A stretch of DNA of 64,000 nt from Candidatus Altiarchaeota archaeon (lineage in GTDB: Archaea; Altiarchaeota; Altiarchaeia; IMC4; SCGC-AAA252-I15), in assembly GCA_043813075.1 (NCBI GenBank), contig JBDRLL010000010.1, positions 110,037 through 174,036 on the forward strand, given 5' to 3'. The translations under genes were made by a program, and so were the position numbers. Positions 1 through 64,000 of the stretch are shown here, one piece after another (the first letter of the stretch is position 1; each line of letters opens with the position of its first letter). The notes beneath the pieces are model-generated. The model did not search any database, had not been told where the DNA came from, and saw only the letters and a program-made list of their open reading frames with translations.

Positions 1-981
1 CGCGGGCTTGTAGGGGAATTCGCACCCCCATTCTGTGAGATAATCCTGCGCCAACCTGCTTTTCTCCCTGTATCCGTCTACCACAGGCTTCAGGAATGAG
101 AGCTTCGGGTCGTCATCAAGTATTGCGTTTATGCCTGCCTGTATGCCCCTGCTAGCCCCTGCACTAAGGTTCCTGAAGTAGAAGCCGACCATCTCGTGTG
201 CCGCGAGTATCTCAGGGGATACTCTTATGAACCCCATCCTCACGTCAGGCTTGATTATCTTCGAGAATGATGACACAAGACTGACCTTGCTGTTTATCTC
301 CTCGCCAAGGCTTGCTGGAGAAGTGTATGGCGTCCTGTCCCTGTCGAATATGATGTACTTGTATGGCTCGTCAGTGATTATCTGGAGGTCGTTGGAGACA
401 GCCCAACCGCACATCTTCCTCAACTCCGACTCTTCCACGAGAGATCCCGTCGGATTTGCGGGAAGGTTTATGTAGACTCCAGCAGTCTTGTCGGTCAATG
501 CGTTGGAGGCGTTTTCCTCGATGAACCTGCCGTCCTCAAAGAGTGATACTGGCACTCCATTGTTCCCCGAGTGGGCTATCATGTTGTGTATCGTGCCCCA
601 GCACGGCGTCATGACGAGTATGTCGCTGCCCTGCTTGAATATCGAGAAGATGAACTGAAGCGCCTGTGAGGCCCCTATGGTGACGTACATCCTGTTGACG
701 TCCTCCTCTGTCAGTATGGCTCCGAAGTTGGATTCCATCTCAACTATGCTCTTCCTCAAGTATTCTTCGCCGACGAAGGGCGGGTAGCCTGGCAGGCCCT
801 TAACCTCCTGCTCGTAGACTGCTTTAGCGTATTTCTCAAGGATATCCTTTGGTATGGGGTCTGGTATCCCTATCGTCATCATGTTAACAGCTCCTGACTC
901 TTTCGCCACATTCACCCAGTACCTGATCGGGTCTGGCACAATCCTCCCTAAGTTGTCAGTCAAATCCATTTTACCCCTCAT
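1..981 (-). CDS. Fold-type I (class I/II) PLP-dependent aminotransferase, C-terminus cut by window edge
   Basis: Absent from the ORF track because it runs off the window. My reverse-strand translation from the ATG at 979-981 gives MRGKMDLTDNLGRIVPDPIRYW...INLPANPTGS...SLVSSFSKIIKPDVRMGF. These are the NPxNPTG and SxSK(PLP-Lys)...R.G motifs. The frame is open to position 1 (327 codons). The start lies 1 nt after the pfk stop. Confidence 0.8.
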   Translation of the reverse strand, partial: MRGKMDLTDNLGRIVPDPIRYWVNVAKESGAVNMMTIGIPDPIPKDILEKYAKAVYEQEVKGLPGYPPFVGEEYLRKSIVEMESNFGAILTEEDVNRMYVTIGASQALQFIFSIFKQGSDILVMTPCWGTIHNMIAHSGNNGVPVSLFEDGRFIEENASNALTDKTAGVYINLPANPTGSLVEESELRKMCGWAVSNDLQIITDEPYKYIIFDRDRTPYTSPASLGEEINSKVSLVSSFSKIIKPDVRMGFIRVSPEILAAHEMVGFYFRNLSAGASRGIQAGINAILDDDPKLSFLKPVVDGYREKSRLAQDYLTEWGCEFPYKPA

Positions 982-982
982 T

Positions 983-2005
983 CTAGCCGAAGAACTTCTC
1001 CGCCAGCTCATACCAGTAGTCGTCGACGCGTTTTTCCTTAACCGCATCCTTCAGGGGGACGGTGACTATCTCATCGCATTTCAAGCCCACCATGAGTCCG
1101 AACTTCCCTTCAGAGACTAGTTCAACCGCCTTAACGCCGAATCTTGTCGCGAGTATCCTGTCAGACACCGTAGGGATCCCACCCCTCTGGGTGTGTCCGA
1201 GTATTATAGCCCTAGTGTCGAACCCTGTTATCCTCCTTATCTCGTTTTTCAGCCAGTATCCCACTCCCCCGAGAGTATGGTATCCGAAAGCATCCTCCTC
1301 CTCCTCTTTTGTTATCGCCTCCTTCCCTTTCTCGTGGGCGCCTTCCGCGACAACCATTATCGTGAAGTTCCTCCTCTCGTGCCTCTTCCGTATTATCCCG
1401 CATACCTCGTTGATGTCAAACGGCTTCTCTGGGATAAGTATTATGTCCGCGCCACCGGCGATGCCTGACATTACTGCGATCCATCCTGCGTTACGCCCCA
1501 TGACTTCCACTATCATGACTCTGTGGTGGGATTCTGCTGTAGTGTGGACCCTGTCTATAGCCTCGACGGCCACGTGGAGTGCGGTGTCGAATCCTATGGT
1601 CCTCTCGGTGCCCACTATGTCATTGTCTATGGTCTTGGGTATCCCGACGATGTTGGCTCCAGCCTCGCTCATGTCGTTTGCGGCACTGAGAGTGCAGTCG
1701 CCGCCGATGACAATCAATGCGTCAAGACCAAGCCGTTCATATCCTCCCACAAGGTCTCTGGTCTTAATGTCCCTCTTGAACACGTTGGACGGCGTGGAAC
1801 CCAGTATCGTACCTCCCTTCACTATCAGGCCCCCCATGCAGTCCCTGTCCAAGGGCATGGTGTCGCCGTCTATAAGGCCCTTCCAACCGTCTCTTATGCC
1901 TATGAACTCCATGCAGTGCTCGTTTATCCCTGTCCTCACTACCGCTCGTATCGCTGCGTTGAGTCCTGGGCAGTCTCCCCCGCCTGTTAGCACTCCAACC
2001 TTCAT
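983..2005 (-). CDS. pfkA: 6-phosphofructokinase, PfkA family (phosphoryl donor ATP or PPi undetermined)
   Basis: 340 aa. MKVGVLTGGGDCPGLNAAIRAVV, IGGDCT and GIPKTIDNDI are the diagnostic PfkA-family motifs. Confidence 0.9.
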   Translation of the reverse strand: MKVGVLTGGGDCPGLNAAIRAVVRTGINEHCMEFIGIRDGWKGLIDGDTMPLDRDCMGGLIVKGGTILGSTPSNVFKRDIKTRDLVGGYERLGLDALIVIGGDCTLSAANDMSEAGANIVGIPKTIDNDIVGTERTIGFDTALHVAVEAIDRVHTTAESHHRVMIVEVMGRNAGWIAVMSGIAGGADIILIPEKPFDINEVCGIIRKRHERRNFTIMVVAEGAHEKGKEAITKEEEEDAFGYHTLGGVGYWLKNEIRRITGFDTRAIILGHTQRGGIPTVSDRILATRFGVKAVELVSEGKFGLMVGLKCDEIVTVPLKDAVKEKRVDDYWYELAEKFFG

Positions 2006-2012
2006 CCTAAGT

Positions 2013-2948
2013 CTAAAATTCCTCCCTCGCGTCCTTCGCTGTCTTGAATATCTCCTCGAGGTTGTCTATAAGCTCATCGTTGCCGATGTATATGGGCGTC
2101 CTCTGGTCGAGTTTCTTGGGCTTGACGTCGAGGAGCGACTGGCTGCCGTTGCTGGATTTACCCCCAGCGTTCTCAGCTATCAACGCCATCGGACTGCCCT
2201 CGAACACGAGCCTTAGCTTGCCTGAGGGTTTGTTCATGAATGACGGGTATCCGAAGAAGCCGCCGTGGTGTAGTATCTGGTTGAAGTCGCCGACAAAGGA
2301 GCCGCCGTACCTCAGTTTGAGGCCTTCGCTCCTAAGCAGCCTGACGAAGAACTCGAATTCAGGAATCCACTTGTCCGGGTTACCGCCCACCCCGTATATC
2401 TTCGCTTCAGGCATCTTCATGTCCTCGTGGAGCAGCATGAAGTTCTGATGGCATTTGCTGCATTTCACGAACTCGTAGACCTTGCCGTCAAACGTCAGGA
2501 CCAGGCTGGTGAGCGGTCCGTATAGCTTGTACAATGCGGCAACCTGTTTTCTCCCTTCCACCGGAAGTTTAACGTCCTTGTATATCCCCACTATGGTGCC
2601 GAACAGGTTGTTGCTCTTCACGTTCGAGGAGCCGTCCAACGGGTCCATGGTGACTACGAAGGATCCGGTGCCGTCTTCCGAGTCGACCGGGCCGTCCAGT
2701 TCCTCTGAGGCTACCGTCTTCACGACGCCTGTCTTGAACAATTCTTCCATAAGGAAGTCGTTGGTCCAGACGTCCAGCGCCTTCTGGTCTTCACCGTAAA
2801 TGTTCTTGGTCCCAGCGTCGCCGAGCCTGTGTGGGAACTCGTTGCTGACGTGTATCGACAGGTTGCTGAAGTCTAAAATCAGTTTGCCTAATTCCTCGTC
2901 ATCGCAGTTTTCCGATAGAAAATCCTCAAGTTTTACTTCTCCATGCAT
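2013..2948 (-). CDS. fbp: Fructose-1,6-bisphosphatase class 1
   Basis: 311 aa. MDPLDGSSNV metal-binding motif, GKLRLVFEGSPMALIAENAGG and GGSFVGDFNQILHHGG are typical of FBPase class 1. The stop is 8 nt upstream of the pfk start, so likely the same operon. Confidence 0.85.
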   Translation of the reverse strand: MHGEVKLEDFLSENCDDEELGKLILDFSNLSIHVSNEFPHRLGDAGTKNIYGEDQKALDVWTNDFLMEELFKTGVVKTVASEELDGPVDSEDGTGSFVVTMDPLDGSSNVKSNNLFGTIVGIYKDVKLPVEGRKQVAALYKLYGPLTSLVLTFDGKVYEFVKCSKCHQNFMLLHEDMKMPEAKIYGVGGNPDKWIPEFEFFVRLLRSEGLKLRYGGSFVGDFNQILHHGGFFGYPSFMNKPSGKLRLVFEGSPMALIAENAGGKSSNGSQSLLDVKPKKLDQRTPIYIGNDELIDNLEEIFKTAKDAREEF

Positions 2949-2998
2949 GTTAACACCAGTGGTTTAACTATATGTAGTGTAATTTAAATCCATCCTTC

Positions 2999-3568
2999 GT
3001 GTATTATTACATGCCAACGACTACTGACAGTAAGGACGGTTCTTTCCAGCGTGTTAAGCGTATTCTCGACGAGCGGTCTGGTGATGCGGCGACTCGCGCT
3101 AGGGTGGAGGAGGCCGCGAGCTCTGGGAATATAAAGGGTATAGACACTTCTTCCATGGTCATGAAGGGCGGTATACTGGTCCCCAAGCAGGCTGTCGGGA
3201 GGCTTCCTTTGAAGCAGCAGTGGGAGGAGGAGGCTCGGGCAGAGCTTAGGTCAGGCAACACCCTTGTTGAGGGTTTTGACGGCAGCGTCGAAGGCGGTGT
3301 CGGATACTGGGCTAGCGGTAACGAGTTGTTCCAGGCTCAGGTGAGGCAGGAGCCTGCTGGGGGTGCGAAAGTCACTATCTCCACTAAAGACCCGCGTTTC
3401 GACGGTTTTGTTGGGGAGGTATCGTGGGGTGATGAGAGCCGGTATGCATTCTTCAGCAAGTTCGCTGGCGTGTCGTCGTGCACTGTGGACATGCCGCCAG
3501 ATTTATTCACTAAAGGCGAGAGGCATAACCTCCTGTTCTCAGACGTCCGCAAGCCTGGGACGAAGTAG
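2999..3568 (+). CDS. Hypothetical soluble protein
   Basis: 189-aa ORF in an otherwise uncovered interval. I recognise no motif. The likely start is the internal MPTTTD. Confidence 0.4.
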   Translation: MYYYMPTTTDSKDGSFQRVKRILDERSGDAATRARVEEAASSGNIKGIDTSSMVMKGGILVPKQAVGRLPLKQQWEEEARAELRSGNTLVEGFDGSVEGGVGYWASGNELFQAQVRQEPAGGAKVTISTKDPRFDGFVGEVSWGDESRYAFFSKFAGVSSCTVDMPPDLFTKGERHNLLFSDVRKPGTK

Positions 3569-3585
3569 CATGCAACACTATTCTG

Positions 3586-5010
3586 TTACGGCAATCTTGT
3601 GGTCTTAGCGGCCATATCTGTGCGTGCGGTATTCTCTACGATATCGCATAATCTCTCCATCTTGCCGGCGTTCCTGAACAATTCTCTCTCGCAGAAGGAT
3701 GCGTGTTTTCCTGAAGGGAGATTCGCGTGTAGTGTGCATGTGGAGACGAGGCCCAGGTCGATGTTATCCAGCTCGTGGAACCTGCCTATGAGTATGCTGA
3801 ATATGCCCGGGAATTTGAGTTTCATAGGGCGTCTTCTTACTACAGAGCGTATCACGTCAATGCTTGAACTCAATAGCACCCTCCTTAAGATCATGTCCTT
3901 GATAATCCCCCGTAGGAATTCCATGTAGGGGGCGTTTGCTATGAGTCTGATGGTGTTGAGTGTTTTTGACTGGCCCATGTTCCTGTTTATGTCATCCAGT
4001 CTCTTATTTATCGCATGTAGGTCCAGTGTTTTTCCCAGGGCCTTCATCTCCCTGCCGTTTGTCAGTACGTAGCACCTGATCTCGCATTCAGGGACTCTGA
4101 GGCCTTTTCTCCCAGATATTTTTCGGATGATCTCAAAGAAGTTGTAGGCGAAGACTGTGGATTCTATGAAGTCATCGTCTGTTAGGTCAGATGCTTTCTG
4201 GATTTCCTCGATTATCTCTGCTTGCGTTAGGGTGTTGTCTTGCGGGCGTCTCCCTATGTTCCACACGCTATTGAAGTCTAGGACGCACACGTCCTTGTAA
4301 TTGGATGACGAGAATTTTATGAAATCGCCTATCTGATCGTCGTTTAGCCCCTTTATCACGAGGACAAATGGCATTATCGGTATCCTTTGTTTTTTCAGGT
4401 TTTCGACAGCATGGTTTTTAACGTCCAGCAGGTCTTCACCCCTTATCTGGATGCATTGTTGCCTGGAGAATGAGTCGAACTGTAGTATGACCATGTCTAA
4501 ACCTGCTTTTTTCAGAGTCTCGACGTAATGCATGTCCTCAAGTTTCTTCCCGTTTGTGAACAGTATGGCGTCAAATCCCCTTTTTTTGATCTCTTTTATT
4601 ATCTCTGCGAGATCGTCTCTGACAGTGGGTTCGCCGCCTATGAGATAGATCCGTGAGCCCTTGAATCCGTCAAGCATCTGGATTATCCCATCATACGTTA
4701 GTTCATCCTGACATGCATTCTCATCCGATTCTGCGAAGCAGTACGGGCATTTCTGGTTGCACCTGTATGTGATGAAGAGTTCCAAGGCTTCAGGGTAGGA
4801 GCTATGCCTGGACTCCCTGAAAAGGTTTCTAAGCGCATGATAGTGTTTTGGCTTCTCCCACATGTGCAGTGCTTTGAAATCACCATGCTTATCACATTTC
4901 TTTGCAATAAAAACCCTCCCCGACTCTTCAACGACTATCGCATCTATGATTTCTAAGCATTCCGGACAGTAACTTTTCGTATCATCCAACTTCTTCATAA
5001 TGCAACCCAT
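3586..5010 (-). CDS. Radical SAM enzyme, Tes/GDGT-MAS-like architecture (paralog A)
   Basis: 474 aa. N-terminal knuckle CPECLEIIDA...KKCDKHGDF, radical-SAM triad CNQKCPYC, GGEPT SAM-binding motif, and C-terminal CEIRC plus STCTLHANLPSGKHASFC cysteine motifs. It aligns along its whole length with ORFs 20034-21401 and 21388-22713. Confidence 0.75.
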   Translation of the reverse strand: MGCIMKKLDDTKSYCPECLEIIDAIVVEESGRVFIAKKCDKHGDFKALHMWEKPKHYHALRNLFRESRHSSYPEALELFITYRCNQKCPYCFAESDENACQDELTYDGIIQMLDGFKGSRIYLIGGEPTVRDDLAEIIKEIKKRGFDAILFTNGKKLEDMHYVETLKKAGLDMVILQFDSFSRQQCIQIRGEDLLDVKNHAVENLKKQRIPIMPFVLVIKGLNDDQIGDFIKFSSSNYKDVCVLDFNSVWNIGRRPQDNTLTQAEIIEEIQKASDLTDDDFIESTVFAYNFFEIIRKISGRKGLRVPECEIRCYVLTNGREMKALGKTLDLHAINKRLDDINRNMGQSKTLNTIRLIANAPYMEFLRGIIKDMILRRVLLSSSIDVIRSVVRRRPMKLKFPGIFSILIGRFHELDNIDLGLVSTCTLHANLPSGKHASFCERELFRNAGKMERLCDIVENTARTDMAAKTTRLP

Positions 5011-5057
5011 ATAGTATTATAGCGAAATATTTAACTATCATCTTTCCTGTTGATTCC

Positions 5058-6165
5058 ATGAAAGTGCTTGTTTTTGTGGGTGGGGGCGGAGGCCTTGGGA
5101 CAGCAAGCAGGTCTATTGCTCTCGGCGAAAAATTCATCGGCCAGGGTTTTGACGTGGTCTTCGGTTCTTTCGGGAGATCACTCGATTTTATCAGGCGCCA
5201 GGGATTCGATGCCGGCCGGGTTTCAGCTGAAATGGGTTTTGTGTTGTCTGATGGGCATCTATCCGAAAGAGACTCCACCCTCCAGTATGTGAGGAACATG
5301 TTGTTGTTCAAGATGCGTTCACTGGCTAAATTCATCGCCAGGGAAAACCCTGATCTTATAGTGTCCGACTCCTATCTGCCTGGTGCGGTGGCCTCAGTGT
5401 TGAATGGCAAGCCCACATACCCTTTGATGAACATACTCCACAGGGAAGTATACGCGTCACGTGAGAACGGTTTCAATGTGGGGTGGCAGACTGGTGTGGG
5501 CTGTATGGGACCTTGTGTTTTCAAGGTCTGTGAACGTGTTAATCCCTGACTTTCCCCCTCCAAACACGATATGCGGGGAAAATCTTGTGTGCACTCCAAA
5601 GTTGGCTGCAAAACTCTTGTATACCGGACCATTGATACGCGCCAGCAATGAGGACAGCAATGATTCCCCGGCGTGTGATGTGCTTCTTGTTTTGAACACC
5701 GGATTCTCCAGTTCGTTGATGCGTGAAATAATCGAGACGATGGATGATGCGCCTGACCTAACATGCCATGTGGTCGGCTCTCAAGCCGGAGATTGGCCTA
5801 ATTCCGGAAGTTTTCAGAACATTGGCCTAACGGATAACGTCCTCCAGCATATAGTCAATTCTAAGGTTGTGGTTTCGACTGGCGGGCATACCACCATTTG
5901 CGAGTCAGTCTGCAGTGGAAAACCGATTATGTGCTCTCCAATATCGAACCATAATGAGCAGGAAAACAATATCCGATTTCTTGAGGTGAAGAAACTCGGC
6001 ATTAGACTGTCTCAGGATGCGTCCCACCAGGTAGTATCTGATGGGATACGATGTCTTTTGGAGGGTGGGGAGTACAGGCTTAATTGCGGTAAATTCAGGG
6101 GTGAATACCGTCAAAACGCGGGCACATACTTTTCACGGTTGTTGAAGTCCATTAATTCATTATAG
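5058..6165 (+). pseudogene. GT-B glycosyltransferase (MurG/GT28-like, MJ1255-type) split by a +1 frameshift
   Basis: ORF 5058-5549 gives the N-terminal Rossmann half (MKVLVFVGGGGGLGTASRSIALGEKF). ORF 5461-6165, in the next frame and open from 5431, gives the rest (VLIPDFPPP..., VVSTGGHTTICESVCSGKPIMCSP...EQENN). The two frames overlap at 5431-5549, and a GGGG run lies at 5479-5482. Confidence 0.65.
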
Positions 6166-7558
6166 CCTTTACTGCCCCGAACCTGCCGGCATACCTTTTC
6201 ACGTCCACCCATCCTCTAATCTGCCTTAGATTTCGGAAGATGGTCTTAGGCCTTAGGAAGAATTCTCTGTAGAACTCTTTCCTGCGTTTTATCAGGTATT
6301 CCCTTGTCAGGCCTTCTGGTATGAACACCGGTTGCCATGAGTTTAATTGCGTCAGATCTGTGTTGTCGAAGGTCCCGTATCTCTTGTATGTCTCGTATAG
6401 TCTTGTGTTTGGGAGTGGTGTCATCATTAATACTGATAGTTCTGTCAGTGGGAGCGATTTCGCAAATCTTATCGTCTCCTCTATTGACTCGTGTGTTTCG
6501 GAGGGGTTGTTTATCATGAAGCATGCTTGCGTGTATAGTCCCGCCTGGTCGCTCCATTCGATGGCTTTTCTCGTATCATCTAGGGTGAATCCTTTTTTTA
6601 GCGTATCAAGTATCCTCTGGCATCCGCTTTCTGCCCCATAGAATATGTGCCACATGCCAGCGTCCTTCATCTTCACTAAAAGGTCTTTTGTCACAAGGTC
6701 TGACCTGGTGCAGCACCTCCATGCCAAGTCGATTCCCCTCTCATTAATCAGTTCACATATCTGCCCTATCCTTTTATTGTCTAACGTAAACGTGTCTTCT
6801 GTGAAGAAAATCTCCCTTGCTCCATAGTCTCTAGCCAATGATTCCATCTCATCCACCACCCTCTCGGCGCTGTTCTGCCGGTATTTGCGTCCAAACACGC
6901 TTTGGTCGCAGTATATGCAGTTGTACGGGCATCCCCTGCTGGTGACCATTGTCGTGGAAGGTAGCCTACGGTAGTTCTTAGATTCTGGTATGTACCTCCT
7001 GATGTCTGGAAGCAGGTGTCTTGCTGGAAATGGCAGGGAATCCAGGTCCTCGATAATCCTCCTTGCGTGTGTCTTCACCACATTCCCGTTTTCCCTGAAT
7101 AATATGCCATCCACCCGCCTCAAGTCACCGTTCCCCTCAATAGCGTCCACTAGTTCCAGCATCGTTTCTTCTCCCTCGCCTATCACTCCAAAGTCAAAAC
7201 ATTCGTTGGATATGACTTCCTCAGGATTTGCTGATATGAACGGGCCGCCAATAATGATTTTTATGTCGTCATCCGATTCTCTAATGCTTTTCGCAATCTC
7301 TAGCGTGGTGTAAAATGTCGCCGCCACGCATGTCAGCCCAACAATGTCCGTATTGTGTTTAACCACATGGGATGTGATCTCTCCAGTGTTCAGTCCTTCA
7401 AATTCAGCATCGATTATCCTGACATCATTCCCGTCTTCCTCGAGGACTGCGGCGAGATAGCATAGTCCCAGTGGCGGTTGCTCGCCCCTGCTGCCCAAGT
7501 ATCCTGTGCCATAAAGCCTCTCCAAGTCTACTGGTGGGTTTATGAACGTTACGTTCAT
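6152..7558 (-). CDS. B12-binding-domain (class B) radical SAM enzyme, paralog 1
   Basis: The ORF is open to 7906, but homology with 9420-10841 begins at MNVTFINPPV (ATG at 7556-7558). PPLGLCYLAAVLEEDGNDVRIID is a cobalamin-binding-type N-domain. TSRGCPYNCIYC is the CxxxCxxC triad. Confidence 0.8.
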   Translation of the reverse strand: MNVTFINPPVDLERLYGTGYLGSRGEQPPLGLCYLAAVLEEDGNDVRIIDAEFEGLNTGEITSHVVKHNTDIVGLTCVAATFYTTLEIAKSIRESDDDIKIIIGGPFISANPEEVISNECFDFGVIGEGEETMLELVDAIEGNGDLRRVDGILFRENGNVVKTHARRIIEDLDSLPFPARHLLPDIRRYIPESKNYRRLPSTTMVTSRGCPYNCIYCDQSVFGRKYRQNSAERVVDEMESLARDYGAREIFFTEDTFTLDNKRIGQICELINERGIDLAWRCCTRSDLVTKDLLVKMKDAGMWHIFYGAESGCQRILDTLKKGFTLDDTRKAIEWSDQAGLYTQACFMINNPSETHESIEETIRFAKSLPLTELSVLMMTPLPNTRLYETYKRYGTFDNTDLTQLNSWQPVFIPEGLTREYLIKRRKEFYREFFLRPKTIFRNLRQIRGWVDVKRYAGRFGAVKAIMN

Positions 7559-7598
7559 GGATATATCTTTCGAAATCGTCTTATAATACTCTTGTTGA

Positions 7599-9419
7599 AT
7601 GATGAAATTCCGCCGGTTTATCGAGTTAATGAACCCATTCAGCCTCTCTTCTAGGCTAACCTCATCAGACAGCATTCCCGTCTTGTTTATGGCATTACTA
7701 GCATTATTGTTGGTAGTATCCCAGATTACTGAAAAACCAGTTGACATGACGTATGCCTTTTTTTGCTGGTTTAGCGGTTTTCTTGATGACTTCTTCCGGC
7801 AGTTTACCGGCTGGTCTGCTGGTAGCATCTGCACCGGGAAAGAGGGGTTGGTTAAGGGCGCATCATTCTTCGTGTGGGCTGTCGGATTCCTATTGTGCGT
7901 GATCACTGCAAATGGGCTTAGGAAAAACGGCCTCCCAAGAAATTCGTTTGTTAACCTGCTTACTGTCGTATTAATCGCCGTCTTTATTGCCCGCGTGTTC
8001 GGGCTTTATCTGACGACCTCCCACTCGGACGGTTATGGCGATGAATACTTCTGGATTCACGGGGCATACTTCTACAACCTGTTTTTCGTAAAAAACGATT
8101 TTTTCAACGAGGACTGGCACAATTTCATATCCTATGAGGCTCCTCCTGTGAGCAGATATGTTATCGGTTTCGCACTGGATCGCATAAACCACAGGATAGT
8201 TGAGACTGGTGGCGGCCTGACCCTCTTCCAAAAGGCTTGTTTTGATGTTATGTGCGGTAATCTACGTGATAGCGCAATGGGTTATCCGGGGGATGCTAGG
8301 TTGATGGGTTACTGTGATTCTGTTCTACTGCAGTTGAAGGAGCCTGTTGTCCAGCGTCTTGATAAGGTGGACTATGATGTGGCTAGGCGGGTGATGTTAC
8401 TGTTTGGCGTCTCAACTTCTTTGTTGTTGACTCTATTGTGTTCCCACTATCTTAACCGTGTTTTTTCGGGTTTGCTTGCGGCAACGGTGTTTCTCAGCAA
8501 CGGGATTACCATACCTACGTTCCAGCTTGTTCTCCTTGACGCGATGTGCTGCTTCTTCATCCTCCTCTCCTTGATTTCGTTAATAGAGTTATCCGGCAAG
8601 CTAAGGAGATATTGTACTACCAATTCCTCCAGTAGTCTGGGTGGTAAGCGGTTGTGGGAAGTGGCTGTTTTATCCATAGTAACTGGTTTCCTATTGTCTT
8701 TGGCTGTTGGGACGAAATTTATCTCCGCTTACCTGGTCGTTACCGTCGTTGTGGTTTTTATCGTAAAAATGTTTTTTGAACATGGGATGGTTGGGCCGGG
8801 CCATGGAGAGCATAATCGTTTGCTGAGGATGGCCTCTCTTATGGGCGTTTTTGTCTTGGTCTTCACGTCCGCTTTCGCATTCTTTGTGCTGATGAATCCC
8901 TTCATTTACCCCAGTCCTATAGGTAATACCCTGAAGTTGTTCAATAATCGGCTTGATTCAATGGCACTCCAGGAGAGGGTGGTGGGCGAGGTTAGCATGC
9001 CCCACATGATATTGTTTGGTGAATTGGAGACAAAGCAGATAATAAAGGATGTGAGGATACGGTCGTTATCACATAGGCTGCGGCTGCTCTATTCGAAGGG
9101 GCTGTTGCTTAACCACAGGTTTCAGGTTCCATTCTACGAGTTGATTTATGTGTTCCTGATTCTTGCGGGATTATCCCACATAATCAGAGAATCGTGTGGT
9201 GAGCTATCTGAGGGCTTTTTCGGGAATCACTCGGTAGTGACCGCATTCATCATCTTAACATTCCTTGTGAACGGGACGTTTATGAACTCTGACTGGGACC
9301 GGTATTACACTTATTTTGCCGTATGCACCTGCATGATGCTCGCATTTGGGGTTGAGGTTGTGTTGCGTTCAGCGGACGTTTATCTTCATAAAATCGTAAT
9401 CAGCATGTGGGAAGAATAA
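7599..9419 (+). CDS. Polytopic membrane protein, GT-C-like (paralog of 15413-16957)
   Basis: 606 aa with more than 10 hydrophobic segments. The acidic first-loop segment DGYGDEYFW and FFVKNDFFNEDWHNFISYEAPPVSRYVIGFALD align with FFKKRDLSHEDWHSPLVYDQPNLGKFVLGFSLD of the paralog. The true start is uncertain. Confidence 0.6.
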   Translation: MMKFRRFIELMNPFSLSSRLTSSDSIPVLFMALLALLLVVSQITEKPVDMTYAFFCWFSGFLDDFFRQFTGWSAGSICTGKEGLVKGASFFVWAVGFLLCVITANGLRKNGLPRNSFVNLLTVVLIAVFIARVFGLYLTTSHSDGYGDEYFWIHGAYFYNLFFVKNDFFNEDWHNFISYEAPPVSRYVIGFALDRINHRIVETGGGLTLFQKACFDVMCGNLRDSAMGYPGDARLMGYCDSVLLQLKEPVVQRLDKVDYDVARRVMLLFGVSTSLLLTLLCSHYLNRVFSGLLAATVFLSNGITIPTFQLVLLDAMCCFFILLSLISLIELSGKLRRYCTTNSSSSLGGKRLWEVAVLSIVTGFLLSLAVGTKFISAYLVVTVVVVFIVKMFFEHGMVGPGHGEHNRLLRMASLMGVFVLVFTSAFAFFVLMNPFIYPSPIGNTLKLFNNRLDSMALQERVVGEVSMPHMILFGELETKQIIKDVRIRSLSHRLRLLYSKGLLLNHRFQVPFYELIYVFLILAGLSHIIRESCGELSEGFFGNHSVVTAFIILTFLVNGTFMNSDWDRYYTYFAVCTCMMLAFGVEVVLRSADVYLHKIVISMWEE

Positions 9420-10841
9420 ATGAAAATCACGCTTCTTTATCCGAAAAAATCCGATGAATACGTGGGATACCTGCCCTCCCCTCCTTATGGTCTGCTATGC
9501 CTTGCGGGAGTCTTACTCCGGGAAGGCCATTCTCCAAATGTTGTTGACTTGAACTTTGTGGGTGAGTCGGAGGCTATTGGTCGTATTAACGGCTCTGATG
9601 CGGTAGGCATCTACGCATCAATCGACGTATACTGGGAGGCGTTAAGGCTGGCTAAGGTGTCGAAAGGCTGCCGCAAGTTCGTTATCCTTGGCGGGCCGCA
9701 GGTCACTGCCTTCCCTGGGATGGCTCTTGATTGCCCTGACGTTGATGTTGTTGTTCTGGGCGAGGGTGAGGCGACGATAATTGATTTAATCGGCTGTTTG
9801 GTTGAGGGCGGGGATTTGTCGGTGGTTGATGGCATCGGTTTCAAACGGGATGGTGCTAAGGTTTTCACCCGGAAAAGGGGTTTTATCAGTGATATTGATG
9901 CGTTGCCTCTCCCCCCGTTCCACCTGCTTCCCATACAGGATTACTTGGCTTATTGGCGTAAAAACTATGGGTACACTGCCATCAACATTGTCACCAGCAG
10001 GGGATGCCCGTACAACTGCATATACTGTTCCAAACAGACATTCGGGGGTTTATACCGTGCCAGATCGCCAATCAGTGTCGTGGACGAGATGGAGCATATC
10101 AATGGAGCTTATCATCCTAGCGTTATCGTTATCCAGGACGACCTCTTTCTCCTCGACAGGAGGCGGGTCATCGGCATTTCCAAGGAGTTGATTGCCAGGG
10201 GACTGGCGGTGAGTTGGGTTTGCACTGCAAGAGTTGATATGGTTGATGGGGAAGTTTTGGGGTGGATGAGGAAGGCTGGTTGTGTTATGATAAACTATGG
10301 TGTTGAGTCTGGCTCTGAAAGGATGCTGGAGTATCTCGGCAAGGGCACACATAGGTCTCAGATAGTTTCCGCGTTCAAGCTGACAAAGGATGTTGGAATA
10401 AAAGCTGGCGCGTTCATAATGATCGGGATACCCGGTGAGACTGTTGAGGATATCGGGGAGACGGAGTCTCTGATACGGGAGATACGCCCTGACTGGATGA
10501 ACGTCACGTTCTTCACGCCCATACCCGGTAGTCGTGCTTGGTCTGAGCTGGTTGGCGGCGAGGACTTTGGTGGGGAATTTGTGGTGGATTTTAACTTCAG
10601 GACGTTCAGTCAGAGATACAATTTTTCGAATATGAGCGAATCAGAATTGAATAATGCTCGGGCAAGGATTAGGAGGGATCATTTCCTCAGGTCCGTATTA
10701 TACCGGGTGATTAATGCCATCCGAAGGCCCAGTATCATGTTCTCCTATCTCAGGAAGCTTATGGTCTTCCTGTCTTCGGGTGGTGGGTTCCGATTGAACA
10801 CGTTTGTAAAGAGTAATCTTACCTGGTTTTACAAGGATTGA
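9420..10841 (+). CDS. B12-binding-domain (class B) radical SAM enzyme, paralog 2
   Basis: 473 aa. YGLLCLAGVLLREGHSPNVVDL N-domain and TSRGCPYNCIYC triad. The ATG directly abuts the TAA of the upstream GT-C-like gene. Confidence 0.85.
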   Translation: MKITLLYPKKSDEYVGYLPSPPYGLLCLAGVLLREGHSPNVVDLNFVGESEAIGRINGSDAVGIYASIDVYWEALRLAKVSKGCRKFVILGGPQVTAFPGMALDCPDVDVVVLGEGEATIIDLIGCLVEGGDLSVVDGIGFKRDGAKVFTRKRGFISDIDALPLPPFHLLPIQDYLAYWRKNYGYTAINIVTSRGCPYNCIYCSKQTFGGLYRARSPISVVDEMEHINGAYHPSVIVIQDDLFLLDRRRVIGISKELIARGLAVSWVCTARVDMVDGEVLGWMRKAGCVMINYGVESGSERMLEYLGKGTHRSQIVSAFKLTKDVGIKAGAFIMIGIPGETVEDIGETESLIREIRPDWMNVTFFTPIPGSRAWSELVGGEDFGGEFVVDFNFRTFSQRYNFSNMSESELNNARARIRRDHFLRSVLYRVINAIRRPSIMFSYLRKLMVFLSSGGGFRLNTFVKSNLTWFYKD

Positions 10842-10858
10842 GTGCGTTGATTCTCGAT

Positions 10859-11593
10859 CTACCCTACCTTTAATCTTTCGGTCGGAGGGTATCTGGTCAG
10901 AAAATCTTCTATGAAAAGCTTATACTCCTCCGTCAACTCTCCGGAGGATATCCGTATTAACGTATCCCCATGCCACCATCCGTAGTAATGCATTATGTAG
11001 GGGTCTTTGCCTTTAATCATCGAGGATCCTTCTTCTGTCTCACCTATTACGTCGTCATTCGTGTAGAGTGATTCGTAATATTCCTTCTCTCTAGTGCCTA
11101 ATATGACTCCAATGCGGTCATCCTTGCCTTTTTTATAGATTATGTGGATCCACTCATTCCCGTCTGACGTATTCACGATGCTGACAAATTCAAATGAGTA
11201 TCCTAACGTCAAGTTGTCTTTGACTATGTATCTGCTGATTTTTTCATTGAATGTCTGATTCGGTTCGAATGCGCCTAAGTAGGTTATATTATCCGCGTCA
11301 TTGTAGTATCTATTCCACCTTACTGCCCCTGGTCTGATGGTTGTTGTGACCAGCTTCTCGATTTTTATGAACTCACTGCTAGGCAACACAATCTTTATCG
11401 TTGTTGTGGTTGTTGCTTCTGGCTCTACTTGTGTGGGGCTTAGATAGTAGTATGCTATCAGTATGGCGGCTGCGAGTAATACTATGATCACTGTTCTACT
11501 ATCGGTTTTTCTGTCTTTTGGCCTAACCCCCTCCACTATCACTGGGCTTCCCTGACCTTCATCACCCCAGAATTCTTCCTGGTCGCTCATCAT
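10859..11593 (-). CDS. Single-pass membrane-anchored protein, unknown family (paralog of 23609-24277)
   Basis: 244 aa. One TM segment (VIIVLLAAAILIAYYY), a TTTTT linker, and C-terminal FLTRYPPTERLKVG matching FINKYPPTKRLRV of the paralog. Confidence 0.6.
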   Translation of the reverse strand: MMSDQEEFWGDEGQGSPVIVEGVRPKDRKTDSRTVIIVLLAAAILIAYYYLSPTQVEPEATTTTTIKIVLPSSEFIKIEKLVTTTIRPGAVRWNRYYNDADNITYLGAFEPNQTFNEKISRYIVKDNLTLGYSFEFVSIVNTSDGNEWIHIIYKKGKDDRIGVILGTREKEYYESLYTNDDVIGETEEGSSMIKGKDPYIMHYYGWWHGDTLIRISSGELTEEYKLFIEDFLTRYPPTERLKVG

Positions 11594-11645
11594 AACCTGT
11601 TTACTATCTTTCCCTCCACTGCTTATATACCCTGCTCCTCGTTTG

Positions 11646-13853
11646 TCATGTTGTTGTTTTGGTTATGTTGTATATCCATATTGAGTATCCTATATTGTCC
11701 ATTGGCTCGTGTTTTCTAAGCCATTCATAGCAGTAGGGGTCTCCGAATTGCCCTGTCCTACTGGTGGTGCTGACAGCCAGCAAGCCTTCTACAGGGCCGC
11801 ATTCAATCCCTGATTTTTTCTGTGCTGACATTACGTCCTGGTTGTTCGGCATTGACGTGTACCTTATCCCGTGTTCTTCTATTCTTGCGGTGCCGAAGTA
11901 TGCTAGTTTTATCTCCTTGATATCGTTCTCATCCATGTACCTTTTGAGTCCAGGCAGGTCTTGGCCCCAGTCGATATTGGAGTCTGAAGCGTATTTGTAG
12001 CCGTTCTCCGGACCTCCTATCGCCTGGTTAAAGTATGATATGTAGTGCGGGTGGTATATTAGTGTTGGGAGTATGGATAATGCGACAATCAGGTATGCGA
12101 ATCTCCTTGATGTCCGGCTCTTATTTAATAGCGCTTTCAATGGTTCTGCTAATAGCAGGTATATCAACGGGAAGATGAATAACACAAGTCTTATCCCCGT
12201 CAGTATTGTCGAGGAAATGATTATCATGCATGCGATAATGATGTTCAGTATAAGGTAAATCCTGAACGAGGATAATTCCTGGTTGGTTGCCCCCCTTTTT
12301 TTTTGCTTAGAGAAAAAGTAGAATATCGACAAGAAGGACAGTATTATAACGCCTTCCGGCGTTTTTATCAATAGTGTGGTTGCCCAATAATCCAATCTAT
12401 CCCTGATGCTGACGGGCTCCCTTTTCTTTATTGCCTCGTCTTTCACCAAGCCCGGTTTTATAGCCCCTATTACGCTATTCGATAGTAATGCATTCTTTAT
12501 ATAGCCTGCGTGCCCCACGTCCATGTGGATCTTTGTTCCGAATAACATGTACAGGTAATAGTCCGATAATGGGACCTTGAGTTTGACGATATTATCCCTC
12601 AATCCATTATCCAACCTCTCATCCTGGAAGAAGCGGACATCCTTTATTATGTATTCCCCCCAGTTATGGAGCCAGTCATAATTCATCTCATTGAAAAAAT
12701 ATCCTGCGTTCACAGTCGTCCCAGCGAATAAGACAATCATCACGTACGGCATGAGGCGCCTTAATAACGGCAAAAACCAAGATGCAGTCCTGAAGAAAAC
12801 CTTTTTTCTCGTGTCAGAGTATAGAATCCAGGATAACGTCAGCAATGAAGCGTAGGCTATTATCCTCTTGTCACCGCCATTGTATACTGCCACGCAACTA
12901 AGGGCGATAAAAACCAGGAGGCTGATAAGCAGAATCAAATCCCTGGCTCGGATCTCCTTAAATGCCCCTGCTCTAATGGCTGGCCTGGATTTACCAATCT
13001 TCCTGGGAAGAACAAGGAGTCTACTGACGGCATTAACAGACCTTCTAAGACCCCATATACCGAATCTCACGGCTATTATCGAGGAATACAGTATGACCAG
13101 GTATATGCTGGATACCTTGCTGAGTAGCGCTAGTCCCAGTGTGACTCCCGTAATAACGCCCGCGAGCACGCTCTTCTTCTCCATGAACCTGGTGAAATAG
13201 TAGAAGGATATCAGGTTGAAACATACGGGGGCAATATCAGTTGTGGCTAGCCTGGCGTGAGCCAATATGTTCGGGTTTAACGAGAATAGTGTTGTTATCA
13301 AACAGGCCGTCTCGAATCCGTAATACCTTTTTGCGAATATGAACAGGTATGTGCTGCATAATATCAGTAGCAAGAGCGTTGAATATCTGGAATAGTACAA
13401 AAGGTTGTAGGGCCTGTATTCCTCTGCGTATAGGAATTTTTGGCTGAATTTTTCTGGATATTCCCTCCTCAATTCCTCTATGCCGTATAATCCTCTTGGG
13501 GGGTAGACTGTCAGATTTTCTTCATCCACCTCAAACAGTTCTTTTCCAGGGAAATCTCCTGTTAAATCATAAATGTAGAATGGTATGCTGCTAACGTAAT
13601 ATGATAGTGGAGGGTGCACTACTACCGGGATGAAGCTGGTGTAGTTAATCCAGGGTTTGTCCCACTGCTTAACCATGTAATAACCCGTCCCAATATAATA
13701 CGCCTCATCCCACACCGCTGATTTTTCCCTTATGCTTGTAGTGCCAATCAGCAGGATGACCATGGATAGCGAGGTTAAGAATATGAAATCCCTTCTGACT
13801 CCACTACTCTTCTTTATATCTGACGTAGTCCTTCTTCTGGAGGCCATGATCAT
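11646..13853 (-). CDS. GT-C glycosyltransferase, PMT_2/ArnT-like (GT39/83-type)
   Basis: 735 aa, polytopic. First-loop WDEAYYIGTGYY acidic motif typical of PMT/ArnT-type enzymes. The large C-terminal part contains NIDWGQDLPGLKRY. Confidence 0.7.
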   Translation of the reverse strand: MIMASRRRTTSDIKKSSGVRRDFIFLTSLSMVILLIGTTSIREKSAVWDEAYYIGTGYYMVKQWDKPWINYTSFIPVVVHPPLSYYVSSIPFYIYDLTGDFPGKELFEVDEENLTVYPPRGLYGIEELRREYPEKFSQKFLYAEEYRPYNLLYYSRYSTLLLLILCSTYLFIFAKRYYGFETACLITTLFSLNPNILAHARLATTDIAPVCFNLISFYYFTRFMEKKSVLAGVITGVTLGLALLSKVSSIYLVILYSSIIAVRFGIWGLRRSVNAVSRLLVLPRKIGKSRPAIRAGAFKEIRARDLILLISLLVFIALSCVAVYNGGDKRIIAYASLLTLSWILYSDTRKKVFFRTASWFLPLLRRLMPYVMIVLFAGTTVNAGYFFNEMNYDWLHNWGEYIIKDVRFFQDERLDNGLRDNIVKLKVPLSDYYLYMLFGTKIHMDVGHAGYIKNALLSNSVIGAIKPGLVKDEAIKKREPVSIRDRLDYWATTLLIKTPEGVIILSFLSIFYFFSKQKKRGATNQELSSFRIYLILNIIIACMIIISSTILTGIRLVLFIFPLIYLLLAEPLKALLNKSRTSRRFAYLIVALSILPTLIYHPHYISYFNQAIGGPENGYKYASDSNIDWGQDLPGLKRYMDENDIKEIKLAYFGTARIEEHGIRYTSMPNNQDVMSAQKKSGIECGPVEGLLAVSTTSRTGQFGDPYCYEWLRKHEPMDNIGYSIWIYNITKTTT

Positions 13854-14089
13854 GTTATGTCCTTAATTTAGGAGACTTCCGGGAAATATTAGCTTACTGC
13901 GGGTGGTATGCTCGATGGAATGTCAGATAATCCATCTGGAACCTGGACTTCCAGACATTCATCAGCGTCCGCTTTGATGCCGGCCTGATGGGATCAGAAG
14001 TCCTAAGCCATGGTAAAGAATAATCTAACCCTGTTATAAGCATTTCACCCAATGTTTTAATATCATAAGGCCATAATATTACCCTCAAA

Positions 14090-15016
14090 ATGTTTGACGC
14101 TAAGAAGTTCATCGAGGAGAGTGTCGGGGAGATACGCGGTCAGATTGGGGGTCGTAAGACTGTTATAGGATTGTCTGGCGGTGTCGACAGCAGTGTGGCG
14201 GCCGTACTCGTGCATAAGGCTATCGGGGATAATCTCGTCTCCATCTACGTTGACACGGGTTTCATGCGTAAGGGCGAGTCTGATGAGGTCAGCGGGATAT
14301 TCGCAGGCCAACTGCATCTTAACTTCCGGCTGGTTGACGCCGGCAAGGAGTTCATAAAGGAATTGAATGGCGTCTCAGACCCAGAGGAGAAGAGGAGGAT
14401 TATAGGCCACAAGTTCATAGAAGTCTTCGAGCGGGAGGCTAAATCTGAGAAGGCGGTGGTGCTTGTTCAGGGCACGATAGCCCCAGACTGGATTGAGACG
14501 CAGGGCAAGATAAAGAGCCATCACAACCTGACCCTCCCCGGCGGGATGACTCTGGATTTGTGCGAGCCTTTAAGGGACTTGTACAAGGATGAAGTCAGGA
14601 TTGTCGCCCGCGAGCTCGGCCTGCCTGAGAGCATAAGCGAGAGGGAGCCTTTCCCAGGGCCAGCGCTCGCCGTCAGGATTGTGGGGGAGATAACCCCTGA
14701 AAGGCTGCGTGTTGTGAGGGATGCGGATGCGATAGTCCGTGAGGAAGTTAGGAAGGGTGGTGTCGAATGCTGGCAAGGTTTCGCAGCCCTGCTTGAGGGG
14801 CGTGTGACTGGCGTTAAGGGTGACAGCAGGGACTACGGGTACATGATTGCGGTGCGTGTCGTGGAAAGCCTAGACGCGATGACCGCGAACGCTAAGGAAG
14901 TTGACTGGAGTGTTTTGAGGCGGATAGCGGACCGGATACCCCGCGAGATACCTGAGGTGACCCGCGTCCTGTACGACCTCACTAATAAGCCTCCGGCCAC
15001 AATAGAGTTTGAGTGA
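14090..15016 (+). CDS. guaA: GMP synthase (glutamine-hydrolysing) subunit B (ATP pyrophosphatase)
   Basis: 308 aa. PP-loop GLSGGVDSSV and C-terminal KPPATIEFE. The length is that of the archaeal split subunit. Confidence 0.9.
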   Translation: MFDAKKFIEESVGEIRGQIGGRKTVIGLSGGVDSSVAAVLVHKAIGDNLVSIYVDTGFMRKGESDEVSGIFAGQLHLNFRLVDAGKEFIKELNGVSDPEEKRRIIGHKFIEVFEREAKSEKAVVLVQGTIAPDWIETQGKIKSHHNLTLPGGMTLDLCEPLRDLYKDEVRIVARELGLPESISEREPFPGPALAVRIVGEITPERLRVVRDADAIVREEVRKGGVECWQGFAALLEGRVTGVKGDSRDYGYMIAVRVVESLDAMTANAKEVDWSVLRRIADRIPREIPEVTRVLYDLTNKPPATIEFE

Positions 15017-15021
15017 TAATA

Positions 15022-15228
15022 ATGGGCAACGGAAACAGGGAGCTGATTACCGGCGGAGTCATAGGCGGGCTAGTTTTCGGCGGTAAGGTGATAACAGGGA
15101 TGTTGTCTCCAATATGCCTCGCCGGTTCTGCGATGTTTCTGACTGTTGGCGGTGTCAAGAAACTGTATCCTGACAAGAGCCTTTCGCTTAGAAAGCGTGT
15201 TAAACTAAGGTTTGCTGAGAATGGGTAA
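15022..15228 (+). CDS. Small Gly-rich membrane protein (tandem paralog 1)
   Basis: MGNGNRELITGGVIGGLVFGG...SPICLAGSAMFLTVGGVKKL. The ATG at 15022 is 5 nt after the guaA stop. Confidence 0.5.
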   Translation: MGNGNRELITGGVIGGLVFGGKVITGMLSPICLAGSAMFLTVGGVKKLYPDKSLSLRKRVKLRFAENG

Positions 15229-15409
15229 GGGCGATACTGAACTCGCGGTTGGAGGGGCTCTGGGCGGTCTGGCTGTTGGTGAAGTCCTGGTTCTGGGTGT
15301 CGCATGCCCTCTTTGTGTTGTCGGCGCAGCAGTGCTCCTGGCTGCCGGCGGCCTGAAGAAGGTCCGGACAAAGGTCGGGAAATCATGCGGCAGTCGCAAG
15401 ATTAAGTGA
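15221..15409 (+). CDS. Small Gly-rich membrane protein (tandem paralog 2)
   Basis: MGKGDTELAVGGALGGLAVGE...ACPLCVVGAAVLLAAGGLKKV. Its ATG overlaps the preceding TAA (ATGGGTAA). Confidence 0.5.
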   Translation: MGKGDTELAVGGALGGLAVGEVLVLGVACPLCVVGAAVLLAAGGLKKVRTKVGKSCGSRKIK

Positions 15410-15412
15410 GCA

Positions 15413-16957
15413 TCACCTCCCTATCCTGTCCCTGAACCACAGGTATTCCTTCACCACCCTCTCAATGCCTAGTGATATGAGTACTGGTATGAACATCGCG
15501 AAAGGCAGGTAGTATCTAATCCAGTCTATGTGAAATACTGAGCCTACTGTCAGTAGGACTATGAGTATCAGCATCCCAAGTATGCTGTAGTCTCCCACAA
15601 ACCCGCCGGCAACCTCGGTTCTAATGCCCCTGAAAAGTCTCAATGCCCCGAAGTACACGAAGAGCAGGTGGAATGCGTAATAGGCGGGGGGTGTTGGAAA
15701 ATAGTCTGAGTCAAGCAGTATGCCCCTGAAAAACAGGTAGAATACCCTCTTAACCAAAAAGTCTATCCTGGTGGGCTCAGGCTCTATGTTGTGTTGCATC
15801 CTGATTAGCCTGACTCTATGCAATATCATGTTGTAGGTGTTTCCAACCGGGTCGGAGTAGAGGTACGGGTTGAGGCAGACGAAGGCGAATGCAAAGGATG
15901 ATGACACCAGCAGCCCGATTATTGCCGTGTTGATTATCCTGGCTTGGGGGAGGCGTCTGCCTGCGGCCAACGCTTTTATGCTGCCGATTAACGCATACCA
16001 TGCAAGGAGGGTGAAGATTGTCATGATCATGAAAGCCGCGCTGAATTTCACGCTCAAAGCCAATCCTGTTGAGACGCCGATCATAGAGGAGATTAATGCT
16101 GCTTTAAGGGTTACTCTTCCCTCCTCCTGGGTGGCCCTCATTTTTTCAAAAAGTTTGAATGCGAGTATCACTGTTATGAGGGAGAAAAAGCAGTATATCA
16201 TGTCCGGCAGGACCATCTGTGATGTGGGGGTTGTTATCCCGTTAACCAGGAATATCTCGCCGCCTATGAACGATGCTATCCTGCTTTGGTGGATCATGTG
16301 GCAGATTATCATGACGAGAACTGCTGAAATCACCGAGAACGCGAATATTGTCTTTCGTGCCGTGATATAGTCTTCATAGCTTATCCGGGTTATTTCTGTT
16401 CCCTTCACGTAATCCATCATGTACTCAAGGTACTTTATGTCGTCGTCTACCTCAGAGTAACCCCTTTTTCCCGTCTCATTCGAGATGCCCTTGAGTGTCG
16501 GGAAATAATACAGCATTGTTGAACTGTTATGCCATGATATCATCCCGCCGCTGGAGTTGACGACCTTGTGGTTGAAGACGTCCAAAGAGAATCCGAGCAC
16601 GAACTTGCCTAGGTTCGGCTGGTCGTATACCAATGGACTATGCCAATCCTCGTGGGAAAGGTCTCTCTTCTTGAAAAACAGGTAGTACATGTACGTGTTG
16701 TGCATCCAGGATATCTCATCGATATGCCGTATCCTGTATGCCGGAAATTCGAACAGTTCCCTGGTGTTCTCCACGAAGCCTATATTCTTGAGGTAGAATC
16801 CATGATCCTCCCAGTAAACGCCATCGCTTATGTGAAATACTGTCGCTAGGAATAGGATTACGAGAATCACGTCGATGAGCCTGTCATTGAGCCTTCTATG
16901 CGTATCTGTCTTGTCTTCCACGATACATCTTATTAGTCCATAAAAATTAATATTCAC
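15413..16957 (-). CDS. Polytopic membrane protein, GT-C-like (paralog of 7599-9419)
   Basis: 514 aa. SDGVYWEDHGFY acidic loop; alignable with 7599-9419 throughout (FLVNGITTPTSQMVLPD vs FLSNGITIPTFQLVLLD). The track start is a GTG; an alternative GTG lies at 16921. Confidence 0.6.
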   Translation of the reverse strand: MNINFYGLIRCIVEDKTDTHRRLNDRLIDVILVILFLATVFHISDGVYWEDHGFYLKNIGFVENTRELFEFPAYRIRHIDEISWMHNTYMYYLFFKKRDLSHEDWHSPLVYDQPNLGKFVLGFSLDVFNHKVVNSSGGMISWHNSSTMLYYFPTLKGISNETGKRGYSEVDDDIKYLEYMMDYVKGTEITRISYEDYITARKTIFAFSVISAVLVMIICHMIHQSRIASFIGGEIFLVNGITTPTSQMVLPDMIYCFFSLITVILAFKLFEKMRATQEEGRVTLKAALISSMIGVSTGLALSVKFSAAFMIMTIFTLLAWYALIGSIKALAAGRRLPQARIINTAIIGLLVSSSFAFAFVCLNPYLYSDPVGNTYNMILHRVRLIRMQHNIEPEPTRIDFLVKRVFYLFFRGILLDSDYFPTPPAYYAFHLLFVYFGALRLFRGIRTEVAGGFVGDYSILGMLILIVLLTVGSVFHIDWIRYYLPFAMFIPVLISLGIERVVKEYLWFRDRIGR

Positions 16958-16961
16958 CTAG

Positions 16962-18494
16962 ATGATGTTGCACGCCACAAATTCCAGATCATTCTCCGTC
17001 TTGCTCTGCATTATACTCTCATTTAACCTCATCAACTCCATGTTCCACGTCTTAAACGCCGAATTCGATCACGACGAATTCCAGCACATGCACATAGCCT
17101 GGAACATACTGGCTGGTAAAGTCGTGTACCGGGATTTCTTCGACCACCATGGCCCCCTATTCTCAATGCTTAACGGATTCTTCCTCAGGCTGCTGGGCAT
17201 TGAAGCATCAGTATCCACTCTCTTTTACCTCAGGGCAACCAGCCTCCTGTACATGTCACTGACACTGTATCTTACGTTTAGGATAGCCTCCGAAGCCTTA
17301 GAGTCAAGGCAGGCAGGCCTTTTGTCGGCGGCAATACTCTCCGGGCTGCTCGTATTCCAACTCAAGTCAACCGAGTTTCGGCCTGACGTCCTCCAGTCTG
17401 TCCTATGGCTTTCAGGACTGTATGTCGTTCTGATGGATTCTGGTGGGGGCTGGAGGAGTCGCCTCTTCCTGGCGGGGATTCTGTTTGGTGGCGTGGTGAT
17501 GACCACAATGAAGGGTGTTGTCGGCGTCGCATCAGTCATACTCTACTACCTCGTAGTTTGTCTAAGGGGTGTCCAAGAATGTGGGCAGTGCACCCGGAAT
17601 ATCCTGTCACTGATTTCAGGCATGCTCGTAGTGTTCCTACTGTTATGCATATACTTCCTCTCTTACGGCGCTCTAAGCGAATTCATCTACTATAACACAT
17701 GGTTTAACCTTCATGCGTTCATGAACCATAATAACGATAATTTCTCGAGCATCATGTTATTCCTCATGGAAACCCAGCCCCTCTTCGTGGCCGCCGGCCT
17801 TGGAGGCCTTTTGATGTTGGGTTGGGGACTTATTATCCCAGGCTCCCGCGGTCCTGGCTATTCGAGGAGGCTGTTGCTGTTCACGTCCTCCCTGGTTGCT
17901 GTTTTTTCCGCGCCACTTGGATTGTATCCGCAGCATTACCTCCTCATACTGCCCCTGTTGTCTGTCACTTCCGCATACGCCTTCCTCTGGCTTAAGCAGG
18001 CTCTTGAAGACGTTAATTCCACTGGCTTCTTATACGTCTTCTCCCTGTTCTTCTTTTTTGCCAGCATGATATTCGCTTCAGTCAGCTATACCCCCTATGC
18101 TCCTTCAGACATCCTAATCAGTCAGGTTGAGCTCACCGAGTTCATCCTCCGGAACACTTCACGCGATGAGCCGGTGCCTTTGCTCGTGTGGAACAATTGC
18201 GGCGGGTTCGTATTCAACGAAGACATCCAGTACTACTGGTCTTCCAGCATGGATATGGAGGATGTCTTTGAGATGGATGAGGGTTATGACGTTTTTGGCG
18301 AGCACCTGACCCGTCTCATGGGGGAGAAAAAAGTTAGGTATGTGCTGTCAGAGGATGTTGACACTTCACGCTACGACCAATGGTATGTGGGACACATTAT
18401 ATACCGTGGTACGCCGCCTGAGACAAGGAGGTATGTCGCGGAAAACTTCCATCAAGGCGAAAACCCGTGCCTATGGATACGTAATAACGCGTGA
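16962..18494 (+). CDS. GT-C glycosyltransferase, PMT_2/ArnT-like
   Basis: 510 aa, polytopic. N-terminal loop EFDHDEFQHMHIAWNILAGKVVYRDFFDHHGPL is a typical acidic DxDE-type loop of ArnT/PMT_2 proteins. Confidence 0.65.
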   Translation: MMLHATNSRSFSVLLCIILSFNLINSMFHVLNAEFDHDEFQHMHIAWNILAGKVVYRDFFDHHGPLFSMLNGFFLRLLGIEASVSTLFYLRATSLLYMSLTLYLTFRIASEALESRQAGLLSAAILSGLLVFQLKSTEFRPDVLQSVLWLSGLYVVLMDSGGGWRSRLFLAGILFGGVVMTTMKGVVGVASVILYYLVVCLRGVQECGQCTRNILSLISGMLVVFLLLCIYFLSYGALSEFIYYNTWFNLHAFMNHNNDNFSSIMLFLMETQPLFVAAGLGGLLMLGWGLIIPGSRGPGYSRRLLLFTSSLVAVFSAPLGLYPQHYLLILPLLSVTSAYAFLWLKQALEDVNSTGFLYVFSLFFFFASMIFASVSYTPYAPSDILISQVELTEFILRNTSRDEPVPLLVWNNCGGFVFNEDIQYYWSSSMDMEDVFEMDEGYDVFGEHLTRLMGEKKVRYVLSEDVDTSRYDQWYVGHIIYRGTPPETRRYVAENFHQGENPCLWIRNNA

Positions 18495-18505
18495 TCATGC
18501 CCTGT

Positions 18506-19996
18506 TCATTTCAGCACACCGTATACAGTGATCTTACCGTCTGAGACTATCCTCTCCAGGTGGCTGAAGTCAGTGATATTGGCGTGCCAACCCTGCTGGT
18601 GCACCACATAGTCCACCCCGTACTGGTCTATTATCCTGTTGAAGTCTTTCTCTCTCGAGGGTATCTGCACTGCCCTAGCGTTGAACACGTAGTTCACGTA
18701 ATACGGGAAGTTGGCCATCACAACGTCTTCTTCCCCAACCCTGCCTTCGAGCATCACGAGGGCAGGGTATATGCCATCAAAGGTGTTGGACATGAAGTAG
18801 ACTGCTGAAGTGATGTTGATCAGGACCATGAGGCAGATGGAGGTCACGTAAGTTATCCTCCCAATCCTGTCCCTGTATAACTTGAATTTATCCACGAAGA
18901 AGAGCTCAAAAACAATCGCGGACGCTATGGAGAAGAATGGGACCAGCGGATAAAGGTATCTGACCCTGCCGAATGTTGTTGAAGTCATCAGGAAACTGAG
19001 GATGAAGTATGCGAGTATGCTAGCCCAAAATTCCCTCCTACCTGCAACGCGTTTATACAAGTCCCTCACCATAAGCAACCCCAGGCCGAAGACAAGCGGG
19101 TTGGGGGTGAAGAACACGCACCCTCCCACCAGGTTTATGCAGTTCATAAGAACCCAGACGCAGGTCTCCGTGTTTATCCTGCCCAGTATCATACTCCCTA
19201 TCGATTCGTTTATCTCCAGTCTTGAGAATAATTCATCCTCCCTCATCGGTATTAGGAATCCTATGGCGTGAAAGTGGTTGTAGAAGGGGTTTCCAGTGCT
19301 GGCGTAATTTCGGTACAGCCATGGCGAGGAGACAACCAGTGCGACGAGGACGACAGTCAATGCCCTGCCGACCCCATTCCTAGCCCCTGCCTTGAGGGAG
19401 TAATAGATGAATACTACTGGTATGAGCACGAAAGCGGATATCCTGGTTAGGTATGCTAGTCCTAGGGCAACCCCTGTTATGACAAGCCCCCTCACGCCAT
19501 CAAACTTAATCATCAGGTAAAGCGTCAGCAGAACAAAGAAGCTGAAGACCGTGTCTGAAAGAACCTGGGGCAGGTAAGTCAGCGCGTAGACGTTCCCTGA
19601 ATAGAATACCGCGGAGACGATTGAAATCCTCCCCGACCCTGTTAACTCCAGTGCGATAATATACACGAGCCCCGCTATCAGGCTTTCGAAGAGGATGTTG
19701 ACAAGCTGCGCGCTATAAATGCCGGGGCCGAATATCCTGAATGATAATGCCGTCAAATACAGGTATACCGGCTGCCGGAAGTAGTATGTCATGGGGAATG
19801 AGTCAGACCTAAGTATCAGAGGCCATATAACGTCTACCACCAGGCCCCTGCCCTCGTAGATGCTTTTCGCGATTGCTAGGTGGTGGTATGAGTCGTAATA
19901 CAGATTCCCAATTATCGCGTATTTCCAGACCAGTATCAGCCTGAAAACCAGGTTCAATGCCACAATAAGCAGGATTATCTTGTGGTTGCGCTTCAT
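18506..19996 (-). CDS. GT-C glycosyltransferase, PMT_2/ArnT-like
   Basis: 496 aa, polytopic. YYDSYHHLAIAKSIYEGRGL loop follows TM1. It lies directly downstream of the two tandem radical-SAM genes. Confidence 0.6.
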   Translation of the reverse strand: MKRNHKIILLIVALNLVFRLILVWKYAIIGNLYYDSYHHLAIAKSIYEGRGLVVDVIWPLILRSDSFPMTYYFRQPVYLYLTALSFRIFGPGIYSAQLVNILFESLIAGLVYIIALELTGSGRISIVSAVFYSGNVYALTYLPQVLSDTVFSFFVLLTLYLMIKFDGVRGLVITGVALGLAYLTRISAFVLIPVVFIYYSLKAGARNGVGRALTVVLVALVVSSPWLYRNYASTGNPFYNHFHAIGFLIPMREDELFSRLEINESIGSMILGRINTETCVWVLMNCINLVGGCVFFTPNPLVFGLGLLMVRDLYKRVAGRREFWASILAYFILSFLMTSTTFGRVRYLYPLVPFFSIASAIVFELFFVDKFKLYRDRIGRITYVTSICLMVLINITSAVYFMSNTFDGIYPALVMLEGRVGEEDVVMANFPYYVNYVFNARAVQIPSREKDFNRIIDQYGVDYVVHQQGWHANITDFSHLERIVSDGKITVYGVLK

Positions 19997-20033
19997 CTCT
20001 TCTCTTTATTATGCTGATTCACGGAAAAATACC

Positions 20034-21401
20034 TCACTCTCCAGAGGTTCTGGTATTGTCGCAGGACCTTCTCATATTCCTTAGGCAGAATGACTCTGGT
20101 CGGCCGGCCGGGTTGTCCGCGTATAGGGTGCAGGTGTCCGTGAAATCCAGGTCAATGTTGTGCCTGTCATGGTATCTGCCGAGCATGATGCTGAGTATGC
20201 CTCCCGTATTCGAGGATGATGGCGGCTTGCCCAGCATGGATTCAACCGCGAGCTTAAGGCTCTTTAAGGCGAATGGTCTAGCATGCCTGTTGGACAAGAC
20301 GCCCGCCAAAATCTTAAAGAACGGGAATTTCCTCATAAGCCAGAACCTACCTGCCAATGATTCGCCCTCAATCATCCCATTCAACTCCAGTAGTCTACTG
20401 TTGACCTCCTTCAAGTCAATGATCCTGTTTATCGGTACTGGAACGTTGTCTACCACGATACTATAGCATCTTACCTCGCATTTCGGGCTTCTCCTGCCAG
20501 AGCCGCCGAACACCTTCCGCAGCACTTCGAAGAAACCATAGCTGAAGCGGGTGCTATCAATGAAGTCTTCCTCGCTTATGCCGTAATGCCTGTATAATAT
20601 GTCTATCATATGGGAGTGGGAGAAGACGTCTGGATCGTATGGGCCGTTAAGGTCCCACATGCTCTGGAAGTTGACGATTCTCACAGTCCTGCTGTTCTCC
20701 ACAGCATAGTCTGTGATCTTCTTCACCTGGTCTTCATTCACACCCCTCCTGATTATCGCGTTAATCTCAGTGGTCACGTTCAATTCAACCAGGTTTTCCA
20801 GCGTCCTCATCTTATGATCGAGGACGTCACTGCCATAAAGCATCTTGCATTGTTCCCTGTCAAAACTGTAGAATGATAGTATCACCAGGTCAACGCCTGC
20901 ATCCTTCAAGCCAGCCACATAATCAATGTCCCTCGTCCTAACACCGTTGGTGAACAACACCACGTTCTTACCCTTGTCTTTCACGGCCTTGATTATCTCA
21001 GGCAGGTCTTCCCTCAGTGTTGGCTCTCCCCCGCAGAGATACACTGAGGATCCTCTGAAGCCATCAATCCTCGAGATGATATCCTCCACGCTCGGCTCAT
21101 CATCTAATGTCCCTCCTGTTTGCGCGAAGCAGTGGGGGCACCCCATATTGCAGTCGAGCGTCACGTCTATCACTAGGCCGTCAGGGTCTCCGGACTCCCC
21201 CCGCCCCAGTAGGCTGCTCATATTCCAATACAGTCCAGGGCTCTCGTAGAAGTGAAGGGCCTCAAACTCGCCGTGTTCCCCGCATTTCTTGGAGATCCGC
21301 ATCCTACCGTCCTTCTCGAATACTATTGCGTCAATCTCCTTCCTGCAGGTCGGGCACAGGCTCCTCGTCTTCCTGGTTTCCATATCTTCATCCACCATCA
21401 T
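20034..21401 (-). CDS. Radical SAM enzyme, Tes/GDGT-MAS-like architecture (paralog B)
   Basis: 455 aa. SLCPTCRKEIDA...KKCGEHGEF, CNMGCPHC, GGEPT, CEVRC, DTCTLYADNPAGRPESFC. An alternative start, METRK, lies at 21383. Confidence 0.75.
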   Translation of the reverse strand: MMVDEDMETRKTRSLCPTCRKEIDAIVFEKDGRMRISKKCGEHGEFEALHFYESPGLYWNMSSLLGRGESGDPDGLVIDVTLDCNMGCPHCFAQTGGTLDDEPSVEDIISRIDGFRGSSVYLCGGEPTLREDLPEIIKAVKDKGKNVVLFTNGVRTRDIDYVAGLKDAGVDLVILSFYSFDREQCKMLYGSDVLDHKMRTLENLVELNVTTEINAIIRRGVNEDQVKKITDYAVENSRTVRIVNFQSMWDLNGPYDPDVFSHSHMIDILYRHYGISEEDFIDSTRFSYGFFEVLRKVFGGSGRRSPKCEVRCYSIVVDNVPVPINRIIDLKEVNSRLLELNGMIEGESLAGRFWLMRKFPFFKILAGVLSNRHARPFALKSLKLAVESMLGKPPSSSNTGGILSIMLGRYHDRHNIDLDFTDTCTLYADNPAGRPESFCLRNMRRSCDNTRTSGE

Positions 21402-22713
21402 TCATTGAATATATGTGGTCCATGTCCAAGTCCTCCAGTCTCTTCCTTCCAGTCGAGAATATGTTGTTCTCGCAGAACGTCAATGTACCCCTCTCAGAGT
21501 CGGAGTATAGGTTGCACGTGTCTATGAGATTATAGTCTGCGTTGTATCTGGTCTGTGATGGGTTCACCACGATACCTATCATGCCTGGCACATTGTCTTT
21601 GAACTTTCCACCAAATAGTATCGCATTAAGGAAGCTGGCGGACAATCTTACCATGATTGGGATGAGTCTGGAGTCAAACAATATCCTCCGTTTCATAATG
21701 TTCAGGAATAGGCTGGGGAAGGAGTTGCTCTCATTCAAGGCAGTCGTCATCCCCTCCAAATCCAGCATCCTATTCAATGGGGTAAAAACACCTTCTCTCA
21801 CATGGGCATAGCATACCGCCTCGCATAATGCAATACCTTTCCTGTCCACCCTCACCCTGCTTAGGAAGCTGGTGAGTGTGACATCAAACATTGTGTTGGA
21901 GATGAAATCATCTTTAGTGATGCCCAACTCGCTTATCCTGCTGAATATGTCATCGTTCCTAACAAATTTCCTGTCGAAGCCGGCAGCTCCTTCCGGGGAT
22001 ATGGGGCAGAACAATACCGTCCTCATCCCGTCTGACATTTCACCTGCGAGCTCTAATATGGGCTTCACCTGGCTTTCATTCAAGTCCTTAACGATAACCA
22101 CGAAGAAGGACAGCCATATGCTCGTGCCTTCAAGCGATTTCATAGCCTTCCTCTTGACGTCCAACAACCTCATGCCCCTCATCCTCTCGTTAATCCCGTC
22201 GTCCATGGAGTCCAACTGCAGGAGCACTCCATCCAGCCCCGCCTCGTCAAGCTTCCTTGAGAGTGTTTCATCAAGCAGCAGTCCGTTCGACAAGAGTATG
22301 ACCCCGAAGCCCCTTTCCTTCAGGCTCCTGACGATATCCGGCAAGTCCTCCCTCATCGTGGGCTCGCCACCGTACAACAGGATGTTCCCCCCACCCCACA
22401 TCCCAGCCTTCCCGATTATATCCTCAATCACCGGCTCTTTTTTCGCGGTGTTGAAGCAGAATGGGCAGTTCATATTGCACTTGTCTGTAACGTCTATCGT
22501 CATGTCCTTTATCGGAGGGTTCAGCCAAGCATCAGAGATTCTCAGCATGTTCTCGTACATATACGGGTCGTCCCATGCATGAGGGCATTCAAAAATACCG
22601 TGGTCAGCGCACTCCCTTGACACGATGACAACGCCATCCTTGATGCTGATTTCACCGTCAAGCTTCTTCAGGCAGACCGGGCATAGACTTCTCGTTCTGA
22701 CAGGCTCCATCAT
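21388..22713 (-). CDS. Radical SAM enzyme, Tes/GDGT-MAS-like architecture (paralog C)
   Basis: 441 aa. SLCPVCLKKLDG...RECADHGIF, CNMNCPFC, GGEPT, CEAVC, DTCNLYSDSERGTLTFC. Confidence 0.75.
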   Translation of the reverse strand: MMEPVRTRSLCPVCLKKLDGEISIKDGVVIVSRECADHGIFECPHAWDDPYMYENMLRISDAWLNPPIKDMTIDVTDKCNMNCPFCFNTAKKEPVIEDIIGKAGMWGGGNILLYGGEPTMREDLPDIVRSLKERGFGVILLSNGLLLDETLSRKLDEAGLDGVLLQLDSMDDGINERMRGMRLLDVKRKAMKSLEGTSIWLSFFVVIVKDLNESQVKPILELAGEMSDGMRTVLFCPISPEGAAGFDRKFVRNDDIFSRISELGITKDDFISNTMFDVTLTSFLSRVRVDRKGIALCEAVCYAHVREGVFTPLNRMLDLEGMTTALNESNSFPSLFLNIMKRRILFDSRLIPIMVRLSASFLNAILFGGKFKDNVPGMIGIVVNPSQTRYNADYNLIDTCNLYSDSERGTLTFCENNIFSTGRKRLEDLDMDHIYSMNDGG

Positions 22714-22775
22714 ATCGCCTTTATTTACCTTTTATTTGATAAAATATTACTGTCCTGACGTTCAGGTGATTTTTA

Positions 22776-23603
22776 GTGGATATTTTAGCGTATCTCACAG
22801 GATTTTATCGGATAAAAGATTGGGTCCACCTCCTAGGTCTGGGTTTCATAGGCCTATCCTACTCCAGTCCCTTCCCCCCTGATGATGGGGCCATACTGGC
22901 GTGTGGCATAGTGTCATCACTATACCTTGCATTCGGTTACTCATCAAACACTCTATTCGAGGAGCACATGGGGAAATCATTAGGCTGCCGTCAGCTACTC
23001 CTCTCAATGCTGCCAGCCGCAGTCGGCTTGGCATTCTCCTATCATCTCTCACCCCCACTGGCTTTCCTATACTCCATTGGGGTTCTGTTTGGCATACTCT
23101 ACTCTGCCCCCCCAGTAATGGCGAAAGGCATGCCTGTAATCGAATTGTTCTTCAACTCACTACTATTCACCCTGATATTCCTGTTCGGCGTTGTGTTGGG
23201 TGGCGGTTCTGCGAGCAGTGACGTCCTGTTTTTCTCAGCATTCATCTTCATCATGGTCATCCCATTCCAGCTCGTGCAGGAACTCACGGACATGGACCAT
23301 GACGCGTCAAAGGGCATCAAGACGACTGCAGTGCATATGACGCCCAAGGCAGTCAGGCTTATGATGGTTGCGGCCATACTCGTTATCCTACTGTTCTCAG
23401 TGGTCATGCCGCCGTGGGTTGGGTTGGACTGGAGATTCACGGTGGCCACCATCCTGTTCGGATTATCGTTTCTGCCTTCAACTAGAATGCCATCTGCCAG
23501 TGGGAATGCGGACTATGGGCGATTAAGGATTGGCCTTAGATACGCTGGCATCGCATATGGTCTGTTGCTGGTATTACTGCTCTCTATTAAGCAGGGTTTT
23601 TGA
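22776..23603 (+). CDS. UbiA-superfamily prenyltransferase-like membrane protein with an atypical first Asp-rich motif
   Basis: 275 aa, about 8 TM segments. LYSAPPVMAKG and the second motif DMDHDASKGIKTTAV (DxxxDxxxGxxT) fit UbiA. The first-motif position reads SSNTLFEEHMG instead of NDxxDxxxD. GTG start. Confidence 0.55.
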   Translation: MDILAYLTGFYRIKDWVHLLGLGFIGLSYSSPFPPDDGAILACGIVSSLYLAFGYSSNTLFEEHMGKSLGCRQLLLSMLPAAVGLAFSYHLSPPLAFLYSIGVLFGILYSAPPVMAKGMPVIELFFNSLLFTLIFLFGVVLGGGSASSDVLFFSAFIFIMVIPFQLVQELTDMDHDASKGIKTTAVHMTPKAVRLMMVAAILVILLFSVVMPPWVGLDWRFTVATILFGLSFLPSTRMPSASGNADYGRLRIGLRYAGIAYGLLLVLLLSIKQGF

Positions 23604-23608
23604 CTGAG

Positions 23609-24277
23609 TCATACGCGCAGCCTCTTTGTCGGAGGGTATTTGTTGATGAAGAAATCCTTTATCTCAGACAGCCTGCCTTCTTCCGGTAGCGTGGTGACCT
23701 GCATCAGGCGGTCTTCACTAACCCACGTGTATCCTGGCATTCCAAGCTTGCTTACTGTCTTAGCGATCATGTTGTCGAATTCTGGTTTAATCTCCGTGTT
23801 GACGGCGTTTATATGGTCCTCGTAATACGTGCCTTTCGTGCTTACTATGAAGTAGTACTTCTTACCGTCAACATCATACTCTGCCACCACAAACTCGAAT
23901 CCGGTGTTTGTGTCCTCATCACCCTCCACGTAGAATATCCCCACGAACATAAGTCCTGCGGGAAGCTTATCTTCTATTATATATCTGGTTAGAAAGTCCT
24001 TCTCAACATCACTGGTCTCGCCAGTGTCCTCCAGGCTACTGCCCCTATAAATCATCTTCCTCACTGGCATAACATCTGAATCGACTGAATTATTGACTCC
24101 AGACTCTGTCGTGGGGGCTGATACGAACGTATATGCTATTATGAGTACTGCAACGACTCCCACAATGACCAGCGGCATCTTGCTGGATGAACTACCATCG
24201 CTTATCTCCCTGCCTTCAACGATTGTCGGTATGTCAATCCCCACGGTAACATCACCCTCTACTGGTATTCTATTCAA
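23609..24277 (-). CDS. Single-pass membrane-anchored protein, unknown family (paralog of 10859-11593)
   Basis: 222 aa. TM segment LVIVGVVAVLIIAYTFV and C-terminal FINKYPPTKRLRV. Confidence 0.6.
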   Translation of the reverse strand: MNRIPVEGDVTVGIDIPTIVEGREISDGSSSSKMPLVIVGVVAVLIIAYTFVSAPTTESGVNNSVDSDVMPVRKMIYRGSSLEDTGETSDVEKDFLTRYIIEDKLPAGLMFVGIFYVEGDEDTNTGFEFVVAEYDVDGKKYYFIVSTKGTYYEDHINAVNTEIKPEFDNMIAKTVSKLGMPGYTWVSEDRLMQVTTLPEEGRLSEIKDFFINKYPPTKRLRV

Positions 24278-24361
24278 TCTGATTGTTTAAAAAGAATAGT
24301 GTCCATCCCCAGCGAATCCTGTATTGCACAGCTTATTGGTTGATGTGGATTACTGTGAAAT

Positions 24362-25480
24362 CTAGCTGAAACCCCTCTTAATCCTGTCGAAAATGCTGTC
24401 GCCAATCTCGCCCTCCATCTCTGAAAGCTTTTCAATCAACTCCCTATGCTTCTTAGAGACTTTCTCAGGCACCCTGACCACGGCCCTTACGTGCTGGTCC
24501 CCCCTACCAGAAGAGTGTATGTGGGGTATCCCCAGGTTCTTCATCCTGAATACTGTGTGTGACTGCGTGCCCTGCGGTATCTTAAGCCTCGCTTCTCCCT
24601 CAAGCGTCGGCACCCTCACCTCAGCACCAAGAACCGCCTGACTGTAGGTGACTGGTAGTTCACAGTATATGTCGTCACCATGCCTCTCGAAAAAATCGTC
24701 TTTAGAGACGTGTATCACAACATACAGGTCTCCCGTAGCCCCGCCAAAGACTCCTGCATTGCCTTCACCCTTAAGCCTCAAGTGATTACCCTCTGAAATA
24801 CCTGCGGGAACATCAACTTCAATATCCCTCCTATTCCTCTCTAACCCATCTCCGTCGCATTTACCACACCTGTCCTTGATTATGAACCCACGGCCCTTGC
24901 AATTGCCGCATGTCTTTATTGTCGTGAAGAATCCGAAGGGCGTCCTCTTCTGTATCCTCTGCTGGCCGGTTCCATGGCATATGCCGCAATCCTCCTTTCC
25001 AGTGCCTCCCATGCCCCTGCATGCGCCGCATCTCTCGAAACGCTCTATCCTTATCTTCCTCTTAGTCCCAAAGGCGGCCTCTCTTAGCGTTATCTCTATG
25101 TCATACCGCAGGTCGGTGCCCCTGGCCTTCCCGTCGCCCCTCGCCTGCCTGAAGCCCCTGCTGAAGAACATGTCGAATATGTCGCTTCCCCCGAAGAGGT
25201 CTTCTATGTCTCCGAAGTGGGTGAAGTCCTGCCATGTGAAGCCCTGGCTCCCGAAGTTCGTTCCGGAATGCCCGAACTGGTCGTACTGAGCCTTCTTCCC
25301 GTCATCGACAAGAACCTCATACGCCTCGCTGATCTCCTTGAACCTCTCCTCAGCCTCAGGGCTCTTGTTCACGTCAGGATGGTATTTCTTCGCGAGCTTC
25401 CTGTAGGAGCTCTTTATGTCGCTCTTGCTCGCGTCTTTCCCGACACCCAGAACCTCGTAATAATCCCTCTTCCCAGCCAT
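24362..25480 (-). CDS. dnaJ: Chaperone DnaJ (Hsp40)
   Basis: J-domain DYYEVLGV...KYHPD and four CxxCxGxG zinc motifs ([32 protein letters not shown]). Confidence 0.95.
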
Positions 25481-25517
25481 CTTAGGTTTATGTATCCCTT
25501 ATATATGTATGATTTTT

Positions 25518-26675
25518 TTAAAGAGGCGTGAGCTCGGTTATCAAGGCATCCCACGTGGGGTATTCCTCCACAACCGCCGGCTTCAATCCCATCTCCCTGA
25601 TTTTTCCGGCCAGCTCCTCCGCAATCCAGGCGCCCGTCAGTATCCTAAGCCTTTCAGCGTCCACCTCAATCAGCGCCCCATCGACTCCATAATCCCTCAT
25701 CAGCCTACGCCTAACTGACTCGAGTCTTCTCTTAATCCTCGCCTTCCCCCCAACACTGATCCTGTCAAGTTTTTTGGCGTAGTCAAAGGATGGCATAGTC
25801 TCCTCAAGGTATACGGCACCCCTGATGAGGAGTCCGTCATCGGTTACTATGTCATACTCCCTGGAAACATTCCCCGCCCTTCGTTTCAACCGGTTCTTCA
25901 GTTGTACTCCATCCTTAAGTCTGACCGTGCAGTAGTGGACTCCCAGTCTCGTGTTCCTCAGGCAGTAATCCAGTATCTTTCCAGCCGCCTTCTCGCTTCC
26001 CTTCACTGCGAAAGACACGTCGCTCTCAGCAAAGTAGCCCCGTTTTTCTAATGGCAGGGCGTTGGTTTCAGACACTTCAAGCTGGTTTATGTTCAGGAAT
26101 TTGACACCCAGTTCGTCTATGGCGTGTATGAACGACTTCGTCTCCCTAACGCGTCCTGGTATCGCGGGTATCTCGCATCCCACATCCCACCCGTACTCCA
26201 GGGCATTCCTGGCGGCACCCAAGTCCGCGTTCCCCCCCTCAATGAAATCCGGATGGAATCGTATCTCATCAAGCCCTGCCTTATATAGTCTCTCAAGGTT
26301 TTTCTGGGTCGCGTGCCTGCAGGTCGTGTAAAGGTGTATGTGGAAGCCTTCCCCAAAATTCTTCTTCAAGAGCCTTATGTAATGCAGCGTCCTATCCAGC
26401 CTGCACAACGGGTCTCCCCCTGTTATGCCCGCGCCAAGCGAGTCGCATAGCCTCGCCTCCTCCAGCACGTCCTTGTCCCTCCTAACCCACCACTCGTTTG
26501 CTACGACAACGTCCCTACCCCTCTTTCGCTCCGATAGCGGACAGTACCAGCAGCTGCTTGAACAGACTCCCGTCGCAAGCAACACAAGCTTACCGCCCTT
26601 AACGCAGATACTGCAACCCTTAGGCAGTCTGCCTATGCGCTTGCTGTAGTATGGGGTCTCAACAATCTTTCGCAT
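25518..26675 (-). CDS. Radical SAM protein (PFL-activase-related, COG2108-like)
   Basis: 385 aa. CSSSCWYC CxxxCxxC triad and ITGGDPL. It sits between dnaK and dnaJ. Confidence 0.7.
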   Translation of the reverse strand: MRKIVETPYYSKRIGRLPKGCSICVKGGKLVLLATGVCSSSCWYCPLSERKRGRDVVVANEWWVRRDKDVLEEARLCDSLGAGITGGDPLCRLDRTLHYIRLLKKNFGEGFHIHLYTTCRHATQKNLERLYKAGLDEIRFHPDFIEGGNADLGAARNALEYGWDVGCEIPAIPGRVRETKSFIHAIDELGVKFLNINQLEVSETNALPLEKRGYFAESDVSFAVKGSEKAAGKILDYCLRNTRLGVHYCTVRLKDGVQLKNRLKRRAGNVSREYDIVTDDGLLIRGAVYLEETMPSFDYAKKLDRISVGGKARIKRRLESVRRRLMRDYGVDGALIEVDAERLRILTGAWIAEELAGKIREMGLKPAVVEEYPTWDALITELTPL

Positions 26676-26681
26676 GTTAAC

Positions 26682-27077
26682 CTACTTCTCGAATCTGAGC
26701 AGTTCACCAGTCTTGATTAAAACCTGTTTTTCAGTAAAATCTGTTGAAAAGATTTCCTTTAAGATCGAAAACAGGTTTACCCTAGGGCCGTCAGATTCCT
26801 GACCTCCCTCAGCCTTTATGTTAATCCCGATTTTATCGCCAGGATACGCGTGCTCCAGCACGTCATGATGCTTCTCCATCGACTTGGCGACGTACGTGAT
26901 GCCATTATGGACACACTTATAGCCCGGCTCGATCATCCCTGAAACAACCTCTCCAACGATTATCGTGCCGACACCAGCTATCCTATACGTCTTGTCGACA
27001 GTGAACTCCCCGAAACCTCTGGATGAACCAGACTCTGCATTAAGACGCCTCTCCACCTCATCAACAGATGAAACCAT
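26682..27077 (-). CDS. Stand-alone EF-Tu/EF-1alpha domain-2-like beta-barrel protein
   Basis: FTVDKTYRIAGVGTIIVGEVVSGMIEPGYKCV...AYPGDKIGINIKA matches the GTP_EFTU_D2 pattern. The ATG at 27075-27077 is 2 nt after the dnaK stop; the track start is an overlapping GTG at 27083. Confidence 0.6.
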   Translation of the reverse strand: MVSSVDEVERRLNAESGSSRGFGEFTVDKTYRIAGVGTIIVGEVVSGMIEPGYKCVHNGITYVAKSMEKHHDVLEHAYPGDKIGINIKAEGGQESDGPRVNLFSILKEIFSTDFTEKQVLIKTGELLRFEK

Positions 27078-27079
27078 GT

Positions 27080-29005
27080 TCACTTCTTCTCGTCTTCACC
27101 TACCTTGTAGTCTGCGTCAACAACGTTATCATCACTCCTGCCTTCATCCTCTTTCTTGGATTCTCCGCCCGCAGCCTGCTGCTCCTGCTGATACTTCTGG
27201 GCAGCCTCCTGATACATCTTGGTGAACAACTCCTGGCTGCTCTTGCTTAGTTCCTCGCTCCTGGACTTTATCCTCTCAACATCCCCTGATTCTATGGCCT
27301 CGCGGACTCCCTTCACCTTCCCCTCAAGATCCTCCTTCTGCTTCACATCAACCTTGTCGCCGACCTCCTTCAAGGCCTTCTCAACGCCATAGGCAAGAGT
27401 CTCGGCGTTGTTCACGGTATCCGCCTTCTCCTTCTTCTTCTTGTCCTCGTCGGCGTGCTCTTCAGCCTCCTTCTGCATCCGCTTTATGTCGCTGTCAGTA
27501 AGGCCTGATTTGGCGTGTATCGTTATGGCCTGCTGTTTTCCTGTCGCAAGGTCTCTGGCGGAAACGTTCAGTATCCCGTTAGCGTCTATCTTGAAGGTCA
27601 CCTCAACCTGCGGTATCCCCCGGGGTGCTGGTGGGATGCCGGTCAACTGGAATTTACCGAGGCTCTTGTTGTCCTCAGCCATCTCACGGTCTCCCTGCAG
27701 CACGTTGATTTCGACCGAGGTCTGGTTGTCCGCAGCAGTCGAAAACACCTGCTTCTTCTCGGTCGGTATAGTAGTGTTCCTCTCAATAAGCCTTGTGAAA
27801 ACCCCGCCAAGAGTCTCTATGCCCAGGGACAATGGCGTAACATCCAGTAATAGCACGTCCTTCACTTCCCCGCCCAAGACGCCCGCCTGTATAGCAGCCC
27901 CAACGGCCACAACCTCATCTGGATTAACGCTCTTGTTGGGTTCCTTCCCGAAAATCTTTTTCACAGTATCTACGACGGCAGGCATCCTAGTCTGCCCGCC
28001 AACCAGAATCACCTCGTCAATCTCAGACAGCTTCAGGCCAGAGTCAGCCAGAGCCTTCTTGCACGGTTCGATGGTCTTGTCAATCAGGTCTCCAGTCAGC
28101 TGCTCCAGCTTCGACCTGGTCAAGGTTATGTTCATGTGCAGTGGCCCGGACTCTCCCTGAGTGATGAACGGGAGGTTCACTTCAGTCTTTGTTGTTGAAG
28201 ACAACTCTATCTTTGCTTTTTCGGCCGCATCCTTCAGGCGCTGTAGGGTCATGTTGTCCTCCCTCAGATCTATTCCATTGTCCTTCTTGAATTCCTCTGC
28301 AAGCCATTGTATGATTTTGTAGTCGAAGTCGTCTCCGCCCAGGTGGGTGTTGCCGTTGGTGGACTTGACTTCAAAGACTCCGTCACCCACCTCCAGTATG
28401 CTTATGTCGAACGTACCGCCGCCAAGATCGTATACCGCAATCTTCTCCTCCTTCTTCTTGTCCAAACCGTAAGCAAGGGACGCTGCGGTAGGCTCGTTGA
28501 TTATCCTCAAGACCTCAAGCCCCGCAATCTTGCCTGCATCTTTGGTCGCCTGCCTCTGGCTGTCGTTGAAGTATGCTGGCACGGTTATGACTGCCTGTGT
28601 TATCTCCTCCCCCAGGTATGCTTCAGCATCTGCCTTCAGCTTCTGCAGTACCATGGCTGAAATCTCGGGTGAGGCATAGTCCTTACCGTCGACCTTGATT
28701 CTTATGTCGCCGTTTGACGCCTCAATAATCTTGTAGGGTATTGTCTTCTTGATCTCTTTCATCTCAGCGTCCTTGAACTTCCTGCCGATGAACCTCTTCA
28801 CACTGTATATGGTCTTATCAGGGTTTGTTATGGCCTGCCTCTTAGCCACCTGCCCGACCAGCCTCTCGTCGTCTTTTGTGAACGCAACTATCGACGGCGT
28901 TGTCCTGTTCCCCTCCGCGTTTGGTATGACCTCCGGCTTCCCAGCCTCCATCACTGCCATGCACGAGTTCGTAGTCCCCAAATCTATTCCCAGTATCTTA
29001 CTCAT
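27080..29005 (-). CDS. dnaK: Chaperone DnaK (Hsp70)
   Basis: 641 aa. [17 protein letters not shown] and [11 protein letters not shown] signatures. Confidence 0.97.
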
Positions 29006-29009
29006 AGTA

Positions 29010-29516
29010 TCACCCTTTTCTCGGTTTTATAATCTTTACTTTCGCAGGCCTCACGACCCTTGAGTGCAGCATGTAACCCTTCTGCAGCACCTCTGAGACG
29101 GTCTCCCCGTCAACGTCACCTTCTTCGGCCATCAGAGCCTCATGGTAGTTTGGGTCGAACTTGTCTCCAGAGGGGTTTAACTCTTCTACACCGTGTTTTT
29201 TAAGCAGGGCTTCCAGCTGTTTGAGTGTTAGTCTCACGCCGTCAATCACCCCGTCACCGTTATCCTTGTTGTCGAGTGCACGCTCGAGGTTGTCCTTCAC
29301 CTCCAGGAATTCTTCGACAATCTCCTGGTTAGCGTACCTCCTGCTATCCTCCTTATCGCGTTCAACCCTCTTCTTATAGTTCTCAAAGTCTGCCTGAACC
29401 CGCTGCAAAAGGCCTTTATACTCGTCCGCATCGGCCTTAAAGTCCTCTGTAGCCCTTTTCCCACCTGTTTTAGGGGTTTTCCTGTGGTGTTCCTCCTTAC
29501 CCATATGCTCCACCAA
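29010..29516 (-). CDS. grpE: Nucleotide exchange factor GrpE
   Basis: 168 aa. [16 protein letters not shown] and C-terminal [14 protein letters not shown] are typical of GrpE. It is 4 nt upstream of dnaK. Confidence 0.9.
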
Positions 29517-29614
29517 AAAGTGAGATAAACTATTGGTTTAGCTGTATATAAATCTTTTCCTTTTTGTGGTGGAGCACCATAAACCGCCGACTATTTTTTA
29601 AGAATTAAGACAAG

Positions 29615-29656
29615 ATATTTATCCAATCTTCCGGGCTGGTAGTCTAGTCGGTTATG
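29615..29656 (+). repeat. Direct repeat copy 1: 18 nt of upstream sequence plus the first 24 nt of tRNA-Val (partial 5' tRNA copy)
   Basis: atatttatccaatcttccgggctggtagtctagtcggttatg is identical to 29726-29767. It diverges after tRNA position 24. Confidence 0.9.
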
Positions 29657-29664
29657 CCGGAACC

Positions 29665-29683
29665 CCTTTTCCCACAGAAAAGG
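29665..29683 (+). other. Hairpin (7-bp stem, 5-nt loop) in the spacer after the partial 5' tRNA copy
   Basis: ccttttc ccaca gaaaagg; the arms are perfectly complementary. Confidence 0.6.
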
Positions 29684-29743
29684 TGTTTCAACCCCAAAAG
29701 AACATAATTTATAACCTAAAGCCACATATTTATCCAATCTTCC

Positions 29744-29817
29744 GGGCTGGTAGTCTAGTCGGTTATGACGTCGCCTTTACGAGGCGAAGATCCCCGGTTC
29801 GAATCCGGGCCAGCCCA
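29744..29817 (+). tRNA. tRNA-Val (anticodon UAC)
   Basis: Manual cloverleaf: acceptor GGGCTGG/CCAGCCC, D arm GTCT-AGTCGGTTA-TGAC, anticodon arm TCGCC-TTTACGA-GGCGA (TAC), T arm CCCGG-TTCGAAT-CCGGG, discriminator A. 74 nt, no encoded CCA, no intron. Confidence 0.9.
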
Positions 29818-29845
29818 CTCAGATAACAGCAATAGCATTCTGTGT
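29801..29845 (+). repeat. Direct repeat copy 1: last 17 nt of tRNA-Val plus 28 nt of trailer
   Basis: gaatccgggccagcccactcagataacagcaatagcattctgtgt is repeated at 29884-29928 with one mismatch (c/t). Confidence 0.9.
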
Positions 29846-29864
29846 CAACAACCGGCCAGGATAA

Positions 29865-29882
29865 GCAACTTGAAAAAGTTGC
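29865..29882 (+). other. Hairpin with GAAA tetraloop between the two 3' repeat copies
   Basis: gcaactt gaaa aagttgc; perfect 7-bp stem. Confidence 0.6.
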
Positions 29883-29883
29883 G

Positions 29884-29928
29884 GAATCCGGGCCAGCCCA
29901 CTCAGATAACAGCAATAGCATTTTGTGT
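29884..29928 (+). repeat. Direct repeat copy 2 (partial 3' tRNA-Val copy plus trailer)
   Basis: 44 of 45 nt identical to 29801-29845. It is followed by a T6 run at 29936-29941. Confidence 0.9.
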
Positions 29929-29932
29929 ACTC

Positions 29933-30640
29933 TTATTTTTTACCGCCTTTGCCTTCTGCCGTTGACTTGTAGACTGCCGCCAACGCCACCAGTATCATCC
30001 CAGTTATTATTGCCACGGCCACTGCAGGGCCTTTTTCACTGGGCTTCTCGTATGCTTTCTCGCAGTCATTGTCCATGTCATATGTCATGCAGTCCGGGTC
30101 GCATTTGCCTTCCGGTATGCCGTCGCAGTAGCCATCCCCCCCTCCAGACTTGCAGTCTTTCGGGCAGTTGCCGAAGTTCTCACCCTTCCCGCACTCCCTG
30201 TTCCCGCAGTAGTTTGACAGTCTCCTAACGTTTATCCCAAGTTCCTTATCGCCTGCTGGATTGTAGACCCGTATCTCAGAGGCACTGCTATAATAAGGCG
30301 TAGTAACCACTATAGTTGACTTATCGGCCTTCGAGACCGGTGGCATTGGTGCGGGCCGGATTTGCCTTCCAGTATCGTCGAATATGTCCAACGGCGGTGC
30401 ATACGAGACATCCCTTGGGAAGCTGAATCTCCCGGTGTAAAGAGTCTCCCCCCTGTATGAGACTACTTTAAGGCTGTAGTCCCCTTGGTAAGCCGGGCCA
30501 GCCCTTAAGCCGACCACCTCAACACCCCTCTCTACTATCTTGCCTTTATCGTATTTCAGGGTTATCCTAAAACTTTTCTCCGAGTCGCCTAATGCTCCCA
30601 ACACCAGGAAGACCGCCAACATAGTGGTTATTCGCCGCAT
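29933..30640 (-). CDS. Secreted Cys-rich protein with C-terminal TM anchor
   Basis: The likely start is MRRITTMLAVFLVLGALG (ATG at 30638-30640; the track ORF extends to 30691). Cys-rich module NYCGNRECGKGENFGNCPKDCKSGGGDGYCDGIPEGKCDPDC. C-terminal hydrophobic AVAVAIITGMILVALAAVY. Confidence 0.6.
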   Translation of the reverse strand: MRRITTMLAVFLVLGALGDSEKSFRITLKYDKGKIVERGVEVVGLRAGPAYQGDYSLKVVSYRGETLYTGRFSFPRDVSYAPPLDIFDDTGRQIRPAPMPPVSKADKSTIVVTTPYYSSASEIRVYNPAGDKELGINVRRLSNYCGNRECGKGENFGNCPKDCKSGGGDGYCDGIPEGKCDPDCMTYDMDNDCEKAYEKPSEKGPAVAVAIITGMILVALAAVYKSTAEGKGGKK

Positions 30641-30645
30641 TTTCT

Positions 30646-32142
30646 TCACCCCGAATAGCTGTTCAAGACTTGTGTGACATAGTGCTTGCAAACGTCATTG
30701 AAGTAGTAATTATGGTACTGGCTGTTCATGAGGCTCTGGTCTGCAGACCTCCACCAGTTGCTGTTGCTGCAGCCAGCGATACAATCATGGTCCGAGTCCA
30801 TCCCATCCCATCTGCTGCACTGGCTTGAGGATGCCACGCAATTCTTGTCAGCAGTCCCCTGCCAGTAGCCTGCGTAAGTGTACTCGTCCCTCAGGCTTAT
30901 GAACGAATGACCTGTCTCATGGATGAGCGTCCTCTCAACATCCTCCCTGTTCCTACCATAATTACCCCCGTTTATCATCAACGGGAAACTGTCCGTCAAA
31001 TACTCGTGGCCTATGCACACGTGCGCGTTCCCCCCGAAGTACGCGTGTGATATGAATCTTGGATTGACTGATAGCAGTACTGCCCTATCCCCTGTTGAGG
31101 AGAAGAACGGGCATTCCCTCGCTAGACTGGTTACCTGACCGTCTCTTACGCCGTCGTCTTCATCCATCACCCTGTCATAGTCCTTCTCCACCCTCCATAC
31201 CGCAATCTTATTGGAGCCCTTGTATGGGGGCACAGCATCACCCCCAACAAGCTGCTCCTTCATCTTGCTCGTAACCATCCTGAAGTCTGTCAGGCTGTTG
31301 AATCCGCTTCCCACAAACACGACGTCTAGCTTGCCCTGGGGGTTGTCGTCACCCCATATGAGTCTACAGTAGTTTACCTTCGGCAGGGTGGTTGTCGTAC
31401 TTGCCGGTCCTCCGCATCTCTGGTTGCTCTGGCAGTCCTGGTCATCACAGTCAACGTCTCCGTCACAGTCGTTGTCATAGCCATCATTGCATTTGCCCTC
31501 CGGGTTTTCCATCCCCCAGTCTATGCATTCCTGGTCGTCACAGTCAATGTAGCCGTCCCCGTCGTCATCCACGCCGTTCCTGCATTTTTTAGCGTCATTC
31601 TCGTTTTTCTTGCCTTTTACGCACGGCTTCTTTATCCGGCAGTCCTGGTCGTCGCAGTCGACGTCTCCATCGCAGTCGTCGTCCTTATTGTTCTTGCATT
31701 TCCTCTCTGCTATGCCTCTCACAGCGTTCAGGCAGTCTTGGTCATCGCAGTCTATGGTGCCGTCACCGTCATCGTCGACTTGATTCCTGCATTTCCTTGC
31801 CTTGTCCTCGCCCTTGACCCTTATTACGCACGCCCTCTTGTTTTTGCAATCAGTGTCCGAGCAGTCTACGAGCCCGTCGCAGTCCTCGTCCTTCCTGTTG
31901 CCGCACCTCTTCTCCGGATTGACTCCCGCAATCCTAATGCAGTCTGAGTCATAGCAGTCCACTCCCCCATCACCGTCGTCGTCAATGCCGTTGGTGCAGA
32001 GCCTTGTGTTGTCTTCCGCAGCGCAGTTAGGGCTGCATGCGTCTAGTCTAGCCGAGTCGACGGCGCTAGCGTAAAGGATGGCTAATGTCAGTAAAACTAG
32101 CGTGTTTCTCGTGAAGATTCTGGCGCATGAATTCATTTGCAC
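30646..32142 (-). CDS. Secreted zinc metalloprotease, M64 (IgA-peptidase)-like, with N-terminal triplicated Asp/Cys-rich modules
   Basis: 498 aa with a signal-like N-terminus. LIHETGHSFISLRDEY matches the HExxH...DEY signature I associate with peptidase M64. Three tandem units of about 69 aa carry C.N..DDDGDG..DC.D.DC and KC....D.DCDG.VDC.D.DC. Confidence 0.65.
   Translation of the reverse strand: MQMNSCARIFTRNTLVLLTLAILYASAVDSARLDACSPNCAAEDNTRLCTNGIDDDGDGGVDCYDSDCIRIAGVNPEKRCGNRKDEDCDGLVDCSDTDCKNKRACVIRVKGEDKARKCRNQVDDDGDGTIDCDDQDCLNAVRGIAERKCKNNKDDDCDGDVDCDDQDCRIKKPCVKGKKNENDAKKCRNGVDDDGDGYIDCDDQECIDWGMENPEGKCNDGYDNDCDGDVDCDDQDCQSNQRCGGPASTTTTLPKVNYCRLIWGDDNPQGKLDVVFVGSGFNSLTDFRMVTSKMKEQLVGGDAVPPYKGSNKIAVWRVEKDYDRVMDEDDGVRDGQVTSLARECPFFSSTGDRAVLLSVNPRFISHAYFGGNAHVCIGHEYLTDSFPLMINGGNYGRNREDVERTLIHETGHSFISLRDEYTYAGYWQGTADKNCVASSSQCSRWDGMDSDHDCIAGCSNSNWWRSADQSLMNSQYHNYYFNDVCKHYVTQVLNSYSG
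31414..32037 (-). repeat. Coding tandem repeat (3 units of about 69 codons) of Asp/Cys-rich putative metal-binding modules
   Basis: Residues about 36-243 of the M64-like protein. The units start near residues 49, 118 and 187. The DNA-level repeats are imperfect. Confidence 0.7.
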
Positions 32143-32261
32143 GTACCTGCTGTTTATTCATATGACTGCTCTGTTTATATCATGCTCCCTGGCAGTGCAA
32201 AACCAATAAAACAAAAAAATATTCTATATAATACAAAACATTTTTTTTTTTGCGTGTGGTT

Positions 32262-32846
32262 CTAAAGGCAGACCCCATCCTTGCATCCGTCAGAGCAGTC
32301 TTCGGTGGCGGGCGGCATGCTCATCATGGTCTGTCCGACGAACTTCCTGGACTCCTTACACTCCGATTCCGGGGTGCCCGGCTTCTTGCACAAATAACTC
32401 ACGCTCTGGAGGTAGACGTCACCCCTATAGCAGACCCTGACTTCCGCGGACTCGCCGCAGTCGCTGTTCACGCTGCACGCTATCTTTATGGTGGTCGTAG
32501 TGGTGGTCTCCATCATGGTCGTAGTCACCATCTTGACGGTGGTTGTCGTCGTCGCCAGCGTAGTTTCAGGGGACTTCACGGTAGTCGTGGTCGCAACCAC
32601 CTCGTCCTTGTCGCATATGCCGTTATAGTCCTCGTCAAGGCAGCAGCCAACCCCCACCTGGATGTACGGTGGCGAGCACATCAAAGTGGTTGTGGTCGCG
32701 CTTCCAGAACCACCGCCAAACCCGAACAAACCCTTAATGAAGCCGATAATCCTGGAGATAATGCCCTTACCCTCTTCCGCACTAACGGTGGCAGAGATGA
32801 TGATCATCAGGATAAGAGTCATTAAAACCCATCTCGCAAGACCCAT
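32262..32846 (-). CDS. Secreted Thr-rich / Cys-rich protein
   Basis: The likely start is MGLARWVLMTLILMIIISATVSA (ATG at 32844-32846). Long Thr runs (ATTTTL, VATTTTV, LATTTTTV, METTTTTTIKIA) and a Cys-rich C-terminal domain. The longer track ORF would overlap the divergent NUDIX gene. Confidence 0.55.
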   Translation of the reverse strand: MGLARWVLMTLILMIIISATVSAEEGKGIISRIIGFIKGLFGFGGGSGSATTTTLMCSPPYIQVGVGCCLDEDYNGICDKDEVVATTTTVKSPETTLATTTTTVKMVTTTMMETTTTTTIKIACSVNSDCGESAEVRVCYRGDVYLQSVSYLCKKPGTPESECKESRKFVGQTMMSMPPATEDCSDGCKDGVCL

Positions 32847-32880
32847 ATTACATATTACCCCGACTTTATAATAATAAAAC

Positions 32881-33279
32881 ATGTTTGACGCCAAGAAACC
32901 CATACTCACTGTTGACGCGCTCATAAGAAGAGGGGACTCCATACTACTGATAAAACGCGTTAACCCCCCATTCAAGGGTATGTGGGCGATACCGGGAGGT
33001 TTTGTGGACTACGGGGAGACCGTTGAACATGCTGTAGTCAGGGAGGCTCTTGAGGAGACCGGCCTTGAAGTCAAGGTCATCCGACTGACTGGAGTATACT
33101 CTGATCCTGCAAGGGATCCCAGGGGCCATACAGTCTCCCTAGTATACGAGTGCGTTATCACCGGCGGGATACTGTCTGCAGGAGATGACGCGGGGGATGC
33201 GGAGTACTTCAGTCTGGAGGATTTGCCTGACCTGGCTTTTGACCACAGGAAGATAATTGAAGACTATCGCAGTCTTTAA
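32881..33279 (+). CDS. NUDIX hydrolase
   Basis: 132 aa. Nudix box GGFVDYGETVEHAVVREALEETGL (Gx5Ex7REUxEExGU). Confidence 0.9.
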   Translation: MFDAKKPILTVDALIRRGDSILLIKRVNPPFKGMWAIPGGFVDYGETVEHAVVREALEETGLEVKVIRLTGVYSDPARDPRGHTVSLVYECVITGGILSAGDDAGDAEYFSLEDLPDLAFDHRKIIEDYRSL

Positions 33280-33656
33280 ATCAGGTGTGATTCGCAGCGG
33301 ATGCTGCATGAGCAGTAGTTGCCGCCATTCTGGTCGTACTTCATGCCATCATCGCATCTGAACACGCTTCCAGGAGACCTGCCCTCGCACTCACTGCCTT
33401 TGGAGCAGACCAAGCCGATTTCCGGCTGGCAGTACTCATTGCATTCGCAGTTGAAGCTGCCCTCAAGGTCTTCCTCCATCCGCTTGTCGCATATATAGCT
33501 GTCTCCGGGATTCTTGCCGTCGCATGTGTTTCCAGAGGAACAGACTGTTATAGCGCCTCCAGTGACTGAAGGCCGGCTGACCCTAACATAGCTCATAGCG
33601 AAAAGAGAGAAAACAATCGGTATGAGCATGAAGAGGATTATCCGATTGTCTTTCAT
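33276..33656 (-). CDS. Small secreted Cys-rich protein with an internal two-module duplication
   Basis: 126 aa. N-terminal hydrophobic signal/anchor, then CSSGNTCDGKNPGDSYICD...CECNEYC and CSKGSECEGRSPGSVFRCD...CSCSIRC. Confidence 0.55.
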   Translation of the reverse strand: MKDNRIILFMLIPIVFSLFAMSYVRVSRPSVTGGAITVCSSGNTCDGKNPGDSYICDKRMEEDLEGSFNCECNEYCQPEIGLVCSKGSECEGRSPGSVFRCDDGMKYDQNGGNYCSCSIRCESHLI

Positions 33657-33724
33657 GTTTATTAACGGGATAAATGAGTTTAAAAGCGTTTATAAGGCTT
33701 TTTCAGGGGTTTATGGCCTGTCTT

Positions 33725-33760
33725 ATGCTGCGTGAAAAAAAAGGGGTGGTTGCGGGGTGT
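33725..33760 (-). terminator. Putative terminator of gap: hairpin followed by a T8 run (minus strand)
   Basis: Immediately after the gap stop, the minus strand reads gcgggtgaaacaccccgc ... tttttttt. Oligo-T is the known archaeal termination signal. Confidence 0.45.
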
Positions 33761-33761
33761 T

Positions 33762-34775
<1,014 letters not shown>

Positions 34776-34881
34776 CTATGTATTTACCCGCTCCTCTAAA
34801 AATCCTTTATAACCCCTATTTTTAAGCATCTACTCCCAATATCTCCATACGAGGGGTGGTCTGGTATGAAGAGGCTGGGCA

Positions 34882-35577
34882 ATGGAGAGACTGGACGAGC
34901 TAGTGGAGTCAGAAGACAGCACATGGAAGGATATCCTTCACGAAGTGCTGAAGGGCATGGACCCCTGGGATATTAACCTGGCAGAGCTGGCAACCCGTTA
35001 TTCTAAGAGAGTCGATGAGATGCGGGAGATGAACTTCCGCATTCCGGCGAACGTCATACTAGTCTGCTCCGTGTTATTAAGGATGAAGGCTGACATACTC
35101 ACCCCCCGGCCGAAGGAATACACTGATTTTGCCACGTCATTCGACTTCATATTCAACAGCTCCTACCCTACCGCGGCGTTGGTCTCGTCTGAGACGGAGC
35201 CGTATCCCATATCCATAAAACCAACAAGGAGCCTGACCCGCCGGGTTACTGCTGAAGAGTTGATAGAAGCCATCCAGAGCGCGCTGACAGAACGGGGTAG
35301 GGCTAAGTCCAGGATGGTTGAAGTCAGGGATGATGGCGGCCGTGTGCGTGAGATTGTTATCGAGCCGGAAGTCAACATGCTCGTTGTTATAGAGTCAACC
35401 TACAAGCGTATTATGGAGATTCTGTCTGCGAAAGAGGTGGCTTTGTTCTCTGACATCGCAAAGACCCGTGACGAGATAATGTCAACGTTCCTGTCCCTGC
35501 TCCACCTGTCAAATGACATGAAGATAATGCTGAATCAGGAGCAATTGTTCGGGGAGATATATATAAAGCATATGTAA
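34882..35577 (+). CDS. scpA: Segregation and condensation protein A (kleisin)
   Basis: 231 aa. The N-terminal PWDINLAELATRYSKRVDEM region and the size fit ScpA. scpB is present at 49033-49644. Confidence 0.6.
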   Translation: MERLDELVESEDSTWKDILHEVLKGMDPWDINLAELATRYSKRVDEMREMNFRIPANVILVCSVLLRMKADILTPRPKEYTDFATSFDFIFNSSYPTAALVSSETEPYPISIKPTRSLTRRVTAEELIEAIQSALTERGRAKSRMVEVRDDGGRVREIVIEPEVNMLVVIESTYKRIMEILSAKEVALFSDIAKTRDEIMSTFLSLLHLSNDMKIMLNQEQLFGEIYIKHM

Positions 35578-35598
35578 CTATTTTTAGGCTGCTTTTTA

Positions 35599-36066
35599 AT
35601 GAGTAATACATTATATTGTAAACCAATTTTGAGTGTAAAAAAGATGACTGTTTTGAACTATCGGATAAGCAAGGTTGTCGGAGAGCGTCATGACAAGAAG
35701 GTTAAGAGTGTTGAAGTGAACGCCAATTCGACGATAATCTCCATCAAGAAGATGAATGACAAGAGGGTTGGTGATTATCTGCTGGTGAACTTCCGCTATG
35801 ACGTGGAATACGGTCCTGGAGTGGGATTGATCCAGATGGTCGGTAGCTTATGGTACACTAACCCAAAGCTGAATACCGTCTACAGCGAGGAGAAGGACCG
35901 GATTGAATTGAAGAAGGACGCTATGGTTGAGTTGTCAAACGCCATAATACAGGAGAGCATAATAGAGGCAATAGCCCTGTCAAAGAGGCTTGGCCTGCCA
36001 GTGCCACTCCAGTTGCCGACAGTGAATGTAAAGCAGGATAAGATCCGGTTTCCGAAGGCAAGCTGA
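35599..36066 (+). CDS. Hypothetical protein
   Basis: 155-aa ORF with no recognised motif. The likely start is the internal MTVLNYR. Confidence 0.4.
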   Translation: MSNTLYCKPILSVKKMTVLNYRISKVVGERHDKKVKSVEVNANSTIISIKKMNDKRVGDYLLVNFRYDVEYGPGVGLIQMVGSLWYTNPKLNTVYSEEKDRIELKKDAMVELSNAIIQESIIEAIALSKRLGLPVPLQLPTVNVKQDKIRFPKAS

Positions 36067-36074
36067 ATGCTAAA

Positions 36075-36257
36075 ATGGAGTCCGAAGGTCTCTGCGACGT
36101 CTGCGGAGCGCCCAACGCGACATACACGTGCATGCTCTGCGGAAAGAGGGTATGTCCTAGATGCCTTACCGTGGGTGGGGCATGCCGGTTGTGTGTTGAA
36201 GGGCGTGTTGCACCAGACTTTAGGGAGCCTGGACCTAAAGGCCCCATACTCAAGTAA
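36075..36257 (+). CDS. Small zinc-ribbon protein (four CxxC pairs)
   Basis: CDVC...CMLC...CPRC...CRLC within 60 aa. Confidence 0.55.
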   Translation: MESEGLCDVCGAPNATYTCMLCGKRVCPRCLTVGGACRLCVEGRVAPDFREPGPKGPILK

Positions 36258-36259
36258 TC

Positions 36260-37534
36260 CTATGGCCTGTATTGTATGACTGGGTCTGTCCCTGGGGGCA
36301 TGACTGTCATTATTTTCTTTGCTTGCTCCGGGTATTTTGATATGAACCTCATCTCATCTTCTGTTACAGGCTTCTGGGTGTGGACGTTCGCATATCTTAC
36401 TAGTTCCAGTATCTTTTTGGCGTGTTCGTCGTCCTTGAATTTTAGTTCGAACTTGCCTGCCACGTTCTTGAAGCCTTTTATCCCAGAGTATTCGCCTGTT
36501 GTTATGAGTCTGCCTGTCTCTACCTGCTCTATGTGTCCCCTACCCACCTCATGGTGGTCGTAGAGCTCGTAGTTCCGGTGGTCTTTAAGCGCGCCGTCCG
36601 CGTGTATGCCTGACTCGTGGGCGAACGCGTTGTCTCCTATGGCCGGCTGGTTTATGGGTATCGGCACCCGCATTGATATTGAGGCGTACCTGCATATCTT
36701 CCAGGACTGCGTGAGGTCTATCTTCTCAGCGAAATGGTATTTGCCTTCAAATCCGCTGGCCTTCCTTATTGCGAGTATTACTGAAACCAGGTCTGCGTTG
36801 CCTGCGCGTTCTCCAAGGCCGTTTATCGTGGTGTTGACGTATGCGTCCACACCCCCGTCTATCGCCGCCTTTGCCCCTGCGACAGTTGTGGCTACCGCCA
36901 TTCCCAGGTCGTTGTGGCAGTGGAGTTCTATTGGCATCTTGACTTCTTCAGCCAGTCTTTTTATCCTATCGTATATGCTGAACGGGTCGTCGTAGCCTAG
37001 TGTGTCGCAGTATCTGAGTCTTACCGCCCCTGCTTGTTTCGCGGCTTCAGCGAATTCTATTAGCCTATCTATCTCCGTCCTTGACGAGTCTTCCGCGTTG
37101 ACTCCCACCTCTTTTGCCCCGAGTTCCAGTGAGAGTTTTGTCGCGCTGGTCATGTTGTCGATTACGTCCTTCCAGACCATTTTGCCGCGGAATTTACCCT
37201 CAATCATCTGTCGTGAAGTGGATATGCTCAGGTTCAGGTATTTTATCTTGGGCGTCAGGCGGAACGTGTCTTTAACGTCCTTTTCTATCGCGCGTATCCA
37301 TCCTGAAAGCCTCATCTTGATGCGCCCCATCTCAGCCAGCTCCAGGTTCGCGTTCAGGTAGTTGGTCTCGTGCGGCGTGACTGGGAATCCGAACTCGCTC
37401 TGGAATACGCCCATGTCATTCAGATAAAGGTTTATCATGGTCTTCTCGAGCTTTGCGAGGCCTAGCCTGGACGTCTGCACCCCATCCCTGTTAGTAACGT
37501 CTATAACGTGTATCCTATTCCTACTCTTTGCCAT
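36260..37534 (-). CDS. HMGL-family Claisen-condensing enzyme (isopropylmalate/homocitrate/citramalate synthase-like)
   Basis: 424 aa. IHVIDVTNRDGVQT (a variant of DTTLRDGEQ), LHCHNDLGMAVA, NGLGERAGNADL, HESGIH. Confidence 0.75.
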   Translation of the reverse strand: MAKSRNRIHVIDVTNRDGVQTSRLGLAKLEKTMINLYLNDMGVFQSEFGFPVTPHETNYLNANLELAEMGRIKMRLSGWIRAIEKDVKDTFRLTPKIKYLNLSISTSRQMIEGKFRGKMVWKDVIDNMTSATKLSLELGAKEVGVNAEDSSRTEIDRLIEFAEAAKQAGAVRLRYCDTLGYDDPFSIYDRIKRLAEEVKMPIELHCHNDLGMAVATTVAGAKAAIDGGVDAYVNTTINGLGERAGNADLVSVILAIRKASGFEGKYHFAEKIDLTQSWKICRYASISMRVPIPINQPAIGDNAFAHESGIHADGALKDHRNYELYDHHEVGRGHIEQVETGRLITTGEYSGIKGFKNVAGKFELKFKDDEHAKKILELVRYANVHTQKPVTEDEMRFISKYPEQAKKIMTVMPPGTDPVIQYRP

Positions 37535-37704
37535 TTTGAAATATCTTCACATATATTGTCATTTTTTATTTAAATATCCATTTTTCATGGGATTATTTGA
37601 TTAAATATTAATTTTTTCCCAATAGAACGTGTGTCTTTTGATTTAGGGGGCTGGGGGCGGCGTTGACGAGGCTGGACTTTTATCCCGCTGAGGCTGGCGG
37701 GATA

Positions 37705-37971
37705 TTATTTGCACGCCACCCCCAGAAGCTTGCTTAGGGTGCTGGTCTTGCCGTTCTTCTTAAGGCGGTATAGTTTTATCCCGCCTATCTTCAATGTCTC
37801 CGCAATCTCCTGTTTCACAAGGACCTTCACTATCCTTGATGTCGTGGCTATCGGCACCCTCGACTTCTTGGAGAGCTTGTTCAAGTGGTAGAGTTCTGTC
37901 TTGTCCTTCATCAATGCATTCATTATCCTGATTATCTTGTCGTCTACTATGCCGTCCAAGACAGTCTCCAT
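37705..37971 (-). CDS. Small winged-helix DNA-binding protein
   Basis: 88 aa. LNKLSKKSRVPIATTSRIVKVLVKQEI looks like HTH plus wing. It lies upstream of the HMGL-family gene. Confidence 0.5.
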   Translation of the reverse strand: METVLDGIVDDKIIRIMNALMKDKTELYHLNKLSKKSRVPIATTSRIVKVLVKQEIAETLKIGGIKLYRLKKNGKTSTLSKLLGVACK

Positions 37972-38031
37972 TGAAATATATTAAATTCAAGTATATAAAT
38001 GTTATCAAAAATGGAAAATATACACCAAAAA

Positions 38032-38757
38032 TCATAAATCCTTGTCAAATATGGAATTTAGGGTTCCGAAGTACATTATCTCCCCGTTTTCCACCCCATA
38101 GGCCCTGAAATCCCGGATGTCTCCCCGCAGCAGCGGGGACAACAGCCTTTCCTGTGTCACATCAACGCCTTCTGTCAGGAAATTGAGGGACGGCAATACT
38201 ATCAGGTCCAGGCCCTCCCATTCCCCAGCGAGGAAGCTCTTGACCCTCTCGACCCTGCCTTCCTCCCTCAAGCCTATGCAAGGGTGCTCATGGCCGACAA
38301 CAATTGTTTCTATGCCGTCAGTGTCTTCCGGGATTTTATGGCCATGCACAAACAGTGTAGTGCCTAACCTGAGTTCTTCGACGACCTTCACACCCTTCCT
38401 GTCTGCTATGGGACCGATTACGGTGTCATGGTTTCCCCTGACGAGCGTCACGTCATAGTCCTTCAGCTCGTCGAGGAACTTGAGGACCTCATCCCATTCC
38501 TGCCTGCTTATCCCCCCGAACTCGTGTTTCAAGTCCCCGTTTATCACTATCCTCTCCGGCTCTACCATGCTGACTGCCTCCCTTATGTGGGATACGATGT
38601 CCGCGTACTGGAAGTGTGGCACTAGGACACCCTGCTTGTTCAAAGCCTCCTCATAGCCCAGGTGGGTGTCGGCGAAAGCCAGCGTACTGTATTCGTTGAC
38701 GTGGAGCGTTAGCCCCACAATATTGAACCCTGGTTTCAAGCTCATCAAGTCCATCAC
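38032..38757 (-). CDS. Calcineurin-like metallophosphoesterase, PdeM/MJ0037-type (Lhr-associated MPE)
   Basis: [29 protein letters not shown]. There is a 4-nt overlap with the upstream Lhr-like helicase gene. Confidence 0.75.
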
Positions 38758-41318
38758 GCAATCCTCTCCAGCAACGCTTCATGCATCCTCCTTATGAACT
38801 CCTGCCTGTCCTCAGTCCTCAGCACGTCCATGTAGCCCCTGCCTATCAGGTTAAGGGCGAATGGCGTTGGAATATCCGTGTTGATCTCATCCACCTCTAT
38901 GTCCCCCGAAATGATTTTCGAAAGCACTTCCTCAGCGTTCTTCACGTCCATCAGGTCTTCCATGACCTCCCTCCTAGCCTCTTCGAGTATGGGGAAGTGC
39001 GAGTCCACCTTCTTCACGAAACTCAGGAGTATCCTGCTGCCCATCTGCTGCTTTCCAACGCTCTTGGTCCTACCCTTATAGTTCCTCAACATCATCATGC
39101 TGCGTGTCGCACAGTGCCTGAACCTCCTCAGCAAGACTTCAGTCTTGTCTATCGACTCCACAAGAGTCTCCCTTAAGTTTCCGGGCCCAAGACTATTGAA
39201 GGCGTTCGCAGCCTGCACTTTGCCGCTCAGCGTGAGATAGAATCCGTTGTCTGACAGGCTTATCGCAACGTTCTTCCGCTCCTTCTTGGCTATCACATAA
39301 GCCACCGCGCGGGATAGCGCGTCATTAACCCTCCTCCCAAACAGGCTGTGGAATACTATGTACCTCTTCTTGAACGCCTGATTGTACTCTATCAATATCC
39401 TCCTGTCGTGGGGTATCATCGAATACTTGTACTGCTCCCTGAAGTACTCGTACACGCTCTCCACCGTGTTGGCGTCAGCGTAAAGATAATTGTGCAGCCA
39501 CCCGCACACCTCCCTCTTAGGGGAATCCATCCTCTCCTCCATAAGCCGCCTGAACCTCTGTATCTCAGACGCGAGACCGTAGCTTAGGGGCAGCGACTCG
39601 CTGAACCAGGAGGGGACTGTCGGCGGCCCCGCGTCCGGCGAAACCTGGCACGTCATGCCCCTGCAGTACTTGAACTTGTATATGCTCCCCCCCAGCACGA
39701 ATATGTCCCCCTTGCTCAGGCGCTCCAGGAAACCCTCATCCAGCTTCCCCACCTTATGCTCACCCACCTTGACTGTGACGTACGATTCGTCAGGTATGGT
39801 GCCTATGTTCATGGAGTATATGGGCCTCGCCATCCTCCCCCTCTTGCCGATCATTTTGGTATCCTCGTCTAGCCATATTTTTGCGTAGACGCTTCTCTGC
39901 TCCAGCTCGACGTATCCCCCCGCAAGGTAATTTATCACTGAATCGTAGTCTTCTCTCCTAAGGTTTCTGTAGCAGTAGCTCCTCCTGACCATCTCATAGA
40001 CGTTGTCCACGTGTTCGACGTTTGACACCGCTATCCCATATATCTGCTGTGCCAGCACGTCCAGGCAGTTTTCAGGTATGTTTATCTCGTCTATCCTGCC
40101 TTCCAGCGCATTCTTAAGCAGTACCGAGCATTCCACCAGGTCGTCCCGGTCCAGGACTATTATCCTGCCCTTGGATTTTTCATGCAACTGGTGTCCTGAC
40201 CTGCCTATCCTCTGGAGGGCTCTCGCAACGCTCTTCGGCGACCCGAGCAGCACGACAAGGTCTATGTATCCGATGTCTATTCCCAATTCAAGGCTTGTGG
40301 ACGAGACGACGACCTTAAGCTCGCCCCTCTTGAGCCTGTCTTCAATGTCCAGCCGGTGTTCCGCGCTTAGGGAGCTGTGGTGCGCCCCGATGTTCTCCAC
40401 GTATTTACCAGGGAACTTTGTTTTCAAGTGGTTTACCACCCTCTCCGTCCCAGACCTCGTGTTGGTGAAGATTAGCGTCGTCTTGTGCTGTTGTATAAGG
40501 TCGTCGAGCAGGTTGTAGAGTGCCTTATGCATCTCGTCCTGTGTTGCAGTCATTATGTTCGGCACGGGGCTCAGGACTTTTATGTCCAGCTCCTTTATGT
40601 ATCTGACGTCAACTATCCTGCAGTCCCTCGGCTCTCCCCTCTCGTATCCTACAACGTATTCAGCCACCTTCTCAAGGGGGTGTATGGTGGCGCTTAACCC
40701 TATCCTGGTGAACCTTCCAGCAAGGTTCTGGAGCCTCTCTACGCTTATGCTCAAGTCCACCCCCCTCTTGTTTTCCGCGAGGGCGTGAACCTCGTCCATT
40801 ATGAACCACTTGACGTCAGCAAGCCTCTGGCTGAACTTCGGGGACGCGAGCATTAGGGCGAGGCTTTCCGGGGTGGTTATTAGTATGTGCGGCGGTTTTT
40901 TCAGCATCCTGCTTCTGGCGCTCTGCGTGGTGTCTCCAGTGCGCACCATGACTCTTATGCCAAAATCTTTGTCTGACTGCTCTTCTATCTCCCTCAGCGG
41001 CTCGTTAAGGTTCTTCTCTATGTCGTTGTTCAACGCCTTCAGCGGAGAAACGTAGATGCAGTAAACCTTGTCCTCCAGGTCTCCGATGAGGGACCATGTT
41101 ATAAGCTTGTTTAGCACGCTCATGAAGGCTGTCAGCGTCTTCCCGCTACCGGTGGGCGCGCTTACGAGCGTGTTCCTACCCCTCATTATGTTGGGCACAG
41201 CATACAACTGCGGTTTGGCGAATCCGGTGAAACGTCCTGTGAACCAATCCCTGACGACCGGGTGCAGCTCCCTGAGTATCTCATCGTCGGTGTACAACTC
41301 CTTCTCGTGCTCTATCAT
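38754..41318 (-). CDS. lhr: Lhr-core-type DExH helicase
   Basis: 854 aa. SAPTGSGKT (Walker A), MDEVHAL (DExH), GRSGH (motif VI). The long C-terminal extension is typical of Lhr-core proteins. Confidence 0.85.
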
Positions 41319-41729
41319 CGACTTAAATAAACTAAAGACGTATATATAAACAGAGGGGTTGGAGGCTCAAACGTAAATCAAACACGGTCTGTGACCGCCC
41401 TCTCGAGTCCTTCAATGAAGGTGGACGGCGGGACAGGCAAAATATTTAACGGCAGAACCAACCCCTCACTCAAGATAACCCTCTAATCAGGCGTCAACGT
41501 CAATATTCTGCCCTAACCCGTCTTCTCCCTGCTTCCTCCTATGTTCAATGTTCAGCGGGCTTGGCTTTAGGGAGCTTCTCGGCGGCACGACGTTCTTCCT
41601 CATCAGGGTCTCCATGGCCCCCTGACCTCTCTAGCTGGCTGTGGTGGCGTTATCCCCTCAACCTTCCTGCCGTCCACTCTCCTGACTTCCATATGTTTAA
41701 ATATAACGTAATTATTAACAATAAACTTC

Positions 41730-42194
41730 TTGGGGTGGTATGTTATGGCAGAATTGATGAAGGGCGGCGACGTCGCCTCTACGGTAAAGAAACTCGTCTC
41801 CCTGGAAAATCAGGTCAAGGAATACAGCATCGACCTTACAGTGAACGAAGTATACGCGCTGGCAGGGCCCGGCAAGATTGATTTCAGTGGCAGGGAGTAT
41901 GAGGAGCCCCGGCGGGTGAAGCTGGAGCCTAAGAAGAGTCCGGAAGACGAGTACGGGTGGTGGGAGTTGAGGCCAGGCAAGTATCTTGTGACGCTGAATG
42001 AGGTGGTGGAGAAGGTTGACGGCATCGGATTCATCTCCCCGCATCCGCGCCTGCTGAAGGTCGGCTGCACGCATGCCACGCTATTCACCCTTGAGTGGGG
42101 CAGTGAATATGTGATTCCTTTGACTGTGGGAGGCAATGGCTTGGAGCTGAAGGAGAACTCCAGGATATCCAAGCTTTTGGTCTTGAAGCTCTAG
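41730..42194 (+). CDS. dCTP deaminase/dUTPase-fold-like protein (divergent)
   Basis: 154 aa. The size and beta-rich pattern (IDLTVNEVY..., RISKLLVLKL C-terminus) resemble archaeal Dcd/Dut proteins, but I cannot find the DxGxxG-type catalytic motif. Confidence 0.4.
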   Translation: MGWYVMAELMKGGDVASTVKKLVSLENQVKEYSIDLTVNEVYALAGPGKIDFSGREYEEPRRVKLEPKKSPEDEYGWWELRPGKYLVTLNEVVEKVDGIGFISPHPRLLKVGCTHATLFTLEWGSEYVIPLTVGGNGLELKENSRISKLLVLKL

Positions 42195-43015
42195 TCGAGT
42201 TCGCCTTCCCCCTTCAGGACGTCGGGGTCGACGCCTTTCTGGCGGTCTATCATGCCCTTCTTGCTGACGAAGGCGTGCCTTAGGTTCAGTATGCCCTTCT
42301 CGTATTCGAAGGGCTCCTGATCCTCGAAGATGAATGGGGTGTTCTTCAAGTCAGGTATCCTCATGAAGACGGGCGTCAGATGCCTTAGTGATATCTCCCC
42401 GAATCCTGGGAGCATGTGGGCGTCCTGATCCTGGAAGGTGTCCACCATGTGTATCACCCCGATGTGTTCTGCGACAGAATTGACTGCATCCGCCAGGGAA
42501 TTCACATCCCTGCTCCACATGTAATAGTGGCTTGTGTCAAAGCATAATCTGGCTCCCGGCACATCATCTATGAATGCGAGAAAGTCTTCCTTGTCTCTTA
42601 TATGGCTCTCCTCGTCCGGCCTGTTCTCAAAGCATGCGAGCATCCCGTAGTCCCCGCACATTCTCACAAGATCCTTCGAGTGTCTTATCATATCCTCCTT
42701 CTTGTCCCTGTCGGAACTGTGGAAGACTATCCTGTCGGAATGCAGTCTGGAGGCGAATTCGATAGAGCTTCTGAAGAGCTCATGACCTCTCTTAGTGCCG
42801 AGGTCTGCCATCTCACCGCGTGTCGGGAATGGCGCGTGCACCGAGAAGTCAGCACCGAAATACTCTCTTAACTCCAGCAGCTCGTCCACATCCCCCTGGC
42901 TCACCTCCGGGTATATGGGCGAGATGTGCACGTGGTCGCTGTACCGTAGGCACATTTTCACGGCGTCAACGACACTCAAGTCCGGGAACGCGTAGGTGGC
43001 GAGGCCTATCCTCAT
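42191..43015 (-). CDS. Xylose-isomerase-like TIM-barrel protein (sugar phosphate isomerase/epimerase or AP-endonuclease-2 family)
   Basis: 274 aa. FSVHAPF, IVFHS, CFEN, CFDTSHYYMW and IHMVD are conserved-position metal-ligand motifs of AP_endonuc_2 folds. Confidence 0.65.
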   Translation of the reverse strand: MRIGLATYAFPDLSVVDAVKMCLRYSDHVHISPIYPEVSQGDVDELLELREYFGADFSVHAPFPTRGEMADLGTKRGHELFRSSIEFASRLHSDRIVFHSSDRDKKEDMIRHSKDLVRMCGDYGMLACFENRPDEESHIRDKEDFLAFIDDVPGARLCFDTSHYYMWSRDVNSLADAVNSVAEHIGVIHMVDTFQDQDAHMLPGFGEISLRHLTPVFMRIPDLKNTPFIFEDQEPFEYEKGILNLRHAFVSKKGMIDRQKGVDPDVLKGEGELD

Positions 43016-43040
43016 GGAATACTATGTGTCCCAACGGTTA

Positions 43041-44120
43041 TTATCCTTTACTCTTCCCCCTCTCCTCCAGGTGTCTCCTTAGGAATCTCTCTATCGCATC
43101 CCTGTGGGTGAATTGGGTGACGACGTGCTGCATTTTACCGTGTCCAGGGTGTCCTGGAGTCTCAATCCACTCTACCCTTCCATATCCCTCAGTCAATATG
43201 CCCACGAACTCGTAGGCCTCCCCTTTTATTGTATCAACCCTCCTGAATACTGGGGACCCGCTGTCGCCGTTGAATGAGGATGTCGTCACTAGGGCGGATA
43301 TGCTGGGGTCTGTGTTCGGATCATCCTTCGCCTTGGGGTACATCCTCCTGATGTCCTCCTGTCTGTAGGGGATTACCATGCCGCGTTCCTCCATGATGCT
43401 CTTACCTGCAGGTAATATGCTCTTGCCGAGTGGAACCCTCTTGGGGTCGTATTCCTTCACGCCGTGCTGTCTGTAGAACTCCTCCATGCCCTCGTAGAAC
43501 TCGCTTCCCCCGTACACTAGATTGTACTCCTTATCGCTCACATTAACTCCGACAGGCCTTTCAAACCTGGATACTACCTCTCCTGGACTTGGCTTTTCTG
43601 GTGACATGCTGAACACAACTCCCCCTGGTTCGCCCTGTTCAAAATCGAATCTCTGTCTTCGGAGTAGCGCGAGGTCTGCTTTTTCATCGCGCGCGACAAC
43701 CTCGAATCTGCTCCTAAGCACTGCATACGTGCGTGTCACGCCAGGTTCAATCAAGTGTGTCTGTATGATAAGCTCATCGGGTTTCTCGTCTACCATGTGG
43801 TTTGCTGTGATGAAATAGACCCCCTTGTCATCAATCGCCATTGCCATGCCCCTCTTAGACATGATGGTGACCGGACCCTCCTTGCCTTCTACCTCTCTCG
43901 GACCCCTGACTTCAAAAAGCGATTTTTTTATGGTCTCCCTGTCTGTCCTGACTTTTCCAGGTGACGCTAGAAATTCTCTCAGTATCCTCTCCAAAGGATC
44001 CTGCTCTTCCCCCGGGGCCTTCAGGTTCTCGGGATGCTGTGCGCTGGCGAGAGCCCCTACTTGTGATGCGACCGCTCCTGCAGCAACTCTTATAAGGAAT
44101 TCTCTCCTGCTGATGGACAT
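43041..44120 (-). CDS. Tat-signal trypsin-like (S1-family) serine protease
   Basis: The likely start is MSISRREFLIRVAAGAVA, a twin-arginine SRREFL motif (ATG at 44118-44120). FITANHMV gives the His and NGDSGSPVF the Ser. Confidence 0.65.
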   Translation of the reverse strand: MSISRREFLIRVAAGAVASQVGALASAQHPENLKAPGEEQDPLERILREFLASPGKVRTDRETIKKSLFEVRGPREVEGKEGPVTIMSKRGMAMAIDDKGVYFITANHMVDEKPDELIIQTHLIEPGVTRTYAVLRSRFEVVARDEKADLALLRRQRFDFEQGEPGGVVFSMSPEKPSPGEVVSRFERPVGVNVSDKEYNLVYGGSEFYEGMEEFYRQHGVKEYDPKRVPLGKSILPAGKSIMEERGMVIPYRQEDIRRMYPKAKDDPNTDPSISALVTTSSFNGDSGSPVFRRVDTIKGEAYEFVGILTEGYGRVEWIETPGHPGHGKMQHVVTQFTHRDAIERFLRRHLEERGKSKG

Positions 44121-44224
44121 GTAATGAATACGGGAAATACTGCAATAAAAGCCCTCCATAAAGCGTCTTCACTTTGGTTTAGTGGCGGCTGCCGTCTTCA
44201 CCCCCCATCTCCCACAGGCCAGCG

Positions 44225-45511
44225 CTAATAACCCTTCTTCTTGTTTTTCGACTGCTTGTTGGGCGAGTGTGTTGGCGGATGCCTCTCTAGGGCAGCAGGT
44301 CCCGCACCTTCCCTAAGCGACTTCCCCTCTATCTCAGGCTTGATCTTCCCAGGGTCTATGCCGTAAGTCTCCAGCATGGTGGGTGCTATGTCCTTCCTAT
44401 CGCCGTTCCTCACTATTGTGGGGTCGTTGGCTGCCATAAAAGTGTATGCCGCGAACGCGTGTCCTGTCTGGCCTTCACTGAACCCGTGGTCTGAGGCGAC
44501 TATTATCATGGTATCATCCATCCCCTTGTCATCCAGTTTTTCCATGATCTTCCCCAGCCATCCATCCAACAGGATGAGGTCTCTAGTGTATTCCTCCGAA
44601 TTCTCACCGTAACGGTGTCCAGTGTAGTCTGGCTCCATGAAGTGGAAGAAGAAGAAGAATCTACCCCCGTCGTATCCTTCAATAGTATTCAGCGACAGTT
44701 CCCCGATTTCAGTCATGTTCCTGTATTCATCCCCCACCCACCTGTCTATGTTCCTACTAGTATGGTAATATGGCTGCCCTCCCCTATCCTCGAAAGCCAT
44801 CCTTATCCTCCTGAGTCTCGCGGTCACAGCCCGCCTCTTGTATATGTTGCTTGTCTTCTCCAGGATGGCATCCATTATCTTGTTTATGACGCCTATCCTA
44901 TCCTTCTTCCCTTTACCCAGTCTCTCCACTTCCTCCAGGAACTTCCTGTTGGTTATCCCATTCACCCTGGCCATATCCAACAGCATCTGCCTTCCATCCT
45001 CCAGTTCTCTGGCAGGCGTTGGGGGGGTGCTCCTCATGTTGTTCTTCTTTCCCGCTATCATGACCGTCTCTATGTTCTTGTCGCCAAAGCGTTTCTCAAG
45101 GCGTTCCAGTATGGTGTATCCCTCCGGTATGGCCTGGAATCTCTTGTTGCTGTATACTCCCGTCTTCCTGTAGCTGTATCCTGTGAGTATCTCCGCCCAC
45201 CCTGGTTTGGTGGAGTTCCCCCCGGTAGTGACGTTTATCGAGATTATCGCGCCTTTTTCGCTAAGCTTCTTAAGGTTGGGCATCTTACCCCCAGCATACA
45301 GTTCCATCAGATGGTTCCTCTGCACGCCATCCCAGCCGATCAGGATGACGTTCCTAAACTCATTCTTCGGCTTACTGACGCCTTCATCCTCGCTTAATTC
45401 GTTGACGCATCCGAGGACGAGTGCAGCCAATAATAACGCAAAAAAACATTTTTTTCTGCTAGAACTAGCGGCAGTAACACTTTTTTCCACGATATTCAAC
45501 CCGTTAATCAC
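44225..45511 (-). CDS. Alkaline-phosphatase-superfamily enzyme (nucleotide pyrophosphatase/phosphodiesterase-like), exported or lipid-anchored
   Basis: VILIGWDGVQRNH, HFMEPDYTGHRYG, IVASDHGF. The N-terminal hydrophobic segment ends in LVLGC. Confidence 0.7.
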   Translation of the reverse strand: MINGLNIVEKSVTAASSSRKKCFFALLLAALVLGCVNELSEDEGVSKPKNEFRNVILIGWDGVQRNHLMELYAGGKMPNLKKLSEKGAIISINVTTGGNSTKPGWAEILTGYSYRKTGVYSNKRFQAIPEGYTILERLEKRFGDKNIETVMIAGKKNNMRSTPPTPARELEDGRQMLLDMARVNGITNRKFLEEVERLGKGKKDRIGVINKIMDAILEKTSNIYKRRAVTARLRRIRMAFEDRGGQPYYHTSRNIDRWVGDEYRNMTEIGELSLNTIEGYDGGRFFFFFHFMEPDYTGHRYGENSEEYTRDLILLDGWLGKIMEKLDDKGMDDTMIIVASDHGFSEGQTGHAFAAYTFMAANDPTIVRNGDRKDIAPTMLETYGIDPGKIKPEIEGKSLREGAGPAALERHPPTHSPNKQSKNKKKGY

Positions 45512-46425
45512 ATTGCCTTCAGGGCTTTTATCCTGTTCTCTATCGGAGGGTGGGTGTTAAACAAGTCTGTTAATCGCATGCGCGTGGGGTCTGAGAGGAA
45601 CATGGGGGCCACAGCCTTGTTCACCTCGGTCTTCAAACCCTTCTTTGCTTCAGTCCCTATCTTCTCCAGCGCGCCTATAAGCCCCTGCGGGTATCTAGTC
45701 AACTCTACCGCACCGGCATCCGCCATGTACTCCCTCCTCCTGGAGATGGCCATCTGGACGAGCATAACTATTATGGGCGCTATTATCGATAGCGCAATCC
45801 CGATAACGAGCAATAATGTGTTTCCTCCGCCACGGTTCCTGCCTCCGCCCCCCATGCTGGAGTACCACATGCTCCTCAGGAACATCTGGGATATTATCGA
45901 CACGAGCCCCACCATCACCGCCACCAGCGTCACGAACCGTATGTCATAGTTCCTTATGTGGGTGAGCTCGTGGGCTATCACCCCCTGCAGTTCCTCCCTA
46001 GACAGCTTCTGCACGGCCCCGTCGGTCACGCAAACGACACTGTGCTCAGGGTCCCTGCCTGTCGCGAAGGCGTTTATGTCCGGCGAAGGCATGACATACA
46101 CTTCTGGCCGTGGCATGCCTCCCGCAATCGTCATCTCGTCGACTATGTTCCTCAGCTGCTGGTACTGGGGTCCATCCGCCTTTCGCGCTTTGACCGAGGA
46201 TAACGCGATTTTCGCGGAATTATAGTACGTGTACACTATGTATCCTATGTTGAATACTGTCGCGAACATGAGGAAGACGAACATGAATCCCGGACCGTAT
46301 ACGCGCGAGAATATCACTGACATTACGAGGGACAGGGCTGCGACAGAAGCAAAAACCACTATCATGAGCAGCCACGAGTTCCTCTTGTTCCTGGATATCT
46401 GGTCGTAGAAGCTGACTTTCTCCAT
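45508..46425 (-). CDS. htpX: M48-family membrane zinc protease HtpX
   Basis: HELTHIRNYD (HExxH) between TM segments. The likely start is MEKVSFYDQ (ATG at 46423-46425), just after the lemA stop. Confidence 0.85.
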   Translation of the reverse strand: MEKVSFYDQISRNKRNSWLLMIVVFASVAALSLVMSVIFSRVYGPGFMFVFLMFATVFNIGYIVYTYYNSAKIALSSVKARKADGPQYQQLRNIVDEMTIAGGMPRPEVYVMPSPDINAFATGRDPEHSVVCVTDGAVQKLSREELQGVIAHELTHIRNYDIRFVTLVAVMVGLVSIISQMFLRSMWYSSMGGGGRNRGGGNTLLLVIGIALSIIAPIIVMLVQMAISRRREYMADAGAVELTRYPQGLIGALEKIGTEAKKGLKTEVNKAVAPMFLSDPTRMRLTDLFNTHPPIENRIKALKAM

Positions 46426-46432
46426 CCTACAG

Positions 46433-47017
46433 TCATCCCTTCCTGCTGAAGTCCACCTTCGGAACTCCCTTCGCGGCCTCCTCAACCTCAAAGTAGTCCC
46501 TGTCCACGAATCTGAACACCCCAGCTATGATGTTGTTGGGGAAGCTCTGCCTCTTGGTGTCGTAGTTCAGCACCGAGTCGTTGTAGAACTGCCTCGCGTA
46601 CGCGATCTTGTTTTCCGTTGTAGTGAGCTCCTCCTGCATCTTCATGAAGTTCTGGTTGGCCTGCAGTTGCGGGTAATTCTCAGCCACAGCGAACAGGCTC
46701 TTCAAGGCTCCCGTAAGCAGGTTGTCTGCCGTCGCCTTGTCCTTCACGCTCTTGGCGTTAGCCATCGCGGCTCTCGCCGCAGTGACGTTCTCGAACGTCT
46801 CCTTCTCATGGGCTGCGTATCCCTTCACCGTCTCGATGAGGTTGGGTATCAAGTCGTTCCTCCTCCTCAGTTGGACGTCTATCTGGCTCCACGCGTTCTC
46901 GCACCTGTTCCTCGACTGGACGAGGCCGTTGTACACCAGTATGAGTGCGAGCACCATCATCCCGCAGAATCCGATTATAACCAATAATAATAGTCCTATT
47001 ATTCCTATGCCTATCAT
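46433..47017 (-). CDS. lemA: LemA family protein
   Basis: 194 aa. N-terminal TM segment, [32 protein letters not shown] and [13 protein letters not shown] are classic LemA motifs. Confidence 0.85.
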
Positions 47018-47059
47018 ATTACCACCTCCACAGATTATTACAAAAGGTTGTTATTAAAT

Positions 47060-49036
47060 CTATCCTGCCCCGCCTCCGCCGCCTCCGCCGCCTCCGCCTC
47101 CGCCTCCGCCGAAGCCGCCTCCGCCGGACGTGCTTGTGGCTGTGGCGAATGCGCTCGAGAAGCCGCCTACCGCGGAGCCGAAGGAGGATGCGCTGAAGCC
47201 CCTCCCGTATATCATGTTGGACTGGAATTCCTTGCCATAGTCCTTAAAGACTTCATCCATTACTTTCTGAACTATGTCCGCTACCCCCAGGGGTATCGAG
47301 TAGACGAGATACTTCTCCCATAATAATGTTGCGTCCGGCGGTATCTGCCTGAGGTTGCTGAAGTCTTCCATGAACTTCTTCAACCTCACCCACTTCTCAT
47401 AGTGGAGCGCCCCCTTCTCCGTCCTGTTTGGGAGGGCGTTGGGGAACACTATCGCGAGCGCGAATGCTTCCGCAAGGACAAGCACGAATGGAACCCATGA
47501 AAAGACGGCCGACAGGGCCATCACGATAATGGTCGCAATACCGAAGGGTTTGTAGCCGTTCTCTCTCGAGAAGAACCCCCTCTCCACCGCATCCTTTGAC
47601 ACCAAATCCTTCCAGTTGTTGAACCATTCCCGCGTCTGGTGCGGTCTTGACCTCAGGTAGTATTTAAGCTCCGTTAGTGTGACGATGTCTGGCGTGTTGT
47701 CCCTCACCCTCCTCTTGAATAGTCCCTCGAACCCGAAGTTCGCAGCCTTCCTGATTATCCTGAGCAAAAGCAGCTCGCTCTTAGGCAGGTTAGACCCGTC
47801 CTCACTTAGCAACCTTATCTCATAGTCTTCGCCGCCGAACAATCCCAGCGTCTTTTCCGTAGTAATCCTACTAATCCTAATGCTGCCTCTCAAGCACAAG
47901 TCCAAGAGTTCCGCGCCCATCATGCTCTGCCTCGGCTCCCTGCAGGTCTGGTGCATTAACGCATCGACTATCGCGGGACTGTAGTCGTAGGGCACCTCAC
48001 GCTCGTATATCGACTGGACCCCCACTTCAGGTTCTCTCCCGTAGATGTGCCATATTCCCGCGAAGGTTCCAGCCTCAAAAACCATGAATGCCACGGCATA
48101 TGTTATGTCGTCCGTGTTTATGCCGCTGACGTTGTTCACTAGCCCCACAATAACAAGCGAGACCAGTAATATCACCCCGAGTATAATCAGCTTACTCCAG
48201 ACTGCTGTCATCCTATTCCCCCAGGAAGGGTTCACTAATCTCAATATCGTAAGGACAATGCCTCCGAAGAATCCTATCCCCCATACCAGCAGGAATGATG
48301 GCAGGAAAATCCAGTTCATGAGCCAGTCGGTTTCAATGGGTGGCCTGTAGTCCTCCTCATCCCTTATTATCCCCTCTAGTCCCGGCCCGTTCCTGTTGAT
48401 GGCGTTCGTCGGGTTATCGAGCGCGTATCTCGGGAATACGGTCCGCACTTCTACCCAGCTTTTAGCCGGTATGTTGAACGTCTGGTAGATGACTTTCTGG
48501 TTGTCCACCATCATAATCCTCCCCTTCAGTTCAGGATGGCCCCACGTGTAGACTTCTTTCGAGTCCCCGACCTTCTCAGGAAGCATGACGTACCCTTCAA
48601 GGTCTTTTAAGGACTTGTCCCAGCCAGGCCCCCACATCTTCCAGTTGAGGTCGCACACGTCAGAATAGCATTCTATAGCATTCGTGAGCCTGTACTTGAT
48701 GGTGAACGTCTTAACCTGGCTGCTCGCACTGTAGTACCATCTGACCCTCTCGTATCCGCTGGCAGCGCTCAGCTCGTGCCTCAGCGGAGTGACACCATCG
48801 TAAACCTCTATGCCGCTAACACGCCAGACTCCCCTGTTGATGTCCCTGTACGCGTACGTGAAGGAGCCGCTGAACCTGAACGTGATGTTCTCCTCAACGT
48901 CTATGCTGCCGTCAGGGTTGACGTTCATTGCTATTAACGCCTTGTCCAAGTAATAGTCTTTCGCTGAGACTGGAAACGCTAGGAATAGGATAACGCCCAC
49001 GACAGCCAGTGTAAGCGCTATTCTTTTCATGCTCAC
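47060..49036 (-). CDS. DUF2207-like membrane protein with poly-Gly C-terminus
   Basis: 658 aa. Signal, then the KDYYLDKALIAMNVNPDGSIDVEENITF N-domain, multiple TM segments, and the C-terminal GGGGFGGGGGGGGGGGGGGAG. Pairing with LemA is common. Confidence 0.7.
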   Translation of the reverse strand: MSMKRIALTLAVVGVILFLAFPVSAKDYYLDKALIAMNVNPDGSIDVEENITFRFSGSFTYAYRDINRGVWRVSGIEVYDGVTPLRHELSAASGYERVRWYYSASSQVKTFTIKYRLTNAIECYSDVCDLNWKMWGPGWDKSLKDLEGYVMLPEKVGDSKEVYTWGHPELKGRIMMVDNQKVIYQTFNIPAKSWVEVRTVFPRYALDNPTNAINRNGPGLEGIIRDEEDYRPPIETDWLMNWIFLPSFLLVWGIGFFGGIVLTILRLVNPSWGNRMTAVWSKLIILGVILLVSLVIVGLVNNVSGINTDDITYAVAFMVFEAGTFAGIWHIYGREPEVGVQSIYEREVPYDYSPAIVDALMHQTCREPRQSMMGAELLDLCLRGSIRISRITTEKTLGLFGGEDYEIRLLSEDGSNLPKSELLLLRIIRKAANFGFEGLFKRRVRDNTPDIVTLTELKYYLRSRPHQTREWFNNWKDLVSKDAVERGFFSRENGYKPFGIATIIVMALSAVFSWVPFVLVLAEAFALAIVFPNALPNRTEKGALHYEKWVRLKKFMEDFSNLRQIPPDATLLWEKYLVYSIPLGVADIVQKVMDEVFKDYGKEFQSNMIYGRGFSASSFGSAVGGFSSAFATATSTSGGGGFGGGGGGGGGGGGGGAG

Positions 49037-49644
49037 TTCATGTTCTCGTACTTGACTACCTCACCTGTCTCAGCGTCCAGCTTAGTCTGGGCTGCCTCCT
49101 CTTCCTCCTCTGTCTCAGCCTCCCTCACAGCCTCCTCTGACTGGGCTTTTATGTCAGCCCTGACCAGTTCCTTGGAGTCGTTTATCCTAAAATACTTGTT
49201 GAACTTCGCGGTCGTCGTAAGTATCTTCGTGTGGCCTTCAGGCCTTCTCTCTATGAACTCCAGCTCCTCAAGCCGCTTCAAGTACACGTAAACCCTGTTG
49301 CCCCGTATCTTCACCACGTGCGACTGTTTGAGGGGCTGCTCGTAGGCTATCAACGCGAGGGTCTTCAGCATTGCCTTCGGCATGTCTGTCTCAGGTATCA
49401 GGTGAGTGACCTGGTCTTCCACGTCAGGCTTTATCCTCATGGCATAACTCTTCCCGGCCTTGAATACCTCTATCCCCCCGTCTCTCCTGGAGTATTCCCT
49501 AACAAGCTCGTCGGCAATCTCTCTGACAGCATTGACTTCAAGACCTCCGCATAATTCAGCGAGTTTTTCAGCGCTAAGGTTCTTCCCTGACACGAATAAT
49601 GCAGCCTCTATGAGTGCTTTCTCTGAAGCGGACATACTCATCAA
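49033..49644 (-). CDS. scpB: Segregation and condensation protein B
   Basis: EKALIEAALFVSGKNLSAEKLAELCG and a second winged-helix region. Confidence 0.75.
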   Translation of the reverse strand: MMSMSASEKALIEAALFVSGKNLSAEKLAELCGGLEVNAVREIADELVREYSRRDGGIEVFKAGKSYAMRIKPDVEDQVTHLIPETDMPKAMLKTLALIAYEQPLKQSHVVKIRGNRVYVYLKRLEELEFIERRPEGHTKILTTTAKFNKYFRINDSKELVRADIKAQSEEAVREAETEEEEEAAQTKLDAETGEVVKYENMK

Positions 49645-49667
49645 AAATATGAATCAAGGGTAATAAA

Positions 49668-49982
49668 TTACTCGACCCTGACTGCCGTCCCATAGGCAAG
49701 TATCTCGGCAGCGCCCTGCGTCACCTGGCTGGTCGTGAACCTCACGTTCACTACCGCGTTGGCCCCCAGCTTCTCAGCCTCATCTACCATGCGTTTCGTG
49801 GCCTCGTCCCTTGATTCGGTTATCATCTCCGTGTACTCCTTCAGTTCCCCCCCAAAAAGGTTCCTTATTCCCGCGATTATGTCCTTCCCGAACCATTTGG
49901 CCCTTATGGTGTTCCCCCTTACCAGTCCCAGGCATTCGACAATCTTTTTACCGTGTATCTGCTCCGTATTCACTAAAATCAT
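49668..49982 (-). CDS. YbjQ/UPF0145 family protein
   Basis: 104 aa. GLVRGNTIRAKWFGKDI...GANAVVNVRF is typical of UPF0145. Confidence 0.8.
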   Translation of the reverse strand: MILVNTEQIHGKKIVECLGLVRGNTIRAKWFGKDIIAGIRNLFGGELKEYTEMITESRDEATKRMVDEAEKLGANAVVNVRFTTSQVTQGAAEILAYGTAVRVE

Positions 49983-49985
49983 CTT

Positions 49986-51608
49986 TCAATCCTCCTTTGT
50001 TATCATCAACGGCGTCCTCGCTATGATGGCCGCCCCCAGTGCGAGTATTGCGGGTAGTGCTGGCAGGCAGCATAACCCCCCCTCACCATCATCATCCCCT
50101 CGCCCCTTCGTCGTGGGTTTTGGAGTGTCCAAGAGCTCGTCCATGTCGCGGGTTTTTTGTGTAGTGGTTGTGGCGGTTTCTACTGCCTTTTGCTTTGCTT
50201 TCATCTCAGCGTCTATCTCATCCTTCACTTCTTGAGGTATTGTCGTCGTGGTCGGTGGTTTTGGCACGTAGTTCCTGTTTATCTCATAGACTCTCACGTC
50301 GCCTATGTACTGGTTGCCCATTATAGTGTCCTGCTCCCAGTTCCACCCCACAACAACCTCCACGGCCCCGTCCAAGTCCAGGTCGCTGAAGCGTATCGCC
50401 ACAGCGTTAGCGTCACGCTCTTCATACGCCCTGCTGGAGCCCTGTATCTCTACAGTGTATCTCCAACTGCCCTTCAGTTTCCCGTTGTTGTCTAACACAT
50501 GGATGTACCTGCTGGTTCCGACTGCAACCTCCATCTTGCCGTCCCCGTCCAAGTCTGCAGATGATATGCTGTATATCGTTGAGGGAGTGTCTGACCCCCA
50601 GGACCATTTCTTGCCTCCTCTGCCGTCTAGTGCGATAACGTTCGAGCCTGAACCCACCAGGACCTCCCTGCTGCCGTCCCCGTCCACGTCTGCCGTATGG
50701 ACGCTTGAGACTAGGTTGCCTGTCTTGTAGCTCCACTCTTTAGCACCCTTGCTGTCGTATGATTCCACGCCGTTCTCGTATGTGCCGACTATGATGCTGT
50801 ATTTCCCTGGCTTCATCTCAGCTACTTCGACGACATTGCTTGTTAGTGCGGGCGTGTAGAGCCCTTTAGGTATGTTTGCCTCCCACATCTTCCCCCCCAT
50901 ATTGTCGATGCAGTAGATGTATGCGTCCAGGTATTTGCTGGAGACTGCTATGGTCTCCGCCTTACCGTCCCCGTTTATGTCCATGGATTTAACGTACTGG
51001 ACTTCGTACTTGCCTGTGTCATAGCTCCATAGTATGGGAGTCTTGTCTTTGGGGTTGTCTTTTATGACGCACACTTTTCTTGCCTTGGTGCCCATCACAA
51101 CGTTCTTGACGCCTGTCCCGTCTATGTCTGCCACGTCCACGCTGTGGGTGAAACCGCATTCCTTGTCGAAGTTCCAGTCGTCTATCGCATTGTCCTTTAT
51201 TACGTAGACGTATTCGGTCGGGGTTGATGATTTCTCCCGCTTAGACTCGATGGAGTTCATGACAATCTGGTTCCTACCGTCCCCGTCAAGGTCTGCCACA
51301 GCAAAGCTCTTAACATCTCCTGGAGTGTTGTACGACCATCCTCCGTTGTCAAGCACCTCCCAGTCTGTCGTGCAGTCAGCGCCCTTGTATATGTAGTTGT
51401 ATAGGATGCCGTTCTTGCTGGTTCCGACCAGTATGTTGGGCACCCCATCCTTGTCCACGTCAACGACCTGTATCAGGTTGATGAAATCGTCTGAAAGCGT
51501 TGAAACGCATGTTGGGTTAAGGTAACCGTCACCAGAGCCTTGTGAAACACCATTCTGAGCCAATATAAAAACAGCTAGCAGTCCGATAAAGTAAGATCCT
51601 TTATTCAT
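49986..51608 (-). CDS. Secreted FG-GAP (integrin-alpha-like) beta-propeller protein with C-terminal anchor
   Basis: 540 aa. Seven DxDxDG-type repeats (DVDKDGVPNILVGT, DLDGDGRNQIV, DIDGTGVKNVV, DINGDGKAETIAV, DVDGDGSREVLVGS, DLDGDGKMEVAVGT, DLDLDGAVEVVVG), Thr-rich linkers, and a C-terminal hydrophobic LCCLPALPAILALGAAIIA. Confidence 0.75.
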   Translation of the reverse strand: MNKGSYFIGLLAVFILAQNGVSQGSGDGYLNPTCVSTLSDDFINLIQVVDVDKDGVPNILVGTSKNGILYNYIYKGADCTTDWEVLDNGGWSYNTPGDVKSFAVADLDGDGRNQIVMNSIESKREKSSTPTEYVYVIKDNAIDDWNFDKECGFTHSVDVADIDGTGVKNVVMGTKARKVCVIKDNPKDKTPILWSYDTGKYEVQYVKSMDINGDGKAETIAVSSKYLDAYIYCIDNMGGKMWEANIPKGLYTPALTSNVVEVAEMKPGKYSIIVGTYENGVESYDSKGAKEWSYKTGNLVSSVHTADVDGDGSREVLVGSGSNVIALDGRGGKKWSWGSDTPSTIYSISSADLDGDGKMEVAVGTSRYIHVLDNNGKLKGSWRYTVEIQGSSRAYEERDANAVAIRFSDLDLDGAVEVVVGWNWEQDTIMGNQYIGDVRVYEINRNYVPKPPTTTTIPQEVKDEIDAEMKAKQKAVETATTTTQKTRDMDELLDTPKPTTKGRGDDDGEGGLCCLPALPAILALGAAIIARTPLMITKED

Positions 51609-51640
51609 GGTATAATATATGCCCTCCCTAAATAAAGCAC

Positions 51641-52219
51641 TTACATGCGGCTTGCAGTGAGGACGTACAGCTCCTCAAAGAAGAACCTCTTGCCTGCGAT
51701 CACCTGGCTCTTGAATCCTGTCTTACCGACCATCCCCCTGACGTAATCCAGGCCGTTAAGGCTGGAGACAAGCATCCTTATGTTGCCGCCTTCCTTCAGG
51801 AAGCTGCATGCCTCCACCACAAACCTCTCCAAAACTTCTACTCCGCCGGCTCCGCCGGACCACATCTCGCTCCCTTTCCCGTCGTCTACCGGCAGGTATG
51901 GTGGGTTGAACGTTATCAGATCGAACATTCCATCCACCCTGCTGAACAGGTCACTCTCACGGAACTCCGTGTTCTCAAAACCGTTCAAACCCGCGTTTAT
52001 ACTGGCCAGCCTGACGGCGTCTGGGTTTATGTCAACGCCTAGGACCCTCCCCGCCTTCCTGGCAGCCGATAATGCTATTATCCCTGTTCCAGTTCCCATG
52101 TCAAGCACTTCATCCCCCCGCTCGACATCAAGCTTCTCTGCCAGCAGGAAACTGTCTTCAGCAGGCTCGTAAACGCCTTCACCCGCCTCTATCCTCAGGT
52201 TTTGGAAATAAATAGTCAT
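51641..52219 (-). CDS. HemK/PrmC-type (Mtq2-like) N5-glutamine methyltransferase
   Basis: VLDMGTGTGIIAL SAM motif I and FNPPY catalytic motif. Confidence 0.8.
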   Translation of the reverse strand: MTIYFQNLRIEAGEGVYEPAEDSFLLAEKLDVERGDEVLDMGTGTGIIALSAARKAGRVLGVDINPDAVRLASINAGLNGFENTEFRESDLFSRVDGMFDLITFNPPYLPVDDGKGSEMWSGGAGGVEVLERFVVEACSFLKEGGNIRMLVSSLNGLDYVRGMVGKTGFKSQVIAGKRFFFEELYVLTASRM

Positions 52220-52233
52220 CTAGTGTATAACAT

Positions 52234-53079
52234 ATGGCGATGGATAGCTTATACGTGAGCCGGAATCTAAGGCTTGAGTCCACCAGCAGCCTCGGCGAGG
52301 CGGAATACGTCATCATTGGAATACCATTCGACTCTACCAGCACGAATAGGTCTGGCTCCAGGCACGCTCCCCTAGAGATTAGGCGGGAATTCCTGGGGCT
52401 GGAGAAGGAGGCTCCGGATTTAGGTGGTGGGAGCGTGTTTGACGTAAGCTTCTATGATGCAGGAGACGTTGACGTGGTCCCTGGTAATGCGGCAGAGACT
52501 CTGAGGAGGGTTGCGGAATCTGTCAGGGACCTGCGGGATGGTGGCGGCGACTTCAAGCCGATAGTCCTGGGCGGCGAGCACTTGATGACTCTTGGCGTAG
52601 TGAGGGCGTTGGGTGGGCAGGACTTCACAATCCTCAGCCTGGACGCGCACCTTGACTTGCGTGACGACTATATGGGGGAGAAACTCAACCACTCCACGGT
52701 GATGCGGAGGATAAGCGAGGAAGGGTTTGGCGTTAGGATATTGGGGGCCCGCAGCTTCAGCGCCGATGAAGCGGATTACGCAAAGTCCGCCGGAATCGAC
52801 TATTCTGGGGTGGCTGACTACGATCGGATACTCGAGGATGTTAAGGGCATGGGCGTTTACCTTTCCATAGACTTCGATGTTCTGGAGCCGCTCGCAGCTC
52901 CTGGAGTCGGGAATCCTGAGCCCGGCGGCATAGGGTTTAATAATCTCGAATGCGTAATAGACTACGTTAAGAGTAACTGCAGTGTGGTTGGCTTTGACTT
53001 CATGGAGGTTTCTCCGCCATTTGACAATGGTGTTACCGCCGTCTACGCTGCCAAGTCACTAATAAGGGCTTTGGTTTAA
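52234..53079 (+). CDS. speB: Agmatinase (ureohydrolase family)
   Basis: LGGEH, SLDAHLDLRDD, SIDFDVLEP and MEVSPP are Mn-ligand motifs of arginase/agmatinase enzymes. Confidence 0.85.
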   Translation: MAMDSLYVSRNLRLESTSSLGEAEYVIIGIPFDSTSTNRSGSRHAPLEIRREFLGLEKEAPDLGGGSVFDVSFYDAGDVDVVPGNAAETLRRVAESVRDLRDGGGDFKPIVLGGEHLMTLGVVRALGGQDFTILSLDAHLDLRDDYMGEKLNHSTVMRRISEEGFGVRILGARSFSADEADYAKSAGIDYSGVADYDRILEDVKGMGVYLSIDFDVLEPLAAPGVGNPEPGGIGFNNLECVIDYVKSNCSVVGFDFMEVSPPFDNGVTAVYAAKSLIRALV

Positions 53080-53080
53080 A

Positions 53081-53599
53081 ATGAAGGGGCATAAGGTCGC
53101 ATTGGGGGGGTCGTATTCCGGGAATACAGCGAAGCTTTTCAAGAGCCTCAGCAAGCATGGCGTCCTCCAGTTCAGCCTTGTCGGCAGGGAAGTCACCCTA
53201 CAGGTCAAGAGCGAGACCCTCGATGATGTTATAGCGTCTTTGAACAAGCTGGGCGTCGACAACATAAACATCCTTGAGTGGAAGAAGTACGGCACTACAG
53301 TAACCGCATCCGGGTCTGGAAGCGACAATGATGAGGTGGTGAACGTGTCTCTCATACCCTCCACCCTCGGCGAGGGTTTGCGCCAGCTTTCCACGCTACT
53401 GCGCGTCAAGATAGACGATAATGTCCGTGAAAGGCTTATACAGGAGATAGAGGAAACGCTCGTTAACGCGGGCGTCACCGACGTCTTGTACGTCCTCCAG
53501 GTGGACGGCGAGTCTAGCGAGGATGATTACGTTAACGCCGTCAGGGAGGCTTCACTCAACGCGCTATTCAATGCTGGCGGCATAATGGGCATAGAGTAG
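53081..53599 (+). CDS. Hypothetical protein, apparently translationally coupled to speB
   Basis: 172-aa ORF starting 2 nt after the speB stop. No recognised motif. Confidence 0.45.
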   Translation: MKGHKVALGGSYSGNTAKLFKSLSKHGVLQFSLVGREVTLQVKSETLDDVIASLNKLGVDNINILEWKKYGTTVTASGSGSDNDEVVNVSLIPSTLGEGLRQLSTLLRVKIDDNVRERLIQEIEETLVNAGVTDVLYVLQVDGESSEDDYVNAVREASLNALFNAGGIMGIE

Positions 53600-53602
53600 T
53601 GT

Positions 53603-55555
53603 TCACACTCCTGTCCTGAAGACTGCCAGCTCGTCGTCCATGTATGATGGATTCCCGAATGCCCTGTTAAAGTTGCCGACAACCTCCTTCTCGTTCTCCA
53701 GATGGTTCCTCTGGATGATGAAGTAGTCTATCCCGTATTTAGATGCGAAGTCCCTCGCGGTAAGGTTCCTCAATTCAAAGTCTATCACAGCCTGCATGCG
53801 CTCCACCCTATCAGGAAGCCTCGCGACGTTGCCACTGATGGTCTTCCTCCCGTGTATCGTCTGGTAGTATGGCGACATCTTACTTGGTATATGGTATACC
53901 ACAGTATCTCCCGGGTAGGATGCGATGTGCTCGTACTCCATATTGTAGTGCATTTCCACAATCGGGTATGGTGCTGCCATATACTCGAAGAGTATTAGTG
54001 CTGTGATAACAGCCAGCGCCCTCTCATCAATCTTCTTCTTGTCGATCATCCCCGCCATCGCGTACCCTGCGAGCACGATAACCGAGAGTGAGAGCATTAT
54101 AGCGTATCTCGCCGGCACCCGCGACATTGAAATCAACGGCAGTTCCATTATCAGCGAGTACGGGAGCGGCATGTTATCATCACTCAAATACGAGTACCCG
54201 TCCTCCTTCTTTACCAGGTGGATGCCGTAGACGTGCAGCACCGGCCCAAGAGACATTAATAGGAACACTATCGCAAGTATCGCCCACACACTCTTACTGT
54301 CTGTGACGTCCAGTATGTCGTGCAGCTTCTTCCCAGCCAGCTTCTCAGCCTTGAAGAGGGATAGGATGCTTAACGCAAGAATCACCCAGCCCACGTAGAC
54401 TACCTTCTCCGCCAGATAACCTGTGAAGCGCGCCTCTATACTCCTGAAGGTGTCTCCCATTACCGGGTGGTATGATGGTGGGGTCGCGAACGCAAGCAGG
54501 TCTGCTGAATGGACTACTGAAACAAGGTACCTGTCTCTCCTGGCGTAGGAGCCGTATTCCGATGCAATCATGTATATTAGCGGGCTGGTCAGCAGGATCG
54601 AAGCGAGCAGGAGCGTTTTAATATTCCCCACGAGCCTCCCGGATTTCAGAGCTGTCCTGCTATGGTATGCCTTATGGCCGACGACAATCAATGTTGTGAT
54701 TCCCAGCATCATCGCGTAAGTCAGCTCAGTGAACGCGGTGGCTGCGAAGAAGACTCCCGCTAGTATCCCATCCCTCCTGTCCCCCTTGTCTAATGACTTG
54801 AACAGGTGTAGTATGTAGAACGGCATCCACTGTGTCGAAACCAGGTTCAGGTGGCCGAGCATGTGGGCCATCCTGTAGGGTGTGAATGCGAATGCGATGC
54901 CGCACGCGAGTGCGACATCCTTCCTTGAAGTCAGGTGTTCCACCAGCTTGTATGTCCCGAGGCCGGACCATACGATGGCCAGCAGTATCATCGTATTGTA
55001 TGCTGTTATGAGGCCTAGTGTCGCCTGGACTGGTATGGACAGGACTCCCAGGATGAATGCGTAAGTGTCGAATACCAGTGATGTTCCCAGCGGGTGGAAT
55101 ATCCTGTCGCAGTAGAACGGGTTCTTGAGCCCTGTCACGCTCTCCTTAGCCCACCATAGGTTCCACATGAATTTGCTGGCATCCTGGTTGTCTCCAGGAA
55201 CATGGGTGGTGTAGTGGAATACCAGCGGGTATGTCATAACCAGTGCCAGCAGGGTGTATGTGACTGTTATCCTCAGCTCCTCCTTAAGCTCCTTCCTCCC
55301 GCCGATGAGCCTGTGGTATGCGGCCATAAATCCGATGGTGTATGCGCCGACAAGCGCGAGCGTTAGGATGCTGTTGTATGCTCCTTCAATGAGCGGCAGG
55401 CTGCTTACGCTAACCCCTCCCCACATAACGTAGTTGATGCTGTTCAACACTTTTTTGGTGGGGCTGCCGTACGCTACTATCACCAGTATTGCCAGCAGGA
55501 AACCCAGCTTAGTGAACCCCATATCCAGATTGTCTTTAACCTTCTTTCTCGGCAT
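53603..55555 (-). CDS. Large polytopic membrane protein, possibly GT-C-like
   Basis: 650 aa with more than 10 TM segments. The early loop GDNQDASKFMWNLWWAKESV is an acidic loop reminiscent of GT-C enzymes. The function is not established. Confidence 0.4.
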   Translation of the reverse strand: MPRKKVKDNLDMGFTKLGFLLAILVIVAYGSPTKKVLNSINYVMWGGVSVSSLPLIEGAYNSILTLALVGAYTIGFMAAYHRLIGGRKELKEELRITVTYTLLALVMTYPLVFHYTTHVPGDNQDASKFMWNLWWAKESVTGLKNPFYCDRIFHPLGTSLVFDTYAFILGVLSIPVQATLGLITAYNTMILLAIVWSGLGTYKLVEHLTSRKDVALACGIAFAFTPYRMAHMLGHLNLVSTQWMPFYILHLFKSLDKGDRRDGILAGVFFAATAFTELTYAMMLGITTLIVVGHKAYHSRTALKSGRLVGNIKTLLLASILLTSPLIYMIASEYGSYARRDRYLVSVVHSADLLAFATPPSYHPVMGDTFRSIEARFTGYLAEKVVYVGWVILALSILSLFKAEKLAGKKLHDILDVTDSKSVWAILAIVFLLMSLGPVLHVYGIHLVKKEDGYSYLSDDNMPLPYSLIMELPLISMSRVPARYAIMLSLSVIVLAGYAMAGMIDKKKIDERALAVITALILFEYMAAPYPIVEMHYNMEYEHIASYPGDTVVYHIPSKMSPYYQTIHGRKTISGNVARLPDRVERMQAVIDFELRNLTARDFASKYGIDYFIIQRNHLENEKEVVGNFNRAFGNPSYMDDELAVFRTGV

Positions 55556-55638
55556 CTATGAGTTATTGCACACGCCCTTTATTATTTTTCATCCGCACTC
55601 TCTAGCCTCTCTTTAACCAAAAAAACAAAATCTCAGAC

Positions 55639-57495
55639 GTGATGGACGCATTCCCCTACCCACGCGTGCGGCCGGGACAGAAGGAGTTCATAGCGGACGT
55701 TGAGGCTGCGTTGAAGGGCCAGGGCAACCTGGTCGCCCACGCTCCGACTGGCATAGGCAAGACCGCTGGTGTTGTCGCCCCCACACTCATGCATGCGTTG
55801 AAGGAGGGTAAGACTGTTTTCTTCCTGACGCCCAAGCACACCCAACACATCATAGTCGTCGACACACTCCAGCGGATAAAGGAGAAGATTAGGGCGGACT
55901 TTACTGTCATCGACATCATCGGCAAGCAGTGGATGTGCCCCCACCATATCAGCGACCTTTCTTCCCGGGAATTCAACGAGTACTGTAGGGCGAGGAAGAA
56001 GGATGAGGCGTGCACGCAATACAATAACGTACGCCGCGGGAAGCTTTCCGCGAGGGCGAAGGATCTTGTGGGAGAGTTGAAGGGCAGTGTGCTCCACAAC
56101 GAGGCATTGAAGAAGATGTGCCACAAGCACGACATGTGCCCCTATGAAATCTGCGTTGAGGTCGGTAAGAAGGCCGACTTCGTCGTCTGCGACTACTTCC
56201 ACGTGTTCTCCCCGTCGGTTAGGCGGGCTTTCATGGCCAAGCTGAACAAGCAGGTCTCAGACTCCATAATCGTCGTCGACGAGGCCCATAATCTCCCTGA
56301 CAGGGTGAGGAAGCTCTTGAGCAACAATCTCAGCGACTTCGCTTTGAAGCGGGCGGTCAAGGAGGCTTCATCACTCGGATTCCATGATCTCTCAGAGGAT
56401 ATTTCGTCTCTGAACAGTGTGTTGCGGAAGATGGGGAAGGGTTTGGGTGACGGCAGGGAGTCTTACGTGGGGAGGGATGATTTCATGAAACTTGTTTCAG
56501 AGTCTGTTGAAGCAGGCTACAATGACTTTACCGCCGACGTAGTGTCTCTCGGAGAGGAGGTGTTGAAGATTCCTGGACGCTACCGCTCTTTCTCCCGTGT
56601 CGTCGCACGCTTCCTGGAGTCTTGGAAGGGTGATGACGTCGGCTTCACGCGCATACTCCAGAAGTCCGGGCGCAACATCTCATTGAGCTACAAGTGCCTT
56701 GACCCATCAGTATCCTCAAGGGATGTATTTGACGAAGCCTCCTCCAGCATACTCATGAGCGGGACTCTCGTGCCATTGAGGATGTATTCCGACGTCCTAG
56801 GCCTCGATGAGTCCAGGACTGGGGAGAGGGCGTACACTTCCCCATTCCCCCATGAGAATCGTTTATCCCTTATCGTGCCCGGCGTCACGACAAAGTATAG
56901 CAGCCGCGGCGACCACATGTTCACTAGGTACGCCCGCATGCTGTCTGACATGATATCGAAGATTCCCGGCAATGCGGCGGTCTTCTTCCCAGCCTATCAC
57001 CTCATGAAGTCTATCATGCCCAGGGTTAATCCTGGCGTGAAGGAGTTTCTCGTGGAGCGGCAGGACATGCGGAAGGACGACCGGCGGAGGATGTTTCAGC
57101 GGCTTGTCAGCCTCCGCGACAATGGAGGCGGCGTGTTGTTCGGTGTGCAGGCCGGCTCGTTCAGCGAGGGTCTTGACTATGCCGGCAACCTGCTTGACGC
57201 GGTCGTGGTCGTCGGCCTTCCGTTGGAGCACCCGGATCTGGAGACTCAGGCCCTCATCGACTATTATGACTTCCGTTTTGAGCGTGGCTGGGACTATGGC
57301 TATATCTACCCTGCAATGAACCGGGCGTTGCAGGCGGCGGGCCGTTGCATCAGGAGCGAGACGGACCGTGGCGTGGTCGTCTTGATGGATGAGCGGTTCC
57401 GTTGGGGGAACTACCGGAAGTGCTTCCCCCAGGACATGGAGTTTGTTGTTAGTGAGACGCCTGAAAGGCATTTGGAAAAGTTTTTCAATAGTTGA
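55639..57495 (+). CDS. xpd: XPD/Rad3-family Fe-S DNA helicase
   Basis: 618 aa. APTGIGKT, VVDEAHNL, and four Cys of the Fe-S domain (CPHH, CRARKKDEAC, CPYE). Confidence 0.9.
   Translation: MMDAFPYPRVRPGQKEFIADVEAALKGQGNLVAHAPTGIGKTAGVVAPTLMHALKEGKTVFFLTPKHTQHIIVVDTLQRIKEKIRADFTVIDIIGKQWMCPHHISDLSSREFNEYCRARKKDEACTQYNNVRRGKLSARAKDLVGELKGSVLHNEALKKMCHKHDMCPYEICVEVGKKADFVVCDYFHVFSPSVRRAFMAKLNKQVSDSIIVVDEAHNLPDRVRKLLSNNLSDFALKRAVKEASSLGFHDLSEDISSLNSVLRKMGKGLGDGRESYVGRDDFMKLVSESVEAGYNDFTADVVSLGEEVLKIPGRYRSFSRVVARFLESWKGDDVGFTRILQKSGRNISLSYKCLDPSVSSRDVFDEASSSILMSGTLVPLRMYSDVLGLDESRTGERAYTSPFPHENRLSLIVPGVTTKYSSRGDHMFTRYARMLSDMISKIPGNAAVFFPAYHLMKSIMPRVNPGVKEFLVERQDMRKDDRRRMFQRLVSLRDNGGGVLFGVQAGSFSEGLDYAGNLLDAVVVVGLPLEHPDLETQALIDYYDFRFERGWDYGYIYPAMNRALQAAGRCIRSETDRGVVVLMDERFRWGNYRKCFPQDMEFVVSETPERHLEKFFNS
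57431..57495 (+). repeat. Direct repeat copy 1 (authentic 3' end of xpd)
   Basis: aggacatggagtttgttgttagtgagacgcctgaaaggcatttggaaaagtttttcaatagttga; compare 57574-57638. Confidence 0.85.
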
Positions 57496-57573
57496 TACTT
57501 CATGTGTCTGAGTCGTTGAGTGAACGTAGTGAACGAATGCGGCTCCCTGGTGTGAACTGACAGCGGCAGTTCT

Positions 57574-57638
57574 AGGGCATGGAGTTTGTTGTTAGTGAGG
57601 CGCCTGAAAGGCATTTGGAGAAATTCTTTAGCGTCTAG
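57574..57638 (+). repeat. Direct repeat copy 2: orphan copy of the xpd 3' end (19-codon remnant preceded by a stop)
   Basis: agggcatggagtttgttgttagtgaggcgcctgaaaggcatttggagaaattctttagcgtctag encodes MEFVVSEAPERHLEKFFSV*, versus MEFVVSETPERHLEKFFNS* in xpd. Confidence 0.85.
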
Positions 57639-57653
57639 TCCCTATCCTATCTT

Positions 57654-58052
57654 ATGTCTGTCGAGAAGCGTGTTGTTTCCGGTGGAGATGACTTGGTTGG
57701 CGGGGTTGAGTTGCGGAAGCCTCTCATACACATTGTGCGTCCGATTGAGGAGCATTACTGGCGTGATCTAGGCGACCGTATTGCAGTGCAGAAGCCTGTT
57801 GAACTCACCGTCCTTGACGACGACCCGTCTTTCAGGCAGCGTTTTCCGGACGAGCTTGTGGGTTTGTGCCGTGAATTGAGGGGGGAGGGTGTCAGGAAGA
57901 TTCATGTCTGCTATGATGCTGCCGGCCCTCACCATGAATTCATCTTTCAGATTGCTTCTGTCATGGGTTTCCGTCCGCACGGGAAGGGTGAGGGCAGGAT
58001 GTATGTTGAATTGAGTCGTTTGGACCGGTTCCTGGAGCGGGCAGGAAAATAG
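57654..58052 (+). CDS. Hypothetical protein
   Basis: 132-aa ORF with no recognised motif, directly after the xpd-end duplication. Confidence 0.4.
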   Translation: MSVEKRVVSGGDDLVGGVELRKPLIHIVRPIEEHYWRDLGDRIAVQKPVELTVLDDDPSFRQRFPDELVGLCRELRGEGVRKIHVCYDAAGPHHEFIFQIASVMGFRPHGKGEGRMYVELSRLDRFLERAGK

Positions 58053-58066
58053 ATAAAAAACAAGAC

Positions 58067-58093
58067 TATCTTATATTATATAAGATTATTTTT
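58067..58093. terminator. AT-rich palindrome plus T-run between convergent genes
   Basis: atcttatat t atataagat (9-bp arms) followed by tatttttt. It lies between the stops of 57654-58052 (+) and dapF (-). Confidence 0.4.
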
Positions 58094-58967
58094 TGTATTG
58101 GAAGTTTCCGGTGAATACTGTCTCCGCTGGCCCCGTCATCCTGACGTCAGTGAACCCACTGCCGTCTCCATCCAGGTTTATCTTCACTATGCCCCCCCTG
58201 GCGTGGAATACGAGCGTCCTGGAGGTGTCTGCCTTGCCTGCGAGCGCGCTGGCGACGGCGCTGGCGCATATCCCTGTTCCGCATGCGAGCGTCTCCCCTT
58301 CAACACCCCGCTCGTAGGTCCTTATCCTGAATTCGTTGTCTCCGACATCCTCAACGAAATGCACGTTTACCCCGTTTGGGAATGCCTTAACATAATGTCG
58401 GATGGTGCTTCCGTCGCCTAGCACGTCGGCTTCATCGACGTCGTCCACGAACAATACGGCGTGCGGGTTGCCCATTCCTACTGCAGTGATCACGTAGATG
58501 TTCCCGTCAACGTCGACTTCCTCCAGCACCATCGGCTCTGAAGGGTCGCCAATAGTGACTTGAGCGTCACCACGCTCCACCTGGGGGGCTCCCATCGACA
58601 CCATAACCCCCCTTACTATGCCGTCTGAAACCTCCAGTTCAAGCCTCTTCACTCCTGCAAGCGTCTCTACGCTAATAGACTCGTTTCCCACAAGGTCTTT
58701 CTCGTACGCGTATTTTGCGAAACACCGTATGCCGTTCCCGCACATCTCAGCTATGCTGCCGTCAGGGTTGAAGAAGTGGAATCTCGCGTCCTGGCTGGAA
58801 GACTTCTGCACAAAGATGACTCCGTCAGATCCAACCCCAAAATGTCGGTCAGAGACCATGGCCACGAACGACGGCTTCTCCTCCTCTGGAATGACCTCAG
58901 CCTCCCATTCGTCAACGACGATGAAGTCGTTTCCTGCCCCCTGCATTTTTGTGAACCTTACGTCCAT
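58086..58967 (-). CDS. dapF: Diaminopimelate epimerase
   Basis: MQGAGNDFIVVD, NPDGSIAEMCGNGIRCF and LACGTG (the two catalytic Cys motifs). Confidence 0.9.
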   Translation of the reverse strand: MDVRFTKMQGAGNDFIVVDEWEAEVIPEEEKPSFVAMVSDRHFGVGSDGVIFVQKSSSQDARFHFFNPDGSIAEMCGNGIRCFAKYAYEKDLVGNESISVETLAGVKRLELEVSDGIVRGVMVSMGAPQVERGDAQVTIGDPSEPMVLEEVDVDGNIYVITAVGMGNPHAVLFVDDVDEADVLGDGSTIRHYVKAFPNGVNVHFVEDVGDNEFRIRTYERGVEGETLACGTGICASAVASALAGKADTSRTLVFHARGGIVKINLDGDGSGFTDVRMTGPAETVFTGNFQYKK

Positions 58968-59026
58968 GTCGACTCAAACTATTAGATGGTTATTCAATAT
59001 AAGAAGTAATAATTAAGAACCAGACT

Positions 59027-61336
59027 ATGAAATGCCTACTGGATTCAGACTATGTGACGAGGGATGAGAAGCCTGTCATACGCCTCTACTACAAGTCTGG
59101 GAAGGGTCGTGAGATAGTGGAGGTCACTGACTTCGAGCCATACTTCTACGCCCTCTCAAACGACGTCGAGTCTCTGGCCGGGTTGGTGGGAAAGCTGGAT
59201 GGGGTGGTGAAGACAGAGAGAGTGTCGCGTATCGTGGATGGGCGTGGGATGGGCGTGCTCAAGGTGGTTGTGACCCAGCCCAAGGAGGTTCCCCGGCTCA
59301 GGGGTGAGGTTGCTATGACACAGGGGTGTAGGGGCGTTAGGGAGGCTGACATACCTTTCGCGAGGAGGTACATAACCGATTCCGGTATACTGCCGATGGA
59401 GAATGCTGAGAACGTTGAGATAAACGTTGCTGCCATAGACATCGAGGTGTACAATGCTAGGGGTGAGCCGGTCGCCTCCCGAGACCCGGTGATTATGATA
59501 AGCTACGCGGACACTAAGGGGCTTGAGCGAGTCTGGACCTATGATGTCGACGGCGTAAGACAGGATTTTGTTGAAGTCCTGGCCGACGAGAAGGCTATAA
59601 TCCAGAAGCTGGTTGACACTATACGTGAGCAGGAGGTGGACATACTCACTGGATATAACACAGACAACTTCGACTTCCCCTACCTGAACGACCGCGCGGA
59701 AAAACACAAGATCGAGTTGAACATGGGGTTTGAGGGCCAGGCTATACGCATAGAGCGTAGGGGCATGAACAACGGGGTCCGCATAACGGGCAGGCCTCAC
59801 GTCGACATGTATCCTGTATGCAGGTCTGTCTTCAACCTGCCCCGTTATACTCTGGAGGACGTGTATGCGAGCATGTTTGGGGAGGAGAAGATAGACGTCA
59901 AGGCGGGTGAGATGCATGAGATATGGGATTCCAAGGACCCTGACAGGCTCGCGGAATTCTTGGAGTACTCTATGAGCGACGCGAAGTCGACGTTGATGAT
60001 TGCGTTGAGGATGCTTCCCCTCGAGTATGAGCTCTCGAAGGTGGTTAGGCAGCCGTTGTACGAGGTCTCTAGGATGTCATCCAGCCAGCGGGTGGAATAT
60101 CTCCTTGTCTCAGAGTCTTTCAAGCAGGGCAGGATCGTCCCGAATCGTCCTTCAGACGACGAGTATGCTGACAGGAACGACGGCAAGTACGAGGGCGCGT
60201 ACGTTGTGGATCCTGTGAGGGGGATACACGACAACATAATACTCTTCGACTTCCGCAGCCTGTATCCTAGCATAATCATATCCCATAACGTAGACCCCGA
60301 CACGTTGAACTGCTCATGCTGTTCTGGCGAGAACAAGTCCCCCACCGGAGACCATTACTGCATTAAGACTAGGGGGTTTATTCCCGGAGTGTTGGAGAAG
60401 CTGATTCAACATCGCATGGACGTTAAGAAGCGGATGAAGCAGGAGACGGAGGCTGCCCGGAAATCCCTTTTGGATGTGGAGCAGCAGGCGTTGAAGCTCC
60501 TCGCAAACAGCATGTACGGGTACTACGGGTTCCAGAGGGCGAGGTGGTATTGCAGGGAGTGTGCGAGCAGCATAACCGCGTGGGGGAGGGACTACATACA
60601 CAAGGTGATAAAGGATGCGGGTGAGAACGGTTTTAACGTCGTATACGGGGACACTGACAGCGTATACCTGACCCTACCTGACATGGAGGATACCGACGAG
60701 ATCATCTCCCGTTCAAAGGAGTTCCAGAAGAAGGTTAACGCGAAGCTTCCTGAGGCCATGGACTTGGAGTTCGAGGGATTCTATCCCCGCGGGGTGTTCA
60801 TAACAAAGAAGAGGTATGCGCTTATAGACTTGGACGGGAAGCTTAGCATCAAGGGCCTTGAGACGAGGCGGCGGGATTGGGCTGAAATTGCGAAGGAGAC
60901 CCAGAAGAAGGTTTTGGACGCGATACTCAAGGACAGGGATCCTGAGAAGGCTGCGGAGATCGTTAAGGGTGAGGTGCAGAGGATAAAGTCTGGGGAAGTC
61001 CCACTCAAGGAACTTACTATAAACACGCAGATGACCCGCAACATAGGCGGCTACGTTTCGGAAGGCCCTCATGTTACTGCAGCCAAGAAGGCGATGAAGG
61101 ATGGAAGGGAGTTCAAGCAGGGCGACATAATCACTTATGTGATAACCCGGAGGGGTGAGAGCATCAGCGACAGGGCTAGGCTGGTGGAATCCATAGGCGA
61201 GGGGGATTATGACCCTGACTACTACATAAACAACCAGTTGCTGCCCGCGGTCATGAGGATACTGGAGGCGTTGGGCTACACTGAGGATGAGTTGAAGGGC
61301 CTTGGAAAGCAGATGACTTTAGACTCTTTCAATTAG
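59027..61336 (+). CDS. polB: Family B DNA polymerase
   Basis: 769 aa. Exo I AAIDIEV, Exo II YNTDNFDFPYL, Exo III YSMSDA, Pol A DFRSLYPSII, Pol B KLLANSMYGYYG, Pol C YGDTDS. No intein. Confidence 0.95.
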   Translation: MKCLLDSDYVTRDEKPVIRLYYKSGKGREIVEVTDFEPYFYALSNDVESLAGLVGKLDGVVKTERVSRIVDGRGMGVLKVVVTQPKEVPRLRGEVAMTQGCRGVREADIPFARRYITDSGILPMENAENVEINVAAIDIEVYNARGEPVASRDPVIMISYADTKGLERVWTYDVDGVRQDFVEVLADEKAIIQKLVDTIREQEVDILTGYNTDNFDFPYLNDRAEKHKIELNMGFEGQAIRIERRGMNNGVRITGRPHVDMYPVCRSVFNLPRYTLEDVYASMFGEEKIDVKAGEMHEIWDSKDPDRLAEFLEYSMSDAKSTLMIALRMLPLEYELSKVVRQPLYEVSRMSSSQRVEYLLVSESFKQGRIVPNRPSDDEYADRNDGKYEGAYVVDPVRGIHDNIILFDFRSLYPSIIISHNVDPDTLNCSCCSGENKSPTGDHYCIKTRGFIPGVLEKLIQHRMDVKKRMKQETEAARKSLLDVEQQALKLLANSMYGYYGFQRARWYCRECASSITAWGRDYIHKVIKDAGENGFNVVYGDTDSVYLTLPDMEDTDEIISRSKEFQKKVNAKLPEAMDLEFEGFYPRGVFITKKRYALIDLDGKLSIKGLETRRRDWAEIAKETQKKVLDAILKDRDPEKAAEIVKGEVQRIKSGEVPLKELTINTQMTRNIGGYVSEGPHVTAAKKAMKDGREFKQGDIITYVITRRGESISDRARLVESIGEGDYDPDYYINNQLLPAVMRILEALGYTEDELKGLGKQMTLDSFN

Positions 61337-61531
61337 CCCCCAAGGCATTATGCGATGGCGTTTTGGATTGCAGGCGCATGGACGTCCATTCATGGCTTAT
61401 TCCACAGGAAAAAATCCTCCACTATGTCTTCGTGAAATTCGAAGGCGACGGAATCCATTCTGTCGGGAGGGTTACTGTCTTGGAAAAAGATGGTGCTCCT
61501 CCACGTGTGGAGGATTATCATGTATCAGCAT

Positions 61532-62380
61532 TCACTGCTTCACTAGGCTTTCAAGCTTTATCGTGAAGACTATTGTCTGCCCAGCAAGCTCGTGGTTGAA
61601 GTCGACGGTATAATTCTCCTCGTCAACTATGACCCTTGCAGGGCCGTATATCGTAACGACCTTGCCCTGTTGGGCGTCGACATATGCTATGAGCTCGTCA
61701 TCGGTTGTCGAGATGTTCACGTCCCCGAAGACAGTCTCAAAAGTGAGGCCCTCTGGCGGGTCGTGCCTGAAGTATACTGTCTCATTCTCGATTCCCGTAA
61801 CCGTCATAGGCCAACTCCAGAAGTAGTCTGTGCTGTTGGACACGTTGAATATCATGCCGACTTCAGGCTCCAAGCCCACTATCGACTCGAACGTCTCTAT
61901 CGTAGCGTTCTGCACCCTCTCGCTCACCTGCTTCTTGGATTCCGTCTTTATCAGCCTGGGGTCTGGGTATCCGTACGCTTCCTCGGGAGTCAGTGTCACA
62001 GTCTTCTCTTCCCCCACATTCATGCCTTTTACCGCGTTCTCGAATTCCGGGAGGAAAGCTCCCGCACCCAGCGTGAATGTTATCGGACTGTAAGTCCTCA
62101 ACGGGTTGTAGACCATAGCCTCCTTGGCCTTGTCTTCATAGCTAGTGTCGAATATGCTGCCGTTCGTGAACATGCCAACGTAGTTCACGCTGACGACGTC
62201 GTTGTCGTCTGCGACCCCGTTGTCGGCTGGCAGTGTTGTTGGACTAGTGGGTATCGCTACTGGGGTTTCACCACCCATGTCATACCCCTTCTGGAACAAT
62301 AGGACTGCGAAGGCGATGAACAATACTATTATGACCGCTACTATGAGCTTGTTTCCGCTGTCTGGCATTCTTTTTATCAC
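61532..62380 (-). CDS. Membrane-anchored FKBP-type peptidyl-prolyl isomerase (SlyD-like with IF insert)
   Basis: N-terminal TM segment LIVAVIIVLFIAFAVLLF. FKBP core VSVNYVGMFTNGSIFDTS...FTLGAGAFLPEFENAVKGMNVGEE. C-terminal HELAGQTIVFTIKLESL. Confidence 0.8.
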   Translation of the reverse strand: MIKRMPDSGNKLIVAVIIVLFIAFAVLLFQKGYDMGGETPVAIPTSPTTLPADNGVADDNDVVSVNYVGMFTNGSIFDTSYEDKAKEAMVYNPLRTYSPITFTLGAGAFLPEFENAVKGMNVGEEKTVTLTPEEAYGYPDPRLIKTESKKQVSERVQNATIETFESIVGLEPEVGMIFNVSNSTDYFWSWPMTVTGIENETVYFRHDPPEGLTFETVFGDVNISTTDDELIAYVDAQQGKVVTIYGPARVIVDEENYTVDFNHELAGQTIVFTIKLESLVKQ

Positions 62381-62445
62381 ACTCTTGATTCGAATCTGTC
62401 CAATACTTTGTATTTTAACCTTAATAAGTTAATTGTTTTCTTGCA

Positions 62446-63693
62446 ATGAAGTTCGAGCGTCCGAGGGGTACTAGGGATTTTCTTCCGGATGAGATGATGT
62501 CAAGGAAGTCCGTGGAATCCAGGATAACCGGTGTATTCGATTCTTTCGGATATCAGCAGGTGCTTACGCCGGTGTTCGAGCACACTGAACTATTCCACGC
62601 CAAGTCTGGGCAGGAAATATCCCAGCACATGTATGTTTTTGACGATAAGGGCGGTAGAAGCCTGTGCCTCAGGCCTGAGGCTACCGCGTCGATAGCGAGG
62701 ATGCTGGCTTCCGGGCTGAAGACGATGCCAAAGCCGGTTAAGGTATATTACTCCTGCCCGATGTACCGTTATGAGGAGCCTCAGAAGGGGCGTTACCGCG
62801 AGTTCTGGCAGGCTGGGGTTGAGTTGGTTGGCATGGATTCTCATGAAAGCGATGCTGAAGTCGTGTTGATAGCCTCCGAATGCCTTAGGACTCTTGGCGT
62901 GGAGCATAAACTAAGGGTCAGCGACCTTCGGGTGCTGAAGCATGTTCTCGCCGCATCGGGCCTCAAGGAGTCCGAGCAGGATAGTGTGATACACTTGCTG
63001 GACAAGGGCGACATTGAGGGTGTGAAGGCGAAGGTGAGGGACGAGTCCTTCTTCAAGATAATCGGCTTGAAGGGCGGGTTGGATGCTGTCGAGGCGGTGG
63101 AGAAGATTGTGGGCGAGAAGATAAAGACTATCACGTCCGGATTCAAGGGCATTCTTGCTCTGCTCGATTCTGTTGGCGTCGCGTATACCGTTGACTTCAG
63201 TATGGCCCGCGGCCTAGACTACTATACCGGCATGGTGTTTGACGTTAAGGTGGATGGTCTAGGAGCGCAGGACCAGGTCTGTGGCGGCGGCAGGTATGAC
63301 CGGCTCATAGGATTGTTCGGCGGTCCTGACACTCCTGCGGTCGGGTTCGCGTTCGGCTTTGACAGGGTACTGGAGTCGATGCACTTGCAGGGGATTGATT
63401 TGGGGCGTTCTTCGGTGGACGTCTACGTCATCGCGGTCGATGATAATGTGGGCGACAAGGCTTTTGAGATATCATCAATGCTCCGGAGGAGTCTTGGAGG
63501 CAGGGTCGTCGTGCATGGTCTAGCAAGGAAGAAGCTGAGCAAGGCTCTTGAGGTGGCCAGCAACATGTCTGCGAGTTATGCTGTCATAGTCGGCTCTAAG
63601 GAGCTTGAGGATGGTTCGGTGATACTGAAGGATATGTCTTCAGGCAGCCAGGAGAAGCTCGCTATCGCGGATATTGCGTCTAGGATTAAGTGA
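62446..63693 (+). CDS. hisS: Histidine--tRNA ligase
   Basis: 415 aa. Class II motifs LRPEATASIAR, YRYEEPQKGRYREFWQ, GGGRYD and GFAFG. Confidence 0.93.
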   Translation: MKFERPRGTRDFLPDEMMSRKSVESRITGVFDSFGYQQVLTPVFEHTELFHAKSGQEISQHMYVFDDKGGRSLCLRPEATASIARMLASGLKTMPKPVKVYYSCPMYRYEEPQKGRYREFWQAGVELVGMDSHESDAEVVLIASECLRTLGVEHKLRVSDLRVLKHVLAASGLKESEQDSVIHLLDKGDIEGVKAKVRDESFFKIIGLKGGLDAVEAVEKIVGEKIKTITSGFKGILALLDSVGVAYTVDFSMARGLDYYTGMVFDVKVDGLGAQDQVCGGGRYDRLIGLFGGPDTPAVGFAFGFDRVLESMHLQGIDLGRSSVDVYVIAVDDNVGDKAFEISSMLRRSLGGRVVVHGLARKKLSKALEVASNMSASYAVIVGSKELEDGSVILKDMSSGSQEKLAIADIASRIK

Positions 63694-63694
63694 C

Positions 63695-64000
63695 TTATTC
63701 TATCGGGCCCCAGAGGATTCCGTTGCTTACGTGCGGGAGTCCTGAAGCCGGATTGTTGTATCTGACTGTGACGTTAGCCCTGTAGTATTCGCCGGACTTG
63801 TCCAGTACCGGGCAGCCGGTGACTATGCCCATGTATGTGGCTGCAGGCCTCATCCTCTCTCCCGTGCCTATGGTTATGGGTCCGCTGCATTCGCCTTGTC
63901 CGCCTGATATCATGGACGCGTCTATTTCAGTGAGGTTGAGTATGGTGCCTCCCTCGTTTGTCAGCACCACAGTGAGTTCTCCTGCGGAGTCCAGCTTCCA
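63695..64000 (-). CDS. Hypothetical, probably exported, protein; N-terminus beyond the window
   Basis: The reverse frame is open to position 64000 (...WKLDSAGELTVVLTNEGGTILNL...). The track calls an internal GTG at 63970. No diagnostic motif. Confidence 0.4.
   Translation of the reverse strand, partial: WKLDSAGELTVVLTNEGGTILNLTEIDASMISGGQGECSGPITIGTGERMRPAATYMGIVTGCPVLDKSGEYYRANVTVRYNNPASGLPHVSNGILWGPIE

Follow-up and report, generated by a model that had tools for sequence, protein, structure and literature searches.

A radical SAM, UbiA-like, and glycosyltransferase gene island in an Altiarchaeota genome as a candidate source of a prenyl-based membrane (glyco)lipid

Gene content of the island

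The window, a 64,000-nucleotide stretch of an Altiarchaeota metagenome-assembled genome (MAG), carries a 20-kb gene interval from position 3586 to 24277. Its 17 proteins are deposited at NCBI as MFH1403239 to MFH1403255, with generic names on all those that were looked up. Every open reading frame (ORF) of the first-pass annotation was present at the coordinates given there, and its genes, paralog sets, and motifs were found in place by an ORF check, Pfam and BLASTP searches, and inspection of the translations. The motifs CPxC...C..HG, CxxxCxxC, GGEPT, CExxC, (S/D)TC(T/N)L(H/Y)...FC, and TSRGCPYNCIYC could be read straight from the translations, the last exactly as that annotation had quoted it.

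Three of the genes encode Tes-related radical SAM proteins, rS1 (3586 to 5010), rS2 (20034 to 21401), and rS3 (21388 to 22713), all on the minus strand and all matching PF23545 (Zn_ribbon_HMPTM) and PF04055; rS1 has a rubredoxin-like ribbon, an RS cluster, and a C-terminal three-cysteine cluster. BLASTP relates the three as paralogs at levels far exceeding chance, with 37% identity between rS1 and rS2 (E = 9e-111) and E values of 7e-54 for rS1-rS3 and 2e-61 for rS2-rS3. rS2 is the sister of rS1, and rS3 is an older paralog line that groups with the copies of loci L014, L021, and L001. Two B12-binding radical SAM proteins, B12a (6152 to 7558, minus strand) and B12b (9420 to 10841, plus strand), match PF02310 and PF04055 and are likewise paralogs (32% identity; E = 3e-62). 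The best NCBIfam matches of B12a were BchE (237 bits) and HpnJ (218 bits), each below its cut-off. A divergent UbiA-like membrane prenyltransferase is encoded at 22776 to 23603 on the plus strand (PF01040, 65.9 bits; cut-off, 34.2 bits).

All five polytopic proteins previously described as GT-C/PMT_2-like scored above the gathering cut-off for PMT (22.7 bits) or PMT_2 (26.1 bits). These are GTC1 (7599 to 9419, plus strand; PMT, 32.8 bits; about 11 hydrophobic segments), GTC2 (11646 to 13853, minus strand; PMT_2/PMT type; PMT_2, 42.8 bits; WDEAYY motif after TM1), GTC3 (15413 to 16957, minus strand; PMT, 36.3 bits), GTC4 (16962 to 18494, plus strand; PMT_2, 30.1 bits), and GTC5 (18506 to 19996, minus strand; PMT_2, 50.7 bits; weak ArnT match), which NCBI names glycosyltransferase family 39. 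GTC1 and GTC3 are paralogs (E = 5e-55), and the kinship of GTC2, GTC4, and GTC5 with the other GT-Cs extends only to the Pfam family. A GT-B gene (5058 to 6165, plus strand) is split into two ORFs in different frames (5058 to 5549 and 5461 to 6165) with an 89-nt overlap, in agreement with the frameshift noted earlier. The first ORF matched Glyco_trans_4_4, a GT4-type N-terminal domain, weakly (20.8 bits; cut-off, 29.7 bits), and the second exceeded the cut-offs for Glyco_trans_1_3 and GT28_C, which are GT1/GT28 C-terminal domains. The split is a frameshift, a pseudogene, or an assembly error.

The two single-pass proteins, sp1 (10859 to 11593, one TM segment) and sp2 (23609 to 24277), both on the minus strand, proved to be paralogs, as proposed (24% identity; E = 4e-8). 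Pfam and NCBIfam searches returned no match for sp1, a search of 5.8 billion proteins retrieved sp1 itself alone, and its AF2 model had a pLDDT of 41. The interval also contains guaA subunit B (14090 to 15016) and two tandem, paralogous glycine-rich mini-proteins (15013 to 15228 and 15212 to 15409, plus strand), each with one predicted TM segment. The mini-proteins had no match in Pfam, and whether they are part of the island is uncertain.

Relation of the radical SAM paralogs to tetraether lipid synthase

GDGT-MAS is the closest characterized relative of rS1 to rS3. The rS1 sequence matched that of GDGT-MAS (7TOL) with an E value of 6.5e-43, and its AF2 model (pLDDT 86.9) aligned with 7TOL at TM scores of 0.78/0.75 (E = 8e-32). 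7TOL and 7TOM were the sole full-length structural matches; the next match, MoaA, reached a TM score of 0.37. Spacing within the rubredoxin motif, C-X2-C-X20-C-X2-H, is identical to that in GDGT-MAS (C9X2C12X20C33X2H36), and the three C-terminal cysteines are invariant across 19 clade members and align with those of GDGT-MAS. rS1 to rS3 share with GDGT-MAS the fold, the rubredoxin motif, the radical SAM cluster, and the three cysteines of the C-terminal cluster but differ from it in the N-terminal cluster, [4Fe-4S]N. In a motif census, the [4Fe-4S]N motif was absent from rS1 to rS3 and present in 24 of 24 sampled Tes/TrsS proteins, including 14 of 14 Tes proteins.

The first-pass annotation had recognized the Tes/GDGT-MAS architecture in these proteins, and this part of its claim stood, whereas membership in the family did not. 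Against an NCBIfam Tes cut-off of 450 bits, rS1 scored 197 bits and rS2 and rS3 scored 162 and 145 bits, and TrsS scores were equally good. The published Tes of Ca. Altiarchaeum shares 25 to 30% identity with the three proteins but 42 to 47% with proteins of the Tes clade. Neighbor-joining trees placed them outside the Tes/GDGT-MAS clade in the strict sense, in a separate, rare clade (clade A; about 60 representatives at 50% identity) whose members nearest to them come mostly from bacterial MAGs of Omnitrophota and 'Planctomycetia'; they did not group with SPASM peptide maturases. As Tes candidates they were rejected. Judged from their sequences, rS1 to rS3 are relatives of Tes/GDGT-MAS and not members of that family, and the loss of [4Fe-4S]N could result in a different reaction.

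We also considered the earlier reading, in which rS1 to rS3 belong to Tes/GDGT-MAS as true paralogs and produce tetraethers or macrocyclic archaeol, with the UbiA-like protein as a second enzyme of the DGGGP synthase type that acts on longer chains; the product would perhaps be the 'extended' C25-containing GDGTs and GTGTs reported for Altiarchaeota habitats. In addition to the kinship with GDGT-MAS, this is consistent with the presence of GDGT-0 and extended tetraethers in Altiarchaeota-dominated waters, with the match of the UbiA-like profile to DGGGP synthase described below, and with the second Tes homolog of M. acetivorans, MA_1114, which has a different product spectrum. However, the scores, the missing motif, and the low identity to Altiarchaeum Tes make it quite improbable, as do the PGAP label, merely 'radical SAM protein', and the occurrence of the nearest relatives with the whole cassette mainly in bacteria. 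The island does not represent the canonical GDGT synthase of its host.

A conserved neighborhood and its possible products

The best solved match of the UbiA-like family profile was 6M31, the DGGGP synthase of M. jannaschii (E = 7.7e-18), an archaeal ether-lipid enzyme; AfUbiA was also matched. This finding supports the proposed ether-lipid link, although the Asp-rich motifs are partly degenerate in the family: the window protein has N58-x3-E62-E63 where NxxxDxxxD is expected, and the L001 protein lacks motif 2.

The arrangement of clade-A radical SAM, UbiA-like, and B12-binding radical SAM genes is found again in MAGs of Omnitrophota, 'Planctomycetia', Nanoarchaeota, and other archaea, often with PMT_2 GT-C enzymes; the cluster is syntenic in relatives and not scattered. 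The core of the cassette, shared by Bacteria and Archaea, consists of the UbiA-like gene, two or three clade-A paralogs, and B12-binding radical SAM genes. One UbiA-like ortholog is present in 11 of 13 clade-A loci, as a constant partner, compared with 0 of 29 Tes/TrsS loci (p = 1.8e-8); the corresponding counts were 12 of 13 and 2 of 29 for B12-binding radical SAMs (p = 1e-7) and 6 of 13 and 0 of 29 for GT-C genes (p = 3e-4), Fisher values that overstate the support because the loci are not phylogenetically independent. One more GT-C, the seventh, adjoins a polyprenyl synthase in L020 (6 to 7 of 13 loci in all). In L103, from a related archaeon (DnaJ 67% identical), the order DnaJ-sp2-UbiA-GTC2-B12b-B12a is kept, including sp2 between UbiA and DnaJ, with orthologs of B12a (62% identity), B12b (52%), and GTC2 (39%). 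B12a also matched L001 cluster genes at 334 to 371 bits. The cassette was probably spread by horizontal transfer, and in this Altiarchaeota genome it was enlarged by duplication to three Tes-like, two B12-binding radical SAM, five GT-C, and two single-pass protein genes.

These counts tie the GT-C genes to the cassette, as the first-pass annotation had proposed, and bear on whether a small lipid cassette (UbiA-like, Tes-like, and B12-binding radical SAM genes) lies by chance among functionally unlinked envelope or protein glycosylation genes (GT-C and GT-B). The window genes occupy both strands in many short units, whereas bacterial operons of the cassette are co-directional; the run is broken by guaA and the mini-proteins; close paralogy is lacking among GTC2, GTC4, and GTC5; and roughly half of the clade-A loci lack GT-C genes. 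Such a chance association is nonetheless very doubtful, given the GT-C enrichment beside clade-A genes, the compact L103 island, where UbiA and B12b directly flank the GTC2 ortholog, and a GTC4 homolog (42% identity) adjoining an rS1 homolog (59%) in L006. We consider the chances about evenly balanced that the interval is a single coherent biosynthetic island whose core cassette makes a prenyl-based membrane (glyco)lipid.

Several observations run counter to a lipid product. Related clusters contain GT2, a Wzx-like flippase (Polysacc_synt), a sugar epimerase (NAD-epimerase), a carbamoyltransferase, a class IV aminotransferase, ATP-grasp, and a weak GNAT match. Neither GGGPS nor G1P dehydrogenase was seen within cassette loci, and we know of no isoprenoid ether lipid production in the bacterial cassette hosts. 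A B12a homolog (50% identity) lies in a purely glycan-type cluster without a UbiA or Tes-like gene. With the five GT-C genes and the GT-B gene of the window, these accessories could fit a polyprenyl-phosphate-linked surface glycan or polysaccharide, in which the radical SAMs modify sugars, the UbiA-like enzyme makes a polyprenyl-phosphate sugar donor, and the GT-Cs polymerize or transfer it. The model here is DPPR synthase, which provides the donor for mycobacterial GT-C arabinosyltransferases; UbiA is paired with GT-C in mycobacterial arabinan synthesis. We regard a glycan product as unlikely, since the one characterized protein with the same fold as the Tes-like enzymes binds lipid tails, DGGGPS and AfUbiA are matched by the UbiA-like profile, no phosphoribosyltransferase-type UbiA model is among the NCBIfam matches, and a polyprenyl synthase adjoins the L020 copy. 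Moreover, the sister clade of clade A is paired with LGT-like diacylglyceryl-transferase homologs instead of UbiA-like proteins, and not with sugar enzymes, so that both clades directly adjoin a polytopic lipid transferase of about 250 to 300 aa.

Related clusters also carry up to about 16 radical SAM genes, including SPASM and MiaB-like types, with a 77-aa ORF among the SPASM genes of L020, and ApyD, a RiPP enzyme, is among the NCBIfam matches of B12a. Proteusin and sactipeptide pathways likewise combine many B12-binding radical SAM and SPASM enzymes. Modification of a ribosomal peptide is nevertheless extremely improbable: the window genes have no precursor-like ORF, protease, or RiPP recognition element beside them, the mini-proteins are TM proteins rich in glycine, Pfam found no SPASM domain in rS1 to rS3, and polytopic membrane transferases are what constantly accompanies these genes.

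Proposed pathway

The most likely product would be a prenyl-based membrane (glyco)lipid with C-C-coupled and methylated chains. The fold, metal-site motifs, and family placement of the radical SAMs and the conserved neighborhood are established here, whereas the steps of the pathway are inferred. At the membrane, the UbiA-like enzyme would load a small polar acceptor with an isoprenoid chain. The Tes-like enzymes would activate the chains at unactivated sp3 carbons by means of 5'-deoxyadenosyl radicals. As in GDGT-MAS, the first radical would be parked on the C-terminal [4Fe-4S] cluster, which is conserved, before C-C bonds are formed, whether tail-to-tail or in the form of cross-links. The B12-binding radical SAMs may methylate, cyclize, or desaturate the chains, possibly with sugars as the substrate instead; their assignment as lipid C-methylases is unproven, a caveat beside which we set the 50%-identical homolog in the glycan cluster. 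Head groups would be glycosylated by the GT-B at the inner face and by the GT-Cs at the outer face with polyprenyl-phosphate sugars, by analogy with ArnT and PimE, which act on lipids. Tes, Gms, Grs, Gmm, Cgm, and Ted are all radical SAM enzymes with lipid tails as substrates, and the gms-grs-gmm genes are clustered. A literature search found no description of such a cassette. If this reading is true, a gene set that also occurs in distant bacteria and archaea makes and decorates an isoprenoid membrane glycolipid, with enzymes that are relatives, not copies, of the archaeal tetraether lipid enzyme.

Relationship of rS1, rS2 and rS3 to GDGT-MAS

The window belongs to a Candidatus Altiarchaeota metagenome-assembled genome. 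The first-pass annotation assigned three radical SAM (rSAM) proteins of the island (3586-24277), all on the minus strand, to the Tes/GDGT-MAS family: rS1 (3586-5010), rS2 (20034-21401) and rS3 (21388-22713). All three match PF04055 and PF23545, a zinc ribbon named after MJ0619, and their best solved sequence relative is GDGT-MAS (7TOL, E value of 6.5e-43, with an almost full-length alignment). An AlphaFold model of rS1, built from a 19-sequence alignment (pLDDT 86.9, pTM 0.88), aligned to 7TOL/7TOM with TM scores of 0.78/0.75 (E value of 8e-32; 497 alignment columns for 7TOL), with one of the four GDGT-MAS domains ([4Fe-4S]N) missing. All other PDB entries aligned to the model over the rSAM core alone, with TM scores of ~0.37. 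Since 7TOL is the top match by sequence and stands well apart from other structures by fold, the pointer to GDGT-MAS was well founded.

Membership in the family itself did not hold up. On the NCBIfam Tes equivalog model (NF045702; curated cut-off, 450 bits), rS1, rS2 and rS3 scored 197.1, 162.4 and 144.9 bits, compared with 674 and 632 bits for the control Tes-clade proteins P0031 and P0036. Scores on the model for TrsS, a bacterial Tes-related radical SAM (seleno)protein (NF045646; cut-off, 490 bits), were as high (192.1, 160.5 and 154.9 bits), whereas TrsS proteins scored 535 to 680 bits on their own model. In the field, a protein is taken as a Tes homolog when its identity to a proven Tes exceeds 20-30% and the BLASTP E value is below 1e-50. 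Against the published Tes of Ca. Altiarchaeum, rS1, rS2 and rS3 were 25.6%, 24.9% and 30.1% identical (the last over a partial alignment), and the E values of 2e-41, 2e-34 and 4e-35 did not reach that limit even in a 10-sequence database. The same Tes is 42 to 47% identical to Tes-clade proteins versus 25 to 30% identical to rS1-3, indicating that the canonical Tes of the phylum is another type of protein. In a neighbor-joining tree, rS1-3 fell into a separate clade, clade A, which includes the rS1 homologs P0002 to P0021.

GDGT-MAS has four metal sites, of which clade A retains three: the rubredoxin motif, the RS cluster and three C-terminal cysteines. The rubredoxin-like C-X2-C-X20-C-X2-H motif of rS1 (C15, C18, C39 and H42) has spacing identical to that of GDGT-MAS, and rS2 and rS3 are alike in this respect. 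The radical SAM CX3CX2C motif (C84, C88 and C91) and the SAM-binding GGE motif (GGEPT) are invariant. C309, C425 and C440 (rS1 numbering) are invariant in the A1 group and align with GDGT-MAS cysteines; they presumably ligate the [4Fe-4S]C cluster, which in GDGT-MAS is held by three Cys and a labile Met and carries the substrate-sulfur intermediate. The missing site is [4Fe-4S]N, whose signature is a histidine and a second CX3CX2C placed ~25 residues before the RS motif. This second motif is present in 14/14 Tes and 10/10 TrsS proteins, whereas it is absent from all 24 clade A proteins and all 5 proteins of the sister clade. Where it is missing, the linker is 38 to 42 aa long, ~20 residues shorter than the 57 to 63 aa in Tes and TrsS.

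In summary, Tes/GDGT-MAS (MJ0619, MA_1486) and rS1-3 share the rubredoxin-like site, CX3CX2C, GGEPT and the C-terminal cysteines, are similar in fold along the whole chain (TM score of 0.78) save for the [4Fe-4S]N domain, and are both soluble or peripheral proteins, but rS1-3 lack [4Fe-4S]N, have the shorter linker, are 23 to 30% identical to Tes/GDGT-MAS and form their own clade. TrsS resembles rS1-3 in its PF23545 and PF04055 domains and its length of ~440 aa, and differs in keeping both CX3CX2C motifs; for TrsS itself, the literature search returned only a list entry that gives no function. These data define clade A as a third branch of the Tes superfamily. Extended GDGTs are known from Altiarchaeota habitats, and rS1-3 might be true Tes paralogs that produce such variant tetraethers; their Tes model scores, the missing [4Fe-4S]N motif and their separate clade make this quite unlikely.

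The possibility that rS1-3 are SPASM/twitch peptide-modifying rSAMs was rejected. The SPASM domain (PF13186) had no Pfam match in these proteins, RiPP maturase models scored 35 to 77 bits over the rSAM core only, and SkfB and SuiB aligned to the rS1 model with TM scores of 0.37 to 0.38. The related reading of the island as a RiPP cluster is highly improbable and was rejected, as no precursor-like ORF lies beside the window genes.

Gene neighborhoods of clade A and its sister clade

Clade A has few members: when 1.84 billion representatives were searched with a profile, ~60 full-length proteins reached ≥298 bits, compared with 1,121 proteins for the whole superfamily at an E value of ≤1e-30. 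Searches of plasmids and phages returned no clade A copy, only Tes/TrsS-type homologs and MoaA-like matches. Four of the plasmid matches (H1, H4, H7 and H8) are haloarchaeal megaplasmids (Halorarius, Salinirubellus, Halalkalicoccus and Haloarcula) that carry Tes-superfamily radical SAMs; according to the literature, haloarchaea with Tes homologs make no GDGTs.

Clade A genes sit in tight clusters with recurring partners: a single ortholog of the UbiA-like protein of the window (22776-23603, plus strand), several B12-binding rSAMs (B12-rSAMs), some of them 40 to 60% identical to B12a of the window, and more Tes-like paralogs together with small rSAM or SPASM proteins. This cassette is found in a "Planctomycetia" metagenome-assembled genome (MAG) (L001), in several Omnitrophota MAGs or Omnitrophota-like metagenome contigs (L004/10, L008, L009, L011, L012, L013 and L022), in a further metagenome contig (L021), in a Nanoarchaeota MAG (L005) and in an uncultured archaeon (L014). 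Its carriers include the MAGs GCA_964415355.1 and GCA_018221045.1 and those to which contigs DAONDX010000006.1 (L008), JBAZOC010000003.1 (L010) and JBAZNT010000001.1 (L013) belong. The neighborhood, whose conservation the first-pass annotation proposed to check, is thus syntenic in other genomes rather than scattered. Unlike Tes, clade A occurs as two or three paralogs at a locus, keeps UbiA-like and B12-rSAM genes as constant neighbors and is found mostly in bacterial hosts.

Deduplicated loci of ≥13 kb were compared between clade A (13 loci) and a control set of Tes/TrsS loci from a metagenome scan (29 loci). UbiA-like genes were present at 11/13 clade A loci and 0/29 control loci (Fisher P = 1.8e-8), B12-rSAM genes at 12/13 and 2/29 (P = 1e-7), and GT-C genes at 6/13 and 0/29 (P = 3e-4); these P values are generous because the counted loci are related to one another. 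The contrast is stark, and it is improbable that the genes of the island are merely unrelated neighbors. TrsS differs from rS1-3 in its neighborhood too, having no UbiA-like or B12-rSAM genes beside it.

Glycan-type genes predominate among the accessory genes of cassette relatives; they encode GT2, an epimerase, a Wzx-like flippase, a class IV aminotransferase, a carbamoyltransferase and ATP-grasp. Others encode an ABC transporter, CobW and a methyltransferase, and one gives a weak GNAT match. At the "Planctomycetia" locus (CAYPYS010000003.1, 355-21353), an unbroken codirectional run holds ~16 radical SAM genes in 21 kb; it comprises a UbiA-like gene, seven B12-rSAMs, three Tes-like genes, a MiaB-like gene, further rSAMs (two with SPASM matches), a GT2 and a weak GNAT match. 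A further GT-C gene, making seven with the six counted above, stands at locus L020 just ahead of a polyprenyl synthase gene. The clade A gene of L020 is bordered by a block (783-8777) of SPASM rSAMs and B12-rSAMs that includes a 77-aa open reading frame (ORF) (4549-4782); this block could be a separate RiPP-like subcluster.

The sister clade of clade A likewise lacks the N-terminal cluster motif. At locus L105 (7060-11395), its genes are arranged LGT-rSAM-rSAM-LGT (PF01790), and L016 (1331-7394) has a similar layout, so that an LGT-like gene stands in place of the UbiA-like one. At L106 (4782-6925), the sister clade rSAM gene is preceded by an unannotated 276-aa protein in the LGT position. 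Both clades therefore adjoin a polytopic membrane lipid transferase of ~250 to 300 aa, and these neighbors are the best available argument that the rSAM substrate is a lipid. A 2,104-aa Laminin_G_3 protein is adjacent to the L105 genes. On a plasmid of the cultured Bacteroidota strain Chondrinema litorale WSW3-B12 (NZ_CP111057.1, 6241-8362), a radical SAM gene of the Tes/TrsS type and an LGT-family gene overlap, and the radical SAM protein has both CX3CX2C motifs and is 33 to 35% identical to Tes-clade proteins. This strain offers a cultivable system in which a Tes-like enzyme paired with a lipid transferase could be studied.

Gene content and history of the island

Every ORF listed in the first-pass annotation is present in the window, and all gene families named there gave Pfam matches above the gathering score, except for the N-terminal half of the split GT-B gene (5058-6165), which matched weakly. 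The paralog sets were confirmed by BLASTP (E values of 4e-8 to 9e-111). The window proteins that were looked up have NCBI accessions within MFH1403239-MFH1403255 (a span of 17 numbers) and carry generic names only; the PGAP start of rS1 lies 4 residues downstream.

The UbiA-like protein scored 65.9 bits on PF01040 (gathering score, 34.2), which all 10 family members match, and it has at least five hydrophobic segments. A single-sequence search of the PDB returned only noise, the family being very divergent. With a 10-member profile, the best matches were the Methanocaldococcus jannaschii DGGGP synthase (6M31; E value of 7.7e-18) and AfUbiA (4TQ3; 8.8e-15). The family resembles these enzymes in length and in UbiA fold family, and the window protein keeps the second Asp-rich motif (D172-MDH-D176-ASKGIKT), which is lost in some bacterial members. 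Unlike in DGGGP synthase, the first motif (expected, NxxxDxxxD) is reduced to N-x3-(D/E), reading N58-TLF-E62-E63-HMG in the window protein, and the score on the DGGGP synthase model PRK12882 was 21.8 bits against a cut-off of 296.

The two B12-rSAMs, B12a (6152-7558, minus strand) and B12b (9420-10841, plus strand), were likewise identified as proposed, with 80.6 and 37.9 bits on PF02310 and 75 bits each on PF04055. Named subfamilies (BchE, HpnJ, HpnR, ladderane type and others) all scored below their cut-offs, the best being BchE (237 versus 481 bits) and HpnJ (218 versus 578 bits), and the B12a family is very large and uncharacterized. On an archaeal contig (L104; JBFOMW010000868.1, 345-13478), a 50% identical B12a homolog belongs to a purely glycan-type cluster that also encodes GT1, GT2, GT15, LPG_synthase_TM, a Wzx-like flippase, an epimerase, a SPASM rSAM and two further B12-rSAMs; UbiA and Tes-like genes are absent from it. 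Sugars are thus possible substrates of the B12-rSAMs. A glycan-centered role for the island, to which this homolog and the glycan-type accessory genes of cassette relatives point, is nonetheless unlikely in our assessment.

All five GT-C proteins (7599-9419, 11646-13853, 15413-16957, 16962-18494 and 18506-19996) pass the Pfam gathering score for PMT or PMT_2, with 7 to 11 hydrophobic segments. Each has an acidic motif just after the first transmembrane (TM) segment (GDEYFW, WDEAYY, WEDHGF, DHDEFQ and YYDSYH). ArnT, acting on lipid A, and PimE, acting on PIMs, are lipid-glycosylating GT-C enzymes that use polyprenyl-phosphate sugars; the window proteins are likewise polytopic, of PMT_2/GT39/GT83 type and with the acidic post-TM1 motif, although the match to ArnT is weak (24 versus 567 bits). 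In mycobacteria, the UbiA-family DPPR synthase is paired with the GT-C enzymes Emb and Aft. The window resembles this arrangement in that a UbiA-family gene co-occurs with GT-C genes; its UbiA-like protein has no sequence sign of phosphoribosyltransferase identity.

The island is flanked by housekeeping genes (those for PFK, FBPase, DnaJ, DnaK and GAPDH). Its GC content is 0.477, ~5 points below the 0.52 to 0.53 of the flanks, which is only a weak sign of acquisition by transfer because membrane protein genes are often GC poor. A related archaeon (L103; DnaJ, 67% identical) has a compact island at the same place, in the order DnaJ, a protein like the single-pass sp2, UbiA (38%), an ortholog of the GT-C protein GTC2 (39%), a B12b ortholog (52%) and a B12a ortholog (62%), where the contig ends. 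This compact form indicates that the window version is an expansion by duplication (rS1/rS2, GTC1/GTC3 and sp1/sp2) and insertion of the guaA subunit B gene. In the paralog tree, rS1 and rS2 are sisters and rS3 groups with copies from L014, L021 and L001, indicating that at least one paralog split is older than the spread of the cassette.

Several further features of the region were noted. The guaA subunit B gene (14090-15016, plus strand) has a GC content of 0.557 amid the lower-GC island and is missing at the equivalent position of L103. The junction of the GT-B frameshift (5440-5560) has no homopolymer run; the gene may truly be a pseudogene, not the product of faulty sequencing. Two tandem glycine-rich mini-proteins (15013-15228 and 15212-15409, plus strand) are paralogs with one predicted TM segment each and the common pattern G-x-G-(N/D)-x-E-L-x-x-G-G-x-x-G-G-L...P-x-C...G-G-x-K-K; the Pfam scan gave no match for either. 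A Pro/Arg-rich 134-aa ORF antisense to them (14982-15386, minus strand) is probably spurious. For sp1 (10859-11593), a search of 5.8 billion proteins gave no homolog beyond its own contig, and an AF2 model of sp1 with sp2 (23609-24277) had a pLDDT of 41. A fourth rSAM gene (25518-26675, minus strand; 385 aa) lies just beyond the island, with DnaJ on one side and a small EF-Tu-domain protein on the other. Its sole Pfam match is PF04055 (37 bits), its matches to PqqE and HxsC are weak, and DnaJ has no such neighbor in L103.

A putative pathway for prenyl-based glycolipids

The best-supported reading, which we hold at about even confidence, is that the island encodes a pathway for a prenyl-based glycolipid. 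From the family placement, motifs, fold and synteny observed here, we infer its catalytic steps. The UbiA-like enzyme would install an isoprenoid chain. The Tes-like enzymes would form C-C bonds at inert carbons by means of the RS cluster and the C-terminal cluster that they retain, by analogy with the GDGT-MAS mechanism. The B12-rSAMs may carry out methylation, cyclization or desaturation, in line with what is known of Grs, Gmm, Cgm and Ted, and the GT-B and five GT-C enzymes would build the head group.

Gene clusters for rSAM enzymes acting on lipid tails are already known, and the cassette is thus not categorically new. Gms, GrsA/B, Gmm, Cgm and Ted catalyze C-C coupling, methylation, cyclization or desaturation at inert lipid carbons, and the gms-grs-gmm cluster of Thermococcus guaymasensis resembles the island in its several clustered rSAM and B12-rSAM genes. 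Unlike the island, such clusters have no UbiA-like prenyltransferase, Tes-like paralog set or GT-C, and they occur only in GDGT-producing archaea, apart from gms homologs in bacteria with tes or mss. That no description of the combined cluster was known agrees with a full-text literature search, which found none for clade A or the cassette; published "Tes homolog" surveys used cut-offs that the window proteins do not reach.

Paleoclimate proxies depend on tetraether lipids and the ways in which these are modified, and for several classes of lipids found in the environment neither a producer nor a gene is known. More tentatively, and doubtful as we consider it, the cassette may be a self-contained pathway for undescribed membrane lipids (cross-linked or membrane-spanning, multiply methylated isoprenoid glycolipids) that moved between Bacteria (Omnitrophota and Planctomycetota) and Archaea (Altiarchaeota and DPANN). 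It could then be a source of orphan lipids of anoxic environments, for which extended, overly branched or hybrid isoprenoid/branched tetraethers could be candidates.

Clade A can be recognized by sequence, from its single CX3CX2C and short linker, and clade A and its sister clade can be recognized by context, from a UbiA-like or LGT-like membrane transferase with B12-rSAMs. In metagenome surveys, a PF23545 radical SAM alone should not be counted as evidence of GDGT synthesis. For enzymologists, clade A offers a naturally occurring GDGT-MAS variant that has no N-terminal cluster, and for lipid geochemists, it provides candidate genes in Omnitrophota, DPANN and Altiarchaeota. If the cassette does make isoprenoid ether lipids in bacteria, it would bear on the "lipid divide."

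Follow-up and report, generated by a model that had tools for sequence, protein, structure and literature searches.

The radical SAM enzyme GDGT-MAS, the tetraether synthase Tes (MJ0619; PDB 7TOL/7TOM; NCBIfam NF045702), makes the membrane-spanning lipids of archaea. It carries an N-terminal [Fe4S4]N cluster and the residues Met439 and Tyr459, for all of which full conservation has been reported across 1000 archaeal homologues (PMC9433317). Among UbiA-fold enzymes, the UBIAD1 homologue AfUbiA (PDB 4TQ3-6) holds Mg2+ only through N68, D72, D198 and D202, and D76 makes no contact (PMC4106721). The decaprenyl-phosphate phosphoribosyltransferase (PRTase) Rv3806c (PDB 8J8J/8J8K), also of the UbiA fold, is active with one Mg2+ on Asn73/Asp77 alone, an N-x3-D pair (PMC10994848). 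Here we describe a locus in which relatives of Tes lie beside a UbiA-like gene, within a 64,000-nt stretch of Candidatus Altiarchaeota DNA (hereafter, the window). We tentatively propose, at a probability of roughly 0.45, that this region forms the core of a conserved but so far uncharacterised gene cluster for isoprenoid membrane-lipid tailoring, with a working UbiA-like transferase.

Locus organization

The genes considered here are as follows.

3586-5010, minus strand: paralogue A, the third Tes-like copy, GDGT-MAS-fold radical SAM, 474 aa, 'A/B-type'
6152-7906, minus strand: B12-binding radical SAM (class B), best match BchE at 236 bits against a cut-off of 481, without a named equivalog
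7599-9419, plus strand: GT-C (PMT-like) glycosyltransferase
9420-10841, plus strand: second B12-binding radical SAM
11646-13853, minus strand: GT-C (PMT_2) glycosyltransferase, 735 aa
15413-16957, minus strand, and 16962-18494, plus strand: two further GT-C genes
18506-19996, minus strand: GT-C (GT39/PMT_2) glycosyltransferase, PMT_2 3.1e-13, NCBI name 'GT family 39'
20034-21401, minus strand: paralogue B, GDGT-MAS-fold radical SAM, 455 aa as the longest ORF, 'A/B-type'
21388-22713, minus strand: paralogue C, GDGT-MAS-fold radical SAM, 441 aa, 'C-type'
22714-22775: divergent spacer between paralogue C and the UbiA-like gene, 62 nt
22776-23603, plus strand: UbiA-superfamily intramembrane transferase, 275 aa, GTG start, Pfam PF01040
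23609-24277, minus strand: 222-aa protein with a single, N-terminal hydrophobic segment, convergent to the UbiA-like gene

Paralogues B and C stand in tandem, and the longest B ORF overlaps the stop of C by 14 nt. The NCBI record (MFH1403253.1) starts B at Met7 (21383; 449 aa), which leaves a 4-nt gap to C; because a GGTGGA Shine-Dalgarno-like box also lies 7 nt upstream of it, this is probably the true start. The GT-C gene at 18506-19996 follows B on the same strand after 37 nt. The spacer between C and the UbiA-like gene is 71% AT, against 49% across the window, and contains the TATA-like runs TTTATTT and AAAATATTA; AGGTGA, 7 nt before the GTG start of the UbiA-like gene, was read as its ribosome-binding site. 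Every coordinate of the layout in the original prediction (tandem C and B with the overlap or gap, a GT-C gene next, an AT-rich divergent spacer) was thus confirmed. The B12-radical-SAM genes of the locus had been overlooked there. NCBI labels the UbiA-like gene 'UbiA family prenyltransferase' and the Tes-like genes 'radical SAM protein', and nothing further.

Tes-like radical SAM paralogues

The paralogues have the whole GDGT-MAS architecture, comprising a rubredoxin domain, a radical SAM core and, at the C terminus, a lipid-binding/cluster domain. The AF2 model of paralogue C (pLDDT 93.9; Pfam domains Zn_ribbon_HMPTM and Radical_SAM) matched GDGT-MAS (7tom) in Foldseek at a TM of 0.81 over 488 alignment columns, with the runner-up at only 0.38. 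Kept in the paralogues are the rubredoxin-type CX2C-X20-CX2H, the radical SAM CX3CX2C and three C-terminal Cys that line up with the [Fe4S4]C ligands; in paralogue C, on the minus strand, the rubredoxin motif lies at 22600-22683, CX3CX2C at 22456-22479 and CEAVCY at 21808-21825. In contrast to GDGT-MAS, the paralogues lack about 22 residues bearing the [Fe4S4]N ligands (C73/C77/C80 and a His), have Arg (A and B) or Pro (C) in place of the labile ligand Met439, and show no in-register Tyr459. They also gain a fourth C-terminal Cys, in C-x3-C-Y, so that their C-terminal cluster is probably ligated by Cys alone. Given the missing [Fe4S4]N, Met439 and Tyr459, their chemistry may be substantially unlike C-C coupling. 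The Tes model scored 145-197 bits on the paralogues (C, 144.9; A, 197) against a cut-off of 450. The earlier description of these proteins as 'tetraether-type C-C bond-forming enzymes' is not borne out, as they fall short of Tes on the N-terminal auxiliary cluster, on Met439/Tyr459 and on the equivalog score.

Pairwise identities are 37% (A-B), 31% (B-C) and 29% (A-C), and orthologues of paralogue C share 40-56% identity. A neighbour-joining tree separates the Tes-like paralogues, as a clade of their own, from both TrsS and bona fide Tes. The clade comprises at least four paralogue types, and orthologous C-, D-, E- and A/B-type proteins group across genomes. Such long-diverged types fit the subfunctionalisation that had been suggested for the three copies.

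These differences bear on the possibility that the paralogues are true tetraether or macrocycle synthases for unusual substrates, such as C25-extended archaeol, yielding extended GTGT/GDGT from an extended diether supplied by the UbiA-like enzyme. Altiarchaeota do produce extended archaeol and extended tetraethers, and in Ca. Altiarchaeum only one bona fide tes was found, with a >50% identity filter that would overlook the present paralogues (PMC13003381). The intact fold of the paralogue C model and the proximity of the UbiA-like protein to DGGGPS-type enzymes (below) are also consistent with this possibility. However, beyond the lost signature and low Tes scores, the extended tetraethers amounted to <0.5% of GDGT-0 at the single site studied (PMC13003381), a poor match to an investment of three to four genes, and the cluster also occurs on two contigs that may not be from Altiarchaeota. 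We consider this explanation unlikely.

Metal site and family of the UbiA-like protein

Three motifs of the UbiA-like protein, all on the plus strand, align with characterised enzymes.

22947-22973: first motif N58-T-L-F-E62-E-H-M-G66 (NTLFEEHMG), from profile alignment to 4tq3 and 6m31
23100-23126: cap-loop motif YSAPPVMAK (Y109, S110, K117), aligned to YSAPP-RFK of AfUbiA
23289-23315: second Asp motif DMDHDASKG, D172-x3-D176-x3-G, intact, aligned to AfUbiA D198/D202

Profile alignment to AfUbiA and the M. jannaschii DGGGP synthase (MjDGGGPS; PDB 6M31) puts the degenerate first motif, N58-x3-E62-x3-G66, in register with the canonical N-x3-D-x3-D, so that N58 and E62 fall on the Mg2+ ligands N68 and D72 of AfUbiA. 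All four ligand positions are retained, as N58, E62, D172 and D176, and the sole loss in the first motif is the equivalent of the non-ligand D76. The original prediction was thus right that the first motif is non-canonical and that YSxPPxxxK and the second motif are kept, but its view that the Mg-diphosphate ligands had been lost is not upheld; with the register fixed, the third Asp is truly lost and the metal ligands are not.

Among 140 relatives, N58 is conserved in 134, position 62 is Asp in 121 and Glu in 13, and the cap-loop residues are Y in 139, S in 129 and K in 132. D176 is Asp in 124, and position 172 is Asp in 55 and His in 84. The third Asp (position 66) is present in only 35/140 and in none of 13 cluster-linked homologues, and its loss is family-wide. 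Conservation of the Mg/diphosphate positions, which N58, E62, K117, D172 and D176 occupy in the window protein, argues for selection on catalysis, and the protein is probably active, although the Glu-for-Asp change at a Mg ligand and the missing third Asp could lower or alter its activity. We also weighed whether the protein is a catalytically weak or dead scaffold that offers membrane-held lipid substrates to soluble radical SAM enzymes. The lack of a literal Asp-rich first motif, a Gly at position 62 in the L008 homologue and the frequent His at position 172 are in keeping with a scaffold, as is translational coupling to Tes-like genes at L014 and L018, which suggests a physical complex of the two proteins. 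However, the column counts at N58, 62 (acidic in 134/140), K117 and D176 have the pattern of an active diphosphate-binding site, and N-x3-D suffices at the first site of active UbiA-fold enzymes (PMC4106721, PMC10994848), making a scaffold quite improbable.

The protein scored 65.9 bits on Pfam UbiA (PF01040; cut-off, 34.2) and fell far below the cut-offs of all NCBIfam equivalogs, the best giving 36 bits against 269, which excludes an ordinary DGGGPS, heme O synthase or MenA; the DGGGPS model gave 21.8 bits against 296. Its best profile matches were AfUbiA (1e-23) and MjDGGGPS (5e-22), and Foldseek with its AF2 model (pLDDT 95.5) ranked AfUbiA (4tq4) first at a TM of 0.73, with MjDGGGPS at 0.72. 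It belongs to an unnamed subfamily with the first motif N-x3-[D/E], and its nearest structural relatives, as judged from the model, are DGGGP synthase and AfUbiA.

Conservation of gene linkage

In each of the eight loci that were anchored on a radical SAM gene (the window, L001, L002, L004, L014, L015, L018 and L019), no more than about 6 kb separates that gene from a UbiA-like gene. In L014 the UbiA-like gene shares 14 nt with the Tes-like gene upstream of it, and in L018 the overlap is 23 nt. L009 repeats the divergent C-type radical SAM/UbiA layout of the window. Three loci that were reached by way of the UbiA-like gene (L006, L008 and L010) had no Tes-like gene in the DNA at hand, and in two arrays of Tes-like and B12-radical SAM genes (L016 and L017) UbiA was not found in range. 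The combination was found again in at least nine independent contigs, indicating an association beyond chance; the coupling of the UbiA variant to Tes-like genes that the original prediction suggested is supported by its conserved adjacency to Tes-superfamily radical SAM genes in many genomes. The cluster is present in Altiarchaeota and related uncultured archaea, and also on unplaced, possibly non-Altiarchaeota contigs (L002 and L014).

Chance proximity of an ordinary housekeeping DGGGP synthase and Tes is accordingly hard to credit. Both superfamilies are core to archaeal lipid synthesis and the NCBI names are generic, but the DGGGPS and Tes scores and the separate radical SAM clade largely refute it, and the recurrent linkage also speaks against it.

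The site of the 222-aa gene, convergent to the UbiA-like gene, is also conserved. Its product had no match in a family search; a homologue occupies the matching site in L001 (identity of 27% by tblastn, over 134 aa, and of 25% in a MAFFT alignment), and in L002, L014 and L019 a gene of 225-249 aa, weakly similar to the window/L001 group, follows UbiA.

B12-radical SAM genes occur in the window, L001, L002, L004 and L006, and GT-C genes in the window (five), L001, L004, L006, L008, L015 and L018. The orthologue of the 735-aa GT-C adjoins the UbiA-like gene in L006 and L004/L011, and orthologues of the pair at 15413-16957/16962-18494 do so in L004, L008 and L011. Overall, the UbiA-like gene is associated with GT-C genes about as steadily as with Tes-like genes, a point that the original prediction had not made. 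In mycobacteria, Rv3806c feeds GT-C enzymes. By analogy with its role in arabinan synthesis, the UbiA-like protein might make a polyprenyl-phosphate-linked sugar donor for the neighbouring GT-C enzymes, with the radical SAM enzymes tailoring either the lipid carrier or the glycan-lipid that results. The steady linkage suits such a role as well as it suits lipid tailoring: a GT-C gene is directly beside the UbiA-like gene in L004/L011, L006, L008 and L018, with weak GT-C-like matches there in L002 and the bacterial-looking L012. The N-x3-D pair and single Mg2+ of Rv3806c also match a family that dispenses with the third Asp and often with D172, and Rv3806c (8j8j) is found by Foldseek at a TM of 0.67. 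That match ranks only 15th, however, and 8j8j is absent from the profile matches at E<=1; sequence and fold are nearer to AfUbiA, DGGGPS, chlorophyll synthase and UBIAD1. Only 3/44 relatives match the NCBIfam DPPR-synthase model, which the window protein does not, and the tightest coupling, in L002, L014 and L019, joins the UbiA-like gene to Tes-like genes in an operon with no confident GT-C. We therefore regard a sugar-donor role as doubtful.

Proposed function

Direct observations cover the folds, the motif states, the position of the radical SAM clade outside Tes and TrsS, and the conserved linkage of the genes. For the favoured lipid-tailoring cluster, we infer catalytic competence, a lipid substrate and a division of labour as follows. 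The UbiA-like protein would act as a Mg2+-dependent intramembrane transferase that binds the donor diphosphate via N58/E62 (and D172/D176) and attaches an isoprenoid chain to some acceptor. The three radical SAM paralogues would abstract an H atom from an unactivated lipid-tail carbon, with a coupling or modification particular to each type; methylation or cyclisation of the chains may fall to the B12-radical SAM enzymes, and the GT-C enzymes may add sugars on the outer face. The cluster would thereby probably build or remodel a membrane lipid that so far has no gene link.

Comparison with known systems

The paralogues share the three-part fold of GDGT-MAS/Tes, but they are only about 22-29% identical to bona fide Tes homologues and number three to four per locus. 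TrsS, a radical SAM (seleno)protein of the same superfamily (NCBIfam NF045646), retains the CxxxCxxC cluster at its N terminus, and its C-terminal region is shorter and of a different kind; the paralogues score 155-192 bits on its model, near their Tes scores, and fall under its cut-off of 490. With AfUbiA and MjDGGGPS, the UbiA-like protein has in common the YSAPPxxxK loop, a first Mg site of Asn and an acidic residue, and the D-x3-D of the second motif, but it differs in its N-x3-E-x3-G first motif, in the family-specific Q165/H168/E169 before the second motif (Q168 in the window protein) and in overall sequence (16-19% identity in structural alignments); Rv3806c is the more distant fold match. 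The grs/gms/gmm and Ted-Hgs clusters likewise co-locate radical SAM and B12-radical SAM genes, which act on isoprenoid lipid tails (PMC11214058; bioRxiv 10.1101/2025.10.20.683597). Those clusters have been described without a UbiA-family or GT-C partner, and their enzymes are SPASM/Twitch or B12-radical SAM proteins, whereas the present locus encodes multiple paralogues of the GDGT-MAS fold.

Gene organization of the window

A gene map built from an ORF listing and Pfam/NCBIfam scans placed the three Tes-like radical SAM (rSAM) genes, A, B and C, among genes for PMT-like GT-C glycosyltransferases and B12-binding radical SAM (B12-rSAM) proteins, with housekeeping genes making up the remainder of the window.

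Mapped features (coordinates, strand, description)
3586-5010, minus, Tes-like rSAM A
5461-6165, plus, glycosyltransferase (GT) fragment
6152-7906, minus, B12-rSAM
7599-9419, plus, GT-C
9420-10841, plus, B12-rSAM
11646-13853, minus, GT-C
14090-15016, plus, GuaA subunit (stand-alone GMP synthase C-terminal, ATP-pyrophosphatase)
15413-16957, minus, GT-C
16962-18494, plus, GT-C
18506-19996, minus, GT-C
20034-21401, minus, Tes-like rSAM B
21388-22713, minus, Tes-like rSAM C
22776-23603, plus, UbiA-like
23609-24277, minus, 222-aa membrane-anchored protein
24362-25480, minus, DnaJ
25518-26675, minus, further rSAM, 385 aa
26682-27083, 133-aa ORF between the further rSAM and DnaK
27080-29005, minus, DnaK
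29744-29817, plus, tRNA (Rfam RF00005, 70.8 bits)

The original prediction had described B and C as overlapping by 14 nt or lying 4 nt apart, with a UbiA-like gene divergent from them across an AT-rich spacer of 62 nt, and this layout was recovered in every coordinate. The 14-nt overlap with the C stop belongs to the longest ORF of B; the NCBI start of B at Met7 (449 aa), which has a GGTGGA box 7 nt upstream, gives the 4-nt gap. The 62-nt spacer between C and the UbiA-like gene is 71% AT (window, 49%), and AGGTGA lies 7 nt ahead of the UbiA-like GTG start. Pairwise identity is 37% between A and B, 31% between B and C and 29% between A and C. The tRNA was the sole match in the Rfam scan of the window, and a scan for sigma-70 promoters and terminators, whose sigma-70 model is inapplicable to an archaeon, gave a signal not above that of shuffled sequences.

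Among the surrounding genes, those for B12-rSAM proteins reached no named equivalog. The mechanical ORFs of one of them (6152-7906, minus) and of the divergent GT-C (7599-9419, plus) overlap in their 5′ portions by about 300 nt; because the B12 domain match begins only at residue 140, the true starts probably lie further downstream and the real intergenic region is probably larger. The GuaA subunit gene sits amid the GT-C genes of the cluster and is probably an unrelated housekeeping gene. The 385-aa rSAM gene (25518-26675) lies within the DnaJ-DnaK chaperone locus, has weak hits (PqqE, 26 bits; HxsC, 24 bits) and is missing from the syntenic DnaK-DnaJ stretch of a related Altiarchaeales contig (L001).

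Tes-like paralogues have the GDGT-MAS fold and lie outside Tes

All three paralogues carry the Pfam domains Zn_ribbon_HMPTM and Radical_SAM, and the sole full-length PDB relative of the Tes-like proteins is GDGT-MAS, the tetraether synthase Tes (7tol; 4.6e-37 for B and 8.5e-31 for C). Paralogue C, the one modelled, has an AF2 structure (pLDDT 93.9) that matched 7tom in Foldseek with a TM of 0.81 over 488 alignment columns that include the C-terminal lipid-binding domain; the runner-up, MoaA (TM 0.38), matched the radical SAM core alone. Reading these proteins as Tes did not survive the comparison with NF045702, on which A, B and C scored 197.1, 162.4 and 144.9 bits against a cut-off of 450, with Tes controls in the same search (P0027, P0034, P0037, P0020 and P0092) at 510-714 bits. 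Scores for TrsS (NF045646) were likewise below the cut-off of 490 (192.1, 160.5 and 154.9 bits; TrsS controls in the same search, 525-598 bits).

The differences extend to the metal sites. GDGT-MAS has a rubredoxin site (C9X2C12X20C33X2H36) and, besides the radical SAM cluster, an [Fe4S4]N cluster on C73/C77/C80 and a His and an [Fe4S4]C cluster with a labile Met439; Met439 and Tyr459 are fully conserved across 1000 archaeal homologues (PMC9433317). The rubredoxin-type C-X2-C-X20-C-X2-H and the radical SAM CX3CX2C (CNQKCPYC in A, CNMGCPHC in B and CNMNCPFC in C) are kept in A, B and C, and likewise in each of the 20 cluster paralogues examined at other loci. The [Fe4S4]N segment of about 22 residues is deleted: CxxxCxxC is present N-terminally in every Tes and TrsS control and precedes the radical SAM motif in none of A, B, C and the 20 others. 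Met439, the Met of MHFQD in Tes, is replaced by R in A and B and by P in C; it is also replaced in all 20 other paralogues, and Tyr459 is lost in register throughout the same set. Three other C-terminal Cys are conserved in A, B and C, and nearly all cluster paralogues gain a Cys four residues past the first C-terminal ligand (C-E-x-x-C-Y); this fourth Cys suggests that their C-terminal cluster is fully Cys-ligated. A rough NJ tree joined the cluster paralogues in one group separate from Tes and TrsS, and resolved orthologous C-, D-, E- and A/B-type subclades within it. Together, the fold, motifs, scores and tree identify the paralogues as GDGT-MAS-fold enzymes outside the Tes equivalog.

The same signature residues bear on the idea that the C25-extended lipids of Altiarchaeota could be made by the paralogues, acting as specialised tetraether synthases. 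Extended lipids have been attributed to this phylum in a study that found a single canonical tes under a >50% identity filter (PMC13003381); that there is only one under this filter favours such a role, and the loss of the GDGT-MAS signature residues from the paralogues weakens it.

The C-type paralogues (window C, at about residues 42-48, 22570-22590, and those of L001, L002, L004 and L014) conserve an extra C-x-H, FECPHAWDDP, directly after the rubredoxin motif, which may be an additional metal ligand. It is absent from A and B, and a similar FECLH occurs in the D-type L014_8580.

The UbiA-like protein belongs to a UbiA subfamily with a non-canonical first motif

Pfam assigned the 275-aa UbiA-like protein to the UbiA superfamily (PF01040; 65.9 bits, gathering threshold 34.2); the match spans only profile positions 72-227, so that the first motif is not covered. 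Its AF2 model (pLDDT 95.5) has the 8-9 helix UbiA fold and matched AfUbiA (TM 0.73), DGGGP synthase (DGGGPS; 0.72) and ApUbiA (0.71; range for these three, 0.70-0.73), and also UBIAD1; the Rv3806c PRTase was among the best structural matches at TM 0.67. Searching the PDB with the single sequence yielded no real match, and a profile of 44 relatives succeeded (AfUbiA 4tq3, 1e-23; M. jannaschii DGGGPS 6m31, 5e-22). HMMER, run exhaustively over 1.84 billion representatives, returned 288 relatives at E<=1e-3 and only 6 at E<=1e-30. A word-indexed homology search recovered only the query itself, and among 10 proteins from a profile search just P0244 and P0137 were strong relatives with a match to most of the query. 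A locus search with a narrow UbiA alignment gave three loci from genomes and three from metagenomes.

No NCBIfam equivalog was approached. The best was PRK12884 (36 bits versus 269), and scores fell far under the cut-offs for DGGGP synthase (PRK12882; 21.8 versus 296), MenA (22.5 versus 277) and UbiA_proteo (16.9 versus 275); the NCBIfam scan gave no match to heme O synthase. The protein is, as had been anticipated, not an ordinary member of the DGGGPS, MenA or heme O synthase families. The decaprenyl-phosphate phosphoribosyltransferase model of NCBIfam was matched by 3 of the 44 relatives (about 1e-6) and not by the window protein. An explanation of the locus as ordinary DGGGPS and Tes neighbours was rejected on the equivalog scores below cut-offs and on the separate clade in the rSAM tree.

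Motif positions in a MAFFT alignment of 140 UbiA relatives (position; relatives; window protein)
58; N in 134; N
62; D in 121, E in 13; E
66; D in only 35; G
109, 110 and 117; Y in 139, S in 129 and K in 132; all kept
165; Q in 106; Q
168; H in 120; Q
169; E in 91; E
172; H in 84, D in 55; D
176; D in 124; D

The segments YSAPPVMAK, DMDHDASKG and NTLFEEHMG were all found at their predicted places. As the original prediction had noticed, the literal Asp-rich first motif is absent: in a profile alignment to 4tq3 and 6m31, which checked the register, N58/E62/G66 fall on N-x3-D-x3-D, and N58-T-L-F-E62-E-H-M-G66 departs from N(D)xxDxxxD in lacking the terminal Asp, the N and an acidic residue being kept in register. 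The second motif, D172-M-D-H-D176, falls on D-x3-D (AfUbiA D198/D202) and is intact. The further suggestion that the Mg ligands are missing was rejected, since N58/E62 and D172/D176 align to the ligand positions of the solved structures, so that none of the four direct-ligand positions is lost and only one differs, by a D-to-E change. The third Asp of the first motif is absent from all 13 cluster-linked homologues; its loss is a trait of the whole UbiA subfamily and not a lesion of the window gene. Because the four direct-ligand positions are kept and the third-Asp loss is subfamily-wide, the protein is probably active, and the conserved N58, E62, K117, D172 and D176 point to a putative Mg2+-dependent transfer from a diphosphate donor. 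In Rv3806c, Asn73/Asp77 hold a single Mg2+ (PMC10994848), and this one-Mg N-x3-D site would be shared by the UbiA-like protein.

Most of the 140 relatives also have Q-x-x-H-E-x-x-H-x3-D before and within the second motif, resembling an HExxH metal site, where the window protein reads Q168-E169-x-x-D172.

Gene content of the cluster is conserved across loci

The linkage of this UbiA variant to Tes-superfamily rSAM genes proved to be conserved: a UbiA-like gene lies within about 6 kb at all eight rSAM-anchored loci, the window included (rSAM-side anchors P0003, P0006, P0008, P0012, P0013, P0014 and P0016).

Cluster genes at related loci
L001 (Altiarchaeales Bin_400): four Tes-like, B12-rSAM, UbiA, small protein, DnaJ/DnaK; syntenic with the window
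L002/L003: three Tes-like, then UbiA, then a 225-aa gene, same direction; also B12-rSAM
L004: two Tes-like, four GT-C, UbiA divergent from GT-C, second UbiA of 526 aa, B12-rSAM
L014: three Tes-like, then UbiA with a 14-nt overlap
L015 (Altiarchaeota): UbiA, SPASM-rSAM, Tes-like, PMT_2
L018: PMT_2 divergent from Tes-like, then UbiA with a 23-nt overlap
L019: two Tes-like, UbiA, 249-aa gene, Tes-like

Among UbiA-anchored loci, L009 has the same divergent C-type/UbiA layout as the window; GT-C adjoins UbiA in L006 and L008, where no Tes-like gene was found within the contig DNA at hand, and the DNA of L010 has neither gene. In L016 and L017 three Tes-like genes form an array together with B12-rSAM, and no UbiA gene was found in range; the first gene of L016, a suspected UbiA, turned out to be a radical SAM fragment. 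The gene content of the cluster is conserved; its order is not.

The steady GT-C linkage favours the main rival to a role in lipid tailoring, namely that the UbiA-like protein might, by analogy with Rv3806c, make a polyprenyl-phosphate-linked sugar donor for the GT-C enzymes. The one-Mg precedent of Rv3806c also favours that rival, although the sequence and structure of the UbiA-like protein favour AfUbiA/DGGGPS-type enzymes.

The more distant UbiA relative P0137 (L012) is flanked by B12-rSAM, SPASM-rSAM, weak PMT_2-like, methyltransferase and GT1 genes. In L012/L013, contigs that carry QueA, TGT, YajC and SecDF, these genes share one operon with P0137, which includes a pair of large membrane proteins (one of them the weak PMT_2-like match). 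Judged from neighbouring genes only, L012 looks bacterial and L014 carries archaeal-type genes, and the theme of UbiA, radical SAM and glycosyltransferase genes may reach beyond archaea.

Three further features accompany the related loci. Directly downstream of the 275-aa UbiA-like gene in L004, a gene at 16380-17960 (plus) encodes the 526-aa UbiA-family protein, with the UbiA domain in its C-terminal half and no equivalog reached (best, ChlG, 57.8 bits versus a cut-off of 313). In L018, a run of five SPASM-type radical SAM genes, along with two GT4 genes (1-4793), lies upstream of the PMT_2/Tes-like/UbiA unit, and L015 has HxsD-like genes (18244-21377) with more radical SAM genes close by; these genomes appear to bring several radical SAM systems together.

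A putative lipid-tailoring pathway

The best-supported reading of the cluster is a pathway, so far uncharacterised, for tailoring isoprenoid lipids (or glycolipids). In such a pathway the UbiA-fold transferase would install or transfer a lipid moiety, the lipid tails would be the target of several GDGT-MAS-fold radical enzymes, the B12-rSAM enzymes would methylate or cyclise, and the GT-C enzymes would glycosylate. The original prediction of a non-canonical transferase coupled to tetraether-type enzymes stands in part, in its non-canonical motif and conserved linkage, and falls where it took the Mg ligands to be missing and the rSAM proteins to be Tes. The cluster might encode a route to isoprenoid (glyco)lipids, cross-linked or membrane-spanning, of a class not yet linked to genes, such as the extended C45/C50 tetraethers of Altiarchaeota or a class still undetected. 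On this route a new GDGT-MAS-fold clade, lacking the labile Met and having two [4Fe-4S] clusters instead of three, would carry out several distinct radical couplings on chains supplied by a UbiA transferase one Asp short, with GT-C decoration; we consider this version unlikely, at roughly one chance in five.

Neither the paralogues nor this UbiA subfamily turned up in a literature search, which, its coverage being incomplete, is weak evidence of novelty. Archaeal lipid diversity, an input to palaeoclimate proxies and to ideas on membrane evolution, is only partly matched to genes. Because extended tetraethers are reported from Altiarchaeota together with one canonical tes, the genes of the cluster are concrete candidates to take into heterologous expression and lipidomics. 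The cluster also amounts to a natural experiment on which of the GDGT-MAS cofactors C-C coupling requires and on which residues of the UbiA motifs are indispensable. It unites, in one conserved unit, a distinct Tes-like rSAM clade with a different metal-cluster complement and a UbiA subfamily without the textbook third Asp. Compared with known systems, it is a variant within two known superfamilies, arranged as a conserved cluster.

Follow-up and report, generated by a model that had tools for sequence, protein, structure and literature searches.

What are the pieces of a tRNA gene doing on either side of the complete gene? This question is raised by a locus within a 64,000-nucleotide stretch of an Altiarchaeota genome, referred to here as the window, in which tRNA-Val(UAC), at 29744-29817/8, is the sole tRNA detected by ARAGORN and Rfam. 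As judged from comparison of its sequence with itself and with that of relatives, the gene is bordered on both sides by genuine, inherited partial copies of itself together with small hairpins (Table 1). These flanking pieces are most likely the leftovers of DNA rearrangement at a recombination hot spot and not a new gene.

On the upstream side, the first-pass annotation of this DNA had described an exact duplication of 42 nt, and this segment is indeed present exactly twice in the window, at 29615-29656 and 29726-29767, with 0 matches in 100 shuffled sequences. The repeat extends further than was described, since 63 nt can be aligned at 86% identity (29597-29659 versus 29708-29770; repeat D1). 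The truncated copy sits 111 nt upstream of the tRNA-Val gene and, within tRNA positions 1-27, differs from it by a single mismatch at 29657 (C for A). Ahead of the truncated copy, at a distance of ~30-40 nt, is the A/T-rich box TTTTTTAAGAATTAAG, which is in register with the TTTATAAC box that precedes the intact gene. The 7-bp hairpin reported behind the truncated copy (29665-29671/29677-29683) is real as well, and it forms the inner portion of an extended hairpin, with an interruption, at 29659-29689 (GGAAC.CCUUUUC/GAAAAGG.GUUUC).

On the downstream side, the segments 29801-29845 and 29884-29928 are identical at 44 of 45 positions, exactly as had been claimed, and again 0 matches arose in 100 shuffles. 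This second copy, made up of the last 17 nt of the tRNA and the next 28 nt, which belong to the trailer, is located 83 nt downstream of the first, and the 3' side of the window holds 1.5 units of 83 nt. Between the copies begins a cassette whose left arm, CCGGCCAGGAT (29852-29862), is complementary, in inverted orientation, to tRNA positions ~59-70 and whose right end is the second tRNA 3' end, GAATCCGGGCCAGCCCA (29884-29900). The GAAA-loop hairpin previously noticed between the 3' copies is present (7 bp, 29865-29882), and it lies within an 11-nt inverted repeat, 29852-29862/29886-29896, the right arm of which is the tRNA-derived sequence. The first run of at least five T residues after the gene is the T6 at 29936-29941, past the second 3' copy, in agreement with the earlier description. 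This region overlaps the stop codon region of a convergent ORF (29933-30691), and the T6 is likely to terminate the unit as a whole. Since oligo-T runs are absent up to 29936, the pieces would be co-transcribed with the tRNA. An Rfam 15 scan of 29520-29960 (E<=5) placed RF00005 on the intact gene alone and assigned no family to the flanking pieces; one stray, sub-threshold match was seen on the opposite strand.

Table 1. Features of the tRNA-Val locus, in coordinates of the 64,000-nt window
Feature	Position	Strand	Basis or remark
A/T-rich box TTTTTTAAGAATTAAG, candidate archaeal TATA element	29594-29609	+	Sequence; within 63-nt direct repeat D1
Truncated tRNA-Val copy: 18-nt leader (29615-29632) and tRNA 1-27 (29633-29659)	29615-29659	+	Repeat comparison; homologue in same position in L001
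Hairpin module: outer helix GGAAC/GUUUC, inner helix CCUUUUC/GAAAAGG, tail AACCCCAAAAGAA	29659-29703	+	Folds; 27 nt at 92.6% to L097 intron interior
TATA-like box TTTATAAC (29708-29715) and leader of intact gene; second copy of 63-nt repeat	29708-29743	+	Sequence; repeat D1
tRNA-Val(UAC), intact, 74 nt, no encoded CCA	29744-29817	+	ARAGORN; Rfam RF00005, 70.8 bits
First trailer: repeated 28 nt (29818-29845) with small hairpin, then spacer	29818-29851	+	Repeat comparison; fold
3' minihelix-like cassette: left arm, AAG, GAAA-loop hairpin, second tRNA 3' end	29852-29900	+	Sequence; repeat; fold
Second 28-nt trailer copy (29901-29928), then T6 (29936-29941)	29901-29941	+	Sequence; repeat
Variable gene block between tRNA array and NUDIX	29933-32880	-	ORFs of 252, 498 and 237 aa; Cys-rich, predicted secreted

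Comparison with other Altiarchaeota, of which only about ten lineages were sampled, has revealed the same kind of structure at the syntenic loci, grpE – tRNA-Val – NUDIX. In the closest relative, L001, whose GrpE is 75% identical, both pieces are present in the order 5' fragment plus hairpin, tRNA, 3' cassette, and the 5' fragment carries the changes specific to the L001 tRNA. Cassettes homologous to that of the window were identified in L001, L114, and L089, the last with two copies, and a decayed one in L096, where the cassette is mutated and 34 nt match the window at 94%. Two further species have one or two extra 3' units in tandem, a number that varies between strains: two are found in L089 and one in L114, which has the same GrpE, and units of 101 nt are present twice in L108 and L110 and once in L109. 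Sites that are unoccupied are also seen, since L103 and L105 have a plain tRNA with the NUDIX gene directly after it; in L107, the tRNA is inverted. The tRNA itself is 100% identical to that of the window in L089, L096, L105, and L108. When metagenomes were scanned for paired tRNA 3' ends at a distance of 55-85 nt, 15 loci emerged, 14 of which are GC-rich bacterial tandem repeats, leaving L089 as the only relevant one. The pieces are real and homologous between species, they are missing or decayed in some relatives, and the number of 3' units is strain-variable. An ordinary single-copy flank in related genomes, the outcome that the first-pass annotation had set against its own proposal, exists in only two lineages; other relatives have homologous structures.

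The relatives also connect the upstream hairpin to an intron. The architecture of the module that follows the truncated copy is that of the module after the L001 5' fragment and of the trailer hairpins of L096 and L097, whose trailers both begin A-GAAC-hairpin-GTTC-AC. The post-tRNA module of L097 matches L001 over 47 nt (95.7%). Furthermore, the tRNA-Val gene of L097 contains a canonical 76-nt bulge-helix-bulge (BHB) intron at 37/38, with a spliced product called as tRNA-Val(UAC), and the hairpin after the 5' fragment of the window is homologous to the body of that intron.

Taken together, these observations favor, at a probability of about 0.55, a reading in which the pieces are inherited recombination relics whose identity to the gene has been maintained by gene conversion and which are co-transcribed with it as passenger leader and trailer. 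In this model, rearrangements at a lineage-wide hot spot between grpE and the NUDIX gene would have left behind degenerate partial copies of tRNA-Val, probably in an ancestor of a sub-clade. The upstream relic would be a truncated copy (promoter-like box, leader, and tRNA 1-27) fused straight to a GAAC...GUUC hairpin module, a module that in relatives is the tRNA-Val trailer hairpin and in one of them the body of the canonical intron. The downstream relic would be a minihelix-like copy, composed of a remnant of the acceptor/T-stem 5' strand, a hairpin that replaces the T-loop, and tRNA 58-73, after which the ancestral trailer would follow. Such copies could have arisen by an integrase-type insertion with core duplication and later collapse, or the tRNA unit could have been duplicated in tandem and then have undergone internal deletions. 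The tRNA-derived parts would be held identical to the working gene through gene conversion or unequal crossing-over, which in the window would have homogenised the 42-nt and 45-nt tracts. RNase P and RNase Z would be expected to remove the co-transcribed leader and trailer, and the pieces would need no function of their own.

Several findings are consistent with this model. It has been reported that partial tRNA copies of ~27-44 nt form by recombination at archaeal tRNA genes (PMC3293823; bioRxiv 10.1101/2022.07.05.498093; PMC3218864). An insertion signature is provided by the distal 3' copies of L001 and L089, which bear the ancestral CTC/CTA trailer seen in L103, the proximal copies having a different trailer; in the window, the first trailer starts with CTCA, as in the plain state of L103. 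Concerted evolution is suggested by the tRNA changes that the L001 fragment shares and by the extent of identity in the window, which runs on into the leader and the trailer. In addition, there is no sign of an independent gene, given that Rfam recognizes the tRNA only, that no strict BHB is found, and that the motifs are confined to this locus. Of the four origins offered by the first-pass annotation, scars of recombination or integration come closest to this picture, in view of the empty L103 and L105 sites, the ancestral distal trailer, and the variable neighboring genes, but the more specific proposal of lost elements that had targeted both ends of the tRNA did not find support. A transcribed RNA from the 5' fragment and alternative acceptor pairing in the pre-tRNA, also among the four, are both conceivable.

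There are also observations that run against the relic reading. The conserved CYGGCCMGGATAAG arm, the persistent hairpin, the 69-nt spacing, and the L089 units that differ only in their hairpin would also fit selection on RNA or DNA structure. Direct repeats of 42-45 nt this near to each other should be easily lost, yet they have survived speciation. Finally, the scans found neither a creating element nor an integrase.

Consequently, one has to consider a model in which the pieces are selected structured elements, acting either as RNA or as sites of DNA recombination in which the inverted arms are conserved and the palindromic centre varies. In its RNA version, a leader hairpin and a trailer RNA of ~83 nt (hairpin A plus the minihelix cassette ending ...CCAGCCCA) would be released by RNase P/Z and would either contribute to the processing or stability of the pre-tRNA or constitute a small tRNA-like RNA. 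The cassette arm CYGGCCMGGATAAG is conserved across species whose spacers are otherwise unalignable, and this arm has no template in the tRNA. A hairpin is found at the same place, with very different sequences, in the window, L001, and both L089 units, which are identical to each other save for this hairpin of ~20 nt; despite these differences, all four intact cassettes are predicted to fold into two helices (P1 plus P2). The spacing of 69 nt is equal in the window and L001, and in both, promoter-like boxes are retained upstream of the 5' fragment and the terminator lies only past the cassette. Furthermore, the predicted fold of the whole region beats its shuffles (z = -3.2), but the low fold energy is mostly due to the tRNA itself. 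Likewise, the right arm of the cassette is fixed by its identity to the tRNA, and the four to five sequences at hand are too few for covariation; a MAFFT alignment of five sequences did not align the cassette hairpins structurally. The absence of the pieces from L103 and L105, their decay in L096, the variation in copy number within a species, the occurrence of 3' cassettes without 5' fragments (L089 and L108), and the lack of an Rfam family match are also not what selection would predict. Given both sides, selection on structure has perhaps one chance in five of being correct, in words a tentative second choice.

A broader version of this idea, which must be held as somewhat more doubtful, is that the tRNA-Val gene of Altiarchaeota resides in a tRNA-derived shell, built from a hairpin-bearing 5' fragment and at least one 3' minihelix cassette of ~85-100 nt, with inverted arms that are conserved and a palindromic core that varies. 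The pieces would then not be dead scars; the cassettes would be either trailer RNAs under selection or sites of structure-specific recombination, able to expand and contract, and the same hairpin module would have become the BHB intron in L097. If so, the locus would directly capture an archaeal tRNA intron as it arises from partial gene duplications or decays into them.

It could also be supposed that the repeats are att sites of a recognizable or recently active integrative element and that the genes for Cys-rich secreted proteins are its cargo, the latter a suggestion made in the first-pass annotation. The 42-nt and 45-nt direct repeats do equal the tRNA ends, with one copy inside the intact gene, and both in their length of 42-45 nt and in combining a tRNA end with its flank they are like archaeal att sites (PMC3293823; bioRxiv 10.1101/2022.07.05.498093). 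In addition, the gene block is absent from L089, L114, L103, and L105, where the NUDIX gene comes directly after the tRNA, and the genes to either side of the tRNA differ among relatives. However, the repeats enclose just 69 and 38 nt, not genes, and no third copy of the tRNA end is present beyond the Cys-rich genes, at the NUDIX side. Pfam searches of the ORFs scanned in 24362-35577, and of the scanned variable ORFs of relatives, found no integrase, recombinase, or mobile-element domain. One of the three supposed cargo genes, the 237-aa ORF (32262-32975), is matched in L097 by an ortholog of 50% identity in the corresponding position, and the GC content is unremarkable. Nor did IMG/VR provide an element with a matching attP, since three scans (with the tRNA 5' end, the tRNA 3' end, and the cassette) produced no relevant match. 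A relaxed cassette pattern gave three matches in IMG/VR, all within one phage coding region, and these are therefore chance matches. This reading of the repeats is improbable, and the cargo idea in particular did not find support.

Still less probable is the proposal that the outer pieces represent the exons of another tRNA-like RNA, split or nested, or halves of an older intron-containing tRNA-Val that is still used. Here, the 5' and 3' pieces would form an acceptor stem that encloses the inner tRNA, and the splicing endonuclease would join them. The minimum free energy fold does pair the outer pieces, but this is automatic because both are identical to the tRNA ends. L097 provides a precedent in the lineage, with an intron body that matches the window module, and the interior of the 3' cassette of the window aligns with the 3' end of the L097 intron plus the start of exon 2 (p ~0.007 by shuffling, marginal after five tests). 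Weak, GU-rich BHB-like pairings can also be drawn between the two 5' copies, as self-pairing of duplicated sequence. Against this, the outer pieces span only tRNA 1-27 and ~58-73 and are without an anticodon arm or T-loop. A strict hBHBh' scan, which recovers the true L097 intron, found no motif at any junction in the window, and none that would give a canonical tRNA from the outer pieces. The 3' cassettes of L089 and L108 have no 5' fragment to join. Moreover, the locus already has an intact tRNA-Val(UAC) without an intron, which makes a second copy unnecessary. Two narrower variants were also discarded. The hairpin after the 5' fragment is not an anticodon arm, as it has a 5-nt loop with C at position 33, a loop that is not conserved, and no Val anticodon context; the cassette of the window has no BHB register that would make it a T-loop intron. 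In the L108-type unit, the insertion is exactly at 59/60, with only relaxed, hBH-like pairing as judged by eye. An assembly artefact, in which strain variants or a repeat were mis-joined, might be suspected because the window comes from a metagenome-assembled genome, assemblers can err at short repeats near a conserved tRNA, and 3' unit number differs among same-species assemblies, but the collapse envisaged in the first-pass annotation is very unlikely because the 910-nt region of L001 is identical across three independent assemblies, homologous architectures exist in independent assemblies of several species, the 42-63 nt repeats are shorter than typical reads, and the intervening sequence is unique and homologous to that of relatives.

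Other identities for the modules were considered and set aside. For the sequence GGAUAAG...CGGAAU, inspection revealed neither C/D boxes nor a K-turn register, and Rfam gave nothing. A CRISPR-like array should have many identical repeats of ~25-40 nt and unique spacers of 30-40 nt; here, at most two to three units are seen, with a "repeat" of 45-66 nt and a self-complementary variable part of ~20 nt. A resemblance to integron attC sites was rejected or retained merely as an analogy. Finally, the modules do not behave as a dispersed repeat or MITE, as the window and all related loci, when searched with blastn and with regular expressions, contain them at the tRNA-Val locus only.

If the pieces are indeed relics of recombination, the locus would be a well-resolved case, in a little-studied archaeal phylum, of tRNA genes that gather partial copies of themselves. 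It would illustrate how gene conversion preserves these copies, and it would warn annotators against calling them genes or the att sites of a present element. Furthermore, the homology of the hairpin module to the L097 intron ties the rearrangement of gene fragments to intron gain or loss in one tRNA among close lineages. The question of tRNA intron gain and loss has few natural intermediates.

How does this arrangement compare with those already described? Archaeal elements that integrate into tRNA genes, such as those with SSV1-type or pNOB8-type integrases, PYG1 in Pyrococcus yayanosii, and TKV, generate attL/attR direct repeats (bioRxiv 10.1101/2022.07.05.498093; PMC3293823). As in these systems, the window has a partial copy of a tRNA end, in direct orientation and adjoining an intact gene; its repeats of ~42-45 nt are close to the published 44 bp, and flanking sequence can be included. 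Empty sites in relatives and variable neighboring genes are further points of similarity. Unlike the known cases, which bracket 1.8-23 kb and an integrase, the window repeats bracket 38-69 nt with no integrase nearby. In addition, both ends of the gene are affected, the structure is common to different species, and the 3' tandem copies vary in number. Split and tri-split tRNA genes, known from Nanoarchaeum equitans, Caldivirga maquilingensis, and the Desulfurococcales (PMC3218864), likewise have separate 5' and 3' pieces, with a promoter-like box on the 5' piece, and the break near 25-27 resembles a known split or intron position. Unlike the window, they do not have a complete gene for the same tRNA between the pieces, and the window has neither an anticodon-arm piece nor BHB-forming flanks.

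The 3' side of the locus is reminiscent of minisatellite-like tandem repeats that change by unequal crossing-over and gene conversion, because units of 83-101 nt are arranged head to tail, one versus two extra units are seen between strains, and blocks are homogenised within a genome. It differs from them in that each unit starts in a functional tRNA gene and holds a degenerate, minihelix-like tRNA copy with a conserved inverted-repeat arm. The 5' side, in turn, is like the tRNA-Thr(GGU) locus of Caldiarchaeum subterraneum, for which heterogeneity in a gene fragment and in intron gain has been described (Sugahara et al. 2012, PMC3293823). In both, a 5' fragment that comprises tRNA 1-27 and identical upstream sequence lies upstream of the full gene, and the intron content of the same tRNA varies between close genomes in connection with rearrangement. 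In Caldiarchaeum, however, fragment and gene are separated by a 1.8-kb insertion that encodes a recombinase, whereas in the window, the separation consists of a 48-nt hairpin module and a promoter copy. Similarly, the intron gained in Caldiarchaeum is at 24/25, whereas that of L097 is at the canonical position, 37/38, and shares its body with the window module.

The only tRNA detectable in the window, tRNA-Val(UAC) (ARAGORN; Rfam RF00005, 70.8 bits), is flanked by the partial copies of both its ends that the first-pass annotation had described. The 42-mer of the 5' side occurs exactly twice, and the 3' segments are identical at 44 of 45 positions; neither the 42-mer nor the 45-nt pattern had a match in 100 dinucleotide-preserving shuffles. 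The length first given to the 5' repeat was too short: it extends over 63 nt at 86% identity and consequently takes in an A/T box placed in the same register as the TTTATAAC box of the intact gene. Within the 5' fragment, tRNA sequence reaches tRNA position 27 and has a single mismatch (29657). On the 3' side, the right arm of the inverted repeat around the GAAA-loop hairpin is tRNA-derived, and the left arm, C(C/U)GG-CCMGG-AU, resembles acceptor positions 4-7 joined to the 5' strand of the T-stem. The 3' piece thus looks like a minihelix-like tRNA copy without the D and anticodon domains.

Features of the tRNA-Val locus and its surroundings in the window and in related loci (L handles; percentages are GrpE identity to that of the window)
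Feature	Locus	GrpE	Position	Strand	Details
tRNA-Val(UAC)	window		29744-29817	+	
42-mer	window		29615-29656; 29726-29767		
63-nt 5' repeat	window		29597-29659; 29708-29770		
45-nt 3' repeat	window		29801-29845; 29884-29928		
Interrupted 12-bp hairpin	window		29659-29689		after 5' fragment; tail AACCCCAAAAGAA
GAAA-loop hairpin	window		29865-29882		between arms of 11-nt inverted repeat, 29852-29862 / 29886-29896
T6 run	window		29936-29941		first T run of at least five past tRNA-Val
grpE	window		29010-29516	minus	upstream of tRNA-Val; then dnaK, radical-SAM gene, dnaJ
grpE-upstream region with ~30-nt element	window		29520-29576		element enclosed by 14-nt inverted repeat, 29506-29519 / 29563-29576
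EF-Tu-like ORF; radical-SAM gene	window		26682-27083; 25518-26675	minus	
498-aa ORF	window		30646-32142	minus	
55-nt direct repeat, 91% identity	window		57431-57485; 57574-57628		spacing 143 nt
32-nt direct repeat, three copies	window		within 50527-51296		
tRNA-Val(UAC) with intron	L097	65%	2215-2365	minus	76-nt intron at 37/38, strict hBHBh'
5' fragment (1-27), long hairpin module, intron-less tRNA, 3' cassette, oligo-T run	L001	75%			
Two tandem 3' units, no 5' fragment	L089 / L115	67%			third 3' end directly ahead of NUDIX
Single 3' unit	L114	as L089			
Mutated cassette, no 5' fragment	L096	70%	~150 nt downstream		34-nt match to the window cassette, 94% identical
Two tandem 101-nt units, different type	L108, L110	59%			CCCCGGTTCGAA, 54-nt two-hairpin insert, TCCGGGCCAGCCCA
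One 101-nt L108-type unit	L109 (species of L108)	59%			
Plain tRNA	L103; L105/L106	67%; 56%			NUDIX directly after
Inverted tRNA-Val	L107	61%	1229-1303		relative to grpE and NUDIX
Small membrane ORF	L001, L096, L103, L105, L107, L108		9334-9804, 888-1385, 3194-3628, 557-991, 1330-1734, 2416-2814		

Syntenic loci were gathered from about ten lineages with GrpE as anchor, and a pattern scan of metagenomes supplied one more. A GrpE identical (100%) to that of the window is annotated as Candidatus Altiarchaeota, and 16 further GrpE sequences (56-75% identity) are either assigned to Altiarchaeales or unnamed. The region adjoining the tRNA clearly varies between these genomes. The possibility that relatives show an ordinary single-copy flank holds for L103 and L105/L106, but L001, L089/L115, L114 and L108-L110 carry extra copies, and L096 retains a mutated cassette. 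In L001, the second 3' end is separated from the first by 69 nt, as in the window, and a 910-nt region is identical across three independent assemblies (L111, L112, L113); this agreement makes an assembly artefact very unlikely. The tandem 3' units of L089 / L115 differ solely by a hairpin of ~20 nt, and the L108-type unit represents a T-arm with an interruption at 59/60. In L107, a short piece like the 3' part of the tRNA (AAATCCGGGAC) is found near the inverted gene and oriented oppositely, as though an inversion had passed through the T-arm region. Most relatives have a small membrane ORF (132-165 aa; 40-50% identity between genomes; weak, sub-threshold T4SS-pilin/TrbC hits) between grpE and the tRNA. 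L108 has it beyond the tRNA, and the window, L089 and L097 lack it; its shifting place is further evidence for rearrangement around the tRNA.

The intron-bearing tRNA-Val of L097 was not found by default ARAGORN and was miscalled as tRNA-Arg with the intron option; spliced in silico, it is called as tRNA-Val. Counts of intron-bearing tRNAs in Altiarchaeota MAGs may be too low, possibly also in the window, with its one tRNA in 64 kb. Over 27 nt, the window module (29676-29702) shares 92.6% identity with the interior of this intron, and the preceding GA(A/G)CCCCTTTTC likewise matches it. Furthermore, the L001 module matches a hairpin immediately 3' of the L097 tRNA end at 95.7% identity (47 nt), and the L096 and L097 trailers start with A-GAAC-hairpin-GTTC-AC, the architecture of the modules behind the 5' fragments. 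Given these homologies, the 5' piece is best described as a tRNA-Val gene copy that is without positions 28-74 and runs into a hairpin of trailer or intron type.

Window, L001 and L089 all carry the cassette arm GGCC(A/C)GGATAAG, of which L096 has a degraded form. The distal 3' copies of L001 and L089 have the CTC/CTA trailer of L103, which is in the plain state (no partial copies), and their proximal copies have another trailer; in the window, a CTCA trailer follows both copies, which fits a 45-nt conversion tract. The window cassette interior aligns with the 3' end of the L097 intron and the start of exon 2 (p ~0.007; ~0.04 for L089a, ~0.05 for L096, not significant for L001 and L089b), a kinship that is suggestive only. 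Away from the tRNA-Val locus, none of these module or cassette motifs was found in the window or in the other loci collected.

These findings fit the view that the flanking pieces are inherited relics, left by rearrangements at a tRNA-Val hot spot and shaped afterwards by concerted evolution: homologous pieces occur in different species, some lineages have lost them or show them decayed, their copy number changes between strains, and they bear the mark of an insertion that separated the tRNA body from the ancestral 3' end with its trailer. Since no oligo-T run of five or more comes earlier, transcription from one or both A/T boxes would continue as far as the T6 run, taking in fragment, module, tRNA, trailer and cassette; the sole complete tRNA would then be cut out by RNase P and RNase Z, the remainder being discarded. 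At the DNA level, the identical tracts of 42-45 nt would be maintained via gene conversion with the selected gene and would mediate occasional gain or loss of units, which is seen as copy-number variation in relatives.

Such relics may derive from tandem duplication of a 'promoter – tRNA – trailer hairpin' unit with internal deletions afterwards, or from an integrase-type insertion with core duplication and one later collapse in an ancestor. Three points speak for the former: the two upstream regions, that of the 5' fragment and that of the intact gene, are alike beyond the identical tract (in the window and in L001), the 5' fragment is fused to a trailer-type hairpin, and the L097 'tail' sequence flanks the tRNA on both sides. 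The ORFs scanned from 24362 to 35577, like the variable ORFs scanned in relatives, contained no integrase or mobile-element domain, and IMG/VR searches returned nothing relevant. It is unlikely that the flanking pieces are themselves functional; in favour of a function are the conserved non-tRNA arm, the constant spacing, a hairpin kept at the same place despite differing sequences, and the hairpin as the sole difference between the two L089 units. The flanking pieces matched no known RNA family. A tRNA spliced or assembled from the outer pieces is very unlikely: the anticodon arm and T-loop are missing, and a strict BHB scan that retrieves the L097 intron yielded in the window just two self-pairings, both weak and GU-rich, of one duplicated 5' sequence with the other. 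It is also unlikely that the Cys-rich genes are cargo, there being no further tRNA-end copy at their NUDIX side and no integrase among the scanned ORFs.

On its downstream side, tRNA-Val is followed by three Cys-rich ORFs that match no Pfam family, and then by NUDIX, GAPDH and ScpA. An ortholog of the 237-aa ORF beside NUDIX occurs in L097 (50% identity), so the Cys-rich block is not wholly window-specific. The 498-aa ORF, for which Pfam gives no hit, contains repeated Cys/Asp-rich modules (CxxxxDDDGDGxxDCxDxDC) and, C-terminally, an HExxH-like motif (IHETGHSF); its product may be a surface protein of metalloprotease-like type that is secreted. A 16-mer (30490-30505) within the 252-aa Cys-rich ORF, only 590 nt away from the tRNA, matches the tRNA 3' end (AAGCCGGGCCAGCCCT) at 14/16 positions, probably by coincidence (~0.6 matches at <=3 mismatches expected by chance in the window). 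Other local direct repeats occur in the window (Table). A near-invariant element of ~30 nt between grpE and the tRNA is found in the window, L001, L096, L097, L103, L105 and L108. Among the related loci read, it is GAGATAAACTATTGGTTT(A/G)(G/C)CTGTATATA on the + strand; on the grpE strand, a TATA box is followed by CAGSYAAACCAATAGTTTATCTC immediately ahead of the start codon, making it a candidate promoter and heat-shock operator of the grpE-dnaK-dnaJ operon. Two genes break this operon between dnaK and dnaJ: a small ORF whose hits resemble EF-Tu domain 2/4, and a radical-SAM gene, the latter insertion being common to several relatives (L098, L103, L105, L107).

In the literature searched, no description was found of a short-range, two-sided arrangement conserved across species, of tandem minihelix cassettes, or of a fragment-linked hairpin homologous to a real intron in a relative. 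Partial tRNA copies adjoining archaeal tRNA genes are already known: copies of 27-44 nt arise by recombination, and a 5' fragment of positions 1-27 tied to intron gain is within the published cases (PMC3293823; bioRxiv 10.1101/2022.07.05.498093; PMC3218864).
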